Source: an uncultured virus (IMG/VR IMGVR_UViG_3300031134_000641) (taxonomy: Duplodnaviria; Heunggongvirae; Uroviricota; Caudoviricetes). From it: a stretch of DNA of 64,000 bases. The position numbers were made by a program, and so were the translations under genes. Under the pieces are notes generated by a model. That model had not been told where the DNA came from and searched no databases. It was given only the letters and a program-made list of their open reading frames with translations. The DNA is taken from the IMG/VR virus record IMGVR_UViG_3300031134_000641. One strand, 5' to 3'. Below, piece after piece: positions 1 through 64,000 of this stretch. Numbering within the stretch: position 1 is the first letter of the stretch; the number at the start of each line of letters is the position of its first letter.

Positions 1-612
1 CTAGCCTACTCTATCAGGGGCATACTTAAATGAGTACTTATTTGAACCCTCTGCTATGAACAGTCCTTTTACCTTTTTGCCCTGAGAGTTAACATAGGTC
101 ACTAGTTTTCCGCTGAGAATATCGTCGCTCACAGAACTCTTAGCAGATTCAGGCAGGGTCAGGCCTTTCTGCTCAGACAGCCAACTTTCAACCAAGGCAG
201 CCCGCTTTCCTTCGGAGTCACCATAGCCACTGACAGATGAGCCAGGAGAAGTAAGAGCCGAGCCAACCACTAAACCGATGATGATTGGGATGGAAGCAAA
301 AACTATCAAACTAGGGTTGTAGCGGACTATAAATATCATCGCCACTATAGCAGCAATAACCAACCCCATATAAAAGAATACAGCAGCTACGTTGGAAGCT
401 TGGGACTCAAAAAGAATAAAATCAGGGGAGCTAACATCAAGCTTTTCATTGGTGCTAGGAAGTCCGATGGGTACAAATGCCATCACTATTGTCAACATTA
501 TGAAGCCTAGACCCCCTAAAACTTTCCGAAGGCGGGTTGCACCTTTCAGCAAATTGATTTTGCCTCCTTTTACACCTTCAAAGGTGTCAGAGCCTGCGGT
601 TACAGAAGCCAT
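1..612 (-). CDS. Membrane protein, GVxGG paralog family A (copy 1)
   Basis: FEGVKGGKI N-terminal motif, 3 hydrophobic segments, C-terminal WL..GLT..G.F..KYSF shared with 9 paralogs. Confidence 0.85.
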   Translation of the reverse strand: MASVTAGSDTFEGVKGGKINLLKGATRLRKVLGGLGFIMLTIVMAFVPIGLPSTNEKLDVSSPDFILFESQASNVAAVFFYMGLVIAAIVAMIFIVRYNPSLIVFASIPIIIGLVVGSALTSPGSSVSGYGDSEGKRAALVESWLSEQKGLTLPESAKSSVSDDILSGKLVTYVNSQGKKVKGLFIAEGSNKYSFKYAPDRVG

Positions 613-769
613 AATCAGTTCATCTCTTCACTGCTAGGGTAAATGAAGACTTAATGTTTTCAATAGGCATAGAAGAAGTTTACCACATTAAGATGGCGTA
701 ACGGTCAAACCACACATCTATTTATGTCCGATAGAAATAGATGGTAAGCGCAACAAATTGGAGTATATT

Positions 770-1591
770 ATGTGCCGTGCTGGTGGAAGACGATGCCCGT
801 CACATAGCGACCCTAAATTAGTTGCCGAACGCAACAAGCATCGTAGGGAAGCTTATAAGCATGCCCACACTTCAGCAGTTGACGTTGACTCCCTGTTCAA
901 ACCGTTCACTGAATCCCGTGAAGCTGTTGAGCCTGGTACAGAGTCGTATCAGAAGTTCAGTCGTGCAGGCAGGACATTTAACAAGCGAATAACAGATGAA
1001 GAACGCCAGCATATTCGTGAGTACACAAAGATGGGATTCCGTGAGGTACGTGACTACCTGAACGGCCACCCTCTGCACAGTGAAGATGAAGAGTATGATG
1101 TTAGCGATGAAACTCGTAAGAATCTAGATGCACAGATAGAACACCTGGACTCAGCGTTAGCTAAAGCGCCTAAGCCAAGAGAACCCCGAACCTTATACCG
1201 TGGAATGGTTTCACCATGGTCAGCTAACGAGGACGTAGTTGGCTGGGTGTCAGAGAAGTTCCCAATCGGCAGTGTCGTTAACCACACAAGCTACATGTCA
1301 ACCAGCTTGCACATGCAAGTGGCAAAAAAGTTCACAGGCATAACTGAGGGCCGAGGTTTCATTATGGAGATAGTTTCCTCCTCAGGGGCAGCTTTGAATT
1401 ATGAAACCTCTGACTATGGCGAATCCGAAAGAGAAATCCTTCTCCCCCGAAATAGCAGCTTCAAAGTTGTCTCAATAACGCCGGATGTTGAGATAAACTA
1501 CGATGACTTACTGTTCAGGAAAATCAGAAAACGGACAGCAACTATGACTGTCATACGCTTAGTTGACACAAGCATTGCCGGAGAAGACTAG
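770..1591 (+). CDS. ADP-ribosyltransferase (VIP2/Alt-like R-S-E clade) with N-terminal MCRxGGRRC tag
   Basis: LYRG, YMSTS and ESEREILLPR catalytic motifs; start moved to ATG 770 (GGAG at 760-763; CCGATAG at 728-734). Confidence 0.85.
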   Translation: MCRAGGRRCPSHSDPKLVAERNKHRREAYKHAHTSAVDVDSLFKPFTESREAVEPGTESYQKFSRAGRTFNKRITDEERQHIREYTKMGFREVRDYLNGHPLHSEDEEYDVSDETRKNLDAQIEHLDSALAKAPKPREPRTLYRGMVSPWSANEDVVGWVSEKFPIGSVVNHTSYMSTSLHMQVAKKFTGITEGRGFIMEIVSSSGAALNYETSDYGESEREILLPRNSSFKVVSITPDVEINYDDLLFRKIRKRTATMTVIRLVDTSIAGED

Positions 1592-1605
1592 AGTAACCTT
1601 CAGCT

Positions 1606-2253
1606 TCACTCAGCGGGTGTCGTAGCAAAAGGATTAGGGAAAGTCTCGGGGACACGCTCAAAAGTGTATGTGTCATCAACTTTGTTATGCACAAACCGGC
1701 CTTCAATAATGTTGCCGTCTTCCTCAACGTACTCGTAAGTTCGCGGGCCAGTTATCGCGGTAACAGGGTTAGCTGCTTGGTCTGCAAATGTCAAGTTCTC
1801 ATTATCCGCTATCCATTTCACAATGGACTCTCTCGTGCCATCAGGTGTAGCTCCCACGCTCTCCAAGTGAGGTGCACCACCACTCGCCCACATAGTTCCG
1901 GCCCATACCGCTACCACAATGAAAAACAATTTGGGTTTAACCATGATAAGAGCGAACGCGACAACTATGGTTGCTATGATCAACAGCACCCACCATTCTG
2001 AAGTCAAATCACTTTGAGCGGGGACATATCTTATTTTCTCAGAAGAGCTAAAATCAAATGTTGCATAGTTGAAAGCATATGTGAGTGTAAGATACAGGCT
2101 GACTGCCATAGCAGCTAAACCAAATATGTACAAAGCAACTAGAGTAGGACCGCTAAGGTTCTCTAAGCTTGAGTGGGGAGAGCCTGAAGGAGAAGCAACA
2201 TTTCCACCGTTGACACCATTAAATTCGGTTTTTGTTTTGTTCATCAAAGACAT
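1606..2253 (-). CDS. Membrane protein, family A (copy 2)
   Basis: FNGVNGG, FDFSSSE, TM helices; start reassigned to 2253 (TGG-TATGGT-N6-ATG). Confidence 0.85.
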   Translation of the reverse strand: MSLMNKTKTEFNGVNGGNVASPSGSPHSSLENLSGPTLVALYIFGLAAMAVSLYLTLTYAFNYATFDFSSSEKIRYVPAQSDLTSEWWVLLIIATIVVAFALIMVKPKLFFIVVAVWAGTMWASGGAPHLESVGATPDGTRESIVKWIADNENLTFADQAANPVTAITGPRTYEYVEEDGNIIEGRFVHNKVDDTYTFERVPETFPNPFATTPAE

Positions 2254-2291
2254 GTGCTCACCATACCACGGAAACAAATTTTATCTGAGTG

Positions 2292-2921
2292 CTACCACGC
2301 ATCTACGCCAGTAGGTGGAAGGCGCTTAAAGCTATACTTGTCGTCGCCATTGTTGATAAACTTACCTGTAGTTACAGTCCCGCCTTTAGTGACAAACTCA
2401 TGCTCGCCACCACGAATGATAGCGTTCGCTGGCTTGAAGTTTTCATCAGCAAACGTTAGCCCCTCATTAGATTCTAACCAGTTAACAACAGACACATCAG
2501 TACCATCTGGCACTACACCGATTTTACCCCAGTCAGGCGATATACCGCCACCAAGATAAGTGCCCAACAAAATAGCACCAACAGGTAGGAAAGCAAGATA
2601 AGGTTTAGCGACAACCATTAAGAAGCCAAGGATGACGATTGCAATCAAGCCAACCAACCACCAACCTGATTTATACCCACTAGCAGGCTCAACATAGCTG
2701 ATACTAGAAGAAGAAACGAAGTTGAAAGTTGAATAGTTCAATCCTTTGCTCATGATGAAGTAGAGCATGAAGAATACAACTGCTAGACCTAGAAGATATA
2801 AGGCAGGAGCAGCTAGCCGTGAAATGGATAACCTGGGTTTAGGCGCTGATTGGTCATACTTGTCTAAAGAGATGACCGTGTTAACACTGACACCCGGAGA
2901 AGCGGAGATGGAATTAGCCAT
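2292..2921 (-). CDS. Membrane protein, family A (copy 3; GG motif degenerate)
   Basis: FNFVSSS, WLESNEGLT, GKF..DKYSFKRL; TGG-TAGAGT-N6-ATG. Confidence 0.85.
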   Translation of the reverse strand: MANSISASPGVSVNTVISLDKYDQSAPKPRLSISRLAAPALYLLGLAVVFFMLYFIMSKGLNYSTFNFVSSSSISYVEPASGYKSGWWLVGLIAIVILGFLMVVAKPYLAFLPVGAILLGTYLGGGISPDWGKIGVVPDGTDVSVVNWLESNEGLTFADENFKPANAIIRGGEHEFVTKGGTVTTGKFINNGDDKYSFKRLPPTGVDAW

Positions 2922-2941
2922 GTTCCTACTCTACCACAATA

Positions 2942-3559
2942 CTAATCATCTTTTGACTGCAAAGGGATACGGGAGAAAACATATTTATTCTCAGACTCTT
3001 CAGTGAACATTCCTTGGACAAGCTTGCCATCTCCATCAATCAACGTAAAGCTTCTATCATCTGCCAGAGAGATAGGAGGAGCATCCTCACCGGTTTGATA
3101 GATAGCCAGGCCTTCATTGGTAGCAATCCAGCTTTCTAAGGACCGTCCTGAATGGGTACCTCCTATGCTGTCAAAAATAACATTAGCCAGGAGTCCTCCT
3201 ATAACGAATAAGAAAAATCCAATAACAGATACAAAAGTAAGTGCTAAGGCCTCTCCAATACCGCACACTATACAAGCAGCCACTAAGCTAGCTAATATAG
3301 TCGCAAATCCAATCCACCCAAATACTGTAATATGGCTATCAAAAAAGCCTACATATTCTGAGGAGCTAAAATCATATCGGGGGATAGTGATTCCAAATAG
3401 ACCCGCGAGAATAGTTCCCCCAATACCAGCGATGAAGATTGTGCCTTCAATAATGTTTCGCATTCTACTTGGGGAGGAAGTTGCACCATCGCTAAGATTC
3501 TTAATTTTGCCACCGCTAACGCCATCGAAAGGAGAGTTGATACTGTCTAAAGAAGTCAT
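2942..3559 (-). CDS. Membrane protein, family A (copy 4)
   Basis: MTSL..FDGVSGGKI, YDFSSSEY, NEGL, KYVFSRI; TGG-TAAGAT-N6-ATG. Confidence 0.85.
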   Translation of the reverse strand: MTSLDSINSPFDGVSGGKIKNLSDGATSSPSRMRNIIEGTIFIAGIGGTILAGLFGITIPRYDFSSSEYVGFFDSHITVFGWIGFATILASLVAACIVCGIGEALALTFVSVIGFFLFVIGGLLANVIFDSIGGTHSGRSLESWIATNEGLAIYQTGEDAPPISLADDRSFTLIDGDGKLVQGMFTEESENKYVFSRIPLQSKDD

Positions 3560-3587
3560 AGTTTCATCTTACCATAAAAGCGGTCAT

Positions 3588-4190
3588 TTATTTTGATGGT
3601 AGAGGTATAAGAGAGAAAACATACTTGCCTTCGCTTTTCTCGGTAAATTTACCTCGGACAAGATTGTTATCCTCGTTAACCAGCAGAAAAGGAAATCCCC
3701 GAGAAATTACAGATGGACTGACGGGATTGCCAGTTTCTGTAAAAATAGTAAGCTTTTCGTTTGTAGTAATCCAGTTTTCTAAACTCCCTTTAGCAGGTGC
3801 ATTTGAACTTAAGCCTACCATCACGGAACAAAGCACAGTAAAAAGAACAACAATAACAGCAGCAAAGGTGTCTATTGCCCTCTTTGACAAGATACCATAC
3901 GCTAGGACAGCAAACAACGCAACTGCTATCAAAAACCAGCATGTTAATGTAATATGGCTTTCAGAGTAACTTACGTACTCAGCTGAGCCGAAGCCATAAG
4001 AACCCTCAGTAGTACCTGCCCACCCGCTAGCGACACTCGCACCTAAAGCAACAATGCATAGAGCAGTCAGTATAAAAAAGCGTCTTACTTTATTGACAGG
4101 ACGCGACACAGACAGGGGAGCCACAAACGGGTTTATTTTACCGCCACTAACACCATCAAAAGAAGAATCGGCGTTGCCTAAAGAAGTCAT
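3588..4190 (-). CDS. Membrane protein, family A (copy 5)
   Basis: MTSL..FDGVSGGKI, KYVFSL; start reassigned to 4190 (TGG-TACAGT-N6-ATG). Confidence 0.85.
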   Translation of the reverse strand: MTSLGNADSSFDGVSGGKINPFVAPLSVSRPVNKVRRFFILTALCIVALGASVASGWAGTTEGSYGFGSAEYVSYSESHITLTCWFLIAVALFAVLAYGILSKRAIDTFAAVIVVLFTVLCSVMVGLSSNAPAKGSLENWITTNEKLTIFTETGNPVSPSVISRGFPFLLVNEDNNLVRGKFTEKSEGKYVFSLIPLPSK

Positions 4191-4227
4191 AGTACCACTG
4201 TACCATAAGTCCGAGTAAGAATGTTCT

Positions 4228-4803
4228 CTACTCTTCAACTAGACGAGTGAACACATACTGGCCCTTGTTTTCTTCAACAAATACACCCTCGACTTTGCTA
4301 CCATCTTCATCAGTCAAAGAGAAGGTTCCTCCATTTGCTATTTTTTGAAGGCTGTGACCATAACCCTGGTATTGTTTGGGGCTTAATGTTAGTCCTTCGC
4401 TGGAAGCAAACCAATTTTTCAGAGCCTTTGAGTTACCAGAAGTTTCGATAGCCGAACCGAGATAGCCGACAATAAATCCTGCAACAAGCACGAATGCAGC
4501 TACCATAGTAAACAATTCTTTATGTGTAATAGAGAACAAAATGAAGAAGAACATAGTAATAGCAAGAGTCCACCAGCCTACACTGGCGCTGCTGGGAGAA
4601 TAGCCAATACTTTCAAGTGAACTGAAGTCATACGCATTACCACCTGAGAATTTGAAAGAAAAAATTAGTGGAAGTAAAACACCCAGCAAGCCAACTAACC
4701 CAGTCGTCAAATACAGGACCGGATGTTTATTAAAAAACGATGGAGAAACGACTCGGCCACCCTCAACGCCTTTGAAGTTTGCATTGTCATCTAAAGAAGT
4801 CAT
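4228..4803 (-). CDS. Membrane protein, family A (copy 6)
   Basis: MTSL..FKGVEGGRV, YDFSS, QYVFTRL; TGG-TAAGAT-N7-ATG. Confidence 0.85.
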   Translation of the reverse strand: MTSLDDNANFKGVEGGRVVSPSFFNKHPVLYLTTGLVGLLGVLLPLIFSFKFSGGNAYDFSSLESIGYSPSSASVGWWTLAITMFFFILFSITHKELFTMVAAFVLVAGFIVGYLGSAIETSGNSKALKNWFASSEGLTLSPKQYQGYGHSLQKIANGGTFSLTDEDGSKVEGVFVEENKGQYVFTRLVEE

Positions 4804-4926
4804 AAGTCCTATCTTACCATAAAAAGTTGGTCAGATAGGACTCGTGAAAAATATGCAACATTCGTTGTCTGCATTCTAGTTTTTCAATCTGATAGGGATA
4901 TAGCATCAACCAGATCAGGAGAAAAA

Positions 4927-5460
4927 ATGTCAAATCCATATCATGACGAACAAGGTCGTTTCTGTAGTAAAGCAGAGATGGGTGCAGCTATAAGTCGTCT
5001 AGCTGACTCAGGCAAAATGGATGAGTACTTTGTCCTGCGCACTGAGTACGAAAAGCTTTCCAACGAAACATTTGTGAAGCCTCAGCCTAAGAGTTCTAAG
5101 CCCTCTAACAAAGGCGCTAAGAAGAGCGCGCCCAAAGTCACAGGGAAGTATGATGGTAACACCAGAAGCTTGTTGGCCTCCTGGAAAGATGAAGGAATAG
5201 ATTACACGGAAGATCAAGCAGAAATTATTGACAAGTCAGTCAAAGATGCATATAGTTCCGGTTATACCAATGCTGTTGCGACAGAATTGGGAGACAGCCA
5301 GTCTTATACATACAAAGATTACTCTGCTAAGAAAAAAGCTAAAGAAGCCTTGGATAAAGCAGGGCTAGACCCCAGCAGGTCCATCCTTTTGGCCTCAACC
5401 ATAACGCATTTGGACAACGAATACGAATACGGTTACGGCGAAGGCGCAAGAGACTCCTGA
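4927..5460 (+). CDS. Hypothetical protein with N-terminal NPYHDxxGRF motif
   Basis: 177-aa ORF with AGGAG SD and downstream hairpin; begins MSNPYHDEQGRFCS. Confidence 0.75.
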   Translation: MSNPYHDEQGRFCSKAEMGAAISRLADSGKMDEYFVLRTEYEKLSNETFVKPQPKSSKPSNKGAKKSAPKVTGKYDGNTRSLLASWKDEGIDYTEDQAEIIDKSVKDAYSSGYTNAVATELGDSQSYTYKDYSAKKKAKEALDKAGLDPSRSILLASTITHLDNEYEYGYGEGARDS

Positions 5461-5468
5461 TAAGAAAA

Positions 5469-5512
5469 ATAAGGCTGGGGTGAACAACACATGTTGTTCA
5501 CCCCAGCCTTAT
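5469..5512. terminator. Bidirectional hairpin between convergent genes
   Basis: ATAAGGCTGGGGTGAACAACA / TGTTGTTCACCCCAGCCTTAT, 21-bp perfect arms. Confidence 0.8.
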
Positions 5513-5516
5513 CTAA

Positions 5517-6776
5517 TTAGACAGAGAACGTTTCTTTTCCGACAGCAGAGAAGTTCTTCACACTACCAGTAAGACTCATGCTACCAGGGTCTTCATACCA
5601 GTTCACATAGCGTGTGACACCATCAGCACTGTAACCCCGGCTAGGGTCTTTGACAACATCTGAAGAAGTCTTAGGAGAAGAATCATTCTCATCATCCACC
5701 ACAGTGTTTGACACTTCAACAGATTCATCAAGCTTAAGCTCATAAAGGTAGAACTTCTTGTTAGCTTTCTTCTTTTGTGCAGGTGTAAGACCCTCACTCT
5801 TCTCAAACACCACAGCCTTAGCACGCATCAGAGATGACTCACGTGAACCCACATGAATGAACAAATGATCATCCTTCAGAGAGTCATCGTGGGCGTTAAC
5901 TGAGGCAACCCAGTTAGGGTTAGAGGAAGCATGGTACCAAGTGCTTTTCTTGACCTCGTTAACATCCATCATCTGTATGCCATGGTCAATCAAGTATGTC
6001 TCCCCGCTAGGGAAGAAGTCTGTACCACAGTGAGGGCAAAGACACTTCTCGCCATTGTAAGAAGCTAAAGCCTCCTCTTTGCTAAGGAACCTGCCGCACT
6101 TGAAACATCTGACACCAGAGTAGCCTTCAGGAGCCATAGCATAGAAATCGTCTGGGCGCTCACTAGCTTTAAATCTGCCAGAGAAGAACTCTTTAGGGTT
6201 GTCAGGGTCGTATGTTCCTCTGCCATGACGGTCTAGTTTCTGTTTGCCTTTAACTCGTGAGTTAACTGGTTTCATAGGCAAACTTGTTGGAGCTTTGTCA
6301 GCAGGGGCTGAACCGTCAAACTCAACAACGTTGAAGCCTTTGAACACGCTCTTAAACAAAGACATGAACGACTTGTTTTTCTTCTGTTCCTCCGTGATGG
6401 TTACTTTAGCTGGAGAAGCCTTAGGTTTAATATCACCGGCAGAAGATTGTGATTGTGAAGCAGGTTTGCTCTTCTGAGTAAAAGGTGAAATATTTTTGCT
6501 GTAAGAGACAGAGGCAGGAGATTTTTTGGCTGCTACTTTCTTATCCCAATTCTCTACATATGTTAAAGCGTCAGGGTGAGCCAGGAATGTGTTAACATCC
6601 TCTTTAGTCAACTGAGCAGTTGTCTTCTTTATACCCTGAGACTCTTTCCACCAGACTTTAGATGCCTGGAACACATTGTTCTCAATATGTTGACCACCAG
6701 TTCGGCATTTGATTCTAGCTGGACAGTTAACCCATTCGTCCTTCTTAATACCGGACGCGGCAATATGTTTACTCAT
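5517..6776 (-). CDS. Cys-tagged protein with zinc ribbon and possible ART-like C-terminal domain
   Basis: N-terminal CPARIKC..H; CFKC/CPHC pairs; C-terminal WYHAS..HVG..LYEL..YVNWYED; ART-like call tentative. Confidence 0.6.
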   Translation of the reverse strand: MSKHIAASGIKKDEWVNCPARIKCRTGGQHIENNVFQASKVWWKESQGIKKTTAQLTKEDVNTFLAHPDALTYVENWDKKVAAKKSPASVSYSKNISPFTQKSKPASQSQSSAGDIKPKASPAKVTITEEQKKNKSFMSLFKSVFKGFNVVEFDGSAPADKAPTSLPMKPVNSRVKGKQKLDRHGRGTYDPDNPKEFFSGRFKASERPDDFYAMAPEGYSGVRCFKCGRFLSKEEALASYNGEKCLCPHCGTDFFPSGETYLIDHGIQMMDVNEVKKSTWYHASSNPNWVASVNAHDDSLKDDHLFIHVGSRESSLMRAKAVVFEKSEGLTPAQKKKANKKFYLYELKLDESVEVSNTVVDDENDSSPKTSSDVVKDPSRGYSADGVTRYVNWYEDPGSMSLTGSVKNFSAVGKETFSV

Positions 6777-6842
6777 ACTATATAGATAACGAGTTAAGCA
6801 AAGCCTGGGGAAGATGAGGCCTACTGACAGTGGAGTTTACTG

Positions 6843-7478
6843 TCAGTTTTCCAGGCGAGAGAAAACATACCTGTTATCACCAGACTTAGTAAACAAACCG
6901 CTTACACTCTTACCATTTTCATCTACAAGAGGAATCACAGTGCCTGCTTTCAAAGAATTGAAAGAGAAATTTCCTACCGCAGTAGAACTATCATCTGGGA
7001 CTAAACCCTTATTAGTTGATAACCAAGATTCTAAAGCAGCACTGTTTTGAGTTACTTCAGCGGACCTAGGGTGAAAAGCTGAAGAAGTGTCTGAAGAAAC
7101 AAAAAAGGCAACAATAAAAATAGCGGCGAGTACTATTGCAGCAAAAACATCATGTCTAAGTAGAGTCAGCAAAAGGAAAGTTGCAGCTAGAGTGACAGCA
7201 GACAGAATTCCCCAACTGGTTATATTGCCAGATGTATAAGTCACAAAGTCGGAGGAGCTAAAATCATATGCCTGTTTGTCAAATCCAATTGTGGCAAAAG
7301 TTATAGCGCTTGCAATAGCTACAACTAAGCCTAGGCTGCCTGCTACTAGCCATAACACTTCCGAAGTCTTAGCGCCTTTAAGAAGAGGACCCTGCCCAAT
7401 TCCAGTAGAGTCAAAGTATTGTACTTTACCTCCAGCAACGCCGTTGAAGTCAGGAGAGGCATTTGTAGAAGAAGTCAT
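6843..7478 (-). CDS. Membrane protein, family A (copy 7)
   Basis: MTSS..FNGVAGGKV, YDFSSSD, GLF..RYVFSRL; TGG-TAGGAT-N6-ATG. Confidence 0.85.
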   Translation of the reverse strand: MTSSTNASPDFNGVAGGKVQYFDSTGIGQGPLLKGAKTSEVLWLVAGSLGLVVAIASAITFATIGFDKQAYDFSSSDFVTYTSGNITSWGILSAVTLAATFLLLTLLRHDVFAAIVLAAIFIVAFFVSSDTSSAFHPRSAEVTQNSAALESWLSTNKGLVPDDSSTAVGNFSFNSLKAGTVIPLVDENGKSVSGLFTKSGDNRYVFSRLEN

Positions 7479-7512
7479 GCTCTCATCCTACCACAAAAAC
7501 ACGCGAGCAGGA

Positions 7513-8136
7513 TTATTCGCCTGCCGGGGCCAACTGAGAGAACACATACTTCCCGTCACCAGATTTAGTGAACAGACCACGCACGCTTTCGCCTTCTTTG
7601 TTCAAAAGAGGTATCACAGCACCTGATTTTACTGAGAACACAGAAAAGTTCTCTGTCAAAGGAGAATCCTTGTCCGGAGCTAAACCTTCGTTATCCATCA
7701 TCCAAGACTGAAAAGCAGCCTTATCTTTATCATCTCCAAGCGGCGCAGAATAAAGAGCCGGTAGTGAAGCTGGAACAGTGATTACTATAATACCCATTGC
7801 CATGACAGCCACTTTAGAGTGCTTGGTGACAAGTAATACAACTAGGCAAATTAAGGTAACAACAAATCCTGTGGTAAACAAACTGTTCATTCCGCCAGCT
7901 GTGTAAGCCACATAATCATTTGAACTAAAATCGTATACTGATTTGTCATTGCCAAAGAATACGGCAACAACTATACCTGCAACCATACCAACAAACCCAA
8001 GTACGCCAGCGGCCCGCCAAAGAACAGATTTCAAAACTGGGTGAGAACTCTGGGCAGGGCTAGAAGATTTGAAGTGTTTTACTTTACCGCCACCGACGCC
8101 GTTGAACTCAGCCGGGGCACTTGTAGAAGAAGTCAT
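7513..8136 (-). CDS. Membrane protein, family A (copy 8)
   Basis: MTSS..FNGVGGGKV, YDFSSND, KYVFSQL; TGA-TAGGGT-N6-ATG. Confidence 0.85.
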   Translation of the reverse strand: MTSSTSAPAEFNGVGGGKVKHFKSSSPAQSSHPVLKSVLWRAAGVLGFVGMVAGIVVAVFFGNDKSVYDFSSNDYVAYTAGGMNSLFTTGFVVTLICLVVLLVTKHSKVAVMAMGIIVITVPASLPALYSAPLGDDKDKAAFQSWMMDNEGLAPDKDSPLTENFSVFSVKSGAVIPLLNKEGESVRGLFTKSGDGKYVFSQLAPAGE

Positions 8137-8170
8137 GCTCTCACCCTATCACAAAAGCTTATCAGCAGAA

Positions 8171-8866
8171 TCATTCGCTTCTCGGAGGCAACTTAGAGAA
8201 CACATATTTGCCATCACCGGAATCAACGAACAATCCCTGCACGTTCTCGCCATCTTCGTTCACTAGTGGCAGAATCTGACCGCTAGTAAACGATCTCATA
8301 GAAAAAGTGCCTTCAGCGTTAGGACTCTCATCAGGGTAAGGCACGCCAGCTTTCTCTGCCGCCTCTGATGCTGTAATCGCAGACGAAATGTTTTCTTGGG
8401 TAGCAAAAGGATTAGGCGTTAGCCCCTCATTAGTCAACAGCCAAGATTCCAACTCGGCTGTGCTCTCACTTTTACCGTAAATGGTAGAGCTACTGAAAGC
8501 TATCGAAAACATTATAGCTGCCAGAAAAATCATAGTACCCGCCATGAGGAAGCCACTGTGCCTGAAAAGTAACGCTCCCATTAGAGCAATAGCTGCAATA
8601 AGGAAGATAACACCCAAAGAGTTCATACCACTACGTGTGTAAGTAATGTAGTCAGAAGATGAGAGATCATAAGTTGTAGGGTTTTCACCTAAAGTTGCAA
8701 GAAGAATGCCACTTGTAACTGCAAGCGCTAAACCCAGGATGCCAGTTATCCACCACAGAGTGTAGGAACCGAAAACAGTGCTGCGTCCTACTGCGTCTTT
8801 ATGTTTAAATATTTTACCGCCACCGACACCGTTGAACTTACCAGGGGCACTTATAGAAGAAGTCAT
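8171..8866 (-). CDS. Membrane protein, family A (copy 9)
   Basis: MTSS..FNGVGGGKI, YDLSSSD, KYVFSKL; TGG-TAAGAT-N6-ATG. Confidence 0.85.
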   Translation of the reverse strand: MTSSISAPGKFNGVGGGKIFKHKDAVGRSTVFGSYTLWWITGILGLALAVTSGILLATLGENPTTYDLSSSDYITYTRSGMNSLGVIFLIAAIALMGALLFRHSGFLMAGTMIFLAAIMFSIAFSSSTIYGKSESTAELESWLLTNEGLTPNPFATQENISSAITASEAAEKAGVPYPDESPNAEGTFSMRSFTSGQILPLVNEDGENVQGLFVDSGDGKYVFSKLPPRSE

Positions 8867-8900
8867 ACTCTCATCTTACCACAAAAACACACAAGCGGAA

Positions 8901-9491
8901 TCACTCTTCTACTGGTGCCAACCGGGTGAACATGTACTTGTTTTCAGATACTTCAGAGAAGAAACCATACGCTTCTTTACCGTTTTCATCGGTAAATGAG
9001 ATAGCATCCCCGTCTTCGAGTGAACCGATGACGCTATCTTCGCTAAGCGAATAGTCTGGCATAGATAGTCCTTCATTGTTATTAATCCATGTCTTTAAAT
9101 TAGACCCACTGGCACTATAGCCGACAATAGCTGTTGCAAAGAAAGCAAGTCCAGAAAGTACTGCCAGCACTATGCTGAGTATACCGAACACACCTAAATC
9201 TAACCTAGCGATCAGGATAAAAAGCAGAACAACAACACCAACCACCGCCAAAATTAATGGATTAACAGAGCTAGGCTCATACGTCACATAGTCAGGCGAA
9301 CCAAAACTGTAGGAACTTGGCTTCAGCATTGAAGGCAAAGCAAAAGAGATAAGGGCGGCAGGAGCAAGCATGCCAGCGAACCCCATAATCCACCAACCAA
9401 CAGAGCGTTTTTTAGCCTGAGACAAACTTTTTACTTTGCCACCCCCAACACCCTGGAAGTCACCGGCACTATCAATAGGTAAAGAAGTCAT
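8901..9491 (-). CDS. Membrane protein, family A (copy 10)
   Basis: MTSL..FQGVGGGKV, NEGL, KYMFTRL; TGG-TAGAGT-N6-ATG. Confidence 0.85.
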   Translation of the reverse strand: MTSLPIDSAGDFQGVGGGKVKSLSQAKKRSVGWWIMGFAGMLAPAALISFALPSMLKPSSYSFGSPDYVTYEPSSVNPLILAVVGVVVLLFILIARLDLGVFGILSIVLAVLSGLAFFATAIVGYSASGSNLKTWINNNEGLSMPDYSLSEDSVIGSLEDGDAISFTDENGKEAYGFFSEVSENKYMFTRLAPVEE

Positions 9492-9652
9492 ACTCTTACT
9501 CTACCACAAAACACGTCAACAGAAATATTGGGCACCCGCCAGACTACAGAAACCTGAAAATATACAGATAACACCAAAGCGGTCACAAAGTCTGCTATGA
9601 TAGAAGACGTAAAGCTCAAACAACTGAAAAACAACAGAAGGAAAGAGTAATA

Positions 9653-10426
9653 ATGAGTATTAACCTAACCAAAATTGAACAGAAAGCCCCAGAGCTAATC
9701 AGCTTAGCTAAAAAGGCGCAGGTCTCCCTCAACAAGTACAACCTTGTTGACACCAAAGCTAAAGTAGCACTAGTCCTAGACTACTCAGGCTCAATGAACC
9801 GCCAGTACAAGAGTGGCGCAATGCAGAAGCTCTCAGAAGAAGTACTCGCCCTCGGTGCGCAGCTAGATGACGACGGCGAGATTGACCTGTTCATCTTCCA
9901 CTCTGGTTCCCTCCACCTCGGTGGAATTAACCTCGACAACTACAAAGGCAGCATTGACAGGCTCACAAAGGGCCACCGAATGGGAACAACCAACTACGCA
10001 GCAGCGTTCAACACCGTCCGCGACCACTACGGTTTCTCCGGTTCACTAGGAACAGCAACAGTAGAGAAAAAAGGTTTCTTCGGTAAGAAGAAAGTAGTCA
10101 CCCCCGCTCCTAACGCAGCACCAGCCAACGAGCCAGTGTTCGCCATCTTCCTCACCGATGGTGCCCCCGACAGCAAGCCCGCTGCCGTCAAAGCACTAAC
10201 AGAAGCCTCTACCGCACCAATCTTCTGGAAGTTCCTCAGCATCGGAAACGAGAGCATGGACTTCCTCCAGAAGCTAGACGACCTTGACGACCGATTCGTT
10301 GACAACGCCGACTACAAGCCAGTAGGTAACCTTGAGAACCTGACCCCAGAGAGACTGTTCGACATGCTCCTGGACGAGTATCCCGGCTGGATCAAAGAAG
10401 TTCGCGCGAAAGGACTAATCCGCTGA
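9653..10426 (+). CDS. vWA domain protein (Ter-associated type)
   Basis: LVLDYSGSM (DxSxS MIDAS), GTTNY, FLTDG, PIFW, DRFVDNA; TGATG coupling to next gene. Confidence 0.85.
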   Translation: MSINLTKIEQKAPELISLAKKAQVSLNKYNLVDTKAKVALVLDYSGSMNRQYKSGAMQKLSEEVLALGAQLDDDGEIDLFIFHSGSLHLGGINLDNYKGSIDRLTKGHRMGTTNYAAAFNTVRDHYGFSGSLGTATVEKKGFFGKKKVVTPAPNAAPANEPVFAIFLTDGAPDSKPAAVKALTEASTAPIFWKFLSIGNESMDFLQKLDDLDDRFVDNADYKPVGNLENLTPERLFDMLLDEYPGWIKEVRAKGLIR

Positions 10427-11121
10427 TGGGCCTGTTTGGACTAGGTAAAAAAGACTCCGCGCCTGCCCCAGCCGCGTCAACCCCTCAGGCAGTCCCCGTG
10501 GCTGCTGCCGCACCAACCAAAGGGCTTGACCTCGGTAAGCAGAGCGGAAAGATCAGCCTTGAGAAAGGCTCACGAGTAACAATTGAGAAAACACAGACCA
10601 TCAAAGCACGCGCCACATGGTCATCCAACACCGACTACGACCTGTACGCCCTCGTGGTACTCAAAAGCGGTCAGGTGCTCACCGTCTCCACCTTTGGAAG
10701 CAAAGCAGAGCCGAACCCAACAACCACAGTCCTCAACGGAGCAGTCCGTCACCTGGGCGACGTTGGACGAGGAGCCAAAGGGGTAGCAGAGGAAACAATT
10801 GAAATCAACATGACCGACGACATCGACTTTGTTGTACCAGTTGCCTACTCCGCTCAGAGCAACGGAACCGGTTCATTCCGAACATACCAGGTCAGCCTTG
10901 GTATCAACAACGGTGCTGGAACAGAAGTTGTCATTGACGCTAAACACGCCAACAACTCTAGCACAATCTACAGTGTAGCAATCGGAGTCATCCGCAACAC
11001 TGTAGACGGAGTACAGATTGAATCACTGGAAGAGTACTCTCAGCCAGGTTCAGAGTCCCGCCCCGCCATCGTCAACGGAAAAGTTGTCATGGACGCAGGA
11101 GCAGTAAACCTCTACAAGTAA
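10426..11121 (+). CDS. TerD/TerA-like stress protein
   Basis: ISLEKG, DYDLYALV, HLGD..G..EETI motifs typical of TerD family. Confidence 0.7.
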   Translation: MGLFGLGKKDSAPAPAASTPQAVPVAAAAPTKGLDLGKQSGKISLEKGSRVTIEKTQTIKARATWSSNTDYDLYALVVLKSGQVLTVSTFGSKAEPNPTTTVLNGAVRHLGDVGRGAKGVAEETIEINMTDDIDFVVPVAYSAQSNGTGSFRTYQVSLGINNGAGTEVVIDAKHANNSSTIYSVAIGVIRNTVDGVQIESLEEYSQPGSESRPAIVNGKVVMDAGAVNLYK

Positions 11122-11125
11122 CACC

Positions 11126-11180
11126 AACCTAAAAGGGGAGGGGAGCCAGAATCAATCTGGCTCCCCTCCCCTTTTAGGTT
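11126..11180. terminator. Bidirectional hairpin
   Basis: 25-bp perfect inverted repeat with ATCAA loop between convergent genes. Confidence 0.85.
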
Positions 11181-11189
11181 TAACCCCTA

Positions 11190-12251
11190 TTACTTATCAA
11201 AAGGGTACTGTGTCTCAACAAAAGTATTCACACCAACATAAGACAAGCCAAGCTTAGGCTTAGTCCTGTTAACCTCACCGTTGACAAGCAGTACAATAGC
11301 TTCCCACATGACGTTAAGCCCCGTAAGGTTAGAAGAGTACAAGCCGCCAGAAGCACGAGTGTTAGTCTCCAACAGTACAAGCTCACCCTGCCACCAGCGC
11401 AGCTGAGTGTTCGTCAGGAAACGGAGGTTAAAGTTAGTGTACCAGTAAGCAACAATCTCCTCAGCCTCAGGGAAACGCTGAGAGAACGAAGTTAACCTAG
11501 CGCTATCCTTAGTGCGGGGAATCATCTTAATGATCTCACCCTCACCAGTGGAAACCACATCAACGCTCACCTCAGGGTCCTCAAGGAACGGAAGAAGCAT
11601 AATCTCAGGACGGTCAGCACCTGACTCCTCAGCCATGCTATACGCATTCACGATAGAGTCAATGGACACCTCACGGCTTCCAGCGCCCAAAAGCTTGTCA
11701 ACAGTGAACTCACCGTTGTCAATGACACGGAAACCCTCCGCGCCCACACCAACAGTAGGCTTCATGACAACACGTGCGTCACCAATCTCAGAAACCAGAG
11801 AGTCATAACCCGTCTGAATCTCCTCAGCAGAGCTACCAACACGCCACGGAGGAACAGGAGTACCAGACCTGCTAGCTTTAACATACGTCTTGTTCTTATC
11901 CTCAAGAAGCTCAATGTCATCAAAACCAGAAGCTAGAACACGAACGCCAGCGCTCTCAAAACGCTCCACCTCCCTCACAATGTCAGCAATACCCATACGA
12001 GGAACAAACACATCAATTTTGTTCTCAACACAATACTGGAAACACCAGTCAACATACTCTGTGCCAGAAAGCTCTGGCTCACCACCCACACGATCCGCAG
12101 CCAACAGAACAGGGGAACCCAAATCAGGGTGCGTAGCAAAAACAGTGACAGGAACCCCATCAGGGTTGTCCTTCACCATCTTAATGAGCCAGTAAGTTGT
12201 AGCGAAAGGTCGGTTGAACCAGATGTTTAAATGCGGAATAGTAGAAGTCAT
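11190..12251 (-). CDS. ATP-grasp protein (Ter-cluster type)
   Basis: IWFNR..AT N-terminus, MKP..GVGAEGFR, EVSVD, LLETNTRASGG. Confidence 0.85.
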   Translation of the reverse strand: MTSTIPHLNIWFNRPFATTYWLIKMVKDNPDGVPVTVFATHPDLGSPVLLAADRVGGEPELSGTEYVDWCFQYCVENKIDVFVPRMGIADIVREVERFESAGVRVLASGFDDIELLEDKNKTYVKASRSGTPVPPWRVGSSAEEIQTGYDSLVSEIGDARVVMKPTVGVGAEGFRVIDNGEFTVDKLLGAGSREVSIDSIVNAYSMAEESGADRPEIMLLPFLEDPEVSVDVVSTGEGEIIKMIPRTKDSARLTSFSQRFPEAEEIVAYWYTNFNLRFLTNTQLRWWQGELVLLETNTRASGGLYSSNLTGLNVMWEAIVLLVNGEVNRTKPKLGLSYVGVNTFVETQYPFDK

Positions 12252-12442
12252 GACTTATACAATATCAGATGAAATGAAAAAAGCTCCGGAAAAAGGTAGG
12301 AAAAGTATGGTGGGTGTTCACCGATATATCTAGTGACACTAAATGAAGGTTGAACGATGACTGAACTAATATGCAAATACGAGAATGAGACCTTCCAAAT
12401 AGGTGACAGTCATAAAATGGAGAGACTGGAAAAAGACAGCAG

Positions 12443-13297
12443 ATGAACATCCCTAAAATAATTCTGCAAGCAAGAGCCGAGTCGCCTCAGTGGGGAAATC
12501 ACCCTAGGCTAGACTTACCGTCTGAACTTTCAAGTATTTCTATGAGAAGAGACAGATTCTACTTTTATGCACGTGAGATAAAAGAGTCAAACGAACACTT
12601 CAACACCCTTTCGCACCTTATAAAGTTCATCCAACCTGAAGTAACGGGAGGCGGAACATACTATCCTGTTACCTTAATTCTCAGTGGTAAAAAAGGCAAA
12701 TACGATGAACCACTTTGGGCCGTTTCTATGTACTACCAGAATGAATATCACATAATAGGATATAGTTCGGCATACAGTTCAGAAACAGAGTTCTTTGATA
12801 AGCTAGAAAAAGGATCGGAGTATAGATTTGAAACAGACATTTTTGTAGATAAAAAAGGTAATCCATTGCTTGTTCATTCTCTAACACCATTTCTTCCTCT
12901 ACCCGAGCTTGAAGCTACAGATGTACTCCTTATAGCAGAAGGCGAAGAAAATCAAATTCTTATGCCAAACCCAAAAACGAACCAAGAGAAGTATGCTTAC
13001 TTGTATGACGCTCCCAGGTACTACCCTAAACCGCACCAAGTAAGAAATGCTTTAGCAGAAATCACCATAGAGACAGTTGACTCGGGTAAACACAAAGGTT
13101 CGCAAGTGCTTGCAATCACCGACCGTGAACTACAAATACGCATAGGTGAGTTTACGGTCAATAAAAGTGCAAAATATATGAACTTAGTCCAACAAAAACT
13201 AAGCACGGGGAAGACAGTAGTTGTAGAGACAAACATAATACTGATATGGGGACAGGATAACTATGTTACCCAAGTTTGCATGCCAATGCCTGTGTGA
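12443..13297 (+). CDS. Hypothetical protein
   Basis: 284-aa ORF filling the gap; CCGATA at 12321-12326. Confidence 0.65.
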   Translation: MNIPKIILQARAESPQWGNHPRLDLPSELSSISMRRDRFYFYAREIKESNEHFNTLSHLIKFIQPEVTGGGTYYPVTLILSGKKGKYDEPLWAVSMYYQNEYHIIGYSSAYSSETEFFDKLEKGSEYRFETDIFVDKKGNPLLVHSLTPFLPLPELEATDVLLIAEGEENQILMPNPKTNQEKYAYLYDAPRYYPKPHQVRNALAEITIETVDSGKHKGSQVLAITDRELQIRIGEFTVNKSAKYMNLVQQKLSTGKTVVVETNIILIWGQDNYVTQVCMPMPV

Positions 13298-13326
13298 TAT
13301 TAATGTTTATGTGTTATAATACAAGG

Positions 13327-15000
13327 GTGAGCTTAATGGAATTACATAACATCTGGCATCCTACTCGCAACGTAGGGCTATTTGCTGATGTTACTCCTAG
13401 CTCAAGTAAACGAGTTTGGTGGCTAGGAGACTGTGGACATGAATGGGAGCGTGTTGTCCGAGAGCAGGCTAAACGAGGAACATGCCCATATTGTTCTGGA
13501 GCGCGTATTCTCGCTGGCTTTAATGATTTAGGTACTTTGAGACCAGATATTGCTGCTGAGTGGCATTCTACTAAGAATGACAGCACTCCAGCAGAGACTG
13601 CTCTCATGGCTAACAAAAAGGTATGGTGGACCTGTCCAGTAGGCCACGATTATCAGACCGCTTTACCTCATCGTACAGTTCGTAACCACAGTTGTCCTTT
13701 CTGTGCTAACAAGCAGGTGATGAAAGGTTTCAACGATTTGGCTTCTCAGTTTCCTGAGGTAGCCAAGCAATGGAGTTCCAAAAATACAAAAGCAGCTGAC
13801 ACTGTTGCAGCTACATCTCATGCGAAAGTATGGTGGTCTTGTGAGTTAGGCCACGAATGGGAAACCGAAGTTCGTAAGCGTACATCCAGGGGGCAAGGTT
13901 GTCCTGTGTGCGCTGGAAACGTAGTTAAGATAGGGTTCAACGATTTCCTATCACTGTACCCAGAGGTTGCTGTTGAGTGGGCTAGTACAAATCCGAATTC
14001 GCCTGACATGTACACAGCCGGTAGCGAACACAAAGCTGACTGGACTTGCGATAAAGGGCACAACTGGAAGTCCAACATCAACAACAGAACACTAAAGAAA
14101 GCCCGCTGCCCAAAGTGTGTTGCAGGAGAGGCTGCTTCAAAAGCCGAGACAGCTGTAGGAGAATACCTTGAAAGCTTGGGGCTAAAAGTTGACAAAGCAG
14201 TTCGCAGTGTAATCAAACCGTTTGAAATAGACTTGTACGTGGAAGAACGAAAAATTGGTATTGAGTTCAACGGGGTCTACTGGCATAATGAGACACACAA
14301 GGGGAGAACTTATCACCGGGACAAGTGGTTGGCTGCTAAGGAAGCTGGTGTGCAGCTAATCCAAATCTGGGAAGATGAGTGGAACCGTAATCCCGAACAG
14401 ATTAAGGTTATGCTTGCTCACAAGTTGGGCGTATCAAACGAGCAACGTGTGTCTGGCCGCAACACAATTGTCAAACCAATTTCTGCTTTTGATGCTCGCG
14501 TTTTTATGGATAAGCATCACATCCAAGGTTTTGCTTCCGGTACCCATTACCTCAGCTTGCAGGACAAGAAGAGTAACCAGACAGTAGCTGTTCTTACCTT
14601 GCGCAAAGAAGGCAAAAATGGGTTGAACATCATCAGGTATGCTACAAGTGCACATGTGATAGCTGGGTTCACTAAGCTGCTGAGCTATGCTACTAAGAAC
14701 TTCAATCCCAGTTTTTATGTTACCTTCGCTGACCATTGTGTGTCAGACGGAAGATTGTACGAAGCTAATGGGTTCGTAGTAGACAAAGAGCTACCACCTG
14801 ATTACATGTATGTGGTGAAGAACGAGCGTAAACACAAGTTCGGGTATCGTCTAAAGAAGTTCCGTGATGACCCTACCCTCATTTGGGACGAGAACTTGAG
14901 TGAAAGCCAGCTGGCTAAGTTGAACGGTTTAAATCGTATTTGGGATGCTGGAAAGACTCGGTATCGTCTTGATATCCCGAACCCATTATCCGATAGTTAA
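13327..15000 (+). CDS. Four zinc-ribbon repeats fused to a PD-(D/E)XK-like endonuclease (Hef-like homing endonuclease)
   Basis: 4x W..(C)..GH.W/Y..CPxC repeats; EIDLY..IGIEFNGVYWH; IQIWEDEW; RIWDAGK; GTG start 6 nt after TGT-TATAAT. Confidence 0.75.
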   Translation: MSLMELHNIWHPTRNVGLFADVTPSSSKRVWWLGDCGHEWERVVREQAKRGTCPYCSGARILAGFNDLGTLRPDIAAEWHSTKNDSTPAETALMANKKVWWTCPVGHDYQTALPHRTVRNHSCPFCANKQVMKGFNDLASQFPEVAKQWSSKNTKAADTVAATSHAKVWWSCELGHEWETEVRKRTSRGQGCPVCAGNVVKIGFNDFLSLYPEVAVEWASTNPNSPDMYTAGSEHKADWTCDKGHNWKSNINNRTLKKARCPKCVAGEAASKAETAVGEYLESLGLKVDKAVRSVIKPFEIDLYVEERKIGIEFNGVYWHNETHKGRTYHRDKWLAAKEAGVQLIQIWEDEWNRNPEQIKVMLAHKLGVSNEQRVSGRNTIVKPISAFDARVFMDKHHIQGFASGTHYLSLQDKKSNQTVAVLTLRKEGKNGLNIIRYATSAHVIAGFTKLLSYATKNFNPSFYVTFADHCVSDGRLYEANGFVVDKELPPDYMYVVKNERKHKFGYRLKKFRDDPTLIWDENLSESQLAKLNGLNRIWDAGKTRYRLDIPNPLSDS

Positions 15001-15044
15001 AAACTATCCGCTTTAAACGAAACTCATGGTAAACTAACTCCAAC

Positions 15045-18000
15045 ATGTCGCAAAAAATTGATCCATTCGTAAACTTTCACGTCCACTGTGACGCAGGCTC
15101 CCTCCTTGATGGTTTCAGTACCATCCCCGAGTATTTGAAGGAAGCTGACCGCATAGGACAGCCCGCTCTAGCCATCACTGACCACGGTTCTCTAGCTGGT
15201 CTGTACGACCTGCAAAAGTACTCCACCAACCCTGGATACCAGGTCACAGACAAGGTGAAGGGGATTGCGGGAATTGAGTTTTACGTTGTGCCCTCAACGG
15301 GGGACATTCACACTAAAGAGCCTCTATTCTTAGGTGACGGTGGACGTGACGATATTTCCGGTAACGGTGCCTACACTCACCTCACAGTAATCGCAGAAAA
15401 CAACGTTGGACTCAAAAACCTGTTCTACCTCAGCGAAGTAGCAAACAAATACGGTTACTACCGTAAACCACGAATCTCTCTAGAGTACTTGGAAGAGTAC
15501 AGTGAAGGTCTCATCGCAACAACAGGATGCCCCTCCGGTGAAATCCAAGTAGAGCTACGCCTAGGGCACTACGATAAAGCCCTAGCATACGCCGCCCGTC
15601 TACAGGATATCTTCGGTAAGAATAACGTGTTCGTTGAGTTAATGGACCACGGCATGAAGCAAGACCTAGAGCGTAAAGTGCGTGGCGGTCTGCTCAGCAT
15701 TGCTAAAGCACTAAACATGCCCCTCCTCGCCACCAACGATGCTCACTATGCGAAAGCAGAGAACGTCAAGAGCCATGAGGAGATGCTTGCCATCCAGTCT
15801 GGTTCCTCCATGAACGAACTTGCTGACTATGATGGCGGTAAGCGCTTCGCCTTTGAGGGTGGTTCATACTACCTTGCAACAGCCGCTGAGATGCTTGCTA
15901 AGTTCCCTGAAAACCCTGAAGCCATCTCAAACTCTCTTCTCATTGCTGAGCGTGCAAGCTTCAGTATTGAAAAAGATGAAGACCTTCTCCCTACCATTGA
16001 GCCACCAGCGGGCTACACTGAAGAAGAATGGTTCCGTAAGCAGGTTCTTGATGGTCTAGCTGAGCGTCTACCAGATAAGCGTCATGATCCAGTGTATCTT
16101 GACCGCATTGAGCATGAGCTTAAAGTTATTCTCCCTAAGAACTTCGCTAGCTACTTCCTTGTTGTGTCCGACTTCATGAAGTGGGCACGTTTTGAAGCTC
16201 AGCCTCCAGTACCAACCGGATTCGGTCGTGGTTCCGGTGCTGGTTCACTGTGTGCATTCGCGTTGTATATTACTGACCCTGACCCTATCCGTTGGAACTT
16301 ACTATTTGAGCGTTTCGTTCACACAGAGCGTGACAACTTCCCCGACTTCGACACCGACTTCGGGCCAACAGACCGTGCTCGTGTTATTGAGTATGTACGT
16401 AACAAGTATGGTGAAGATAAGGTGGGTGGTGTTGTTACATTCGGTACCATCAAAGCTAAAGCTGCTATCAAGGATGTTGTCCGCATCTACGAGCGCGGCT
16501 TTGACGTTGGAAACAAGCTAACTAAAGCGCTACCGCCTGCTGTGTTCGGTAAAGAGATCTCACTAGCTGACGTATACAACCCTGGTTCAAAGCGTTACGA
16601 TGAGGCAGGAGAGTTCCGTAACCTTGTTGAACGTGAAGGCTACCAGGGCATCATTGACTCAGCTATTAAGCTTGAAGGTCGCGTACGAAACTTAGGTCAG
16701 CATGCTGCTGCTGTTCTTATCTCCTCTAAGCCTTTAAATGAGACTATCCCCATGCGTCGGGTTAACTCTAAGGTAGAGACTCTTGTCACAGAGTGGGACT
16801 TCCCAACCTCTGAGGCAATTGGTCTACTGAAGGTTGACTTCCTTGGTTTGCGTAACCTTGAGATTGTTCGTGACGCGCTAGCCCTCATCAAGATGCGTAA
16901 GGGTATTGAGATTGATATCCAGGACATTATCCACGGTTCGCTGGATGACCCTAAAGTTTACGAGCTTCTTACTAAAGGTGACACACTAGGTGTGTTCCAG
17001 CTTGACAGTGGTGGTATCCGTAGCTTGCAGAAGGTTCTTAAACCTACGGAGTTCAACGACATTTCGGCGCTACTAGCTCTCTATCGCCCCGGGCCTATGG
17101 GTATCAACGCACACTTGGCGTATGCTAACCGTAAGAATGGCCTGGAGGAGACTGATTATATCCACCCTGACCTTGAGGAGACTTTGAAGCCTATCCTGGG
17201 TGATACTTATGGTATAGCTATGTATCAGGAGCAGATCATGCAGATCGCCCAGGCTGTGTCTGGGTACACGTTGGCTCAGGCTGACAACTTGCGTCGTGCT
17301 ATGGGTAAAAAGAAGATTGAGGTGTTGCAGAAGGAGTACATTCCGTTCCGTGATGGTGCTAAGGCTAATGGTTTCTCTGATGAGGTGATTAAGGACCTGT
17401 GGGATGTTCTGGTTCCTTTTGCTGATTATGGGTTCAACAAGAGCCATTCTATTGCGTATGGTTTGTTGTCTTATGTGACGGCTTGGTTGAAGGCGCATTA
17501 TGCTGCTGACTATATGGCTGCTTTGTTGTCTAGTGTTTCTGATGACACGAATAAGACTGCTGCGTATTTGGAGGACTGCCGTAAGCGTGGTATTAAGGTG
17601 ACTGTTCCTAACATTAACAAGTCTTTGTCTGATTACACTCCTATTTCTGATACAGAGATTTCTTATGGGTTTAAGGCTATGAGTGGTGTTGGTGATAAGG
17701 TTTCTGACGCTATTGTTGCTTGCCGTGACGAGGGTGGTGAGTTTGAGTCTTATGCTGATTTCTTGTTGCGTGCTCCTAAGGAGGCTACGAACAAGCGTGT
17801 GGTTGTGGCTTTAGCTCAGGGTGGTGCTTTTGATTGTGTGGGTATTACTCGCCGTACGGTGATGGAGAACCATGAGGAGAATCTGAAGGTTCTAGCTAAG
17901 ATTCGTAGGTCTGCTTTGAAGGCTAAGGAGTCTTCTGGTAGCTTGTTTGATTTGTTTGATTCCATGAGTTTGGATGAGGGTGAGTCTAAGAGTGTGGCGG

Positions 18001-18740
18001 ACAACAAGGAGGCTATCCGAGTTTCTGAATTTGCTGAGTATCCTGAGTTGGAGAAGCTGAAGATGGAGAGGAAGATTCTGGGGTTGTACATTTCTTCTCA
18101 CCCGTTGCAGGGGCTGGATTTGTCTCGTGTGTCTTCTGTTAAGGTTGCTGACTTGTTGCCTACTGGTGATGAGAATGAGGAGCCTCCTGCTATTGCGCCG
18201 TTGGAGGGTTGGGCACCTAAGGATGCTAAGCCTTTGAAGATTGCTGGTATTGTTACTACTTTGTCGTTGAAGCGTACGAAGAAGGGTGACAGTATGGCTG
18301 TTGGTGTGTTTGAGGACATGTCTGGTGCTATTGAGTTCACGTTGTTCCCGAAGATGTTTGAGATTTTTGGGGAGTTTTTGAAGTTGGATGGTGTGTATCA
18401 GCTGTCTGGTTTCAGTCGTGCTCGTGATGGTGAGGATGTTACGTTTAATGTTGATGCGTTGCGTCCGCTTGATTTTGCTGACAGTGGTAAGCTGAGTGTC
18501 CGCGTTAAGGTGACGAAGAAGCAGTGGGTTGCTGGTCGTGAGACTTTGTTGAAGCATTTGGAGCGTCACATGAGTGATGGCATAGGTACCACTAATGTTA
18601 TTGTTAGTGTGAAGGATGAGAATGATGATATTTGGGAGGAGACTTTACCGTTCACGGTGAAGACTAGCTCTGCTTTGACTTCTGAGATTCGTGAGTTGTT
18701 TGGCATGTTGGCTATTGGTCGTTGGAGGAAACCTATCTGA
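15045..18740 (+). CDS. dnaE: DNA polymerase III alpha subunit
   Basis: PHP motifs HVH, TDHG, NDAHY; GRGSGAGS; PDFDTD; KVDFLGL; FNKSH; C-terminal OB fold. Confidence 0.97.
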   Translation: MSQKIDPFVNFHVHCDAGSLLDGFSTIPEYLKEADRIGQPALAITDHGSLAGLYDLQKYSTNPGYQVTDKVKGIAGIEFYVVPSTGDIHTKEPLFLGDGGRDDISGNGAYTHLTVIAENNVGLKNLFYLSEVANKYGYYRKPRISLEYLEEYSEGLIATTGCPSGEIQVELRLGHYDKALAYAARLQDIFGKNNVFVELMDHGMKQDLERKVRGGLLSIAKALNMPLLATNDAHYAKAENVKSHEEMLAIQSGSSMNELADYDGGKRFAFEGGSYYLATAAEMLAKFPENPEAISNSLLIAERASFSIEKDEDLLPTIEPPAGYTEEEWFRKQVLDGLAERLPDKRHDPVYLDRIEHELKVILPKNFASYFLVVSDFMKWARFEAQPPVPTGFGRGSGAGSLCAFALYITDPDPIRWNLLFERFVHTERDNFPDFDTDFGPTDRARVIEYVRNKYGEDKVGGVVTFGTIKAKAAIKDVVRIYERGFDVGNKLTKALPPAVFGKEISLADVYNPGSKRYDEAGEFRNLVEREGYQGIIDSAIKLEGRVRNLGQHAAAVLISSKPLNETIPMRRVNSKVETLVTEWDFPTSEAIGLLKVDFLGLRNLEIVRDALALIKMRKGIEIDIQDIIHGSLDDPKVYELLTKGDTLGVFQLDSGGIRSLQKVLKPTEFNDISALLALYRPGPMGINAHLAYANRKNGLEETDYIHPDLEETLKPILGDTYGIAMYQEQIMQIAQAVSGYTLAQADNLRRAMGKKKIEVLQKEYIPFRDGAKANGFSDEVIKDLWDVLVPFADYGFNKSHSIAYGLLSYVTAWLKAHYAADYMAALLSSVSDDTNKTAAYLEDCRKRGIKVTVPNINKSLSDYTPISDTEISYGFKAMSGVGDKVSDAIVACRDEGGEFESYADFLLRAPKEATNKRVVVALAQGGAFDCVGITRRTVMENHEENLKVLAKIRRSALKAKESSGSLFDLFDSMSLDEGESKSVADNKEAIRVSEFAEYPELEKLKMERKILGLYISSHPLQGLDLSRVSSVKVADLLPTGDENEEPPAIAPLEGWAPKDAKPLKIAGIVTTLSLKRTKKGDSMAVGVFEDMSGAIEFTLFPKMFEIFGEFLKLDGVYQLSGFSRARDGEDVTFNVDALRPLDFADSGKLSVRVKVTKKQWVAGRETLLKHLERHMSDGIGTTNVIVSVKDENDDIWEETLPFTVKTSSALTSEIRELFGMLAIGRWRKPI

Positions 18741-19273
18741 TGCCTGGTTTGTTTGGTGTTCCTGAGGTGTTGTCTGGCCCGTTGGTTGATGGGTTGGATG
18801 AGCGGTTCCAGCTTGGCTCTGAGGAGTGGTTTTTTGGGGTTGCTGGGCGTGTTGCTGAGGGTGCCACTTGTTTGCAGGCTAGGTGTGGGAGTGTTCTTGT
18901 TGATGCGGGTGGCCGTGTGATTGGGTCTGGGTTTAATGCTCCTCCTTTGGGGTTGGAGTCTCAGCGTAAGTGTGGTTTACCTGTTGATGTTGGGGTCAAG
19001 CCTAAGTCTGACAAGACTTGTTGTGTTCATGCTGAGTGGAATGCTGTGTTAGATGGTTTGCGTTTTGATGCGGCTGCTGTTCGGGGTTCTACTTTGTTTT
19101 TCATGAGGGTTGATGAGTTTGGTGGTTTCACTGAGGCTGGTGACCCGTATTGTAGTGTTTGCAGTAGGCTGACTTTGGAGGCTGGTGTTTCCACGTTTGG
19201 TTTGTGGAATGGTGGGCCGGAGTTGTGGGATGCTGAATCATATAATTTGCGTTCGTATGAGTTTTTCAGCTGA
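18740..19273 (+). CDS. dCMP/deoxycytidylate deaminase-like protein
   Basis: GFN, VHAEWNA, PYCSVC zinc-deaminase motifs; TGATG overlap with dnaE stop. Confidence 0.85.
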   Translation: MPGLFGVPEVLSGPLVDGLDERFQLGSEEWFFGVAGRVAEGATCLQARCGSVLVDAGGRVIGSGFNAPPLGLESQRKCGLPVDVGVKPKSDKTCCVHAEWNAVLDGLRFDAAAVRGSTLFFMRVDEFGGFTEAGDPYCSVCSRLTLEAGVSTFGLWNGGPELWDAESYNLRSYEFFS

Positions 19274-19287
19274 TTGTGTTTGATGAT

Positions 19288-19333
19288 ACAAGTGTGGCCC
19301 TGAACTATAAACTTAGTTCAGGGCCACACTTGT
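19288..19333. terminator. Bidirectional hairpin
   Basis: 20-bp perfect arms ACAAGTGTGGCCCTGAACTA, loop TAAACT. Confidence 0.8.
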
Positions 19334-19339
19334 TTTTTG

Positions 19340-19981
19340 TTACCTGTCGTAGGGGTCTTCTTTGGTGAGGGGGTTGTCTAGGTTGAACATGCTGCATACC
19401 CAGTCTACGGGCATATCTTTAATGTCGTCTGCGTCTGTTCCTTTGTATCCTGTTTTGAGTGTGAGCAGTACCTGGTCTGGGGTGTAGTTTTTGCGGATGA
19501 ACTCGTAGGCTCGGTTGGGGATCTGCGCGAGTCTGGGTACTCCTAGGCCTAGCGCTAGGGTGAGTGCTACATTGACTGTGGTGGCTGTTCTGGTTTTGGT
19601 GGGTGGGACTCCGTGTTTGCGGAGGAGTTTGTTGTGTTTGCTGGTGAGTTCTTTGGCGAATCGTTCAATGTGTCGGGGTGTGATGTACTCTCCCATGACG
19701 ACTGTGTTCTGCTCACCGTATTTTGTGTGTCCGCAGGGGAGGGTGGTGAGTGCGAGTTTACGGTATTCGGGGTTGATTTCGGGTAGGAGTTTGAATTTCT
19801 GGCTGACTACGGTCTCGTTGCCGTAGTTGCTGCGGTGCATGATCTGGTCGTATTTGGCGTACATGTTGTCTACGGCTACTTCGCCGTGTTTGTCTACTGT
19901 GAGGCCGATGCTGGCAAGTTTTGGGGTCACCTTTGAGATGAGTGTGTCGTACTCTACGGTCTCTGGCAGGTAGGTTTCCAT
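19340..19981 (-). CDS. Hypothetical protein, paralog family B (C-terminal domain only)
   Basis: LTLALGLG..IPNRAYEFIRKNYTPDQ..MPVDW matches C-termini of 23203, 25112, 26787. Confidence 0.8.
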   Translation of the reverse strand: METYLPETVEYDTLISKVTPKLASIGLTVDKHGEVAVDNMYAKYDQIMHRSNYGNETVVSQKFKLLPEINPEYRKLALTTLPCGHTKYGEQNTVVMGEYITPRHIERFAKELTSKHNKLLRKHGVPPTKTRTATTVNVALTLALGLGVPRLAQIPNRAYEFIRKNYTPDQVLLTLKTGYKGTDADDIKDMPVDWVCSMFNLDNPLTKEDPYDR

Positions 19982-19987
19982 GTGAGC

Positions 19988-20016
19988 ATTTTATCATGTT
20001 TTTGGTGTGTGGTCAA
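19988..20016 (-). promoter_or_regulatory. Housekeeping-type leaderless promoter
   Basis: TTGACC-N17-TAAAAT with TG extension, 6 nt before ATG 19981. Confidence 0.7.
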
Positions 20017-20071
20017 GTGTGCATTTGGCTTGAGCCGATTGTATTGGTAGCCTATTTGATGGGTTGGACGG

Positions 20072-20202
20072 ACTGAGGCTACCATATTTTTGTATGGTAG
20101 CCTCAGTTTTTTGTGTTGGGGGCACATTTTTTGCTGTTGGGATGGGTTTTTTGCAAGTTTTTTGAACTTTTTGGGGCAAAGTGGAGGAAAGTGGGGTTTT
20201 TT
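20072..20202. repeat. 15-bp inverted repeat followed by phased T-tracts
   Basis: ACTGAGGCTACCATA/TATGGTAGCCTCAGT; T5-6 runs starting 20087, 20107, 20127, 20147, 20158, 20168, 20197. Confidence 0.7.
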
Positions 20203-20270
20203 GCCGATAGGTGTTGTTAGTAATTAAAAAGACGAAAACAGCGCTTTTCGTCTATGGAAGGACTTCAAAA

Positions 20271-20696
20271 ATGTGTCAAGCACAGCCGGGGCCGCGTTGC
20301 TACCCTGATACACGCAACAAGCTCGACCGCGCTCAAATTAAGATTAATGGCTTGAAGGATGACCTTAAGTCTTTGCGTTCTCAGCAGAGTAGGGCTGCTA
20401 AGAAGAACGATTTAGCTGGCTTTGGCCGTCTGAAGAAGAAGATTGAGACTACTTCTAAGAAAGTTAAGGCTCTTGAGGACGAGTACCGCTGGGATGAGCG
20501 GGACCTTTATGGTACGAAGACTGGTGCTGCTCAGTTACAGGAGCTTATGCGTAACGCTAAGTCTGATGCTGAGTATGAGCGTCTTCGCCTTCTTGGTGTT
20601 CAGGCTGAGGGTCAGCGTTTCATGCGCGAGCACGCGCTGTCTGTGAAGAAGTCTGGTTATGTACCTGCTATTCGTCTTGCTCAGAAGGCCGCTTAA
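20271..20696 (+). CDS. Basic coiled-coil protein with MCQxxxGPRC tag
   Basis: Start moved to 20271 (GGAAGGA SD); GCCGATAG at 20203-20210. Confidence 0.75.
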   Translation: MCQAQPGPRCYPDTRNKLDRAQIKINGLKDDLKSLRSQQSRAAKKNDLAGFGRLKKKIETTSKKVKALEDEYRWDERDLYGTKTGAAQLQELMRNAKSDAEYERLRLLGVQAEGQRFMREHALSVKKSGYVPAIRLAQKAA

Positions 20697-20801
20697 GGGT
20701 TTCTAAAAAACTTTTGTGGGGAGGGACACTTTTACAGTGTTTCTCCCCACTTTTGTGTTTTAACAGCCGATAGTCTTTTTAAAGACGAAAAAGGCTTAAA
20801 A

Positions 20802-21035
20802 ATGACTAATGATACAGGACGCCGGATTGTGCGTTTCAGTCTTGACTTGGATGTTGAGCAGAGGAACTTTCTGCGCCTTTACGCTTTGAAGAATGAAATT
20901 AACGCTTCAATCGTAATGAGGGCTATGATTTACATCCTTGAGACGGACCCTACGTTCTCTTCTCGTGTTATTGACGAGATTTTCATGGCACCTGAGGTTG
21001 AGGTTGATGACCTTGACGATGACGAAGAACTTTAA
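20802..21035 (+). CDS. Small ribbon-helix-helix-like DNA-binding protein
   Basis: VRFSLDL beta strand plus two helices; acidic tail; GCCGATAG at 20766-20773. Confidence 0.55.
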   Translation: MTNDTGRRIVRFSLDLDVEQRNFLRLYALKNEINASIVMRAMIYILETDPTFSSRVIDEIFMAPEVEVDDLDDDEEL

Positions 21036-21214
21036 TCTCGTTTCTTTGCTGCCTTAGGCTGGCTCGTAGCACACTGAACCCTGCTTTATCTGACTGTTAC
21101 CCGAAATATCCAGGAAACAGTCAGGTTCGCAGGGTTTTCGTGTTGCCATCGCCATTTATGGCCGATACTTTTGGTAGATGTATGTTATGATGAGTGGGAA
21201 AGGTTAGTATATTT

Positions 21215-22366
21215 ATGGCACGAGAAAAGAAGAACGCTCCGGAGATTGTTACGCTCGGTGAGCTACTATCAGGGGAGAAAGATCTTGTTGACGATGAAAC
21301 TACCGACGAAAAAGAAGTTGAGCCTGTTGCTCCTAAGTCTCGTCGCAGTCGGAAGCCTGCTCAGACTGCTGGTACACCTGAAATAGTTGAGGGTACCACC
21401 AGTGAACTGAACTCTCCTCTTCCGTGGGTGTTTGAGGGTTCAGCTGCTCCTACCACTTCTGGTGCAATTCAGGTTGAGCCTGTGGAGCCTAGTTACACTC
21501 GTGACACAACTGACCACTACTTTGAGGAGAACACTGTGACTGCCACCAATGATAACTCTGATGTTAAACCTGCGCCTGCTGACGCGGGTGAGGTTGTCTC
21601 TGTTGAGACTGTCGGTGACGCCCCTGTGCGACCCGCTGAGGAGATTAAACCTGCGGCTAGGAGAGGTCGTAAGCCTAAGGCTGCTGCGGCCCCTGCGGAG
21701 CCGGTGGAGGTCGCTGACGCTGTAGTATCGGAGCCTGCTCCAACTGTGGTTCTGCCTGCTGTGGCTGATGGTACCACCACGGAGACAAAAGAGGGTACTG
21801 ACTCTAATGCAGACACAGAAGTGTTTGAGGGGCAGGTACCATCTGATAAGGACGAACCGTTCATTCCTGACAGCAGTGACTCTTCCTCTGAGGAGTTCAT
21901 CTCCTCTAAGTCTGCGCCAACATTTGGTGGCTCCGCTGAGGCTGTAGCTAACGACTCTGGCGCTGAGCGTGTTGTAGTTGAAGAGAACCGCGCTTTCGCT
22001 GCTGGCAGTGAGCAGAAGCAGGGTCCCTCTGAACCTGTAGGACCAGACTACTTCCCTGAGAAGACTTCCTGGTTCTCTTCTCCTTCAGCACCTAAGCAGA
22101 AGCGACCTTGGATGATTACTTCCTATGTGCTGAACATTGCGGCTCTCCTTGGGTTGCTTGGTTTGCCTACGGGTCTTCTGTCTGTTGCTGCTCTTATCGC
22201 TGGTTTCATTTCTTTGAGCAAGCGTGAAGAACCACGTAAGGCTGGTTGGATTACTACACTGTTCGCTGGTTTGAGTCTCATTGTCCACTTCCTTGCGTTC
22301 ATCATAATCGCCATCATTGGTCTGATTGCTTTGGTGTTCGGGGTTCTGTTGAACACAGGTTCATGA
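21215..22366 (+). CDS. Acidic low-complexity protein with C-terminal TM helices
   Basis: E/P/A/T-rich N-terminus, hydrophobic C-terminus; start 21194 or 21215 uncertain. Confidence 0.75.
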   Translation: MAREKKNAPEIVTLGELLSGEKDLVDDETTDEKEVEPVAPKSRRSRKPAQTAGTPEIVEGTTSELNSPLPWVFEGSAAPTTSGAIQVEPVEPSYTRDTTDHYFEENTVTATNDNSDVKPAPADAGEVVSVETVGDAPVRPAEEIKPAARRGRKPKAAAAPAEPVEVADAVVSEPAPTVVLPAVADGTTTETKEGTDSNADTEVFEGQVPSDKDEPFIPDSSDSSSEEFISSKSAPTFGGSAEAVANDSGAERVVVEENRAFAAGSEQKQGPSEPVGPDYFPEKTSWFSSPSAPKQKRPWMITSYVLNIAALLGLLGLPTGLLSVAALIAGFISLSKREEPRKAGWITTLFAGLSLIVHFLAFIIIAIIGLIALVFGVLLNTGS

Positions 22367-22380
22367 GCTTAGCTTGTTGA

Positions 22381-22416
22381 AGTAAGGGGAGGTAGCTTCG
22401 GTTATCTCCCCTTACT
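22381..22416 (+). terminator. Intrinsic terminator-like hairpin
   Basis: AGTAAGGGGAGGTAGC-TTCG-GTTATCTCCCCTTACT. Confidence 0.75.
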
Positions 22417-22419
22417 GGT

Positions 22420-22448
22420 TTGACACGAGGTTTTTTCCCTGCTATAGT
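22420..22448 (+). promoter_or_regulatory. Housekeeping-type promoter
   Basis: TTGACA-N17-TATAGT with TG extension. Confidence 0.75.
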
Positions 22449-22494
22449 TGGTTTTGTTCTTGTTTAACCTTCTATCTTCGCACTGGAGAAACTT

Positions 22495-23091
22495 ATGTCT
22501 GATTCTGCTATTGACCCGACCGCTGACCGTCGCAATGTTGCTGACGAGTTCAAGGGTATGACCACTGATGCGATTCGTCTTGCCATGCAGGAGCGTCGTG
22601 TCCCGGCTGTGAACGTTGCGATGAACCTCACGCATGACTTCAACAAGTCGGCTGTTCTCCGCGCCCACAACGCTTTCGCTTTCCGTGAGTTCACGCTGGT
22701 GAACAAGGTCAACGACCAGGACCCTGAGAACCCTGAGGGTGTGAAGCGTTGGGACAAGCGCGGTGCGGTTGGTATGAACCACTATGAGCAGATTCGTCAC
22801 ACGGTTGACGGTCTTGGTCTCATTGCTGAGTACAAGGCTGAGGGCTACCATGTCTATGCTGTTGACAACACTGCTGGTTACGACCCGAAGCCCATCTACG
22901 ACGTGGTCATGCCTGAGAAGAGCGTGTTCGTGTACGGTGAGGAAGGCCCTGGTCTGACTCAGGAGATGATTGAGGCATGTGATGAGATGATTTACATTCC
23001 CCAGTTCGGTGTTGTCCGTTCGCTGAACATCAGCCAGGCTGCTGCTGTGGTCATGTACGAGTACAGCCGCCAGCACCGCCCTACCCTCTGA
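22495..23091 (+). CDS. TrmH/SpoU-family RNA methyltransferase
   Basis: N..AVLR, VYGEEGPGL, IYIPQFG..RSLNISQAAAV SPOUT motifs. Confidence 0.9.
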   Translation: MSDSAIDPTADRRNVADEFKGMTTDAIRLAMQERRVPAVNVAMNLTHDFNKSAVLRAHNAFAFREFTLVNKVNDQDPENPEGVKRWDKRGAVGMNHYEQIRHTVDGLGLIAEYKAEGYHVYAVDNTAGYDPKPIYDVVMPEKSVFVYGEEGPGLTQEMIEACDEMIYIPQFGVVRSLNISQAAAVVMYEYSRQHRPTL

Positions 23092-23202
23092 CTTGCACAT
23101 AAGTGAAGCTGCAACTTTGTTGTTTAAATGAGTTGCAGCTTCATGTGTTTTTGAGGTCTATTTTGTGGTAGAATTAGTGTAACATTTTGGAGAAAATTTT
23201 TT

Positions 23203-25068
23203 ATGGGTGACATGGTTTACGAGGAGCTACCGTTCTCCGGTTTGGAGCATGCGGAAAAGCCTCTTCTTACTAGCTGGGAGAGCGACCGTAAGCATGTCCT
23301 TCTAGTTGGCAATGATATTGTCACTTACATGGTTAAAGGGCTGCGTAAGGCAACATCTAAAACAGGTAAGCCTTGGACTAAGTGGGAGGATATTAGTGTC
23401 ACACGTTTCAGTCTGAGGCCTGTGAAGGATGGTTCTCGTCGGCTGAACGTGTACGGACGCAAGCGAGTTGCTATGGGTAGGTGGGGTTCGTTCCGTAACC
23501 TGTCTCCTGCTGCTGACAGTCTCGTTGATTACATTCCTATCTCACATTTTGCTAGGGTGTTCTCTGAGGTCAACACCATGGTTGAGCGTGTGACTGGTTC
23601 CCCTGCCAAAGTTTCTTTTTCTGAGGCGCTGGCTGGGCATGAGTCTTTGCTGTCCTCTACTCCGAAGTCTCTGTCTGAGTTGAACGACCAAATTAGTGCT
23701 ACTCGCCTTGAAAACCTGAAGAAGGCAGCTGAGAACCCGGGCGAATACATCGTTGAGGTTATGGAGAGCATGGGTGAACTGTATGAGCAGGCTGCTGGCC
23801 TCCGCGAAGCATATCAGGTCATAGTTCTTGACGCTGCAAAGTTTTTGACTGCATGGCTTTCTAAAGTCATTTACCCTATGCTACCTGACGATCTTTCTGA
23901 TGTTCTCACCAGTGATGGTGGCTGGTGGCATATCTCTCCTGTTCTCACAGATTTCTTCCGCGCTGAATCCCGGGAGGAGTACACCAGTAAGGTTGTTGGT
24001 GCACGAAACAGCAGAATGCCAGCAGTTGTTGACACTGTCATGTCTTTGAAGCCCCATGAGGCTGCTTTTTTGAGGGTCTTCAAGCCGCTGCTTACCCCTG
24101 AGTTGGTTACACAGTTCAAAAAGTCTCTTTCAGATAGAGCACTTTTTAGTGCGGATAGCTCTTCTGACGGTATGGAAAGAGACTCTTCAGGAAAAATTCC
24201 TTTCTACTACAGTCCTCTACAGGTTGTAGATAACATCAAACGACTGTCTGATCTTGCTTCCCCGGTGACTAAGGTTAACGTGCTTCTCACTTATGCTAAG
24301 CATAACAGCCACCGTGCAAGTGTTGTTGTGAACACATTTAAGTCCATCCCCAAACGTGAGTGGGATAATCTCCGTGGTAGTATCAACGCTTTCTGTGCAG
24401 ATGACTTCATCTCTGAGGCTTTAGAGGCAACACATATTGAAAAGTCTCCTGAGTTTAACGAGCAAGAAAAAGAGGCTATCTTTACTATTTTGGAGTCTAG
24501 AGGATACCGTGAGCTTTTTGTCAAAAACAAACAAAGTATCACTGTCAATAACGTCTACGGTGGTAAACGCAATGAGAGTGTGTGGTTCTGTGGAGGGCGT
24601 TATGCTGTTCAGCAGATGAATCGCTCGCTGACTTACTTTGATGCTATGAAATACCACAAAGACAACCCTACTTATGAGGCGGCTTTGAAGAGCCTTCCTA
24701 CTGACTCTCATGGTAGGTACAGCGAAGCGTACATGTCTTCAGAGTATTTCATTGATTTTGTGGATGCTTTGTCAGCTAAAGCTGGCACTCTTTTGAAGAA
24801 GCATAAAGTGAGTCAGCGCAAAGAGAACCGTGTTAAACTTATGAATATCATGTTGACTTTGAACTTAGGTTTTGGTTCTTCAATAGAATACTCAAAGCTT
24901 CCAGAGCGTTTGTTTGATTTTCTTGGGGCAGGTTACTCTGTTGACACTATCCTTCTTCTGATGCAGACTAAGCTTTCTGGTCAGGTGGCTCATGATGCTG
25001 CTGCTATGCCTCCGTCATGGTTCGTTAAAGTCAACGGTATCCCCAGCCCCGGTAAGCCTTGGTTCTGA
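23203..25068 (+). CDS. Hypothetical protein, paralog family B
   Basis: WEDISVTRFS..RRLNVY N-domain; LTLNLGFG..PER..GYSVD..MQT..MP..WF C-domain. Confidence 0.85.
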   Translation: MGDMVYEELPFSGLEHAEKPLLTSWESDRKHVLLVGNDIVTYMVKGLRKATSKTGKPWTKWEDISVTRFSLRPVKDGSRRLNVYGRKRVAMGRWGSFRNLSPAADSLVDYIPISHFARVFSEVNTMVERVTGSPAKVSFSEALAGHESLLSSTPKSLSELNDQISATRLENLKKAAENPGEYIVEVMESMGELYEQAAGLREAYQVIVLDAAKFLTAWLSKVIYPMLPDDLSDVLTSDGGWWHISPVLTDFFRAESREEYTSKVVGARNSRMPAVVDTVMSLKPHEAAFLRVFKPLLTPELVTQFKKSLSDRALFSADSSSDGMERDSSGKIPFYYSPLQVVDNIKRLSDLASPVTKVNVLLTYAKHNSHRASVVVNTFKSIPKREWDNLRGSINAFCADDFISEALEATHIEKSPEFNEQEKEAIFTILESRGYRELFVKNKQSITVNNVYGGKRNESVWFCGGRYAVQQMNRSLTYFDAMKYHKDNPTYEAALKSLPTDSHGRYSEAYMSSEYFIDFVDALSAKAGTLLKKHKVSQRKENRVKLMNIMLTLNLGFGSSIEYSKLPERLFDFLGAGYSVDTILLLMQTKLSGQVAHDAAAMPPSWFVKVNGIPSPGKPWF

Positions 25069-25111
25069 TTTTATGGTAGAATTGTTGAACACTGAAAAGA
25101 AAACTTTGATT

Positions 25112-26806
25112 ATGTCTGAGCATGTTTACCGAGAGATACTGGACCCTGTTCCTGGTTCCACAGAAAGCCCACCTGTGACCTCATGGGAGGATGAGGAGAT
25201 CGGACGGAAGCACCTGTTCATTATCTCACATGACACTGTAGCGTACATGGTGCGCGCTCTGAGAAAAAGTCCTCCTACAGCTAAGAAACCATGGTCCCGA
25301 TGGGAGGACCTTAGTGTTGTCCGCTTCAGCATGAAACCAACTAAAAGTGGTGAGCGTAGACTCAACGTTTACTCTCGCCGCCGTAAGTCAACCGGTGGTT
25401 GGTTGGCTTTTCATAACACAACCAACTATATTGCTGACTTGAAAACCTATATCCCCGACTCACATTTGATTACTGTTTTCACCGAAGTTAATACAATGCT
25501 TGAGCGGGTAACTGGTGCGCCAGTAGAACCCAGCTTTGAGAAAGCATGTGAGCTTGAGAAAGCTAACACAGACTCTAAGGCTGTAGGTAAAGCTGTGCAC
25601 CAGTGGGCTACCCATGTGGCTTACCCCATGTGGCCTGGTCCAGTTAAAGTTGACCCCAGCACCTCTTTCCTGGGCGCTCACGAAGAGTTTTTAGCTAAGC
25701 ATGTCTCCGGTGTTGTCACTGACTTATACCGTTCTAGAACCCCTGAGGAGTACACTAAGAAAATTGTTGGAGTAAAGTCTTACTCTGAACGTGTTGTCCC
25801 TGCTGTGATTGCTTTGCCACCTGAGACAGCAAGTTTTCTGCGTATCTTTAAAGCTGTTTTGACTCCTGATTTACTGGATGAGTTTCTTTCTACAGCTAGT
25901 TCAAAAAACTTCCTTTCAACCTCAGGTGATTCTTATGGCTCTCCTTATGTAGGAAAGTATGAGTATCTTAGCTATTTCCGTAAGATAGTGTACTTTGCTT
26001 CTAAGGAAACTAAAGTCATGATACTCAAAGAGTACCAGCACTCTACGACAACTAAGCTACCTAATTTGTCTTTCAAAATTCAGCGTATCCCCGCTAAGGT
26101 GCTCAAGAAGATGGAGAACAGTGTTGAAGGTTCCTCCTGGACGCAGTTTATTGAACGTATAGTAGATAAAGTGAATGCTAAGTCCACTCTTGAACAGCAT
26201 GAGGAGAACTTCCTTAAGAATGTGGAAGTGTTCGCTAAGTACCCTCTTGGTGGTGGTTTTGTAATTACTAATACTGCCATCAAAGTTGACAGTAGATTTA
26301 CTAAGTCTGAGGATATTTGGAGTTATAGCAAGTATCAGCAGTATGTTTGTGGTGCTTTCTCTCTGCCTGTAGACGGTTTCCCTAAAACCAATTTTGTGCT
26401 CACCGCTGCTAAAGAGAGCTTCCCCTATTCTAGAGGTTCAGTGTCTTCTGAGTTTCTTCAGCCTGAGCATTTTGAAATGTTCATATCGAAGATGCACACT
26501 AAAGTTGTGAGGCTTCTCACTGCTAACCGCGTGGCTAGGACTAACGAGAACATGGGCACATTAACTGCGGTTATGCTTGTCCTTAACCTAGGCTTGGGTG
26601 GTAGCTTACAATACCGTGCTATTCCTTCACGTGTGTACGCTTTCATCCGGAAAGGTTACACTGTTGACCAAATTGTTTTGCTTCTGCAAACAAAGCTAAT
26701 TGGTCAGGAAGCTGAGGAGGCGATTCAGATGCCTGAATCATGGTTTACTAAGATGTTTGACATACGTTTAGCTGCATTGGATCGCAATGGAATCCTTGAC
26801 TTCTAA
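25112..26806 (+). CDS. Hypothetical protein, paralog family B
   Basis: WEDLSVVRFS..RRLNVY; LVLNLGLG..IPSRVYAFIRKGYT; start placed at MSEHVY by alignment. Confidence 0.85.
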   Translation: MSEHVYREILDPVPGSTESPPVTSWEDEEIGRKHLFIISHDTVAYMVRALRKSPPTAKKPWSRWEDLSVVRFSMKPTKSGERRLNVYSRRRKSTGGWLAFHNTTNYIADLKTYIPDSHLITVFTEVNTMLERVTGAPVEPSFEKACELEKANTDSKAVGKAVHQWATHVAYPMWPGPVKVDPSTSFLGAHEEFLAKHVSGVVTDLYRSRTPEEYTKKIVGVKSYSERVVPAVIALPPETASFLRIFKAVLTPDLLDEFLSTASSKNFLSTSGDSYGSPYVGKYEYLSYFRKIVYFASKETKVMILKEYQHSTTTKLPNLSFKIQRIPAKVLKKMENSVEGSSWTQFIERIVDKVNAKSTLEQHEENFLKNVEVFAKYPLGGGFVITNTAIKVDSRFTKSEDIWSYSKYQQYVCGAFSLPVDGFPKTNFVLTAAKESFPYSRGSVSSEFLQPEHFEMFISKMHTKVVRLLTANRVARTNENMGTLTAVMLVLNLGLGGSLQYRAIPSRVYAFIRKGYTVDQIVLLLQTKLIGQEAEEAIQMPESWFTKMFDIRLAALDRNGILDF

Positions 26807-28484
26807 GCATGAGACAGCTGAGGTTGTCGGAGTTGAAGGCGGCAACGGCAGTATCATTTATGTGATGCCACCTTTCACAGAGAACAGTCCTTTGGCTTTC
26901 CGTTCATCTGGAGAGACTAGGACTCTGATTATTAAAACTGAAGAGACCCTGTCGTACATTGTTCAGTCTAAACAGAAAACTAAGCCATCCGCTAAGGTAC
27001 GTGAAGTGTGGGCGGACAGGATTGTGTTTAGGGTTAGTTTCAAGCTGACTAAGAAGAACGAGCGGCGTATCAACTTCTATGGTAAATACAGAGGAAATGG
27101 CAGGTGGGATCCTTACCGCAACCTGACAAACAACCTAGGCACCATCGTAAGCTCCTACCTTTCATGGGATGACGCTCCTACGTTTGCTGTTATGTTTAGT
27201 AAAATGCATGAGCGGTTCTTTGGCGAACCCGCCTACGGTGTTGCCTCTGATGATCAACTGTGGGATGGTTTAGACCAGGTGTCCAAGACCTTTATGTACT
27301 CTGCTTATCCTGCGTTACAGTTTTTGCCTGAGTTTAAAGAAAACGAAGATGGTCCTACGTCCATTAGCATATCATTAACTGAGTTGTATCGCTCACGTAG
27401 TAAAGAGGAGTATGCAAAGAAAGCACTTGGTGCACGCATGTACTCTCCTGAGCTTGTAGATAAAGTGGTTAACCTAAAACCCGGTGCTGTTTCTTATTTG
27501 ATGAACTTTCGTAAGTCTTTCACTAGAGAAGTAGTTGATGAGTTCCTGTCCTCTAAAAAGGATGAAGATTACCTTACTGAGAGACAACGCATACATAAAC
27601 TACAGTCTACTTTCTCTGACTACTCTTACAGGGAGTATCTTAAACCCATGCTAAGGTTCTGTGACACCAAAACACAGCAGATGGTACTCCTGCATGATAT
27701 CTCTAAGCCGTTTAAAGCTAAAGGCCTTGAACTTGTCCAGTCTCCTCAAGAGGATGTGAAACATCTTTATGGAAGTATCTCTGCAACCAGTATGGAGGAG
27801 CTAAGTGGCAAGCTCGCTAAACTGAGTGGTAAAGCGCAACGGAACAAGAACATTGCCGACCATGAGGCAGTTATCCGCGCTTTCATGGAGACACCTGAAG
27901 CGTCAATTTATTTTGTAAACCCTAACTCTCCAGCAACTTTACAGGTCAACAACACTTATGCTCTCAGTTCAGATATTGTAAGCTACGAGAAATACCCTAA
28001 CTTCTCTTATGAGATGGTGATGGCTTGGTATGATAACAAAAATCCGTTGCAAAAAATTATCTTTGACACGCTTAAACCCGCAATCAACAGGCATAGTGGA
28101 GGGTTTGCAAATAGAACTTCTTATCCTGGAATTGCAGACTATTTGAAGGTAGAGCATCTACAAGATTTCACCCGCCAGGTGAATACTTTAGCTAAAAACC
28201 TTCTCCGAAGGCATAGGGTCACTACGTCCGAGAGCAATGTAAACTGCTTGAGCAGTGTCTTGCTTACTGCCACCATGGTAAACAACTACGATTACCCTCC
28301 GATGACTGTATTTCCTCAGAGAGTCTATGATTACATTGGGGCTGGCATGGGAGCAGATGACGTTCTGTTTCTCATGCAAACTAATTTGGAGCTAGATGAA
28401 GCTAAGGAAGCAATTAGTTTACCTAAGAATTTTCTGTACAAAATGTACGACATTGTCGACCCTGATGCTATACATGAAAGGTAA
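26787..28484 (+). CDS. Hypothetical protein, paralog family B
   Basis: RRINFYG, LTELYRSRSKEEY, PQRVYDYIGAG..LMQT. Confidence 0.85.
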   Translation: MESLTSKHETAEVVGVEGGNGSIIYVMPPFTENSPLAFRSSGETRTLIIKTEETLSYIVQSKQKTKPSAKVREVWADRIVFRVSFKLTKKNERRINFYGKYRGNGRWDPYRNLTNNLGTIVSSYLSWDDAPTFAVMFSKMHERFFGEPAYGVASDDQLWDGLDQVSKTFMYSAYPALQFLPEFKENEDGPTSISISLTELYRSRSKEEYAKKALGARMYSPELVDKVVNLKPGAVSYLMNFRKSFTREVVDEFLSSKKDEDYLTERQRIHKLQSTFSDYSYREYLKPMLRFCDTKTQQMVLLHDISKPFKAKGLELVQSPQEDVKHLYGSISATSMEELSGKLAKLSGKAQRNKNIADHEAVIRAFMETPEASIYFVNPNSPATLQVNNTYALSSDIVSYEKYPNFSYEMVMAWYDNKNPLQKIIFDTLKPAINRHSGGFANRTSYPGIADYLKVEHLQDFTRQVNTLAKNLLRRHRVTTSESNVNCLSSVLLTATMVNNYDYPPMTVFPQRVYDYIGAGMGADDVLFLMQTNLELDEAKEAISLPKNFLYKMYDIVDPDAIHER

Positions 28485-28494
28485 CTACAGCTTA

Positions 28495-28543
28495 AAATGA
28501 AGTGTGGCCCAAGCTATAAACTAGCTTGGGCCACACTTCATTT
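28495..28543. terminator. Bidirectional hairpin
   Basis: 22-bp perfect arms, loop TAAAC; shares AAGTGTGGCCC with the 19288 hairpin. Confidence 0.8.
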
Positions 28544-28550
28544 AGTTTGT

Positions 28551-29126
28551 TCAGATTTTCTTGTAGAACCAGTAAACGTCATCGCCTTTTTCGTTGAGCA
28601 ACCATTTCTCGCCAAGGAACTGAGGGAAGTTGTCTGTGTCGCGCTCAACAAGGAAGCCTTCTTTAGCTAACAGGGACTCAAAGGGAACATCTGTTTTGTA
28701 GTTACCGAGGACAGTCTCCACACCCTGTTCGTGCAGTAGAGGCTCAATCTCGCTGAGGAGCCAGGTTGCGATACCCTGCTGACGGAAGCGTTCGTCTACA
28801 GCGATAACGTCAAGTGAGCTTACAGTGAAGAAGTCTTCTTTGTGAGGTGACTCCTCATTCATGTAAACATCCTGAGCTAAGCTAATTGGGGTGCAGGCCA
28901 TCACTGCTCCCACGATTCGTGAGTGCTTGCGGGCAACTAGAATGACTGTACGGTAAATCTCATCAAAACTTGTCATAGGTACAGCATCTTCCTCAACGAT
29001 GGGGAGGTTAGCTTTGAAGAATCTGCGCACTTCTTTGCGTTCCTTGTCTGAACGAGGCACACTAAGTGTGTAGTCGTCTTTTTTAGCATAGAAGTTACGG
29101 TGTAGAGGGTATGTGAGTTCTGTCAT
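28551..29126 (-). CDS. GNAT-family acetyltransferase
   Basis: IAVDERFRQQGIATWLL (motif A); TGG-TAAACT-N6-ATG. Confidence 0.85.
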   Translation of the reverse strand: MTELTYPLHRNFYAKKDDYTLSVPRSDKERKEVRRFFKANLPIVEEDAVPMTSFDEIYRTVILVARKHSRIVGAVMACTPISLAQDVYMNEESPHKEDFFTVSSLDVIAVDERFRQQGIATWLLSEIEPLLHEQGVETVLGNYKTDVPFESLLAKEGFLVERDTDNFPQFLGEKWLLNEKGDDVYWFYKKI

Positions 29127-29304
29127 AAGTTTAGTTTACCATTCAATTTGTTTTTGTCAGCGTTTTGACGCTGAATGTGGTGTTTTATCGGTTCGGAGGC
29201 TTATTGTATAGATTATACTGTGGGACAACCGAGAACCATCTGTGAAAAGCCGATAATATAGGTGTCTTCCGTTATAGATATGTCAAAGGAAACAAAATAA
29301 TCTC

Positions 29305-30180
29305 ATGACTAAGCAAAAAAAGATTCTATTCTCAGCAGTCGGTGCAGTTGTAGTAATTGCACTCGCCATTGCTGCCTTCTTCGCGTTCGGTAACAGCACC
29401 GATGAACCAAAAACTTCACGCTTTGATGACACCCCAGTAGCAACTTCTTCTCCAACCCCTACCACTCGCCCTTCAGACGCTCCCGAGCCTGGTGAGACTG
29501 TAGCTCCTAAAGAAGACAAGCCAGTTGTGAACGTTGAGGGTCAACTTGCGTTGGCACAAGAAATGTTCCCTGACGCTACTTCAACGACAACTCACTCTAA
29601 AGATGAAGTTCAGTTAGCCCTGTACACTGCTTACATGTATGCAAACCAGGCTACCAGCGACACCTACTTCCTCAGTGGTAAATGGCTTGAAGAAAGCTAC
29701 AGTGCCGAGCAGTATGACTCAATCCTAGGTGAATACTTCACTGTTCAAGCCTACTCCACTATTCAGGCTGCGTTAGGCAACGTGTCCTCAACAGATGAAA
29801 AGACTTTTACAGACGCTCAGAACCAGCTTTTGTCCACCGTTCTATACAGCGCAGCTGGTGGTGACACAGGTTATGACATGACAGAGACTTGCATCAACCA
29901 GGGTGATGACTGCTTGAAGTCTGCTGCACCTAAGTTTAGCGACATTTCTTTCACAGATGACCCTAATGATGCTACACGAATTCTTGTTCAGTTCACACTG
30001 ACAACTGACCCTATCTACACTCACGAGGGTAACAGAGGCCACATTGACGCTGAATACAAGTTTAACCTTTACATGAAAGCTGCTACTGAAGAGAACTCAC
30101 GAACTGAAGGTTTCGTGTACTCTTACCTAGTAGATGGTTTCCAGGCAGATGTTGACAAGAGCGGTTGGAAGCAGGATTAA
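29305..30180 (+). CDS. Membrane-anchored/secreted protein
   Basis: N-terminal TM, P/T linker; GCCGATAA at 29249-29256. Confidence 0.8.
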   Translation: MTKQKKILFSAVGAVVVIALAIAAFFAFGNSTDEPKTSRFDDTPVATSSPTPTTRPSDAPEPGETVAPKEDKPVVNVEGQLALAQEMFPDATSTTTHSKDEVQLALYTAYMYANQATSDTYFLSGKWLEESYSAEQYDSILGEYFTVQAYSTIQAALGNVSSTDEKTFTDAQNQLLSTVLYSAAGGDTGYDMTETCINQGDDCLKSAAPKFSDISFTDDPNDATRILVQFTLTTDPIYTHEGNRGHIDAEYKFNLYMKAATEENSRTEGFVYSYLVDGFQADVDKSGWKQD

Positions 30181-31628
30181 TGCGTAAGATACTTCTAGGC
30201 CTTTTGGCCTTTACTGTCCTAGTAACAGGACTAACAATAGCTCCGTTCAGCAACAACTTACCTCAGGCTAACGCTGTTACCTGTGGTAGTGGTGCTGCTT
30301 GTATTGACTTGCCATATACTAGCGTTGCTGCTCCCGGTGGAAACACTGGTGGTAGTGGTGGTATTGGCGGCGGTTCAGGCCCTGGTACTGGTACCGGTGG
30401 TGGCGGTGGCGGTGGAACCGTACGACCTCCTACTGGAACTACCTACACGACTACAGCTTGTACAGCTGGAAATGGTATCTGTTACAATGAAAAGGGTGGC
30501 GGATATTACTGGGGTGGAGTCAAGTGGTTTGAGCTTGGTATGCCCAACAGTGGTTCCTTCAGCTGGGGTTGTGTAGTTACAGACCAGCCAATCGTGAGCG
30601 TAACCTTCCGTTATGTTAACAACACTATTGAAGGCTACTCATGTAAGAGAGCTAGCACACGAGTTAATAGTAATACAATTCTTCAGACTCGCACATGCTA
30701 CACCTCATATGACGCTGCACTATACCAGTCAACAAACAAATCTGCTATCCGTAGCGGTGGAAGTTTAGCTGGTGGAGCTTCATCACCTAACCCACGTAAC
30801 AACCAGCCTAACTCAGTTCACTCAGCTAACATCACGCTAGCTAACTTCAACCTCTGTGGTGGAATTGATATTAACCCGACGTTCGGTTTGAATAGACCTG
30901 ACCAGGGTGGTAACTCATACTACAGACTTCAGGCGCAAATTTACGGTAAGCAGTGTTCTCTACTAGGGTTCCAGGCGTTTGTTCAGGACACAAGCAGAAA
31001 CCGCATTGAATGTGGTGCTGTCGGCCCAGCCGGAAGTGCTTCAAGCTATGCTGTGAACGCATGTAACTACAACTACGTTAAGGTTGGAGCTAACCACGGT
31101 GCACTACCAAACAACGTTAACTTTGCAGTTAGTGCTTGTTCTAACTACCAGTGTTCAGCTGCTGCAACAAAAATCGGTGGAACAGACCAGCCAGTGCAGG
31201 TAATGCGTAACGGTGACAACGTTCCGGTTCAGTTCGCTAACTTGAACGTAAACCACGATGCTGGTGTTCGTAACATCACCAACGTCCAGCGCAACACAAC
31301 TGTAGTCGGTGGTTCCTCACCGTTCAACGGCACGGATGCTAACGCAGGTAACCAGTACTTCCAGTTGCAGAACGAAAAAGGCTCAAGGCTTAAGTTCGGT
31401 CAGTGGGAGTCAGGTAACAACGTAAATAGGAACCTAGTATTCTACTGGGCTTCTGACCAAGGCAAGAACTTCAAGCTTTCATCTAACTACAAGTTTGATG
31501 CTGAGTTCTACGTCTACGCTGCTGGTAGCACAACTGGTGGAGGAGGCTACGTATGGGCCAAGGATACCATCAACTGTGCAAACAGCTTATCTAACGCCGC
31601 TACAGTAACAAGGTCCGTTAATAGGTAA
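30180..31628 (+). CDS. Secreted Gly/Cys/Asn-rich protein (adhesin-like)
   Basis: Sec signal ending ANA, poly-Gly linker, many Cys; TAATG coupling. Confidence 0.8.
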   Translation: MRKILLGLLAFTVLVTGLTIAPFSNNLPQANAVTCGSGAACIDLPYTSVAAPGGNTGGSGGIGGGSGPGTGTGGGGGGGTVRPPTGTTYTTTACTAGNGICYNEKGGGYYWGGVKWFELGMPNSGSFSWGCVVTDQPIVSVTFRYVNNTIEGYSCKRASTRVNSNTILQTRTCYTSYDAALYQSTNKSAIRSGGSLAGGASSPNPRNNQPNSVHSANITLANFNLCGGIDINPTFGLNRPDQGGNSYYRLQAQIYGKQCSLLGFQAFVQDTSRNRIECGAVGPAGSASSYAVNACNYNYVKVGANHGALPNNVNFAVSACSNYQCSAAATKIGGTDQPVQVMRNGDNVPVQFANLNVNHDAGVRNITNVQRNTTVVGGSSPFNGTDANAGNQYFQLQNEKGSRLKFGQWESGNNVNRNLVFYWASDQGKNFKLSSNYKFDAEFYVYAAGSTTGGGGYVWAKDTINCANSLSNAATVTRSVNR

Positions 31629-31635
31629 TAATTAG

Positions 31636-31689
31636 ACAAAGAGGCTGTGACCTAAACACTAACTAGTGTTTAGGTCACAGCCTCTTTGT
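31636..31689 (+). terminator. Long hairpin
   Basis: 26-bp perfect inverted repeat after the stop. Confidence 0.8.
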
Positions 31690-31713
31690 TGTTTGACTTG
31701 TTAGGTATGAACT

Positions 31714-32562
31714 ATGAAAAGAACTCGCTACCCTCGTGTTGCCATCGGGAACGGTAGCTATTGTTATGCTGGACCTAACTGTAAGCTGCACGGTAACAAA
31801 TCTGTAGTATCTTCTGCAAAAAATGAAATTACGACCGTAGAAGAGTGGTCAGAAGAAGGATTCCAGCAAAAACTGGATAAAGTAGCAACTGCTTATCAGA
31901 ATGCTGTAAGTATGTCTAAGCTCGTTAAGTCATTAGCAGACTTAAAGGATGTAGAAAAGTTCAGCAACTACTGTGCCCGAAAAATTGAAGATGGTACAGG
32001 GTACTTCGTCTACAAAACTTCAGATGAACTTCCTAGATTAGGTATCGGTGTCGTATTAGATGAAATTAATAAAGCAGTAGACTCAGGGGTAATAGCTAAA
32101 GATCAAGTTTACGGCTTGCGTAATTCGCTCTTTACTTTTGTTGCATCAGAGTTGCAAACGCAAAGAGATAAAGACAAACAAACAATGGGTGACTTGAAAA
32201 ATGCCTACAACCGACATGGTCCTTCTGACAAGCCTTTCACTACCAAAAACAATACCCGAAAGAAAACACCCAAGACACGTTATCCATCCGAGAATCTTTC
32301 CAAGCAGCAGCTATTAGAATATCATCAGTGTTATCGCAAGCGGGCTTTTAGCTCTGAGGCTGAGGCCAAACAGTTTGTACAAAACGAAGGTGAAAGTCCA
32401 GGCTTAAACGTCTACAACTGTGATTACTGCACTAAGGTTCATATTGGGCATGGAGGCCAGAAAAAGCCTGAATACCAACAATTGAAAAGCGCTAAGTGGC
32501 ATTGGGACAATAATCCTGATAAAGCAGATGTATATGCGTTTGCTAAAAAGCTCATTGACTGA
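31714..32562 (+). CDS. Protein with N-terminal CxAxxxCxxH and C-terminal zinc finger
   Basis: CYAGPNCKLH; CYRKRAF..YNCDYCTKVH. Confidence 0.75.
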   Translation: MKRTRYPRVAIGNGSYCYAGPNCKLHGNKSVVSSAKNEITTVEEWSEEGFQQKLDKVATAYQNAVSMSKLVKSLADLKDVEKFSNYCARKIEDGTGYFVYKTSDELPRLGIGVVLDEINKAVDSGVIAKDQVYGLRNSLFTFVASELQTQRDKDKQTMGDLKNAYNRHGPSDKPFTTKNNTRKKTPKTRYPSENLSKQQLLEYHQCYRKRAFSSEAEAKQFVQNEGESPGLNVYNCDYCTKVHIGHGGQKKPEYQQLKSAKWHWDNNPDKADVYAFAKKLID

Positions 32563-32569
32563 CCATATT

Positions 32570-32617
32570 AGACACAAAAAAGCCTAACTTGAAAAATAGT
32601 TAGGCTTTTTTGTGTCT
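32570..32617 (+). terminator. Hairpin terminator
   Basis: 20-bp perfect arms followed by T-run. Confidence 0.75.
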
Positions 32618-32710
32618 TTTTGGTAAAAAGGTGTCTTTTTTAAAACACGGGACGATAGTAATGAAAAGACACAAAAAGTTATATAAAACTACCTGGAAGG
32701 AAGTTCACTC

Positions 32711-33925
32711 GTGTGCCAACCAAAATCTAAAGGTGGAGAACGATGCCTAGCTCACTCTTCATTCAGCAAGTTCGTCATGCGTGCGACAAAAACTAAGACA
32801 AACGCTGATGATGTAACAATCAAGCAGACAATGAAAGAGCTAAGTAAAGAAGGAAAAGACCTTCCAGATGTTAGCCCAGCAGAAGCAACAGCATGGGTAG
32901 ACACAAAGCGTTTCGCTACAGAGCTTGATCCTGACCTTGACTCTCACGAGCGCACGATTCAGCTTGCACAGCTGGAGCGTGCACGTGAGGAAGCAAAAAA
33001 CGGCGTCAAGGGTTCACGTTTCCATGTTTGGAAGAACCTCATGAAACGCGTAGCTTCTAAAATGAAGAAACCTCTTATTGCTGTAGGCCTTATTGGTTCT
33101 ATTGCTTTTGGTGCAGCAGGTTGTGCTCAGCCAGCACCAAGCAACCCTAACGGTTCAGGTGCACCAACATCTAGCCCATCTTCATCTAGCCAGCCTGTTG
33201 ACCCTGCTCGTACATACGGTGACGTTATTGCTCTCAAAGAGGTCACAGATGATAAAGGTACATATCAGCAGACTACTGTAAGTGATAGCGATGACTCTAT
33301 GCAGTATGATGCCTCCAAGGTAGACCAGACTGCATATGATGCAGGCTTCTCAGACACTGACCTAGAATCTGCTCAGAAGTGGACAGCTAAGTTTGTTGCT
33401 GAACAGCAGGCTGACAGTGGAGCAGTTGACTCTGACGCCGGATGGGAAGCATGGAAAGAGAACGAAGGCAGACAGTACATCGCTGCTGGAACATATGATT
33501 CAATTATGACTCCTGCTCCAGGTGGTGACCGTAGTGCTGTTATCTACAACAACCCTTCCAGTTCTGTACCTCCACTAATTCGTGATGGTGCTCCTCGTAT
33601 CCGTGATGAGAAAATTACAGTAACAGGCCTCTCTGGTGGTAACGACCCATCAGAAGGAAACTATGTGTGGGTTTCCGGTACAACTGAGACAAACTACAGG
33701 GCAACAGATGAAGCTGCATTAGCATTCGTTAAGAAACAAAACCCTGACGCGTCAGAACAGCTTCTAAAAGAAACTGTTCCTGGTTTGTTTGATGGTAAAG
33801 AGAACGCTTACAAAGTGAACATCACTTGGGGATATGCTCTAGTTAAGTCTGGAGATTCCTGGAAGCTAGGTGGATACAACACTGACGTTAAATCTGGTGG
33901 TTTCGTTGAGGCACAACAAAAGTAA
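32711..33925 (+). CDS. MCQ..GGERC-tagged protein with internal lipoprotein signal
   Basis: GTG start with GGAAGG SD; internal MKKPLIAVGLIGSIAFGAAGC lipobox. Confidence 0.8.
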   Translation: MCQPKSKGGERCLAHSSFSKFVMRATKTKTNADDVTIKQTMKELSKEGKDLPDVSPAEATAWVDTKRFATELDPDLDSHERTIQLAQLERAREEAKNGVKGSRFHVWKNLMKRVASKMKKPLIAVGLIGSIAFGAAGCAQPAPSNPNGSGAPTSSPSSSSQPVDPARTYGDVIALKEVTDDKGTYQQTTVSDSDDSMQYDASKVDQTAYDAGFSDTDLESAQKWTAKFVAEQQADSGAVDSDAGWEAWKENEGRQYIAAGTYDSIMTPAPGGDRSAVIYNNPSSSVPPLIRDGAPRIRDEKITVTGLSGGNDPSEGNYVWVSGTTETNYRATDEAALAFVKKQNPDASEQLLKETVPGLFDGKENAYKVNITWGYALVKSGDSWKLGGYNTDVKSGGFVEAQQK

Positions 33926-33934
33926 TATAGCACT

Positions 33935-33980
33935 ATAGAGTAGGCCCTCAGACTAAAACTAGTTTGAGGGCCTACTCTAT
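33935..33980. terminator. Bidirectional hairpin
   Basis: ATAGAGTAGGCCCTCA..TGAGGGCCTACTCTAT between convergent genes. Confidence 0.75.
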
Positions 33981-34031
33981 TTGTTCACAGGTGTACATGG
34001 ACATGCTTTGGGGTTGTCGTGAGCTTAGAAG

Positions 34032-34199
34032 TTAAATTGGGAATGTTACAATCAATATTGCCATTACAATTGCTGCACCTGTGACTGCTAGTGACATTGC
34101 AAGTTCTTTCAAAATGTTTTTGAGTTCGCTTGATTTTTTGGTAGCAATGCTGGGATGCCATATTCTGCCACCACTGACAGTGATATCTTTCTTCTTCAC
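34032..34199 (-). CDS. 55-aa membrane micro-protein with VSGGRIWHP motif (not in ORF track)
   Basis: MKKKDITVSGGRIWHPS..AVTGAAIVMAILIVTFPI; GTGA overlap with upstream stop. Confidence 0.7.
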   Translation of the reverse strand: MKKKDITVSGGRIWHPSIATKKSSELKNILKELAMSLAVTGAAIVMAILIVTFPI

Positions 34200-34444
34200 G
34201 GTAATCTCCCCGGCTGAAAGCTTAAAGTTTGTACCATGAAGTTTTGTAGTGCTGTGGTCACTTGTATAAACAGATGAGGGTTAGCTATCAATATTATTGC
34301 AATCACGAAGACTGCTGTAAGAAGCATAATTTTCATGATTTTCGCACTTGCTAGTTTATTGGCAATTAGTGTTTGGGAAGAAGCGGGTTTCCAAATGTGG
34401 CCGCCTTCTATTTCAGGTGTTTTTTCTTCTTCGTTTTCTGTCAT
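34196..34444 (-). CDS. 82-aa membrane micro-protein with IEGGHIWKP motif
   Basis: Motif plus a single TM helix. Confidence 0.75.
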   Translation of the reverse strand: MTENEEEKTPEIEGGHIWKPASSQTLIANKLASAKIMKIMLLTAVFVIAIILIANPHLFIQVTTALQNFMVQTLSFQPGRLP

Positions 34445-34446
34445 AG

Positions 34447-34686
34447 TTACATTAGTCCTAGCATGCTTGCAACAGTTGGTAGCTGGTTTAAAGCTAGCGC
34501 AGCTACTGGTAGTACTACCAGAAAAAAGAATACCCTTGGAGCGTACTCGTTTTTCTTAGTAGGGCTAGTGACAGCTTTAGGCTTAATTGGCTCCCAGACT
34601 TTACCTCCGCTTACACCAACTTCTTTAAGCGTCACAGCTGTAGGGCTATCATCAACTTGGGTTTCAATTTTTTCGTTGTCTGTCAT
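34447..34686 (-). CDS. 79-aa membrane micro-protein with VSGGKVWEP motif
   Basis: Motif plus C-terminal TM helix. Confidence 0.75.
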   Translation of the reverse strand: MTDNEKIETQVDDSPTAVTLKEVGVSGGKVWEPIKPKAVTSPTKKNEYAPRVFFFLVVLPVAALALNQLPTVASMLGLM

Positions 34687-34691
34687 AATTG

Positions 34692-34871
34692 CTACCCTGT
34701 CAGCCTAGCCATAAAAATGGCTTGTGCAATTGCGACGAATGTTGCAGAGCCAGCTGCCATAAAGAACCATATTTTCGCTCCTGACACTTTCTTCTGCACA
34801 GTACTGTTGGGAGTCCATATTTTACCTCCATCTACACTGCGTTCCATGTTTTCTTCTGCTGTAATTTCCAT
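34692..34871 (-). CDS. 59-aa membrane micro-protein with VDGGKIWTP motif (not in ORF track)
   Basis: MEITAEENMERSVDGGKIWTP..WFFMAAGSATFVAIAQAIF. Confidence 0.7.
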   Translation of the reverse strand: MEITAEENMERSVDGGKIWTPNSTVQKKVSGAKIWFFMAAGSATFVAIAQAIFMARLTG

Positions 34872-34918
34872 TATGCTTTCTGCTATCAGTTAAGTTCATT
34901 ACTTTTGGTCTAAGAGCT

Positions 34919-35035
34919 TTAGATTCCGCCGCCACCAACGAGCATGGGAGCAACAAGGCCTACTGCTGTGAGTGCTGCTACAACAATCACTACGATTTTG
35001 ATATTCTTCTGGCGTTTGTCAAATTTGTTTGTCAT
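34919..35035 (-). CDS. 38-aa single-TM peptide (not in ORF track)
   Basis: MTNKFDKRQKNIKIVVIVVAALTAVGLVAPMLVGGGGI; TGG-TATGAT-N6-ATG. Confidence 0.65.
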   Translation of the reverse strand: MTNKFDKRQKNIKIVVIVVAALTAVGLVAPMLVGGGGI

Positions 35036-35070
35036 AGACTCATCATACCAGACTTTTTGTAATGGAAAAC

Positions 35071-35116
35071 AAAATGCTGTGGGCATACTTATTTTTTAGT
35101 ATGCCCACAGCATTTT
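35071..35116 (-). terminator. Hairpin terminator
   Basis: AAAATGCTGTGGGCATACT..AGTATGCCCACAGCATTTT at the ligase stop. Confidence 0.75.
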
Positions 35117-35726
35117 ATTTCAGCTTCTCGTACATTGTTACGTTGTCCGCGAATTTTGTTTTCAGTTTGTCCAGCCAAGCTCGGTTTTTGACTTTGAAGT
35201 TAATTGGTCGGTTACGGTTGTCTAAGCCGCCTTTGCATACGACACCTTCAAATGTCATACCGTCAAGCTCACCGTTTTTTACACGGTTGATGAATCCTTG
35301 GTTGGGTTTACCTTCATAGAGTACTTCCGCCGTTTCCACTCGGTTTCCTACCAGCTTTAGGAACTCTTTAGCTGTTAGTAGACCCTGCTTGTACACGTGA
35401 ATGTCAAACAGTGTCACAGTGTGCTGTTCTTGTTCGTGGAACCCTGCAAAGCTGTTCGGCCCGTGGAACTCAAGAAATGCGGTGGCACGCTGATATTTCT
35501 GTTTACGGAAAATTTGCTCTAGGTCAGCAGCGTACTTTTCGTGGAACAGTTCTATTGCTTCACCGAAAGGCTTCTCAGTTGGGTCAAGAAGTCGCTGTCT
35601 TGTACCAAATTTAGTGAACCCTGTTTTTGATGACCATTCGGCTCGGATGTTTGAGCCGTCAATTTTATCAAATGCGATGATGTTCTGGTTAGCGATGTTT
35701 GTTGTTATAGTTGGATAAATTTCCAT
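35115..35726 (-). CDS. ATP-dependent RNA-ligase-like nucleotidyltransferase
   Basis: KIDGSN (KxDGxN), EFHG, LFDI, EGVV, FKVK covalent nucleotidyltransferase motifs. Confidence 0.75.
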   Translation of the reverse strand: MEIYPTITTNIANQNIIAFDKIDGSNIRAEWSSKTGFTKFGTRQRLLDPTEKPFGEAIELFHEKYAADLEQIFRKQKYQRATAFLEFHGPNSFAGFHEQEQHTVTLFDIHVYKQGLLTAKEFLKLVGNRVETAEVLYEGKPNQGFINRVKNGELDGMTFEGVVCKGGLDNRNRPINFKVKNRAWLDKLKTKFADNVTMYEKLK

Positions 35727-35947
35727 TGAGTAGTTGTACCCTTTCAGGGCATAGTAGAGTTAGTTAGTTAAAATGAGAGGTCAAGCAACTGTTTTAGATA
35801 CAGGTGACCTGTGAATAGGCGTCAGAAGCCGTACAACCCTTATGGGGAGGCTTTTAAGCGGTTTTAACCTTGGTGTTCATGATAACTCCTTCAATGTCTT
35901 AGAAACGATTCTAGCACAGTTTCTGCCTGAATGCAAACTCTGTTTTG

Positions 35948-36556
35948 CTACTCTTTTGGGCTAACTTGTTTCAATGTTAGCTTATCGGTTTTGTCGTTTG
36001 TTTCCATCACAACTTTGTCTCCGTTTTCTTCAATGAAGATATACTGAGAGTCTTCGTCAACAGGTACTAACGCATTTTGAGTTTCATCAAAATCCAGGCC
36101 ATACTGGTTTTGAGTCCACGAACTGAAGTTGTCTGTTTGAGTCTCTTTGATTGTTTCGTTTTGAGTGCTGTTTATCGTGTTACTGAAAAGGATAACAGCG
36201 AAGATGACTAGAACGTTTGGCAGGAATTTTGTTTTCACACGATTCTTAGCGCCTGAGGCAATGTCTTTGATGAGGAAACCTACTGCAACGATGATGACAA
36301 GAAACTTAGGTACAGAAGTTAGGAAAGCATAGTACAGTGCCTGCTCATTATTGTAGTAGACTTCAGACGTTGCTGGCAAGCCTATAAAAGTGTTCGCAGC
36401 GACAATGCTTAACAAACTAACGAGGTAGACACCCAGTGTTGACAGTAGAGCATAGGTAATGAAAGGCCACGTAAACATCTTTACTGTAACTGGTTGCCAA
36501 ACTTTGCCTCCTTTTGCGGTGGCAGGAACCAAATTTTTTCTGTTGAATACGGGCAT
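35948..36556 (-). CDS. Membrane protein with AKGGKVWQP motif
   Basis: 3 TM helices; TGA-TACAAT-N6-ATG. Confidence 0.8.
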   Translation of the reverse strand: MPVFNRKNLVPATAKGGKVWQPVTVKMFTWPFITYALLSTLGVYLVSLLSIVAANTFIGLPATSEVYYNNEQALYYAFLTSVPKFLVIIVAVGFLIKDIASGAKNRVKTKFLPNVLVIFAVILFSNTINSTQNETIKETQTDNFSSWTQNQYGLDFDETQNALVPVDEDSQYIFIEENGDKVVMETNDKTDKLTLKQVSPKE

Positions 36557-36592
36557 AGTTCTATTGTATCATCTTAGTTTCGTTTTGTGTAA

Positions 36593-36638
36593 AAATAACT
36601 GTGGCCCGCATAAAGTTTTATGCGGGCCACAGTTATTT
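36593..36638 (-). terminator. Hairpin terminator
   Basis: AAATAACTGTGGCCCGCATAAA..TTTATGCGGGCCACAGTTATTT. Confidence 0.75.
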
Positions 36639-36642
36639 AACT

Positions 36643-37359
36643 TCACTGGGGGTTGTTGAACATAGCATTCTGTGTGTAGCTAATCAACCGGTCAAGGTCA
36701 ACAAGCCTACCTTCAGCCTGCATCTGGTCAATTAGCTCTTTAGCCTGTCTGAAAGCCTTGTCAGGGTCAAGGAATTTCTCAGCTTCCACTTTAAAATCAA
36801 CGCATGAGTCAATCTGTACGGGGCTGAAACCTTCAGGAGAGATTTCGTTACCAAAATCTTCAAACTTTTTGACGTAGTTTTCCACTTTGTTCTTAGCTGC
36901 ACAGTCAGCGCATGCTGAAACCATGAATCCACTGACGTGTTTTAGAACACCTATGCCTTTGTTGCTGCAATTCCAGCATGAGGGCATGAGAATCTTGGTG
37001 ATACGCTGGTGCTCAGCCCTGAAACCGTGCTCCGCGACTACAACTGTACCTGACAGGGCAACTTGCACAATTGCCAGGTTAGAGAACCCACCGCATTCGT
37101 TTAGCCAGTGGTGGTATGTCTGCCCTACGTTGTTGTAAGCATAGAAGCCACATGAGCAGTTCTCAAATGACTTGTGCTTGGAGGAGCATAGACTGTTATC
37201 AGAAAGCTCAAAGTCGTTGACACTGTGGTGAGGGCCTACAATTTTGATGTGACCATCTTTGAGGCTCTTCAAGCTCACCACTTTGTAACCGTAGCGCGGA
37301 GCGATACGGTCAAATTTGCCATCTGATTGGACGCTGCCAATGAAGTTAGTATTTGTCAT
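36643..37359 (-). CDS. Cys-rich hypothetical protein (CxCGFYA domain)
   Basis: CSCGFYA..LSGTVV.AEHGFRAE; CWNC and CADC pairs. Confidence 0.75.
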   Translation of the reverse strand: MTNTNFIGSVQSDGKFDRIAPRYGYKVVSLKSLKDGHIKIVGPHHSVNDFELSDNSLCSSKHKSFENCSCGFYAYNNVGQTYHHWLNECGGFSNLAIVQVALSGTVVVAEHGFRAEHQRITKILMPSCWNCSNKGIGVLKHVSGFMVSACADCAAKNKVENYVKKFEDFGNEISPEGFSPVQIDSCVDFKVEAEKFLDPDKAFRQAKELIDQMQAEGRLVDLDRLISYTQNAMFNNPQ

Positions 37360-37364
37360 GCTGA

Positions 37365-37490
37365 TTACTCGGCGGCGACCTTAACTTTTTCTTCAGCGAC
37401 GACTGTTGTAGCGTCGAAAGCTGTAACCTCAGGGGTAGCAACCTCAACATCTACAACGTTCTCAACGCGAACTTTATTACCTAGCTGCAT
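37365..37490 (-). CDS. 41-aa V/E-rich peptide (not in ORF track)
   Basis: MQLGNKVRVENVVDVEVATPEV..; AAAGGA SD; TGC-TAGAAT upstream. Confidence 0.65.
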   Translation of the reverse strand: MQLGNKVRVENVVDVEVATPEVTAFDATTVVAEEKVKVAAE

Positions 37491-37569
37491 AATTGATCCT
37501 TTTCGTTAGATGAAACTTTATTCTAGCACACTTTTGATTGTTGCGCTGAGATTATTATCTGCATAAAAG

Positions 37570-37609
37570 AAGTAGCCCCGCAAAACAATAATGTTTTGCG
37601 GGGCTACTT
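37570..37609 (-). terminator. Hairpin terminator
   Basis: AAGTAGCCCCGCAAAACA-ATAA-TGTTTTGCGGGGCTACTT. Confidence 0.75.
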
Positions 37610-37618
37610 ACAATCTGA

Positions 37619-37684
37619 TTAAGACCAGTCGTTTTCTGTTGTCCACGGCTTAGCTGTTGTCTCATCATTTTCAGGGTTAGTCAT
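37619..37684 (-). CDS. 21-aa acidic peptide (not in ORF track)
   Basis: MTNPENDETTAKPWTTENDWS between CCGATAG (37721-37727, minus) and a hairpin. Confidence 0.5.
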   Translation of the reverse strand: MTNPENDETTAKPWTTENDWS

Positions 37685-37819
37685 CAGAATATCTTTCTAT
37701 AGTTTAGGAACAGTATGTTTCTATCGGGTAAACTTTCTGCGATGAACACAAAATTTCTGCTAGCCTATAGATATAATATGGAGTGAGATTTAAGGCTCCC
37801 ACTAGTAAGGATAAATATT

Positions 37820-40354
37820 TTGTCTGACCGTAGAACATCTTTAGAGAAGTTAAGTAAGTACTTGAGAATTTCTAAGGAGGATGTCTTGCGGATTACTGCG
37901 GCCCACAGCCTTGACCAGTCAACAAATAGCAAAGGCTTCACCGGCTGGGAATCCAAAGAAATCAAAACGTTTCTAGAGAACATGTCAGATGAAACAAAAC
38001 AGGAACTTCAGCAGGCCCGTATAAGCTACGAGCAGGCGAAAGAAGAAGAGCAGGATTTGCTTCTATCTTCAGGCAAGAACAGCCTCATTAACTTGAACCA
38101 GGCTGCTACCATCCTCAGTGTTCCTCCTGTCAAACTTGCAGGGTTCCTAAGGAAGCATAACATCTCAATGTACAACGTTGGAGATGAAATTTTCTGGCTG
38201 AAAGATGATGTTCTCAAAGTCCACACGAAGCCGTCACGCTTCCAAGTGCTAGAACTAAGGAAGCTCCGCGAGACTCGTAAGAGCAAGCATCATGTCAACA
38301 ACACTCAGCTGGCCCGCATGTTTGATGTTCCAGTTCCTCTTGTGACCGAGCTTAAGAAAAGGCTCAAGCTGACAGGTATAAACCCTCTTACTGAAGCTGC
38401 TGTCGTTGACTCTATGATGCGTAACGACTTTTCCAGCAAGAGGTTACAGGTATTGAACAACGCTGATGCAGAAGCAACAAAGAAATCTGCTCGTAGCGGC
38501 ACTCAGAATGAGAACAGCAAGTATGTCAGCAAGTTTGATTTAGCTGGAGTACTCGGTTTGTCACATGCTGACGTTGCAACAGCTGTTCGTGAAAATCTCA
38601 TCCCCACTGATAGGCAGGGCAGATTCGTACTTGAACAGGTGAACTGCCTCGACATTGACATGGTCAAGCTAAGCGTAAGCCGTCGCTCTGTTGCTAAGAA
38701 TACAGATGACAGCTTTGATGATGCTCCTGTGAGTGCCCCGGTTGACATTGATGTGAACGTTCCTGTACGAAACCAGAATGTGCTTAAAGAAGCAACATTG
38801 TACATGGGTCCAACTAACTCAGGTAAGACCTTCAATGCTTTGAACACGTTGTTTGAAGAGTATGAAGCTAACCCTGAAGGTAAATATGTTTATGCTGGCC
38901 CTCTACGTATGCTAGCTTTTGAGGTGTACGAGAAGATGGTTGCCCGTTACGGTGAAAAGCAGGTTGGGTTCATTACCGGTGAAGAGCAGATTAACCCTGA
39001 AGCTCCTCTGCTAGCTGCGACTGTTGAGATGGCACCTAACGATGGATCATCTCTTGTGCTTGATGAGGCCCACTGGATTTTTGAGCCTTCACGTGGAAGC
39101 AACTGGACTGAGCTTCTGCTGGGAGGCAACTACGAGAGAATGCATATTCTCACAGCTGCTGATGCACGTAAAGTTATTCTAGCTTTAGTCGCTGACGCTG
39201 AAGTAGTTACAGAGCGAACTTTCACACGTAAGACTCCTATTACGTTCAAGGGTGGTGTCGACTTGCGCAATGTGCCTGCAAGAAGCGCTGTGGTCGCATT
39301 CTCTCGTAAAGCGGTGTTTGGGATTGCTGAGCTTCTAACAGAAACAACTAACTTAAACGTTGGTGTGCTGTACGGCGCTCTTCCACTTGCAGCCCGTAAA
39401 TACCAGGTGGAGAAGTTCATAGCAGGTGAATATGACATTATCGTAACAACAGATGTTATTGGTCACGGAATCAACTTGCCTGTAGACAATGTTGTTTTCG
39501 CTGAGACGAACAAGTTTGATGGTGTTGAGCGTCGTGATGTTCACCTTTGGGAGGCAGCACAGATTGCTGGTCGCGCTGGTAGGTATGGACTATCAGATGA
39601 AGGTAGCGTCTACTGGTTAAATGGTTTAGAGAAATCAGATGCTATCAACGTTGACCTTGTAGCTATGGCAGCACAAGCTGCTCAGGGTGCTCGTTCAACC
39701 GCGATGTTAGCTGACTATGCAGTGCTTTCGCCTAAGTATGCTGACTTGAAGCTCACCGCATCCCACGAATTGGACCTCAAGCTGGATGCATGGCACGCTG
39801 AGGGGCTTAGAGTGCTGCCTACGCAGTTCCTTTCACCCTCCAACTCTAAAGACGTTAGAGAGCGTTACAGGGTCTTCACTAACACTCTTGGTTTGAATGG
39901 TGCTGAAGGTCAACGTGAGGCTAAGCTCATCAAAAATGTGACCACATTACAGGGAAGACGAGTTGACTTTGACTCTCACACTTGGAAGGTCACTCCAGAT
40001 GTTCTCTGGCAGGTTGTTGATGGGCCTTTTGACGTTAAATTGGAAACGCTTAAGGTGCTAGCCCGATGGCTGCATGAGGATAAGATGACTAATGAGGTTG
40101 AACGCCTGTTTAGCCTAGAAGTTGATGGCATGGAAAGCCTTTATGAGAGCATGGAAGAGCTTGAAACAGCTGCTCGCCTTATCTCAGAGCTAAAGATGGT
40201 GAACGTAATGTTCCCCAATGAGACCTTTGTTTTAGATGAAGAGCTTGCTGCTGCCGAAAAAGCTATCAGTGACGAGTTGATTGTCATACTTTCTGGAGGC
40301 GCTGTTGAAGCTGATGAGACAGCTTCAGAGGAAGAGTTAGTCGCAGCGAACTAG
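37820..40354 (+). CDS. SUV3-like SF2 helicase with N-terminal HTH-like repeats
   Basis: GPTNSGKT, GPLRMLA, DEAH, GHGINL, QIAGRAGRYG. Confidence 0.88.
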   Translation: MSDRRTSLEKLSKYLRISKEDVLRITAAHSLDQSTNSKGFTGWESKEIKTFLENMSDETKQELQQARISYEQAKEEEQDLLLSSGKNSLINLNQAATILSVPPVKLAGFLRKHNISMYNVGDEIFWLKDDVLKVHTKPSRFQVLELRKLRETRKSKHHVNNTQLARMFDVPVPLVTELKKRLKLTGINPLTEAAVVDSMMRNDFSSKRLQVLNNADAEATKKSARSGTQNENSKYVSKFDLAGVLGLSHADVATAVRENLIPTDRQGRFVLEQVNCLDIDMVKLSVSRRSVAKNTDDSFDDAPVSAPVDIDVNVPVRNQNVLKEATLYMGPTNSGKTFNALNTLFEEYEANPEGKYVYAGPLRMLAFEVYEKMVARYGEKQVGFITGEEQINPEAPLLAATVEMAPNDGSSLVLDEAHWIFEPSRGSNWTELLLGGNYERMHILTAADARKVILALVADAEVVTERTFTRKTPITFKGGVDLRNVPARSAVVAFSRKAVFGIAELLTETTNLNVGVLYGALPLAARKYQVEKFIAGEYDIIVTTDVIGHGINLPVDNVVFAETNKFDGVERRDVHLWEAAQIAGRAGRYGLSDEGSVYWLNGLEKSDAINVDLVAMAAQAAQGARSTAMLADYAVLSPKYADLKLTASHELDLKLDAWHAEGLRVLPTQFLSPSNSKDVRERYRVFTNTLGLNGAEGQREAKLIKNVTTLQGRRVDFDSHTWKVTPDVLWQVVDGPFDVKLETLKVLARWLHEDKMTNEVERLFSLEVDGMESLYESMEELETAARLISELKMVNVMFPNETFVLDEELAAAEKAISDELIVILSGGAVEADETASEEELVAAN

Positions 40355-40390
40355 TAGTTGGTCTAGGTTGATGTTCCGCCGATAGTTTTC

Positions 40391-41239
40391 GTGATCCTTA
40401 TGCGCCAAAAATTATCTCAGAACCCAAAAAAACAACCTAGACCAACTTACACTTCCTTTCTTGATTCATCTGAATCTTTATTAGAGGAGCCAAAGGAAAA
40501 CGCATCTCAGGTTAACTCTGCTGCTTTAGCGAACCCTGCGGCAAACAAGCGTCCTTTTGTCGTGTTTGCCTCCACAGTTGGACTAGCGTTAGCCTGTGTC
40601 TTCATAGTTAACCCCATCTTTGCAGAAAGCTCTTCATCTGAAACTGGGGTAAATAGTGTAGAAGCTACTCAGACATATGTTGCTCCTGCGACTGCTGCTG
40701 GTACATCAAGCGAACGTGATGGGTATACTACTACTGTGTTGCCCTCAAATACGTTCACAAGTTTAGCTGGTGAAGAAGTCACATACATTATGGATCCGGC
40801 AAATGTTGTTCAATGGCCTTTTACTGAACACTTCCCGATTAGCTCCGATTTTGGCCCTAGGGAATCTGTGTGTGGCCCTCAAGGATGTTCAAGCTCTTAC
40901 CACGAGGGAGTAGATTTTGGTGCTCCCTCTGAAACACCTATTCAAGCTGTAGCTGATGGTGTGGTTTTGGAGTCTATTGATACTCCAGGTGGTCTAGGTT
41001 CATACGTAAAAATTGAACATACGATTGATGGAGAAAAAGTAATAACTGCTTATGGTCACATGGTGAAAGGCTCACAAGCAGTCAAAAAAGGCGACACTGT
41101 CAAAAGAGGTCAGGTTGTCGGTCTTGTAGGTAACACTGGTACTTCCTTTGGAAGCCATCTCCACTTTGGTGTTGAAGTCAAAGGCGAGCTAATTGATGGT
41201 TTTGAATGGCTTAAGCTTCACACTGAAGGAGACAATTAA
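40391..41239 (+). CDS. M23 metallopeptidase, membrane anchored
   Basis: HEGVD, YGHM, GNTGTS.GSHLHF; TM segment; GCCGATAG at 40378-40385; start may be 40400. Confidence 0.92.
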   Translation: MILMRQKLSQNPKKQPRPTYTSFLDSSESLLEEPKENASQVNSAALANPAANKRPFVVFASTVGLALACVFIVNPIFAESSSSETGVNSVEATQTYVAPATAAGTSSERDGYTTTVLPSNTFTSLAGEEVTYIMDPANVVQWPFTEHFPISSDFGPRESVCGPQGCSSSYHEGVDFGAPSETPIQAVADGVVLESIDTPGGLGSYVKIEHTIDGEKVITAYGHMVKGSQAVKKGDTVKRGQVVGLVGNTGTSFGSHLHFGVEVKGELIDGFEWLKLHTEGDN

Positions 41240-41283
41240 ACAAAATTTGGCCTAGTTTGAAAAAACTAGGCCAAATTTTGTTT
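41238..41283 (+). terminator. Hairpin terminator
   Basis: AAACAAAATTTGGCCTAGTTT..AAACTAGGCCAAATTTTGTTT. Confidence 0.75.
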
Positions 41284-41298
41284 TGTTAGCTAATAACG

Positions 41299-41336
41299 TG
41301 CTATACTAATACTCATATTGAGCATTAAACCGATAG
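41299..41336 (+). promoter_or_regulatory. nadE promoter: extended -10, CT-N7-AG palindrome, CCGATAG box
   Basis: TGC-TATACT 41299-41307; AATACTCATATTGAGCATT 41308-41326; CCGATAG 41330-41336. Confidence 0.75.
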
Positions 41337-41368
41337 TAAATAAAGAAGCCTAAGACAAAGGAAAGAAA

Positions 41369-42190
41369 ATGCCAACAGAACTACAGACACAGATCATTGA
41401 GGCACTAGCTGTTAAGCCTAGCATTGACGTTAAACAGGAGATTCGTACTCGTGTTAACTTCCTCAAGGACATGAACCGTAATGCCCACACGAAAGGCTTC
41501 GTCCTTGGAATTAGCGGTGGTCAGGACTCTACCCTAGCGGGTAAGCTAGCTCAGCTAGCTGTTGAAGAGCTTCGCGCTGAAGGCGTGGATGCAACCTTCA
41601 CAGCTGTCCGTCTACCTTATGGAGTCCAGAAAGATGAGGATGACGCTCAGCTTGCACTAGAGTTCATTGCGCCCGACACTTCAACAGTGTTCAACATCAA
41701 AGCTCCTGTGGATGCTTTCCAGGACGAGTACGACAACATGGGTCTTCAGCTTACTGACTACCACAAGGGAAACATCAAAGCACGAGCACGAATGGTAGCT
41801 CAGTATGCTATCGCAGGGCAGAACCAGCTGCTTGTCATTGGAACAGACCACGCCGCAGAGGCAGTGTCAGGTTTCTTCACTAAGCATGGTGACGGTGCGG
41901 CTGATATTCTCCCTCTCTCAGGTCTGAGCAAGCGTCAGGGTAAAGCTCTACTAGCCGAGCTTAACGCTCCCGCTCGCCTGTATGAGAAAGTTCCTACAGC
42001 TGACCTGCTAGACAATGTATCAGGTCAGCCTGATGAGACCGAACTAGGTATCACCTACACAGAGCTAGATGACTACCTAGAAGGTAAAGAAGTCACCGAA
42101 GCAGCTGCCAAGCTCATTGAGGACCGTTACACTCTCACAGAGCACAAGCGTCAGTCACCTATTGCTCCGGCAGATACGTGGTGGAAGTAA
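41369..42190 (+). CDS. nadE: NH3-dependent NAD+ synthetase
   Basis: [40 protein letters not shown]. Confidence 0.96.
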
Positions 42191-42206
42191 CGTTATAAGC
42201 TGACCT

Positions 42207-42279
42207 AGTCAATGGCGTGTTGCACATTTTACAGAGTGTGCAACACGCCATTGACTTTTCCATTCAAGTTTGCTATACT
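42207..42279 (+). promoter_or_regulatory. Terminator hairpin overlapping the promoter of the next gene
   Basis: IR 42207-42256; TTGACT-N17-TATACT at 42251-42279. Confidence 0.7.
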
Positions 42280-42318
42280 AGGTAGATTGACCATTTTTAC
42301 CAAGTTTGGAGGCGCAGC

Positions 42319-43545
42319 ATGAAAGACGCTTATCTGAACGCTTTTGACGCCAACTACCCATATGATGACTACGACACGGTAGTAGCAGGCGTGTGGTTCA
42401 ACGAAAGAAAATCTGTCTCAGATGTTTCTTCCGGTATTTTTGTGGCACCTTTTGACCACATCCAGAAAACCATTAAAGCAAACCCAGGAGTTAAAGAATT
42501 CTCTGTGGTTGTCGGAACCGGAGCTATGGCTCCCCTGCACCGTGGGCACGTAGCCATGCTTGAAGCAGCTAAGAAACGTATTGAAGCTGAAGGAGAGGTC
42601 GTAGCTGGAGGCTACATCCACCCTGATAACGACGCTTATGTTGCCACTAAGCTACAGAGTGAGTCTTACAACGCTCTTCGTCGCGTTTCAGAGGCTTCAG
42701 CCTTGCTTGGTGATAACTCATGGATTCGTGTTGACACGTGGGCTTCTCTGTGGCTTACTTCTGCGGTCAACTTTACAACTATCCTCTCTCATACCAAAAA
42801 CTATCTTGCGAGCATCTTCCCGGATGTGTCCTTCAAGGTATACCATGTGTTCGGTGGTGACAACTTCTTCTTCTCAGCTGCCTTCTATGGTTACGGAAAC
42901 GCAGTCTGTGTTCGCAGAGGAGAGGACTTAAGGTGGCTTGACCATGTGAGTTGGTTCAACCGCGATAGGGTGTTGGTGGTAAACAAGGACGTATCAAGTC
43001 TTTCATCTACCATGATTCGTGACTTTGAAGCTGACAGCCACATGGAATATCTTGAGCCGGAAGGGCTTTTCGTTTTAAAGAACGATATTGCTGACAGCTT
43101 GGATGAGGACACCACTTTCCTCAGCATCAGCTTGGAAGCTGTAGTGCGTTCCAACATTTCTGACACTGTGATGTTTGAAACTATGGTATCAAATGATTCT
43201 CTGCATCTCGATGAATCAGTTTCGGTCATTTCAGCTAAAGATTTTGTCGTTGGCGCTAGTAATGCTGGTTTTGATTTTACTTTACCTAATGATGTTACAG
43301 TAAAAGCACCTATGCTTTTCCCTTATAGCAACCTTGACTCATCTGGTTTCCCTGTAGAGAATGTTATCTCTATGAGTCAAAGGCTGTGGATGCTTAACTA
43401 CAGCTTCTACTCCGCTAATGGCTTGACTGTTGGTGAACTCCCAGAAGAAAGTCGGGACTTGTGGATATTCCTTGGTTTCACTCCCGACCAGATGGTAGCT
43501 GAAGTGTGCCTCTGGCATGCTGATAAGTTAGCTAGTTTGCTATAA
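42319..43545 (+). CDS. nadD: NMN/NaMN adenylyltransferase-like (HxGH) protein with C-terminal extension
   Basis: GAMAPLHRGH, YVATK, GGD, SLSSTMIR; lies between nadE and pncB. Confidence 0.75.
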   Translation: MKDAYLNAFDANYPYDDYDTVVAGVWFNERKSVSDVSSGIFVAPFDHIQKTIKANPGVKEFSVVVGTGAMAPLHRGHVAMLEAAKKRIEAEGEVVAGGYIHPDNDAYVATKLQSESYNALRRVSEASALLGDNSWIRVDTWASLWLTSAVNFTTILSHTKNYLASIFPDVSFKVYHVFGGDNFFFSAAFYGYGNAVCVRRGEDLRWLDHVSWFNRDRVLVVNKDVSSLSSTMIRDFEADSHMEYLEPEGLFVLKNDIADSLDEDTTFLSISLEAVVRSNISDTVMFETMVSNDSLHLDESVSVISAKDFVVGASNAGFDFTLPNDVTVKAPMLFPYSNLDSSGFPVENVISMSQRLWMLNYSFYSANGLTVGELPEESRDLWIFLGFTPDQMVAEVCLWHADKLASLL

Positions 43546-43619
43546 ATAGATGCCAGTTTTAGTAGCTCGCAGGGTTCTGACATTGAAACCTAAACTTGAA
43601 TGACTTTTTGCTAAAAGTG

Positions 43620-43654
43620 TGCTATAATACTCATAGTGAGTATTTAACCGATAG
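43620..43654 (+). promoter_or_regulatory. pncB promoter: extended -10, palindrome with perfect 8-bp arms, CCGATAG box
   Basis: TGC-TATAAT 43620-43628; AATACTCA-TAG-TGAGTATT 43626-43644; CCGATAG 43648-43654. Confidence 0.8.
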
Positions 43655-43685
43655 TAATAGAGAAATCAAGAGAAGAGAAAATCAA

Positions 43686-44972
43686 ATGAAAACTCGTAGC
43701 ACACAGAACTACACCCCTCTTAAGACCGACAAGTATGAGTTCACAATGCTTGAGGCCGCTCTAGAGTCCGGCGTGGCTCATAAGAAGGCTGTCTTTGAAC
43801 TGTTCACCCGCAAGCTCCCTGAGACACGCAAGTACGGTGTCGTAGCTGGAACTGCCCGTGCAATTGAGGCCATCAGCAAGTTCACCTTCAATGAGGAGAC
43901 TTTAGACTACCTCAGTGACTTCCTTAAGCCTTCCACCCTTGACTACCTCAAGGACTTCCGATTCACCGGAAATGTAGTAGGATACCGCGAGGGTGACCTC
44001 TTCTTCCCTCAGTCTCCTATCATCAGCATTGAGACAACATTCGGTGAGGGTGTCCTTCTTGAGACAATTCTTCTTTCTATCTTCAACTACGACAGTGCCG
44101 TGGCCGGTGCAGCCTCGCACATCACAGCTATCGCCGGTGGCAAGCAGGTCAGTGAGCTTGGTTCACGACGTACCTCAGAGGACTCAGCTGTATACGCTGC
44201 CCGTGCAGCTTACATCGCAGGATTCTCAGGCACCTCAAACCTGGAAGCCGGTATTCGCTGGCCTGAGATTCCAATCTACGGCACTAGCGCCCACGCCTTC
44301 ACCCTGGCTCACCCTACCGAGCTTGAGGCCTTCACAGCGCAGGTGAAGGCCCTAGGAACAGGTACTACGCTTCTCGTGGACACCTACGATATCCCTGAGG
44401 GCATTGCTAACGCCGTTGAGGCAGCTGGCACCAAGCTCGGAGCAATCCGAATTGACTCAGGTGACCCTTTCGTTGAGGTCCCTCGTGCACGCAAGCAGCT
44501 AGATGAGCTTGGTGCAGTGAACACGAAGATTGTTCTCTCAGGAGACATGAACCGTGAGACCATCACCAACATTGTCGCAGCTGACCTTGCTGTTGATTCA
44601 TTCGGTGTGGGAACAGACGTTGTTACAGGTGGAGGCTACCCTTCATGCAGCTTCGTCTACAAACTTGTTGCCATTCAGATGAACGATGACAAGCACCTCA
44701 CACCTGTAGCCAAAAAAGCAAGTGGTAAGGCTTCATATGGTGGACGTAAGACCGCTTACCGTGAGTACGACGAGAACTGGAAAGTTGTGGCAGAGCATAT
44801 TCTCACCGATGACGCTCAGGTTAACACTTCCAACTTCACAGCACTACAGGAGCCTTACATCGTCAACGGTAACATTGTCAAAATCTCTACCGTGACAGAG
44901 GCTCGTGCTCTTCACGCAGAGAACATGGACAGCATTCCCACCAACGACGTTCAGGTAAAAATGAACGAGTAA
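43686..44972 (+). CDS. pncB: Nicotinate phosphoribosyltransferase
   Basis: TDKYEFTM, ELGSRR, GTSAH, LVDTYD, IRIDSGD, FGVGT, YKLV; start moved to ATG 43686. Confidence 0.93.
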   Translation: MKTRSTQNYTPLKTDKYEFTMLEAALESGVAHKKAVFELFTRKLPETRKYGVVAGTARAIEAISKFTFNEETLDYLSDFLKPSTLDYLKDFRFTGNVVGYREGDLFFPQSPIISIETTFGEGVLLETILLSIFNYDSAVAGAASHITAIAGGKQVSELGSRRTSEDSAVYAARAAYIAGFSGTSNLEAGIRWPEIPIYGTSAHAFTLAHPTELEAFTAQVKALGTGTTLLVDTYDIPEGIANAVEAAGTKLGAIRIDSGDPFVEVPRARKQLDELGAVNTKIVLSGDMNRETITNIVAADLAVDSFGVGTDVVTGGGYPSCSFVYKLVAIQMNDDKHLTPVAKKASGKASYGGRKTAYREYDENWKVVAEHILTDDAQVNTSNFTALQEPYIVNGNIVKISTVTEARALHAENMDSIPTNDVQVKMNE

Positions 44973-45056
44973 CATTTGGAAAGTCCCACAGTAAATGTTC
45001 GTTTTTGACGATATCTACTGTGGGACTTTTTAATTGTATGATAAGATGGAAACCAA

Positions 45057-45872
45057 ATGACAGACCTAAACTCTCTAACCCCTGAAGAAAAAGAAGCTAT
45101 CAATAGGCTACGAAACTTCAAAAACGCTTCCTACCGTTACGCTCAGACTGAAGAACACCGTGTCAAGAATTTTGTTGACCCGGAAGAATATGACAAGAGA
45201 CTAAAGAACTCTCTTCGCCGTGATGAAGTCTTAGTTAAAGAGGACAAAGCACGTCGTGTAGAGAAGGCGACACTTGAGTGGAAGAATAAGGTAGGTAAGA
45301 CTTTCTCTGAAGCTACCACTGACAACCCTCTCATCCATGACCGAGTAAACCGACTGGCAACAAATCAGGGTAAACACAAAACATCAATGATCCTCCATGG
45401 TGATCTTGGTGTAGGTAAAACCTGGACAGCCCATGCGTTCATTAACTTAGCTATTGAAGCTGGAGCAGTTACACCAGGACAGATTGCTATGGGAGATGAG
45501 ACAAGCCTTCTAGGTAAGATCGCTCCCTCTGGTTACGACCGACCAGCATTGTTAGAGGACTTGCTTAACCCTAAGTACAAGATTTACTTTATTGATGAGG
45601 TAGGCCGAGGATACTTTTCTAACGACCTGAGCCGTACTAATCTTTGGACAGCACTTGTTGACCACGTGTACACCCACCAGCTTAGCCTTGTTATGACAAC
45701 TAACAAGCATCTTACGGACAACTCCTTGGGAGCTTGGATGGGCGCAGCAGCATTTGACCGTCTTAAAGCTCTTGTAGGTAAAGATGGAGCTATCATTCCT
45801 GGCCGCGTTAACCGTCGTGGTGCTGTTCTTGAGAAAGAAGAAGAGAAGCACCGCAGTAGGAAAACACGCTAA
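45057..45872 (+). CDS. DnaC/IstB-like AAA+ ATPase
   Basis: GDLGVGKT Walker A, FIDEVG Walker B, MTTN, FDRL. Confidence 0.8.
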   Translation: MTDLNSLTPEEKEAINRLRNFKNASYRYAQTEEHRVKNFVDPEEYDKRLKNSLRRDEVLVKEDKARRVEKATLEWKNKVGKTFSEATTDNPLIHDRVNRLATNQGKHKTSMILHGDLGVGKTWTAHAFINLAIEAGAVTPGQIAMGDETSLLGKIAPSGYDRPALLEDLLNPKYKIYFIDEVGRGYFSNDLSRTNLWTALVDHVYTHQLSLVMTTNKHLTDNSLGAWMGAAAFDRLKALVGKDGAIIPGRVNRRGAVLEKEEEKHRSRKTR

Positions 45873-45902
45873 CAAAGCTGTAATGCCGATATTTTAAGGG
45901 TC

Positions 45903-46364
45903 ATGTTAAACTTCTTAAGAAATCGCAAATACGATGAGTCAGGTTTCACGCTTGTTGAAATAACTGTAACCATTCTCATCATCGGCATCCTCGCTGCCAT
46001 ATCCGTGCCAGTGTACCTGAATCACCAGAACACTGCTCGCATCACCACGCTTAAAAGCGATATAACAGCAAGCGCTGGTAGCTTGTCTACTTACCTTAGC
46101 TCAAACTCTGTGTCCACCCTCACTAGCTCCTCTGGAGAGTTCCTGAAAATTAAGGTGGAATCTGAAGGTAACACAATTAGGTTAGGTAGAACTGGTTCTG
46201 TAGCTGCACTAACAAACAAAAACGACGCTTGTATTGAAGGGTCACGTGTTGTCAAAGGGGTAACCAAAAACTTTGCTTACTCCTTGAAAAGTCGTCAGCT
46301 GGTTGAAGACAAACTTTGTTCCACGCTACCTAACCCAACTCTTCCTCAGGAGAACGTAGGATAA
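45903..46364 (+). CDS. Type IV pilin-like protein
   Basis: G|FTLVE prepilin cleavage site, IIGILAAISVP; GCCGATA at 45885-45891. Confidence 0.9.
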   Translation: MLNFLRNRKYDESGFTLVEITVTILIIGILAAISVPVYLNHQNTARITTLKSDITASAGSLSTYLSSNSVSTLTSSSGEFLKIKVESEGNTIRLGRTGSVAALTNKNDACIEGSRVVKGVTKNFAYSLKSRQLVEDKLCSTLPNPTLPQENVG

Positions 46365-46370
46365 GTCCGT

Positions 46371-46418
46371 AAAATAAGTTAGGCCCCATACTTCATTGTA
46401 TGGGGCCTAACTTATTTT
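46371..46418. terminator. Bidirectional hairpin
   Basis: 21-bp perfect arms between convergent genes. Confidence 0.8.
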
Positions 46419-46422
46419 GTCT

Positions 46423-46710
46423 TTACTGTCCAGGTACAACCTGAGATTTCATTACCTCTAGGATGTGAAGGTTATTTAATAGCGTTACAGCAAAAACAAT
46501 GCTTAAGATTGACACGGAGAACAAAAGCATGCTACTGACAATAAGTAGCCCTTTGTTTACGTTGTTAAGGATGGTGTATAGTTTACCTTTTCGTTCCACA
46601 ATAATTTCGTGTGTACGAAGAGTGATGATTGTATCAGCGTGAGGAAGAGTCGTTCCAGGAGCAACATCCACGTGCCATTCAGCTGCTTTATCCTCATTGG
46701 TTGAATTCAT
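46423..46710 (-). CDS. Small membrane protein
   Basis: 95 aa, one TM segment. Confidence 0.65.
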   Translation of the reverse strand: MNSTNEDKAAEWHVDVAPGTTLPHADTIITLRTHEIIVERKGKLYTILNNVNKGLLIVSSMLLFSVSILSIVFAVTLLNNLHILEVMKSQVVPGQ

Positions 46711-46761
46711 TGTAATTATTATCCCTTGTGATTAACTATTCTATTTCTAACAATCGGTTGT

Positions 46762-46806
46762 AGAAACACATAAACCCCTGAACAATTCAGGGGTTTATGT
46801 GTTTCT
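46762..46806 (-). terminator. Hairpin terminator
   Basis: AGAAACACATAAACCCCTGAA-CAA-TTCAGGGGTTTATGTGTTTCT. Confidence 0.75.
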
Positions 46807-46849
46807 GTAGCTAAATAATACTCTTTGTTATAACAATAGGGAGCTACTA

Positions 46850-47440
46850 TTAAGATTTGTCAATTGACCTGGCTTCTTTAAGAAGCTTGTGGATGTTGAA
46901 AGAAGGTCGCTCAGGGGCTGCTTCAGGATTATATGAAGTACTGTCAGCAGCGGGAGCCTCTGTCTCAACAGTTTCTTCAACGGTTTCTTCGACAACTACA
47001 TCTTCGGTAGACTCTTCAACCTCAGGTGTGATAACGCCGTCTTCTACTGTAGCAACTTCTTCAAGCCTTACAGTTTCGGAAGCTGGTCGTTCGTCAACTT
47101 CGTCATAGTCGTAGTCCAAGGCAGGCTCTTCAACAGTGGCTTCCTGGTCGGCTGTGCTTTCGTTGTAGTCCTCAACTTGAACATCTTCGGCTTCCACATC
47201 AAAAGCTGCTGCGCCCTCAGGGGTGGAGAGGTCTTCATCCACTGCGGAGTGGGTAAAGTCTGTTCGTCCGGTTTCAATCCACTCTTCAGTTGAGTTAAGT
47301 AGATCTCCAAAACTTTTACTGGAGTCGTTCTGTGCCAGCTGGTAAATGAAGTGAAGAACGTCTGTCTGCTTTTTCTGCACGACGCCGTTTAGCTCCGTGT
47401 CGCTAATAATGAACATTTTTGTCATTTGTATTTGATCCAA
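46850..47440 (-). CDS. Highly acidic hypothetical protein
   Basis: E/D/V/T-rich; GCCGATAG on minus strand at 47456-47463. Confidence 0.7.
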   Translation of the reverse strand: MDQIQMTKMFIISDTELNGVVQKKQTDVLHFIYQLAQNDSSKSFGDLLNSTEEWIETGRTDFTHSAVDEDLSTPEGAAAFDVEAEDVQVEDYNESTADQEATVEEPALDYDYDEVDERPASETVRLEEVATVEDGVITPEVEESTEDVVVEETVEETVETEAPAADSTSYNPEAAPERPSFNIHKLLKEARSIDKS

Positions 47441-47464
47441 TCCCTATCCCTAAAACTATCGGCA

Positions 47465-49741
47465 TTAGGAGCCAATATTCTTACCCTCATAAATACGTGT
47501 AACCTCTTCTTGTAACATGACAGACTTAGAGGCAGGCCCAGCCACACGCTTAGCAATATCAAGAATTTCTTTGTGCTCCTTCAGGTTACCAACAAAGTTA
47601 TCACTCAGGCCAGACTGTGAAGAGCCAAAGAGTTTACCTTCGCCACGAATTTCTAAGTCTTTCTCTGCAAGCCAGAAACCATCGTTGGAGCTTACAAGAG
47701 CATTCAAACGTTCTTCAGCTTCACCATTGGATGCTTCACCAACAAGGTAGCAATAGGACTTCGCAGAACCACGTCCGACACGACCGCGAATCTGATGCAA
47801 GCTTGCTATACCAAATCTGTTGGCATTTAGTACAGTCATCACTGTAGCATTTGGCACGTTGACCCCAACTTCAACAACTGTTGTCGCAACAAGAATTTGC
47901 ACTTCATTGCGGTAGAACTTTTCAATGACCTCATTTTTGGAATCTTTGTCAAGCTTACCGTGAAGCAGACCAACTTTGAGGTCAGGGAAAACCTGGTCGG
48001 CAAGAAGATGATAAGTTTTTTCAGCAGATTCAATGTCCTCCATCTTATCACTGTCTTCCACAAGTGATGCAACAACATAAGCTTGATGACCCATAGTAAC
48101 CTGCTCACGTATCTTGTTCCAAGCGTTCTGTGGGTTACCATCCCATTGGGTCTCAATAGGTATACGGTTAGATGGAAGCTCATCAATAATAGATACTTCC
48201 ATGTCGCCATAAACCACCTGAGACGTTGTCCTAGGAATAGGTGTTGCAGTCATTGTTAACATGTCTGGCGTTCCATGCTTCATGTTGTTCTCGCGCAAAG
48301 CACTACGCTGTTCAGTACCGAACTTGTGTTGCTCGTCAATAACAACTAGCCCAAGGTCATCAAACTCCACACCTTTAGAAACAATAGAATGCGTTCCTAC
48401 GAGAATGTTGATTTTACCTTCTTTGAGTTCTTCAAGTAGTTCACGTTTCTCTTTAACGCGCATTTTACCAGTTAGTAGACGAACATGAACTTCGTCTACT
48501 AAGCCAGCCTTTGTGAGGTCCTTGATCATTCTTTCGTACAGCTGGTTAGCTAGAATGTCTGTTGGGGCGAGGAACCCCACCTGATATCCTGATGCTACAG
48601 CAACAAGACACACATATGTTGAAACTTCTGTTTTACCACTTCCTACTTCTCCTTGTAGAAGACGGTACATTGGTAAGTCTTTAGCTAAATCGTCAGAGAT
48701 CTCTTGAATAACTCTTGCCTGCGCTCCAGTTAAGGTGAAGGGCAAACTGTTGATAAACTTATCTGCCAGTCTACGATTGATTTTTGGCTTACCAAGGCTG
48801 TGGTCTAGTTCATCTTTACGATTCTTAAACAGAACTTGCAAACGAATGAACTCATCAAAAGCTATACGCTCACGGGCACGGTCAGCGTCTTCACGGTTCT
48901 CAGGGAAGTGAATCTTCCTGTAAGCCTCGTCGCGGGACATGAGGTTATACTCTTTGAGAAGTATGCTAGGGACAGGGTCTTCAAACCAGACTGTTTTGTT
49001 GAGGAACTTTTGAATCTCCTGCTGCAACTGCCACGACTTGTCGCCACTTTTCTGAGGGTAAACAGGAATCATGGGAAGGTCACCTCGCACGTCACCTAAC
49101 TTGTCAATTTTAGCGTTGGTGATTTGGGGATAACGTCCACCTTTTTGGTCAACATACTCGGAGTAGTTACCGTACATGATAACTTCGTCGCCGTTTTTGA
49201 ATTTCCAGCCTAACCACTTCTGACGGAAGAAGCTGGCAGATATCCTTTTACCTGTAATGTCCTGGACAACAACTTTAACCAAATCTCGTCTAGCATCATA
49301 AGCTGGGTCGTTAACGACTTCTCCTACGATAACAGACCATGAGCCTATTGTAAGCTCTCCGATATGCTGCGGGTTGCTTTTGTCAATGTAGCGGATGGGA
49401 AGGTAATGGATTAGATCCCATTCTGTCTTGATTTGACCAAACTTTTTCTCTAAAGGAGTTTCCATTAACTCAGTTAGCTTAACATCCCAGTTTAAGTCGG
49501 CTTCGGCAACATCTGCATCGTCAGCTACCCTTGCAAGTATCTTTTTGTCTTTGGCATCAATCTTCACTGTTCTGCCCGTGAGGAACTTACGGATTAGAAG
49601 AGCGTTGTCTTGTGTGAAAGCAACATTGTAGCCGTCATCGTCTTTGATGCCGTCAATAGCTTTCCGAAATGCCGTCAAATCGTCACCGTTAATACTGATG
49701 GTGTCAGGCGCATGTGTTTTGAGAGTAAATTCTTCGTTCAT
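47465..49741 (-). CDS. recG: ATP-dependent DNA helicase RecG
   Basis: OB wedge, LQGEVGSGKT, DEQHKFG, MTATPIPRT, HQIRGRVGRG, DLEIRGEG. Confidence 0.95.
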   Translation of the reverse strand: MNEEFTLKTHAPDTISINGDDLTAFRKAIDGIKDDDGYNVAFTQDNALLIRKFLTGRTVKIDAKDKKILARVADDADVAEADLNWDVKLTELMETPLEKKFGQIKTEWDLIHYLPIRYIDKSNPQHIGELTIGSWSVIVGEVVNDPAYDARRDLVKVVVQDITGKRISASFFRQKWLGWKFKNGDEVIMYGNYSEYVDQKGGRYPQITNAKIDKLGDVRGDLPMIPVYPQKSGDKSWQLQQEIQKFLNKTVWFEDPVPSILLKEYNLMSRDEAYRKIHFPENREDADRARERIAFDEFIRLQVLFKNRKDELDHSLGKPKINRRLADKFINSLPFTLTGAQARVIQEISDDLAKDLPMYRLLQGEVGSGKTEVSTYVCLVAVASGYQVGFLAPTDILANQLYERMIKDLTKAGLVDEVHVRLLTGKMRVKEKRELLEELKEGKINILVGTHSIVSKGVEFDDLGLVVIDEQHKFGTEQRSALRENNMKHGTPDMLTMTATPIPRTTSQVVYGDMEVSIIDELPSNRIPIETQWDGNPQNAWNKIREQVTMGHQAYVVASLVEDSDKMEDIESAEKTYHLLADQVFPDLKVGLLHGKLDKDSKNEVIEKFYRNEVQILVATTVVEVGVNVPNATVMTVLNANRFGIASLHQIRGRVGRGSAKSYCYLVGEASNGEAEERLNALVSSNDGFWLAEKDLEIRGEGKLFGSSQSGLSDNFVGNLKEHKEILDIAKRVAGPASKSVMLQEEVTRIYEGKNIGS

Positions 49742-49833
49742 GTATTTTAGTTATCCGTTAATGTCAGAGACAATAATCATACCATATTTTCTTTGAACCG
49801 ATAGTATTTCAGAGTAACTAGGTTAGGAAAACT

Positions 49834-50364
49834 GTGGCGTTTGTAAAGAAACCCAAAGACCAGGAGCAGGAAACACCTGCTGGTTTCGGTCAGATGTATG
49901 ATAGTTTTCTTTCTTTTGTGGAAAGAACACCTTCAAAACAGCGTAGAACGTATATGATTGGCTCCCTTGTGGTAGCAGCCATCTTAATTGTTCTGGCTTC
50001 TCTTCCGTTGAACATATCAACCTGGGTGTTCGTTCTTATTGGTTTCCCAGCGGGATTGATTGTGTTTGCAAACTGTGTCGCACTGACGCATTTCACTCGC
50101 CTACGCGATTCCAAAGCTTTCACATACAAAGACCGTGTTCCGCCTACCAAACGAATTAAGACTGTTGGTTTGGGAATCGTAGTTATTGTTGCGATTCTAA
50201 TCAGCCTTGGTGGACTTATTCCTTATGGCCTTGGTGGAACCATTGTTATCACTCTGGCATTGTTTGCTTACAACATTATCCGCAGGACACCAGATGAGCT
50301 TCGTCTAGCTAAACTTGGTCTTCCTGACCCCCGCGAATTTGAGAATGAAGATGAGGAAAACTGA
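49834..50364 (+). CDS. Four-TM membrane protein
   Basis: Hydrophobic segments; CCGATAG at 49798-49804. Confidence 0.75.
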   Translation: MAFVKKPKDQEQETPAGFGQMYDSFLSFVERTPSKQRRTYMIGSLVVAAILIVLASLPLNISTWVFVLIGFPAGLIVFANCVALTHFTRLRDSKAFTYKDRVPPTKRIKTVGLGIVVIVAILISLGGLIPYGLGGTIVITLALFAYNIIRRTPDELRLAKLGLPDPREFENEDEEN

Positions 50365-50705
50365 TGGCTAACTTATGGATTTACCTTGCATATGGTGTTC
50401 TAGGTATAATTGTGTTAGGTGCAATTGTTCTACTTGGTGGAGTGTTTGTCTTCGGGCGCGAAAAAACCGATAAAGGTAGCAAGAAAGCTAAAACTCAAAA
50501 AGGCAAAGAAGAGACAAACCCAGAAGATGGCTTCAGCTTCGGTGCTGACAGTAACGATTTTGTTCTCACAAAGACAAACTTGGATGAGAACAGCTTAAGA
50601 AACTCTGCCCTCCGACCTTCTGCTCCCTCTTCTGCACCTAAAAACGCTACTAAGCAGCCAGGTTCATTCTTCGGTAACGATGAGGACCCTTTCCTCTTAC
50701 CATAA
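50364..50705 (+). CDS. Single-TM membrane protein
   Basis: N-terminal TM; TGATG coupling. Confidence 0.7.
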   Translation: MANLWIYLAYGVLGIIVLGAIVLLGGVFVFGREKTDKGSKKAKTQKGKEETNPEDGFSFGADSNDFVLTKTNLDENSLRNSALRPSAPSSAPKNATKQPGSFFGNDEDPFLLP

Positions 50706-50761
50706 CGTTTTCTGTGTTATACTAGCTTTTACCTTGCGTTACAGAAATAGGAGAATCAACT

Positions 50762-52411
50762 GTGACAGACCAGAACATTCAAGATTTAACCGTATCTGAT
50801 GTTGAAATTGTCAACATTGTAATGGACTCGACAAAAACGCCTGTTGTGCATATTGTTGTAGAAGAATCTAGTGTCTCTGACCCGGATGAGTTGACACAGT
50901 ATTTCATCAGTCGTATTGAGCCTGACAAAGATACGACAGGGTTTGTTAAACTTTTCTTCCGTAAAAATATTGAAGAAGAGGGAACAGACTTTGCCGTTAG
51001 TATCCCCCTACAGTACGCACAGGTAAGTCAAATTGTTGGTATGCTACTACCTACCCCTAACTTTGTTATGAGTTCTGAGAGCGATATCGCGGAACCTTCA
51101 GATTCTGGCGACTACGAAATCACAGATTTCCCTGCTATCATCAGCTTTGCATTGTCATCATCACCAGAGTTTGCTCAGACCACCTCTATGCTCAGCCGCC
51201 TTACTACAGGAAAACACACTGTACAGCTAGATATTGATGTTTTCAATGAGGGCCGAGCAGAGATGATTTCACTTATTGGTGACGTAGTCAATGGTGAGAG
51301 TGAAGCATTAGAGAAGCTTTTTGCTTACATTGAGCCTCTGAACGCTATGGTAGCAGACAAAGAGAAAGATGATTTCCAGCCTTCTGATGAGCAACAGAAG
51401 CTAATCATTCTTGAAGACCTTACAGTTAAGCTTCTCAACGCTACAAACCCTATAATGATTTCCTCCAGCTTCAAAGGCGCTGCGCCAACAGAAGACTTTA
51501 TTGAAGACATTGAATCTTTTGAAGGCATCATGCGAGGCAGCGGGATAGATGATAGCTTCTTCGCTGATGTGTCTAATGATATTTCAGCGACACCTGAAAG
51601 TAAAATTGCTCACATCTCCAAACCACTGACAAAAGACAACTTCCCTCTCAAGATGGAACGACTTGTTCCTAGCATCAACTTGCCAGAAGTCTACAAGACA
51701 ACCTGGAACTCAATAGAGGAGCCAGAGCAAGAAGAAAAGCTCACTGGCGAAATCACTGTAGCTGGAATGATTATGGTTGCCGCCAGACTAGGTCGCATTG
51801 AAGAAGTTGCGGATGGCAATTTTGAACTTGAACCAACAATGATGTTAATTAAAGCTCTAAGCGTTCCAGGTGAACAGATTATCTGGGCCATGAATGAAAC
51901 CATTAAGCTCTTATCCAAGAACCAATTCAGGCCCTTCAATGACGTTTTCACACTGACTGTTCCTGATGCTGAAGAGCCTAGAAGCGCTCTACAGGCACCT
52001 TTAGGGTTTGTCCTGCATGAGTTCGGTCATTTGGTACAAGGAGAAGGATGGCGCAAAGATATTCTTGCTTTGGGTCTGAAAGACTACCCTATCATCTTCT
52101 CATTTGTTGATGAAATTCTCTCTTCAGAGGGCGAACATGACCATTCAGAGGATGATGAAGAAAGCTCCATGTGTGTTCCAGCTAGAGCAGCAGTTAATTT
52201 GCTAGGCTTAGGCTTCACCATCAAAGATATTGTTGATCAGCTTGGACAAGCCATGATGGCTATGGCTGAGTTGAATGCTCACAAGCACACAGACTACAAG
52301 AAGAACTCTATTGACTGGGATAACTACACCAAGAGCTACTTGGCTAGTATCTTAGAGCACAATGAGTCAGATGAAGACGAAGATGATGACGAGGATGACT
52401 TCTACGGCTAG
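50762..52411 (+). CDS. Acidic hypothetical protein
   Basis: 549-aa ORF, AGGAG SD, poly-D/E tail. Confidence 0.8.
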   Translation: MTDQNIQDLTVSDVEIVNIVMDSTKTPVVHIVVEESSVSDPDELTQYFISRIEPDKDTTGFVKLFFRKNIEEEGTDFAVSIPLQYAQVSQIVGMLLPTPNFVMSSESDIAEPSDSGDYEITDFPAIISFALSSSPEFAQTTSMLSRLTTGKHTVQLDIDVFNEGRAEMISLIGDVVNGESEALEKLFAYIEPLNAMVADKEKDDFQPSDEQQKLIILEDLTVKLLNATNPIMISSSFKGAAPTEDFIEDIESFEGIMRGSGIDDSFFADVSNDISATPESKIAHISKPLTKDNFPLKMERLVPSINLPEVYKTTWNSIEEPEQEEKLTGEITVAGMIMVAARLGRIEEVADGNFELEPTMMLIKALSVPGEQIIWAMNETIKLLSKNQFRPFNDVFTLTVPDAEEPRSALQAPLGFVLHEFGHLVQGEGWRKDILALGLKDYPIIFSFVDEILSSEGEHDHSEDDEESSMCVPARAAVNLLGLGFTIKDIVDQLGQAMMAMAELNAHKHTDYKKNSIDWDNYTKSYLASILEHNESDEDEDDDEDDFYG

Positions 52412-52424
52412 AAAAGTCGGGGGC

Positions 52425-53159
52425 TTAGAAGCCTTCGTATCCTTCTAGTCCTTCGGTAAGCTTCTCTACAGCTGAATCTTTGATAGAACGCAGAGGGTTG
52501 ATACCAATACCCATCATAGCCATGATTTCTTTGTTAGAGTAGCCCATGAAGAACTTCAAACGGACAAACTCTTTCTCATTTTCGTCAAGTTTAGTATCAA
52601 CCACAAACTTGATAGCAGCTTCAAGCTCAGTTTGTTTCTCATCAGTTGTTGGACCTAGCAGGTCTATTGTCTCATGTTCTACCTGAACCATGAAAGTCTT
52701 GTTCATCTGAGAGAGAATAGTTTTAGCTTCAGTTGTCTCAAGGTTACTTCGTTTAGCAATGTCATCTACAGTAGGCTCAGTGGTGCTGTTAGCGTAGTGA
52801 CCTTCAATGCTGCGGATTACACCTTTGATGTTTTCTCGTACGCTTCGGGGAGTCCAGTCCATAGAGTTAATCTGGTCTAAGATAGCTCCGCGTACACGAA
52901 TTGTTGCGTAAGTCTGGAAAAGGTTACCCATTTTAGGGTTAAATTTTTCAATGGCATCTAGAAGGCCAATGTTACCGGCTTGGACTAAGTCTTCATAGTC
53001 TAGAACAGCGGGTTTCTTGTGCATAAAACCTGCAACAAGTTTCTTGACGATAGGGAAGTAGTTGTCGGCAAGGGTCGCCCGTAACATAGGTGTGGGATTT
53101 TCTTTATATTCTTCCCACAGCTTTGCAAGTTTCTCTTCGTCAAAGAATTTCTTATTCAT
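52425..53159 (-). CDS. fliA: FliA/WhiG-family (sigma-28) RNA polymerase sigma factor
   Basis: DLVQAGNIGLLDAIEKF, FQTYATIRVRGAILD, DWTPRSVR; region 4 divergent; start moved to ATG 53159. Confidence 0.9.
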   Translation of the reverse strand: MNKKFFDEEKLAKLWEEYKENPTPMLRATLADNYFPIVKKLVAGFMHKKPAVLDYEDLVQAGNIGLLDAIEKFNPKMGNLFQTYATIRVRGAILDQINSMDWTPRSVRENIKGVIRSIEGHYANSTTEPTVDDIAKRSNLETTEAKTILSQMNKTFMVQVEHETIDLLGPTTDEKQTELEAAIKFVVDTKLDENEKEFVRLKFFMGYSNKEIMAMMGIGINPLRSIKDSAVEKLTEGLEGYEGF

Positions 53160-53197
53160 GCTTCCCAGTTTTTTATTTATCCCCCGGCGTAAAAACA

Positions 53198-53220
53198 CTA
53201 TCGGCCTGGTTGAACCGATA
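53198..53220. promoter_or_regulatory. Back-to-back sigma-28-type -10 boxes
   Basis: GCCGATAG minus (53198-53205) toward sigma gene; CCGATA plus (53215-53220) toward pilin operon. Confidence 0.75.
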
Positions 53221-53236
53221 TATGTAACGGATAATC

Positions 53237-53878
53237 ATGCTTAGTAAACTCACCAGTCACATAAATCAGAAGAAAAGCCAGGAGTCTGGCTTATCTCTTC
53301 CCGAAGTGCTCGTCGCAGCTGTCATCATTGTGCTCGTTTTAACGTTCACGGCAGCTGGACTGGCTAGCTCTTTCGGCATCTCAGGTAAAACAGAAAACTC
53401 AAACAAAGCAACTCAGGCTATCAACGACCAGATAGCTATTGCCAAGCAGGCACGATATGCAGACCTTGGCATGAAAACACCTACAGCTGCTGAAACAGAG
53501 AACTGTTCCCCATGGACTACAACCTTTAACGGTGAACAGAAAGTTATCACGAGTGTAAACTATCCTTCATTGAATTACTGCTTAACAAAACAGTACTCAA
53601 ACGTAGGTATTAAGTTCTACATTGAAACCCAGATTACATACGTTAACGACACTTCATATGATAACTCTATTGAGCCTGTTACTGTTACGAACACATCATA
53701 CCAGCCTAAACGAGTTACTGTGACTGTGCGCTGGTCTGATACCGTAGATGACGACGGCGAAGCAATTCCGTCATCTAGGACAATGACATGGGTTGAAACA
53801 CCCTCAATTCAGGAATGTATTCCCCCTGGGCTTAGTAGCACAGCCACCAGCCCCGCAACAGGATGTATTGGATCTTAA
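53237..53878 (+). CDS. Minor pilin (PilV-like)
   Basis: ESG|LSLPEVLVA class III signal; KRVTVTVRW. Confidence 0.85.
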   Translation: MLSKLTSHINQKKSQESGLSLPEVLVAAVIIVLVLTFTAAGLASSFGISGKTENSNKATQAINDQIAIAKQARYADLGMKTPTAAETENCSPWTTTFNGEQKVITSVNYPSLNYCLTKQYSNVGIKFYIETQITYVNDTSYDNSIEPVTVTNTSYQPKRVTVTVRWSDTVDDDGEAIPSSRTMTWVETPSIQECIPPGLSSTATSPATGCIGS

Positions 53879-53881
53879 TAA

Positions 53882-55180
53882 ATGCTTAAAATTACTAGAG
53901 GTTTCGTAGCCAACCGCAAAGAGAACGAGTCTGGCGCTGCCATGATTTTTGCCCTTATGGTTATGGTTGTTGCTTTAGTTGTATCTGTTCTAGTTGCAGG
54001 CTATGTGTTAACAAACATTACTATCACCAAAGGTGTTAACTCCATTTCAACAAATGGTTTAGCTGCTGACGCTGCTATCAGTAACGCCCTGCTCGTTGCA
54101 AATAGTGTGGAAGGAAAAAACCTTCTTGCTACTCATGATGGTCCTGAATACGCGGTTACAGGGCAGCTTGCAGCTAATGCTTCTCCAAACACTGTTAAGT
54201 GGAGATGGTACGCCGAAAAAGTTGCTGGTACAGGACAACGTATCTACTACTACATCTACGCTACGGGTTACACTAAGTCACCCACAGATGAAGATGCAAA
54301 GACAACCCGTGTCCTCTTGTCTTCAAAAAACGTTTCCTCTGCTTCAATGCAGAATGGCAAAATAGTCTACCAGCCTTCTGACCAGGCTGTACACCAGTGG
54401 GGTATCGCAGGACTTAACAACATCACATTAGGTGCATCTGCAAAGATTTACTCTTACGATTCATACCAGAACCGTAACCCAACTGGTGCTACTGAAGGCG
54501 CAGAAGTAGCAACAAACGGAAACCTAATCTTGGGTGGCGACAACAGTCTAAGGAAGTTCAACAAGTTTGCTGCCAGCAACAATGTTAATCGCTGTGTTGG
54601 TACCGGTTGCGACTCTCTACAGGTTGATGACATTGCTTACCAGCTTAGCTTGTCCTCTGTCGCAGCTAAAGTCCAGGAGCAGTGCCCTCTAGCCGCTTCA
54701 AGCTACCCTTCATGGACAGCTTCAGCTAACGCAGGACTTCTTACGGTTACAAGCACAAACAAGTGCTTCAATACTATGGACTTTAACGCTAATACAACAT
54801 TGCCTGCATCTGCAACGCCTAACACACCCGCTCAAGTATTCATCAAAGGTAACATCTACGTACGTGCCGGTGTGACTGTCAACAATGGTGGTGCCCCAGC
54901 AAGCCTTCAGCTGTACTCTCAGTCAGGTTCAGAGGCAACCTTTACTCCTGGTACATCTGGTGCTCCTACGAAGTTCTTCGGCCTTGTAGCAGGCCCTACT
55001 CTAGCATGTAACAGCGCTGGAACATCTGGCGCGAACCTCACATTATACGGCTCACTTGCCTGCGGTAGCGTAGATTTTAAAACTGGTTCAGTAATCTGGA
55101 ATGATGATGGAGCTAAGATGGTTAAATCTACAACTGACCGTGTCCTATGGAGCATCAGTAAATACGAAACAGTTCTATAA
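53882..55180 (+). CDS. PilX/TadG-like pilus protein
   Basis: ESG|AAMIFAL without Glu5, TM, beta-rich C-terminus with LYGSL. Confidence 0.75.
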   Translation: MLKITRGFVANRKENESGAAMIFALMVMVVALVVSVLVAGYVLTNITITKGVNSISTNGLAADAAISNALLVANSVEGKNLLATHDGPEYAVTGQLAANASPNTVKWRWYAEKVAGTGQRIYYYIYATGYTKSPTDEDAKTTRVLLSSKNVSSASMQNGKIVYQPSDQAVHQWGIAGLNNITLGASAKIYSYDSYQNRNPTGATEGAEVATNGNLILGGDNSLRKFNKFAASNNVNRCVGTGCDSLQVDDIAYQLSLSSVAAKVQEQCPLAASSYPSWTASANAGLLTVTSTNKCFNTMDFNANTTLPASATPNTPAQVFIKGNIYVRAGVTVNNGGAPASLQLYSQSGSEATFTPGTSGAPTKFFGLVAGPTLACNSAGTSGANLTLYGSLACGSVDFKTGSVIWNDDGAKMVKSTTDRVLWSISKYETVL

Positions 55181-55305
55181 CAGCTTAAGTTTCTTAGCCT
55201 AAGGTAAAGAAACAGGGACTTCATCTTAGTTCTAATGTGTGTCGGTTATGAAAAGTTTTGTTTTACCGATATATATAAATGGATACAGCTATTTGAAAGA
55301 GTCCA

Positions 55306-57678
55306 GTGAAAAAATTTCTAGCCCGAAAAAACGAGAGTGGCTTTACCTTAATTGAGGTTTTGGTTACCCTCGCTGTTTTTGCTGTCATTGCAGTTATAGC
55401 TACGTCAGTAATCGTCTCTCTAAACAACACTGCTGCTCGTTTTGGTACTACATCTACCACACAGAACGATTTGACTACAGCAGCAGCACAGATTAACCGT
55501 GATATTTCCAGCGCAAGCAACTTTGTCCGTGCGGAAGATAAGTTACTTGAGGTTAAAACAAACTTCGGTGATCGGACTGAAAACACTATCATCTTTGCTT
55601 ATGTGCCTGGTTCACCTGTACCATCAGGTGTGCAGCAAGCTAACCTACCGAACTATCCTGCTATAGTCCGTCAGGTTACAAGCTCAACAGGAACTACACC
55701 TACATCCCGTGTTCTTGTGCCAGGCTTTGATGCCACAGCACAAGCTAACCCTTTGTTCGCTTACTTTGACGGACGAAACGTGAAAATTTCTACACCTGTT
55801 GAAGGTGACACTAAACTTAAGTCAATTTCACGTGTTCAGTTCTTTATTTCAGCTAAAATTGATGACCGTGCGCTTCCTGTGGAACTAGCTTCTTCTGCTA
55901 CCCCGCGAACAATTGGTACGGAAACTAACAACGCTGGTTCAACACCTCAGATTCCTGCTGCACCATTCTTAACTGGTAAGCTAACTCCTAGTGCAACAAC
56001 AGCTGACCTTAGCTGGACGATCCCTGAGGGAGCGACTTCTTACACTCTTTACCGTATCAACAATGATACAACAAAAGTTGTAAGTATTATCCCTAACCCG
56101 GCAACTAACACGTTCAGTGATACAGGACTCACCAAGGGTGAGAAATACACTTACTATGTTGTAGCTTCTGGCCCTGGTGGAATCTCTCCTCAGTCAAACA
56201 AGGTTAACCTAACTGTTGTGCCTGATAAGGCTATCATTGTTAACATCAACTCTACTAAGCAGCTAGCTGATGTTAAATCTGGTTCTACATCCGAGTCTGG
56301 AACAAGTAACCCTCTAGCCTCAGCTAAGTACACTGTTGCTCGTAACCTTACTAACCAGATTACTTGGAAGCCTGTTTTCGGTGCTGAAGGATACTACGTT
56401 TACCAGAACGGTTCAACAACACCTATGGCATCTGTTGGCCCTAACACCACAACTGCTACAACTACAGCTGCCTACGGTGCAGTACGTACCTATACTGTAA
56501 TCGCTTGGAACAGCGGTGACAACGGTTCTGGTGGAAATGGTCTAGCTTCTGACTCTGTTCAGCTTATTAGCCCTCCAACAGCGCCTGGTATTACTGCGCT
56601 TGCAACTAACAGCACTTCAACTATCAACCAGATTACTGTTTCAACTCGCCCAGCGAACTCTGATGGATTCAATATTTATGCTGCATCCAACAACTCTGGT
56701 GTAGTTAACTGTTCAACAGTAACTAAGAGGGTAAGCCTTAACAATGTGTCACCTTACAGCTACAAGGACGAAACCGTAGCATGGGGTAGCTCATCTTGTT
56801 ACGCAGCATCTGGATACAATGATGCTGGTGAAGGTCCTCGTGGTGCAGCTGACATTGAGAACAAGAAGGCTGGCCCATTCTCCGCTACAAGCTTTGATGA
56901 GGTATCACTACGTTATGCAGTAGATGGTTACTTCGGTTTCGCTTCATCTGGCAACAACTCTTCTGGTATCCTGAACTGGTCAGCTTCTCAGAACGTTGGT
57001 AAGTATGTTGTCAAAAAGAGCGAACCTCAGCTTCCTAGTCCAAATGATGGTCGCTTAGATGGTATTACCACAACTGAGACAGGTGCGACAGCAGCTGGTT
57101 ATGGCGTGCTAACACCTGGTTCAGGTTATGTTGCAGATATCTTCTCTTGTGCCCCGTGGTACACTGGAAGCAGTGTCGCGGATGGTGTTACAACAGGTAA
57201 CAACGACTTGGACAACGCTGAGTCTGGTTGCCGTATGGTCCGTACAACATTCATGACTTCACCTGATGTTCCAATTGAGACTCATTCCTTGATTCAGACT
57301 CGTCAGCCTAGCCCTTGGGTACGTCGCGCAACTAACGTATACGCATGGACACGAAACGGTTCTGTAACAAGCGTTCAGGCTAAAGCATGGTTTGACAGTC
57401 AGGGTGAACCAGGTTGGGCTAACTTCGGTGCAGCCGTAGGTGCATCAGCCAACGCTTACTCTGGTGAGACAACTGGTGGGCAGAACACAAGTGGTCGTTC
57501 ACGTTCATACTTGAGCCTACCGGGTTATGGTACAAAGTACTCAGATACTGTTTCTTGGACAGGTGTTGTTGCTACAGCCCCAGGTTGTACAACAGCTTGT
57601 GGTCAGAACTTCGCTAACGTTGCTGAGACTGCACCAACCTACTATGCTGGTCACCACGCTTACTACGTAGCTAGGTAA
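55306..57678 (+). CDS. Large minor pilin with fibronectin-III-like repeats (adhesin)
   Basis: ESG|FTLIEVLV; LSW..GATSY..Y.Y.VVA FN3 pattern; CCGATA at 55266-55271. Confidence 0.85.
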   Translation: MKKFLARKNESGFTLIEVLVTLAVFAVIAVIATSVIVSLNNTAARFGTTSTTQNDLTTAAAQINRDISSASNFVRAEDKLLEVKTNFGDRTENTIIFAYVPGSPVPSGVQQANLPNYPAIVRQVTSSTGTTPTSRVLVPGFDATAQANPLFAYFDGRNVKISTPVEGDTKLKSISRVQFFISAKIDDRALPVELASSATPRTIGTETNNAGSTPQIPAAPFLTGKLTPSATTADLSWTIPEGATSYTLYRINNDTTKVVSIIPNPATNTFSDTGLTKGEKYTYYVVASGPGGISPQSNKVNLTVVPDKAIIVNINSTKQLADVKSGSTSESGTSNPLASAKYTVARNLTNQITWKPVFGAEGYYVYQNGSTTPMASVGPNTTTATTTAAYGAVRTYTVIAWNSGDNGSGGNGLASDSVQLISPPTAPGITALATNSTSTINQITVSTRPANSDGFNIYAASNNSGVVNCSTVTKRVSLNNVSPYSYKDETVAWGSSSCYAASGYNDAGEGPRGAADIENKKAGPFSATSFDEVSLRYAVDGYFGFASSGNNSSGILNWSASQNVGKYVVKKSEPQLPSPNDGRLDGITTTETGATAAGYGVLTPGSGYVADIFSCAPWYTGSSVADGVTTGNNDLDNAESGCRMVRTTFMTSPDVPIETHSLIQTRQPSPWVRRATNVYAWTRNGSVTSVQAKAWFDSQGEPGWANFGAAVGASANAYSGETTGGQNTSGRSRSYLSLPGYGTKYSDTVSWTGVVATAPGCTTACGQNFANVAETAPTYYAGHHAYYVAR

Positions 57679-57698
57679 TAACCGATATAGTAAGTGTC

Positions 57699-58847
57699 AT
57701 GATCACTTATCTCAAGAACCACAAAGTATTAGCCATCTGCTTGGCTGTAGTGTTAGCTATCCTAGTTATCCTGGGTACCACCACTACAGCCAAGCAGATT
57801 AATGCTAAGAAGACAGCTAACGCCCCTGTGCAGCAGGTAACAGACAGCACTGTTGGAACAGCTATCAACTCAGTCATCCCCGATGGAAAAAATGCTAGCA
57901 CTATGGTGGCACCTGGTACGGAGGACTGGTGGAATGCTATCTCTGATTTTGTTCCCGCATATAACCTGGCAGGTATGTCTTACTCTGAAATGCCAGCTAA
58001 ACCCTCTCAGCTAGGGTGGACAGTAAGTTACTCTGACGAAATTCAAAGTGACTTCAACTTTGGCCTCAACAGTGTCTTTTTGACATTTAACTCAGAAGAT
58101 GATGCCGCGAAAGCTACAGAATGGCTTGCTTCTACAGGAAACAATGAGTTCCAGCCTGTTACTAAAGGCAAAGTTGTAGTGCTGGCTCCAGCATGGTCAG
58201 ATGTTAACCGTGACCTTCTATTAAAGGATTACACAGGATTGCAGGAAAGCGCTGATGTTACTCCAGACAAAGGCTACTGGAAAGTTGACTTCGCTACTTT
58301 GAAGGAAGTGTTTGTTACAGACGCAACTTCTACAGTGTATGACAAAGCAGTTACAGACTTAGGTTTCAATACTAAATCTGAAGAGTCTGTATGGTACGCT
58401 TCCTCTACTGATGGCCTCACATGGAATGGATACTTCAATGAAGGAGTATGGAATCATGAAAACCTTGATGCTGAAGCATTTAAGAATGATATGCTAGCGA
58501 CTTCAGTAGACAGTGTTGACACATCAAACACAGGTATTCCTGAAGGCTCAAGCGGTGACATTCAGTACACTACAGAGCTAAACCAAGCCCTCATTCTAGA
58601 TTATGTTGCAATTCAGACTAAAGAACTTGGTGTAGGCTTTGTGACAGACTTCGCTACAGGAGACACTGTAACACCTGAGCCTCTTAAAACTGATGACGAA
58701 ACTAAGTTGAGTATTAACCCTAACGCTTGGTTCTCAGTCATGAGTGGCCGACCGGATGTTCCCGTGTACTTCAACTACGATCTAGCTACTTTAACGTTCA
58801 ATAACTCTAACACAGACATGAATATCACATTCTCAAAAACGTCTTAA
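57699..58847 (+). CDS. Membrane-anchored/secreted protein
   Basis: N-terminal TM; CCGATA at 57682-57687. Confidence 0.8.
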   Translation: MITYLKNHKVLAICLAVVLAILVILGTTTTAKQINAKKTANAPVQQVTDSTVGTAINSVIPDGKNASTMVAPGTEDWWNAISDFVPAYNLAGMSYSEMPAKPSQLGWTVSYSDEIQSDFNFGLNSVFLTFNSEDDAAKATEWLASTGNNEFQPVTKGKVVVLAPAWSDVNRDLLLKDYTGLQESADVTPDKGYWKVDFATLKEVFVTDATSTVYDKAVTDLGFNTKSEESVWYASSTDGLTWNGYFNEGVWNHENLDAEAFKNDMLATSVDSVDTSNTGIPEGSSGDIQYTTELNQALILDYVAIQTKELGVGFVTDFATGDTVTPEPLKTDDETKLSINPNAWFSVMSGRPDVPVYFNYDLATLTFNNSNTDMNITFSKTS

Positions 58848-58876
58848 AAACGGTTTCCGTGGTACAATAGAGACCT

Positions 58877-60064
58877 ATGACTTACAATATTGCTTTCTTT
58901 GCAGACTCCCATGTTGGCTACCGTGCTAAGGTCGGTAACAACGAAAAAGGTATCAACATCCGTGTTCAGGATGGCTATGATGCTTTTAGGGAAACCCTAG
59001 ATCAGATAGTCAAAAGTGATATCAAGATTGACGCTGTAGTTCACGGTGGAGACCTCTTCCACGAGAGCAAACCAACAATGCGTGATATCACGACAGTGCA
59101 ACATTACCTTCGTTTGTTAGCTAAAAGAGGTATTCCCTTCTACGGTCTAGCTGGTAACCACGACGCCACCGACATTCGTGCCGAGATAGCCGCTGTAGCG
59201 CCCGTTAACGACCCGGACAAGGGTATCTTCGCTCTGTATGAGCCTTATGCTAAATACGAGCTTACAGACGGTCTGGTGCTCCATTCAGTATCACACCACG
59301 GACTGGCTAACGGTGATGCTCCAAAAATTGAAGCATCAAGCGATGTAGTTAACATCTTTACCACCCATGGAGCAGCACTTGACCCTAAGAATCAGGAGCT
59401 AATGCACTGTGAGGGTTCACCACGTGAACAGATGATTCCTGTTGACCTGATCTTAGATGACACTTTTGCTGTCAAACTTCTAGGTCACTATCACAGCCGC
59501 TACGCTGTTGGTGGTGAAATCTTGAACACATGGTATTCAGGGTCAGCGGTACGCCGTGGATTCTCTGACTCACCAGGAGCGCGAGGGTGGCTTCTAGTTC
59601 AGGTCGAAGAGAACGGTGAGGTGACAGTCTCACCACGCAACATTAAACAGCGTCCACAGTATGACTTAGATATCATTGATGCTGAAGGTATGAACTCAAA
59701 TGATGTTATGGACCTTCTAGAGTTGAACATGAATCGTACAAAAGAGGCTGAGAAAGCTCCTATTGTGCGCCAGAAGATAATTAACGCACCACGTAGTGTA
59801 CGTGAAGGAATGGATAGGCTCAAAATTGGTGAGCTATCAGAACACATGCTGGACTGGAACCTTAAGATAACAAGCCCTGAGGTAACTAAAACAACATCTA
59901 GCAAGCGGGACCTCACACTCAAAAAAGGCTCAATCAATATTATTGACCACTACAAGGAGTGGGCTAAAGCCGAAGCTGCTAACGTTCCTGAAGAGTTCCG
60001 TGAGGCTGTTCTCCATGATGTTGAAAAGTATCTCAAAACAGCCCGCGAAATCCACGAACACTAA
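58877..60064 (+). CDS. sbcD: SbcD/Mre11 nuclease
   Basis: DSHVG, GDLFH, GNHD, LGHYH, YSGS metallophosphoesterase motifs. Confidence 0.9.
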   Translation: MTYNIAFFADSHVGYRAKVGNNEKGINIRVQDGYDAFRETLDQIVKSDIKIDAVVHGGDLFHESKPTMRDITTVQHYLRLLAKRGIPFYGLAGNHDATDIRAEIAAVAPVNDPDKGIFALYEPYAKYELTDGLVLHSVSHHGLANGDAPKIEASSDVVNIFTTHGAALDPKNQELMHCEGSPREQMIPVDLILDDTFAVKLLGHYHSRYAVGGEILNTWYSGSAVRRGFSDSPGARGWLLVQVEENGEVTVSPRNIKQRPQYDLDIIDAEGMNSNDVMDLLELNMNRTKEAEKAPIVRQKIINAPRSVREGMDRLKIGELSEHMLDWNLKITSPEVTKTTSSKRDLTLKKGSINIIDHYKEWAKAEAANVPEEFREAVLHDVEKYLKTAREIHEH

Positions 60065-60115
60065 ACCCAGTTTTTACTGAGCTAAACTAGAAAGTCATAG
60101 TAGAATATATAAACA

Positions 60116-62365
60116 ATGATTAAACTGCAATCAATTAGAATCAGAAACTTTCGTGCAATCGCTGATGTTACCTTCAAGCCGCTAACAGAAGGTATTACAG
60201 GTATTTCCGGAAGCAACGGTGCCGGTAAAACAAGCTTCCTTTCAGCTACAATGTTTGCATTGTTCGGGGAAAAGCCACCTGAGGCCTCAGTCGCGTCCTT
60301 GCGCCGTACAGGGTCAACAGGCGAGTGCTCTGTTTCTGTTGTGTTTACACACCTTAAGCAGACTGTTGAGGTTGTGCGTGAGATTAAAGGTAAGTCAAAC
60401 ACAATTCTTGTTGACATTTATGTTGACGGTGTGCCTGAGACTGTTACAAGTGTGGGTGCAGCTAACCTTTGGATATCACAAAGGCTTGGTGTGGATGCAG
60501 CCGGGTTCTTAACTGCTTTTGTTATCCGCCAGAAAGAGCTTGACCAATTGATTACTGCCCGCCCAGCTGAGCGCAAAAGAATTATTGAGCGTCTAGCTGG
60601 TATTGACACAATCAACCACGCTCTTAAGGCTGCTCGTGATGATGAGAACAACGCTAAGAAAATTCTTGGAAACCTTCCTGGCTCTGAAAGCAACGTGGAA
60701 GAATCAGAAGAACAGCTTAATATGCTTGCTGACAAAATGGTTCAGCTGGAAGCAAACTGGGAAAGCGAACAGAAGCAGCAGAGAGAGCTAACCGCCAAAC
60801 AGCGTGAGTTACAGTCTTCTGTAGACACCATGCGCGATATAGAGTTCTCTGTTTCACGCAAGGAGTCTGAGCTTAGTAACTTAGTGAACGAGGTCTCTAA
60901 CTTAGAAAGCCGAAACGAGAAGCTTGCCTACTTGGACCAGGTGTCAGATATCGGGGATATCCAGTCTCTAAGAGACCGTCATCTTGAGGTAACAAGAAGT
61001 CTCAACGAGAAATCTCAGAACCTTGCTTCATACAAAGTAAAGCAAGACAACACTAAGAACACTTTGATCCGTATTCAGAAAGAGCTTCTGTCACAGACAA
61101 CAGCCCTTAGTATGCTTACTGTGCCCTCAGAGAGCCTAGAAACTTTGAGGACAAAGCTTGAGGATAACTCTGGAGCAGAATCAGGCATCATAACACGTCA
61201 GAGCGTGCTACGTAGCAAAATAGCTGATTTAGAAGCCTCAATTTCTGTCTTAGAGCATTCAACTGACTGCCCCACATGTCATACAGAGTTGGCTGACCCT
61301 GCTGGCCTTGTTGGCAGATTCCAGGATGAAGCTAGAACGCACCGTGAGGATATCTCCAAGCTTGAAGAGGAACGTCAGCAGCTAATCGTTGACAGTCAAA
61401 GTACCCAATCTCTCATCGCGGCTTCTCAAGAATACGAAAGAATTTCAGAGAGCATCAAGTCATTGAACTCTGAAGTTGACTCTCTCCAAAAAGAGGATGA
61501 TAGCAGCATTATTGAGAAACTTGAAAGCGAAGTTGAAGCTTTAGAGGCAGACAAAACAACTATCACTGAGCTTGGTTTTAAAGCTAAGTCTCTCAACGAA
61601 GATACCGTTGAGCGCAACTCAAATATTGCTAGGTTGAGAGAGATAGCTCAGCTGTCTTCCACACTCGAAAATGAGATCTCTGGCCTCAAGAAAAACTTCT
61701 CAGCTGACAGGTTAAGCAAGTTACGTATTGAGTTAGTCAAAGTGCAGCAAGCTTCAGATGCTAAAGCGCCGCTGATTGAGTCGTTGTCCAATGACAGGTC
61801 TGCTACCAATAGCAAGCTGGCTATGTCCAAAACAAACTATAAGAACGCTAAAGACCAGTGGGACAGGAAGAAAGACCTTATGCATCAGCAGCAGCGTCTA
61901 GCTTTGACCACTGACATGATTGATAAATACCGTTCCAACACAATCTCTTCTTTGGCTCCTAGCTTGTCTGAGTACGCCACCTCGCTAATTAGTGAGATAA
62001 CAAACGGGGAGTTCACTGAAGTTCTGTTGGATGATGAGTTCAATGCAAGCGTTGTTGACTCTACAGGTAACACCCGACCTGTGTCCTGGCTGTCTGGTGG
62101 AGAAGTATCAGCTGTAGCACTATCAATGCGTATTGCTATTGGTCTTCTTATCACAGATGGAAACCCTGAGTTGCTTTGGATGGATGAGGTTCTTACAGCA
62201 CAGGACGTCGACCGTAGGACAGCTATGCTTTCAATGATTCGCGGGCTTCCTATTGACCAGATCATTATGATTAACCACACTCATGAGGCAGCGGACATTG
62301 TTGACAAGACTATTTCTCTAAACATTGACCGAATTAACGGGTCTTACATCTCTGAAGATGAGTAA
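60116..62365 (+). CDS. sbcC: SbcC/Rad50 SMC-like ATPase
   Basis: GSNGAGKT, coiled coil with CPTC hook, LSGGE, MDEV. Confidence 0.92.
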   Translation: MIKLQSIRIRNFRAIADVTFKPLTEGITGISGSNGAGKTSFLSATMFALFGEKPPEASVASLRRTGSTGECSVSVVFTHLKQTVEVVREIKGKSNTILVDIYVDGVPETVTSVGAANLWISQRLGVDAAGFLTAFVIRQKELDQLITARPAERKRIIERLAGIDTINHALKAARDDENNAKKILGNLPGSESNVEESEEQLNMLADKMVQLEANWESEQKQQRELTAKQRELQSSVDTMRDIEFSVSRKESELSNLVNEVSNLESRNEKLAYLDQVSDIGDIQSLRDRHLEVTRSLNEKSQNLASYKVKQDNTKNTLIRIQKELLSQTTALSMLTVPSESLETLRTKLEDNSGAESGIITRQSVLRSKIADLEASISVLEHSTDCPTCHTELADPAGLVGRFQDEARTHREDISKLEEERQQLIVDSQSTQSLIAASQEYERISESIKSLNSEVDSLQKEDDSSIIEKLESEVEALEADKTTITELGFKAKSLNEDTVERNSNIARLREIAQLSSTLENEISGLKKNFSADRLSKLRIELVKVQQASDAKAPLIESLSNDRSATNSKLAMSKTNYKNAKDQWDRKKDLMHQQQRLALTTDMIDKYRSNTISSLAPSLSEYATSLISEITNGEFTEVLLDDEFNASVVDSTGNTRPVSWLSGGEVSAVALSMRIAIGLLITDGNPELLWMDEVLTAQDVDRRTAMLSMIRGLPIDQIIMINHTHEAADIVDKTISLNIDRINGSYISEDE

Positions 62366-62389
62366 AGTTTAAAAAGTCTGAGCCGATAG
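62363..62389 (+). promoter_or_regulatory. Full sigma-28 consensus promoter
   Basis: TAAAGTTT-N11-GCCGATAG. Confidence 0.8.
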
Positions 62390-62418
62390 ATTTTTCAAAG
62401 ACCTAAAGGATTTGAAAA

Positions 62419-63429
62419 ATGAGCGAACCACAGAACCATGATGAATGGGTTAACGACTACAGCGACGAGTACAACCAGGACACTGACGGTGAAGCCGGAT
62501 TTGCCTCTGGTGAGGTAATTGTTCTTGATGTTGACAATGCTCCTGCTTTTGCATCAAACGATGAGTCTGAGCACATCACTGTAGTCCAGGTAGACCCTAA
62601 CACTGGTCAAGAAGTTATTGAAACAATTGACCTTTCCTTGCCTCCCCTCACTGTTGAGCAGTCAAAGGATATTACTGAGAGAATTCGTACGACAACCAAC
62701 GTTCTTTACCTGCTTATCAAGCGCGCTCACGCTGGAAAAGCTCACAAAGCACTAGGTTATGACAACTTTGAGGCATATGTGAATGCAGAGTTCAACATGT
62801 CACGTTCATACGCATACAAGCTTCTCAACCAGGCTAACATCATTGCTGCCATTGAAGAGAAAGCTCCTGAGGGAACTCAGATTCATGTTGGAGATGCAAC
62901 TGCTCGTAGCCTGAAGAAAGTTCTTCCTGAGCTTCTTTCTGAAGTTGAAGAAAAAACAGCTGGTCTTAGCGCCGACGAAGCTGGTGACGTTATTGAAGAC
63001 GTTATCAACAACATGCGTGAGCAGAAACGTCAGGCTGACGAGGATGCATTAGATGACGAGGATGGCGATGAGCCACGTCAGTTTGACGGTCCTTACACTG
63101 GCGAATACAACGGTGCAAGCTATGATGATGACGATGATGAAGATGACGACGAAGTTGACGAGTTCCTTGACGGTGACCCAGGCGAGGCACGCAGGAAGTT
63201 TGATAAGCTCTACAACCTTTACTCTGGTCTAAAAACCATTTCAATCGTTGATGACCCTAGTGAACTGTTGGACTTCATTCCTACAGACCGTAAAGAAGAA
63301 ATTCGCGGTCTTCTTGATACAGCAATTCCACTACTCAATGCTTTCAATGAGCAGTGGAATGCATATGAAGCTGCTAACCCAACAACTTCTGATGATGAAT
63401 CTTTTGCTGAAGACGATTCTGACGAATAA
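62419..63429 (+). CDS. Acidic protein with central HTH-like domain
   Basis: LGYDNFEAYVNAEFNMSRSYAYKLL motif of mobile-element proteins; D/E-rich flanks. Confidence 0.75.
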   Translation: MSEPQNHDEWVNDYSDEYNQDTDGEAGFASGEVIVLDVDNAPAFASNDESEHITVVQVDPNTGQEVIETIDLSLPPLTVEQSKDITERIRTTTNVLYLLIKRAHAGKAHKALGYDNFEAYVNAEFNMSRSYAYKLLNQANIIAAIEEKAPEGTQIHVGDATARSLKKVLPELLSEVEEKTAGLSADEAGDVIEDVINNMREQKRQADEDALDDEDGDEPRQFDGPYTGEYNGASYDDDDDEDDDEVDEFLDGDPGEARRKFDKLYNLYSGLKTISIVDDPSELLDFIPTDRKEEIRGLLDTAIPLLNAFNEQWNAYEAANPTTSDDESFAEDDSDE

Positions 63430-63497
63430 ACACAAGAAAAAAAGATACAACCGATATATATACTGTAACGTCCCCCAATCATAAGGAAAAAAGGAAA

Positions 63498-63755
63498 ATG
63501 AAAGATATGCTTCTTAAGGCTTCCGTTAACGCAAGCCTCGCAAAAGACCGTGTTGCTGATAAGTTAGGCCGCGCTGCTCGCGGCGAGAGCGGTGACGTTG
63601 TTCAGGTTATCCTGATCATCGCATTGTTCGTTGTTATCGTTCTAGTAGTAGGACGTATCCTTACTTCAACCATTACTACTCAGGCAAACAACGTTGGTAA
63701 CTGTATCTCTACTTCCAACGCATCTAGCTCTGCTGCATGTAAGAACTTCAAGTAA
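63498..63755 (+). CDS. Flp/Tad-like small pilin
   Basis: 85 aa, RGESG then hydrophobic helix; AAGGA SD; CCGATA at 63451-63456. Confidence 0.6.
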   Translation: MKDMLLKASVNASLAKDRVADKLGRAARGESGDVVQVILIIALFVVIVLVVGRILTSTITTQANNVGNCISTSNASSSAACKNFK

Positions 63756-63757
63756 AA

Positions 63758-64000
63758 TTAACTTGCTAGTACCAAACCAGCTATGAAAGTTATAGCTAGG
63801 ACGGGAAGGAAAGGCGTTGCTCGCCTTTCCTTCCCTTTTGGGTTTAACCAAGACTTTTTCTGTGGACGCATTTCGCCCCAATTGAAGATTCTACCTAACA
63901 CTAGTGAGCAGACCAGCTGTAATGCAGCCGCTGCGCCAAAAATGTAAACAAAGCTGTTTATGCCCATCCACCAGCTTGCTCCCCAACCTGCGATGTAGAG
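63758..64000 (-). CDS. C-terminal part of probable prepilin peptidase (A24), partial
   Basis: Frame open to window edge (LYIAGWGASWWMGIN..); ends TPFLPVL like the PFxPxL motif; next to a pilin; catalytic Asp residues lie outside the window. Confidence 0.5.
   Translation of the reverse strand, partial: LYIAGWGASWWMGINSFVYIFGAAAALQLVCSLVLGRIFNWGEMRPQKKSWLNPKGKERRATPFLPVLAITFIAGLVLAS

Follow-up and report, generated by a model that had tools for sequence, protein, structure and literature searches.

The largest phage genome that we found in print measures 841,704 bp (10.1101/2025.01.14.633092), and a pncB-nadD-nadE cluster is reported for a jumbo phage in an excerpt of PMC11662467. An excerpt of PMC8325347 gives the flagellar -10 consensus as GCCGATAA, places type IV pili under WhiG control in actinobacteria and counts 20 consensus matches in the whole Rubrobacter genome. 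The stretch of DNA analysed here (64,000 nucleotides, hereafter the window) is part of an undescribed replicon of about 885 kb and about 45% G+C, of which it represents about 7%.

Size, habitat and relatives of the replicon

Seven of the 10 window proteins looked up were matched letter for letter, on contigs of up to 884,011 and 885,359 bp, in agreement with the giant element proposed in the preliminary description. Variants inside the same 90% clusters as window proteins were located on contigs of 663,129, 603,234, and 337,993 bp. The habitat of the replicon is plant-surface communities, and genes without known relatives are abundant in it (Pfam matches for 23 of 56 window proteins and none for the other 33). 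Relatives of DnaE with 50-61% identity came from contigs of 0.19-1.0 Mb, a size near 791 kb occurring three times; the clade of the replicon is undescribed and its members assemble as contigs of 0.7-1.0 Mb.

The DnaE clade was monophyletic and deep (SH-aLRT 100) and stood apart from actinobacteria, actinophages, and Patescibacteria. The nearest matches of DnaE and PncB were actinobacterial, as had been suggested earlier, with the DnaE clade still separate from actinobacteria; the base composition, described before as not high-GC, differs widely from that of the actinobacteria with similar genes. NCBI was named as source for only 3 among the 68 best DnaE matches (P0050, P0058, and P0069), and none of the 22 DnaE matches with an NCBI organism name exceeded 47% identity. 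For RecG, the scores in Bacillota (408 and 382 bits) exceeded those in two actinobacteria, which gave only broken-up matches; the affinities of the replicon are mosaic.

No close match to the lineage was obtained among INPHARED phages, and PLSDB gave no megablast match, while tblastn with DnaE peaked at 42.6% identity there. No clade member was found in IMG/VR with DnaE as a single query, the helicase, SbcC or the hairpin pattern, nor with the DnaE alignment as query (best 47%). Among GTDB species representatives, from which the 725-kb contig of the relative P0050 is itself absent, the search with P0050 returned nothing closer than 46%. These results are in line with the earlier suggestion of a lineage possibly not yet described.

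Gene content of the window

Features are collected in Table 1. The element carries its own replication and recombination genes, including DnaE, the loader, RecG, the Suv3-like helicase, a Mre11/Rad50-like nuclease, RNA ligase, and dCMP deaminase. The previous term "own replisome" is too strong, since the window showed neither a clamp or clamp loader nor a primase or DnaB-type helicase. In DnaE, the motif DDISGNGAYTHLT is located at residue 102. Directly 5' of dnaE lies the Hef-like endonuclease (PHROG 3339 at 1.6e-89, PHROG 559 at 2.2e-82), found by tblastn in 429 phage records and multicopy in many of them, and intein domains occurred in 33 of 120 listed DnaE relatives. For SbcD and SbcC, archaeal Mre11/Rad50 models and PHROG 77/100 outscored the bacterial SbcCD models, and the pair resembles T4 gp46/47. 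The N-terminal 320 aa of the Suv3-like helicase form a region of no assigned function. A longer ORF at 22402-23100(-) was rejected as a gene, being a shadow of the SpoU/TrmH methyltransferase.

Table 1. Features of the window, with position, strand, and supporting matches.
Feature	Position	Strand	Evidence
Family A array, ten tandem paralogues	1-9491	-	All-against-all BLASTP, 20-41% identity; alignment
Family A copies 1-5	1-612, 1606-2277, 2292-2921, 2942-3559, 3588-4238	-	
Family A copies 6-10	4228-4803, 6843-7478, 7513-8136, 8171-8866, 8901-9491	-	
C3/Alt-like ADP-ribosyltransferase	770-1591	+	Pfam ADPrib_exo_Tox 1.9e-18; PHROG 3895, 802, 595
vWA-TerF-like	9653-10426	+	Pfam 1.9e-51
TerD-like	10426-11121	+	Pfam 6.2e-4, below cut-off
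ATP-grasp_Ter	11190-12251	-	Pfam 5.7e-24
Free-standing Hef-like homing endonuclease (DUF4379 zinc fingers + MTES_1575 nuclease)	13276-15000	+	Pfam, PHROG
DnaE, DNA polymerase III alpha subunit	15045-18740	+	NCBIfam NF004226 1139.5 vs. cut-off 1002; five Pfam domains
dCMP/cytidine deaminase-like protein	18722-19273	+	Pfam 5.4e-6; PHROG 174
Terminator hairpin, 20-bp stem	19288-19333	.	Copies elsewhere in same genome
Family B C-terminal domain, stand-alone copy	19340-19981	-	BLASTP 1e-19 to family B
SpoU/TrmH-type RNA 2'-O-methyltransferase	22495-23091	+	Pfam SpoU_methylase 4.9e-23; NCBIfam
Family B, three tandem paralogues of ~600 aa, function unknown	23203-28484	+	All-against-all BLASTP
Membrane-anchored protein	29305-30180	+	Sequence read directly; hydrophobic segment; no family match
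Secreted Cys/Gly-rich protein	30165-31628	+	Sequence read directly; no family match
Cytoplasmic zinc-motif protein	31714-32562	+	Sequence read directly; no family match
Lipobox-bearing protein	32711-33925	+	Sequence read directly; no family match
RNA ligase-like protein	35115-35726	-	Pfam 2.7e-6; PHROG 548 at 5.5e-15
Suv3-like DExQ helicase	37820-40354	+	Pfam 8.5e-26
M23 peptidoglycan endopeptidase	40391-41239	+	Pfam 4.7e-26; 23 PHROG families
NadE	41369-42190	+	NF001979 392 vs. cut-off 250
NadD/NMNAT-like protein	42319-43545	+	TIGR00482 32.9 vs. 112.45, below cut-off
PncB (ORF)	43596-44972	+	NF006698 555.7 vs. cut-off 531
DnaC/IstB-like AAA+ helicase loader	45057-45872	+	Pfam IstB_IS21 2.5e-6; PHROG 3277, 50
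Type IV (pseudo)pilin	45903-46364	+	N_methyl 27.9 vs. cut-off 21.2; GspG, PilA, ComGC N-terminal matches
RecG helicase	47465-49741	-	NCBIfam 702.6 bits vs. cut-off 718, just below
FliA/WhiG-family sigma factor (ORF)	52425-53198	-	TIGR02479 129.5 vs. cut-off 189.6, below
Pilin-like protein	53237-53878	+	Weaker prepilin N-methyl match
DUF7305/PilX-like protein	53882-55180	+	
790-aa prepilin with fn3 domain	55306-57678	+	N-methyl match
Membrane-anchored 382-aa protein	57699-58847	+	
SbcD (Mre11-like)	58877-60064	+	Pfam, NCBIfam, PHROG
SbcC (Rad50-like)	60116-62365	+	Pfam, NCBIfam, PHROG
Acidic 336-aa protein, central helix-turn-helix-like segment	62419-63429	+	PHROG 464, 1.9e-5

NadE, the NadD/NMNAT-like protein, and PncB, whose true start is probably near 43680, make up an NAD+ Preiss-Handler cluster (41369-44972(+)). 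The ADP-ribosyltransferase probably starts at the ATG at 770, with the N-terminus MCRAGGRRCPSH. The three Ter-related genes form a Ter-type module (9653-12251; PHROG 5359 and 22042), and relatives of its vWA-TerF-like protein appeared in 252 phage records, actinophages being numerous. A hydrophobic membrane-type segment was present in 28 window ORFs of at least 75 aa, and the M23 endopeptidase has a hydrophobic segment at its N-terminus. Four consecutive genes constitute a minor-pilin module (53237-58847(+)).

The paralogue "accordions" mentioned in the preliminary description proved to be real and correspond to two arrays, families A and B. Family A proteins have about 200 aa; an F-x-GV-x-GGK motif near the N-terminus is followed by three membrane helices, and the C-terminus forms a small beta domain (AF2 pLDDT 69); a collection of 5.8 billion proteins held only five, all from the species-level group of the window, and copy number or content varied between runs. 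Family B (AF2 pLDDT 78.8) was limited to 27 representative clusters among 1.84 billion. Its model had no structural match in PDB and one in BFVD (E 4.6e-5), the rows to PcfJ-like proteins being weak; PcfJ is known from conjugative plasmids.

No tRNA or tmRNA gene was detected in the window, nor any Rfam family at gathering score. Ribosomal, aminoacyl-tRNA synthetase, and central-metabolism families were not found with Pfam (56 proteins), NCBIfam (31 proteins) or relaxed scans; capsid, portal, terminase, tail, and baseplate genes were likewise not found in the window, relaxed thresholds included, PHROG rows of the "head" and "tail" categories reflecting only generic domains (ADP-ribosyltransferase, M23, and fn3). 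Pfam and NCBIfam gave no match in the window to relaxase, T4SS, Rep or ParA families, and transposase, transporter, and classical regulator families were also unmatched there. Thus, the absence of both chromosomal core and capsid/terminase genes claimed before was confirmed for the 64 kb, and the genes it had named (DnaE, RecG, SbcCD, DnaC-like ATPase, sigma-28, pilins, and PncB) were all present.

Promoter classes and the sigma factor

Two promoter-like motif classes occur in the window, and both show strong enrichment immediately 5' of start codons. The extended -10 motif TGnTAnnnT was found 6-9 nt before the start of 14 of 70 genes, vs. 125 of 6640 start-like codons; seven family A copies have their own box 6-7 nt before the ATG. 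An extended -10 lying only 6-9 nt before the start would imply leaderless mRNAs; promoters that lack a -35 box and yield such mRNAs are characteristic of actinobacteria. This first, -35-less class would be read by the housekeeping sigma factor of the host, giving leaderless mRNAs, and may serve family A, DnaE, the loader, and SbcD.

The second motif, CCGATA, was observed 28 times in the window vs. 10.35 expected, a number reached in none of 100 shuffles. Seventeen of the 28 sites were intergenic and preceded a start on the same strand by 1-60 nt, and two more fell within this range before dnaE and pncB, giving about 19 genes with the motif just upstream; dnaE had both promoter types. Sites were located at 728 for the ADP-ribosyltransferase, 7 nt upstream of the M23 endopeptidase, 12 nt upstream of the pilin at 45903-46364, 5' of three of the four minor-pilin genes and, together with a shared palindrome, upstream of both nadE and pncB. 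The sigma factor gene, which probably starts at the ATG at 53159, has one some 40 nt 5' of that start. Its best solved relatives were 6pfj/6pfv, 6pmi, and 1rp3. Homologues shared 43-79% identity and eight contig sizes were common to sigma and DnaE relatives; the sigma factor is conserved across the clade alongside DnaE. The full sigma-28 consensus TAAA-N14-17-GCCGATAA was not enriched in the window (15 sites with up to two mismatches vs. 14.0 in shuffles), and the sigma-28 reading is therefore backed by the -10 core alone. In one relative (L001), CCGATA was not significantly enriched (8 vs. 4.67; 17 of 200 shuffles reached 8). We infer that (G/A)CCGATA would be read by the FliA/WhiG-type sigma of the element, which appears to drive its own gene and could launch a second wave comprising the ADP-ribosyltransferase, NAD genes, peptidase, pilins, and many envelope proteins.

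Nature of the element

Gene content and promoter architecture fitted a mobile element or virus, as first proposed, better than a chromosome. The favoured reading, to which we give about even chances, is a megaphage-like giant virus whose host expresses its genes in the actinobacterial manner. The content is phage-typical: the Hef-like endonuclease by dnaE, the Alt-like ADP-ribosyltransferase, the T4 gp46/47-like pair, the NAD cluster, and inteins in relatives, with RNA ligase and dCMP deaminase also counted. Virion genes, if any, would sit outside the window, which covers so little of the replicon that their absence here tells little about the whole. If a phage, the replicon would surpass the largest phage genome found in print. 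The 28 ORFs with membrane-type segments together with the type IV pilin module are unusual for a phage. The lack of a virion gene in the window and of the clade in IMG/VR also count against the phage reading.

These last features would suit a non-viral giant extrachromosomal element, a megaplasmid or "Borg-like" replicon of an actinobacterial-type host that is never packaged, using its own DnaE and sigma and remodelling the host envelope through pilins, membrane paralogues, and peptidase; we consider this possible, though doubtful. It would also accommodate contigs of 0.7-1.0 Mb, above all phages found in print, the numerous envelope proteins, the weak rows of family B to PcfJ-like proteins, and the protein at 62419-63429, whose helix-turn-helix-like segment could act in partition. 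However, the plasmid-type and ordinary regulator families listed above were unmatched in the window, PLSDB held no close relative, and G+C departs strongly from that of the actinobacteria resembled; large phages more typically carry the homing endonuclease, inteins, Alt-like enzyme, gp46/47-like nuclease, and NAD cluster.

A reduced-genome bacterium, distantly related to Actinomycetota, with a chromosome of 0.7-1.0 Mb and the window as an accessory island, is unlikely. Replicon sizes are like those of reduced or episymbiotic bacteria (sampled Patescibacteria mostly 0.5-1.5 Mb), cells commonly encode type IV pilins, RecG, DnaE, NadE, and PncB, a deep monophyletic DnaE clade is expected of a cellular lineage, and the leaderless promoters agree with it. 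Against this, a genome below 1 Mb would hardly leave 64 kb free of any tRNA, ribosomal protein, synthetase or core metabolic gene, and 33 of 56 proteins lack a Pfam family. A sigma-28-type box before nadE, pncB, dnaE, the peptidase, and a GNAT gene is unlike cellular use, and the Rubrobacter count in the PMC8325347 excerpt concerns a whole genome. Furthermore, RecG and DnaE indicate different phyla, a homing endonuclease adjoins dnaE, relatives often contain inteins, and the lineage hardly figures among NCBI-sourced proteins and is without a close relative in the P0050 search of GTDB representatives. DnaE matches in 301 Patescibacteria genomes did not exceed 41% identity and 683 bits, whereas an Actinomycetaceae genome gave 45% and 928 bits.

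The window assembly is sound. One 93.7-kb contig of run X3 covered all of positions 1-20000 at about 96.6% identity with one segment replaced, X5 contigs tiled them at 90-99% with one family A unit missing, and short X8 contigs covered parts; gene order was kept in X3 and X5 apart from these two changes. A chimera of phage-like and bacterial pieces, to which the G+C range (43-49%) and the strong skew at 16-20 kb might point, is highly improbable given the colinear X3 contig, the X5 tiling, the recurrence on the same long contigs of 7 of 10 proteins spread over the whole window, and both promoter motifs from end to end. At the terminator hairpin, summed contig depth was about 8-9 times that of the flanks in runs X1 and X3, and several other contigs matched it.

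Putative expression signals and the sigma factor

The main new result of the analysis was a system of putative expression signals built on two motifs. The first, TGnTAnnnT, ended 6-9 nt before the start codon of 14 of the 70 genes, as compared with 1.9% of all start-like codons; these were seven copies of the paralogue family A, the ATP-grasp gene, dnaE, a family B-like gene, a GNAT gene, one membrane protein, the loader gene and sbcD. A -10 box so near to the start codon implies that transcription begins at that codon or adjacent to it and, as far as the sequence can tell, these genes would produce leaderless mRNAs from promoters without a -35 element, a style typical of actinobacteria. A scan for canonical two-box sigma-70 promoters gave 17 sites vs. 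24.4, without enrichment.

The second motif, CCGATA, occurred 28 times (10.35 expected), a number reached in none of 100 shuffles, and 17 of these lay in intergenic DNA, in the same orientation as a start 1-60 nt further downstream. Two further boxes were likewise placed, before dnaE and before the real pncB start. Genes preceded by the motif included those for the ADP-ribosyltransferase, several membrane or secreted proteins, a GNAT protein, the M23 peptidase, NadE, PncB, a pilin, the protein starting at 62419 and the sigma factor itself, together with three of the four genes of the minor-pilin module. According to PMC8325347, FliA/WhiG sigmas recognise a 'flagellar' -10 consensus, GCCGATAA, with CCGATA at its core, and actinobacterial sigmas of this type drive type IV pilus genes. 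As in the WhiG/FliA regulon by which Rubrobacter and Actinoplanes control their type IV pili, described in that source, a sigma-28-family gene adjoined pilin genes with a GCCGATA-type -10. Unlike in that regulon, the box recurred roughly every 3 kb and stood also in front of genes for replication, NAD and cell-wall functions and of unknown genes, and no conserved -35 (TAAA) was detected near the boxes; the full sigma-28 consensus (-35 TAAA plus -10) gave 15 sites vs. 14.0 in shuffles, without enrichment. The absent -35 may be linked to a divergent region 4 of the sigma, in which Pfam found region 2 only. In the 77 nt that separate the sigma gene from the first pilin-like gene, two boxes overlapped back to back, which would correspond to divergent promoters of one class.

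FliA/WhiG was the best-scoring subfamily for the sigma, albeit under the NCBIfam cut-off (TIGR02479, 129.5 vs. 189.6), and identity with named cellular FliA/WhiG proteins did not exceed 33%. Among solved structures, it came closest to two entries bearing just the title 'RNA polymerase sigma factor' (6pfj, 6pfv) and to FliA (6pmi, 1rp3); the 7lq4 chain titled WhiG scored far lower. Searches of phages by tblastn with this sigma and with P0069, a relative of the window DnaE, returned nothing close. Homologues of the sigma (43-79% identity) were present on contigs equal in bp to eight DnaE-bearing contigs; thus, sigma and DnaE appear to travel together in the clade. On L001, a metagenome contig with a related DnaE, CCGATA showed no significant enrichment, yet dnaE and two further ORFs each had it a short distance upstream. 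A two-tier programme is plausible, in which the leaderless genes would be served by the host sigma and the CCGATA genes by the sigma of the element.

Gene content and paralogue arrays

The ORF set, a greedy and non-overlapping selection of at least 50 aa (n = 70), covered 95% of the 64 kb, whose G+C content was 43-49% (around 45% overall). Matches were obtained for 23 of 56 proteins in Pfam (E <= 0.001) and for 18 of 56 in PHROG, the phage protein families (E <= 1e-5). All genes named in the preliminary description were recovered by Pfam, PHROG and NCBIfam scans, RecG, the DnaC/IstB-like loader and the FliA/WhiG-type sigma among them. Its absences also held: the window contained no tRNA, no Rfam family and no translation, core-metabolism, capsid, portal or terminase family. 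The claim of an own replisome stood for the polymerase, the loader and the helicases, which were present, and nothing further of a replisome was found. DnaE possessed the domain set required for a pol III alpha subunit (PHP, polymerase core, finger, HhH and OB) and exceeded its equivalog cut-off; the motif quoted for it previously is located at residue 102. SbcD and SbcC gave their top scores with Mre11/Rad50 and phage gp46/47-type models. Genes additional to those listed earlier comprised an ADP-ribosyltransferase (ART), a Ter-type trio (vWA-TerF, TerD-like and ATP-grasp_Ter), a Hef-like homing endonuclease immediately 5' of dnaE, a dCMP deaminase, a SpoU methylase, a GNAT protein, an RNA ligase, a Suv3-like helicase and an M23 peptidase. 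The SpoU gene lies opposite a longer, low-complexity ORF, which was rejected as a shadow (see the table). Tandem repeats were not found in the window.

Features located in the window and on contig L001
Feature	Position (strand)	Remarks
Family A array	1-9491 (-)	ten copies
Cysteine motif of the ART	770-817	MCRAGGRRCPSH, extreme N-terminus
Stretch shared with other contigs	782-817	36 nt
Family A copy	2889-3540	in run X8, swapped for 632 other letters
Terminator hairpin	5467-5514	20-bp stem
Protein with cysteine motif	5517-6776 (-)	motif begins 17-18 residues in
Family A unit	7431-8090	absent in run X5 (658 nt)
Terminator hairpin	11130-11176	20-bp stem
Replaced segment	12294-13482	in run X3, swapped for 889 other letters
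Unknown gene	12443-13297	affected by the X3 replacement
dnaE	15045-18740	five Pfam domains; NF004226 1139.5 (cut-off 1002)
Skewed region over dnaE	16001-20000	GC skew +0.25; AT skew -0.26; G+C 48-49%
Terminator hairpin	19288-19333	perfect 20-bp stem
Low-complexity ORF	22402-23100 (-)	rejected
SpoU methyltransferase gene	22495-23091	opposite strand to the rejected ORF
Family B array	23203-28484 (+)	three ~600-aa copies; the lone C-terminal domain is at 19340-19981 (-)
Stretch preceding nadE	41295-41335	
Stretch preceding pncB	43613-43653	
Gap between sigma and pilin-like genes	53160-53236	
Features on L001 (contig coordinates)	8221-9099 (-); 2275; 15517-15933	

The pilins consisted of two clear prepilins, in which the prepilin methylation motif PF07963 scored 27.9 and 34.6 (cut-off 21.2), a weak third candidate (16.8, under the same cut-off) and one DUF7305/PilX-like minor pilin. 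Pfam and NCBIfam scans found no type IV pilus assembly ATPase, platform protein or prepilin peptidase in the window; this machinery may be supplied by the host or encoded elsewhere in the replicon. In the NAD cluster, PncB and NadE exceeded their NCBIfam cut-offs, and the NadD-like protein remained under its own (TIGR00482, 32.9 vs. 112.45), its Pfam match being cytidylyltransferase-like only. The nadE and pncB genes were preceded by a near-identical stretch of about 45 nt, within which a palindrome of the ATACTCA-nnn-TGAGTAT type ends at the CCGATA box. This palindrome, which would overlap the promoter, could serve both genes as an operator for a repressor that responds to NAD. The position of the shared stretch before pncB places the start of this gene 3' of 43653 and not at the TTG at 43596.

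The paralogues that the preliminary description called accordions proved to be real arrays. Family A spans the membrane with three helices, carries a conserved motif in its N-terminal part and ends in a small domain, and relatives were not found outside this species-level group; its predicted model was too weak for structure searching. Family A differed in copy number and content between samples (one unit absent in the plant metagenome X5, one copy swapped in X8), which indicated that the arrays expand and contract. A collection of 1.84 billion proteins contained only 27 representative clusters of family B. Its fold was predicted with confidence (pLDDT 78.8), and comparison of the predicted structure gave one significant match, an unnamed viral protein. 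Foldseek retrieved nothing from the PDB at E <= 0.001, the peak of the VIA wide search (Z 5.9) was inside the noise range, tblastn against phages gave no match and the atlas search no usable one.

Size, relatives and nature of the replicon

Seven of ten proteins taken from across the window were present letter for letter in the protein collection, on contigs of up to 885,359 and 884,011 bp, and cluster-mates (>=90% identity) were found on contigs of 663,129, 603,234 and 337,993 bp. The two near-equal maxima suggest a complete replicon of around 885 kb, though they possibly come from related samples. DnaE relatives (50-61% identity) were located on contigs of 0.19-1.0 Mb; one cluster of them fell on contigs of 787,832, 791,393 and 791,407 bp, and others reached 907,852 and 1,000,729 bp. 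The two maxima of 884-885 kb exceed the 200 kb that defines huge or jumbo phages, a criterion that has a bearing only on the viral reading. When positions 1-20000 were compared with assembled sequencing runs, contigs 90-99% alike were found in a straw metagenome (X3), the plant metagenome (X5) and a run with a coded organism name (X8). A 93.7-kb contig of X3 spanned the whole 20 kb at about 96.6% identity except for one replaced segment, X5 contigs tiled it, short X8 contigs covered it partially, and a phyllosphere run, possibly the one from which the window derives, was identical over the stretch compared. These contigs ruled out an assembly chimera, and they show strain-level variation within the element. 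No RNA dataset was found among the runs that contain the sequence.

A tree was computed for 68 DnaE rows with the quick search of IQ-TREE under LG+G4, with SH-aLRT as its sole support measure; one of the rows, L064, was an artefact of translation with a long branch. In this tree, the window protein belonged to a clade of 32 rows with support of 100. The sister group mixed Actinomycetota with DnaEs from IMG/VR contigs, taken to be actinophages, whereas Patescibacteria, Nitrospirota/Omnitrophota and Bacillota fell outside the clade. A Patescibacteria (CPR) genome as the source was not supported by DnaE: 284 of 301 sampled genomes matched it, the best with 683 bits at 39% and none above 41% identity; an Actinomycetaceae genome gave 928 bits at 45%. 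Elsewhere, the closest identities were 41.9% in isolate phages, 42.6% in plasmids and 47% in IMG/VR; GTDB species representatives, searched with the DnaE relative P0050, did not exceed 46%, and none of 22 proteins with an NCBI organism name was above 47%. NCBI was listed as source for only three of the best 68 matches. Megablast of two window stretches of about 25 kb against phages and plasmids (PLSDB) gave no match. IMG/VR yielded no clade member when searched with DnaE (as one sequence or as an alignment), SbcC, the helicase or the recurring hairpin, and a 60-mer taken from the window had no exact match there. An NCBI assembly labelled Parcubacteria, with 'viral-cat' in its isolate name, carries a DnaE-like gene in three pieces (34-39% identity) outside the clade, and may be a bin of viral contigs and not a cell.

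One metagenome scan yielded a sole clade relative, the 48-kb contig L001, 16 kb of which were read. Its DnaE is 55% identical, its G+C content 39%, and its protein is also found on a contig of 151,520 bp. A prepilin gene lies close to dnaE on L001 as well, and a CCGATA box precedes dnaE by 12 nt; the contig further encodes an HNH endonuclease and numerous small ORFs that match no family.

The actinobacterial affinity proposed before for DnaE and PncB was borne out, by the sister group in the tree and by an identity of 53% to actinobacterial PncB vs. 36-40% to Bacillota. In the same comparison, a small panel of five genomes, NadE shared 61% identity with an actinobacterium and 57% with a lactic-acid bacterium, and two actinobacteria gave lower RecG scores than Bacillota and even than one Patescibacterium. 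Phage-set matches of RecG by tblastn (35-40%) were mostly to unannotated records named for Listeria, Enterococcus and Staphylococcus phages, and also to human faecal 'Bacteriophage sp.' contigs; we suspect that these are bacterial recG and not phage genes. Such mosaic affinities are a better fit to mobile DNA than to a coherent lineage of cells.

The probability that the window is part of a megaphage-like virus was judged to be about evenly balanced. This reading accommodates the Hef-like homing endonuclease family, present in 429 phage records and often multicopy, the inteins of 33 of 120 DnaE relatives among the matches listed, the Alt-like ART, the gp46/47-like nuclease, RNA ligase and deaminase, a pncB-nadD-nadE cluster resembling that of a jumbo phage, the dedicated sigma, and a window in which most genes lack a known family and no transposase, transporter or ordinary regulator occurs. 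However, no HK97-fold capsid, portal, large terminase or other virion gene was found among the window ORFs, about 7% of the replicon, with Pfam and PHROGs and at relaxed thresholds too; the clade was not found in IMG/VR, 28 ORFs carry membrane-type segments in addition to the pilin module, and the size exceeds that of BF3 (841,704 bp), the largest metagenome-assembled phage found in print (10.1101/2025.01.14.633092). A non-viral giant element is possible, with a clearly lower probability; Pfam and NCBIfam detected no Rep initiator, partition, relaxase, T4SS or FtsK-like translocase gene in the same 7%. A reduced cell is unlikely in view of what the window encodes and of how nearly absent the lineage is from NCBI assemblies, and the window contained none of the rRNA, tRNA, ribosomal-protein or synthetase genes of a bacterial chromosome.

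On the viral reading, the clade may tentatively be pictured, at somewhat less than an even chance, as bacterial viruses of 0.7-1.0 Mb with actinobacterial-type hosts on plants and elsewhere, which run their own sigma-28-derived programme and remodel the host surface by the pilin module and expandable membrane-protein arrays. The known limit of phage genome size would then be raised towards 1 Mb, with the record held by a whole diverse clade, missed by current catalogues, and not by one genome. If not a virus, the element would represent in bacteria what giant extrachromosomal elements are in archaea. On both readings, a mobile element would have turned a flagellar/pilus sigma into a general promoter system, next to leaderless host-type promoters, and an actinobacterial-type host is indicated for low-G+C DNA, a link that composition-based binning would never make.

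The preliminary suggestion of an undescribed lineage agrees with the literature covered, to which the genome lists of huge-phage collections did not belong: neither a description of the lineage nor a phage genome above 841.7 kb was found. A 735-kb phage genome is cited in PMC13282480, a 2026 review still gives 735 kb, and virus-detection tools disagree on genomes of this kind, as stated for BF3 (10.1101/2025.01.14.633092). The element resembles huge phages in its very large genome on a single long contig, its mostly family-less genes, its homing endonucleases and auxiliary metabolic genes, and in encoding replication and recombination functions of its own. It differs from them in size (~885 kb, relatives to 1.0 Mb), in the lack of a virion gene so far, in a DnaE-type polymerase of actinobacterial affinity, in a sigma-28-type factor with its own promoter class, in the minor-pilin module and many membrane proteins, and in that it was not found in IMG/VR. 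The pncB-nadD-nadE cluster resembles that of jumbo phages such as Kuafu_71 (PMC11662467), which likewise combine clustered Preiss-Handler genes with an NAD-consuming ADP-ribosyltransferase; those phages, as that source presents them, come from animal guts and reach 716 kb, whereas here the nadD-like gene is under its cut-off and nadE and pncB share the operator-like site. DnaE-bearing actinophages (Streptomyces phages of ~50 kb, Saccharomonospora phage PIS 136) have in common with the window an actinobacterial-type DnaE, vWA-TerF-like and ADP-ribosyltransferase genes. Their DnaE, in contrast, is only 41-42% identical and falls within the sister group, genome size is lower by a factor of 10-20, and the G+C content of 45% in the window departs from the high values of Streptomyces type. 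Borgs and jumbo elements of Methanoperedens, as described in PMC12660748 and PMC13444090, are similar in size (several hundred kb to ~1 Mb), in few annotatable genes and in plasmid-virus ambiguity, a likeness by description only, and they differ in their archaeal hosts and gene content.

Recurrent short sequences

Three terminator hairpins with 20-bp stems were located. That at 19288-19333 showed a summed contig depth around 8-9x that of its flanks in two runs and matched several other contigs; thus, the same terminator sequence appears to be reused around the genome. Over dnaE, the composition skew was exceptionally strong, with a coding strand rich in G+T and a G+C content above that of most of the window.

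A cysteine motif (C-x5-8-C, usually followed by x2-5-H) was common to several unrelated proteins. It formed the extreme N-terminus of the ART and of the proteins starting at 20271, where the histidine was absent, and at 32711, and began 17-18 residues in for the protein starting at 31714. The 36 nt shared with other contigs of the same runs indicated that more genes of the element have this beginning. The motif may act as a zinc knuckle or as a targeting tag shared by these proteins.
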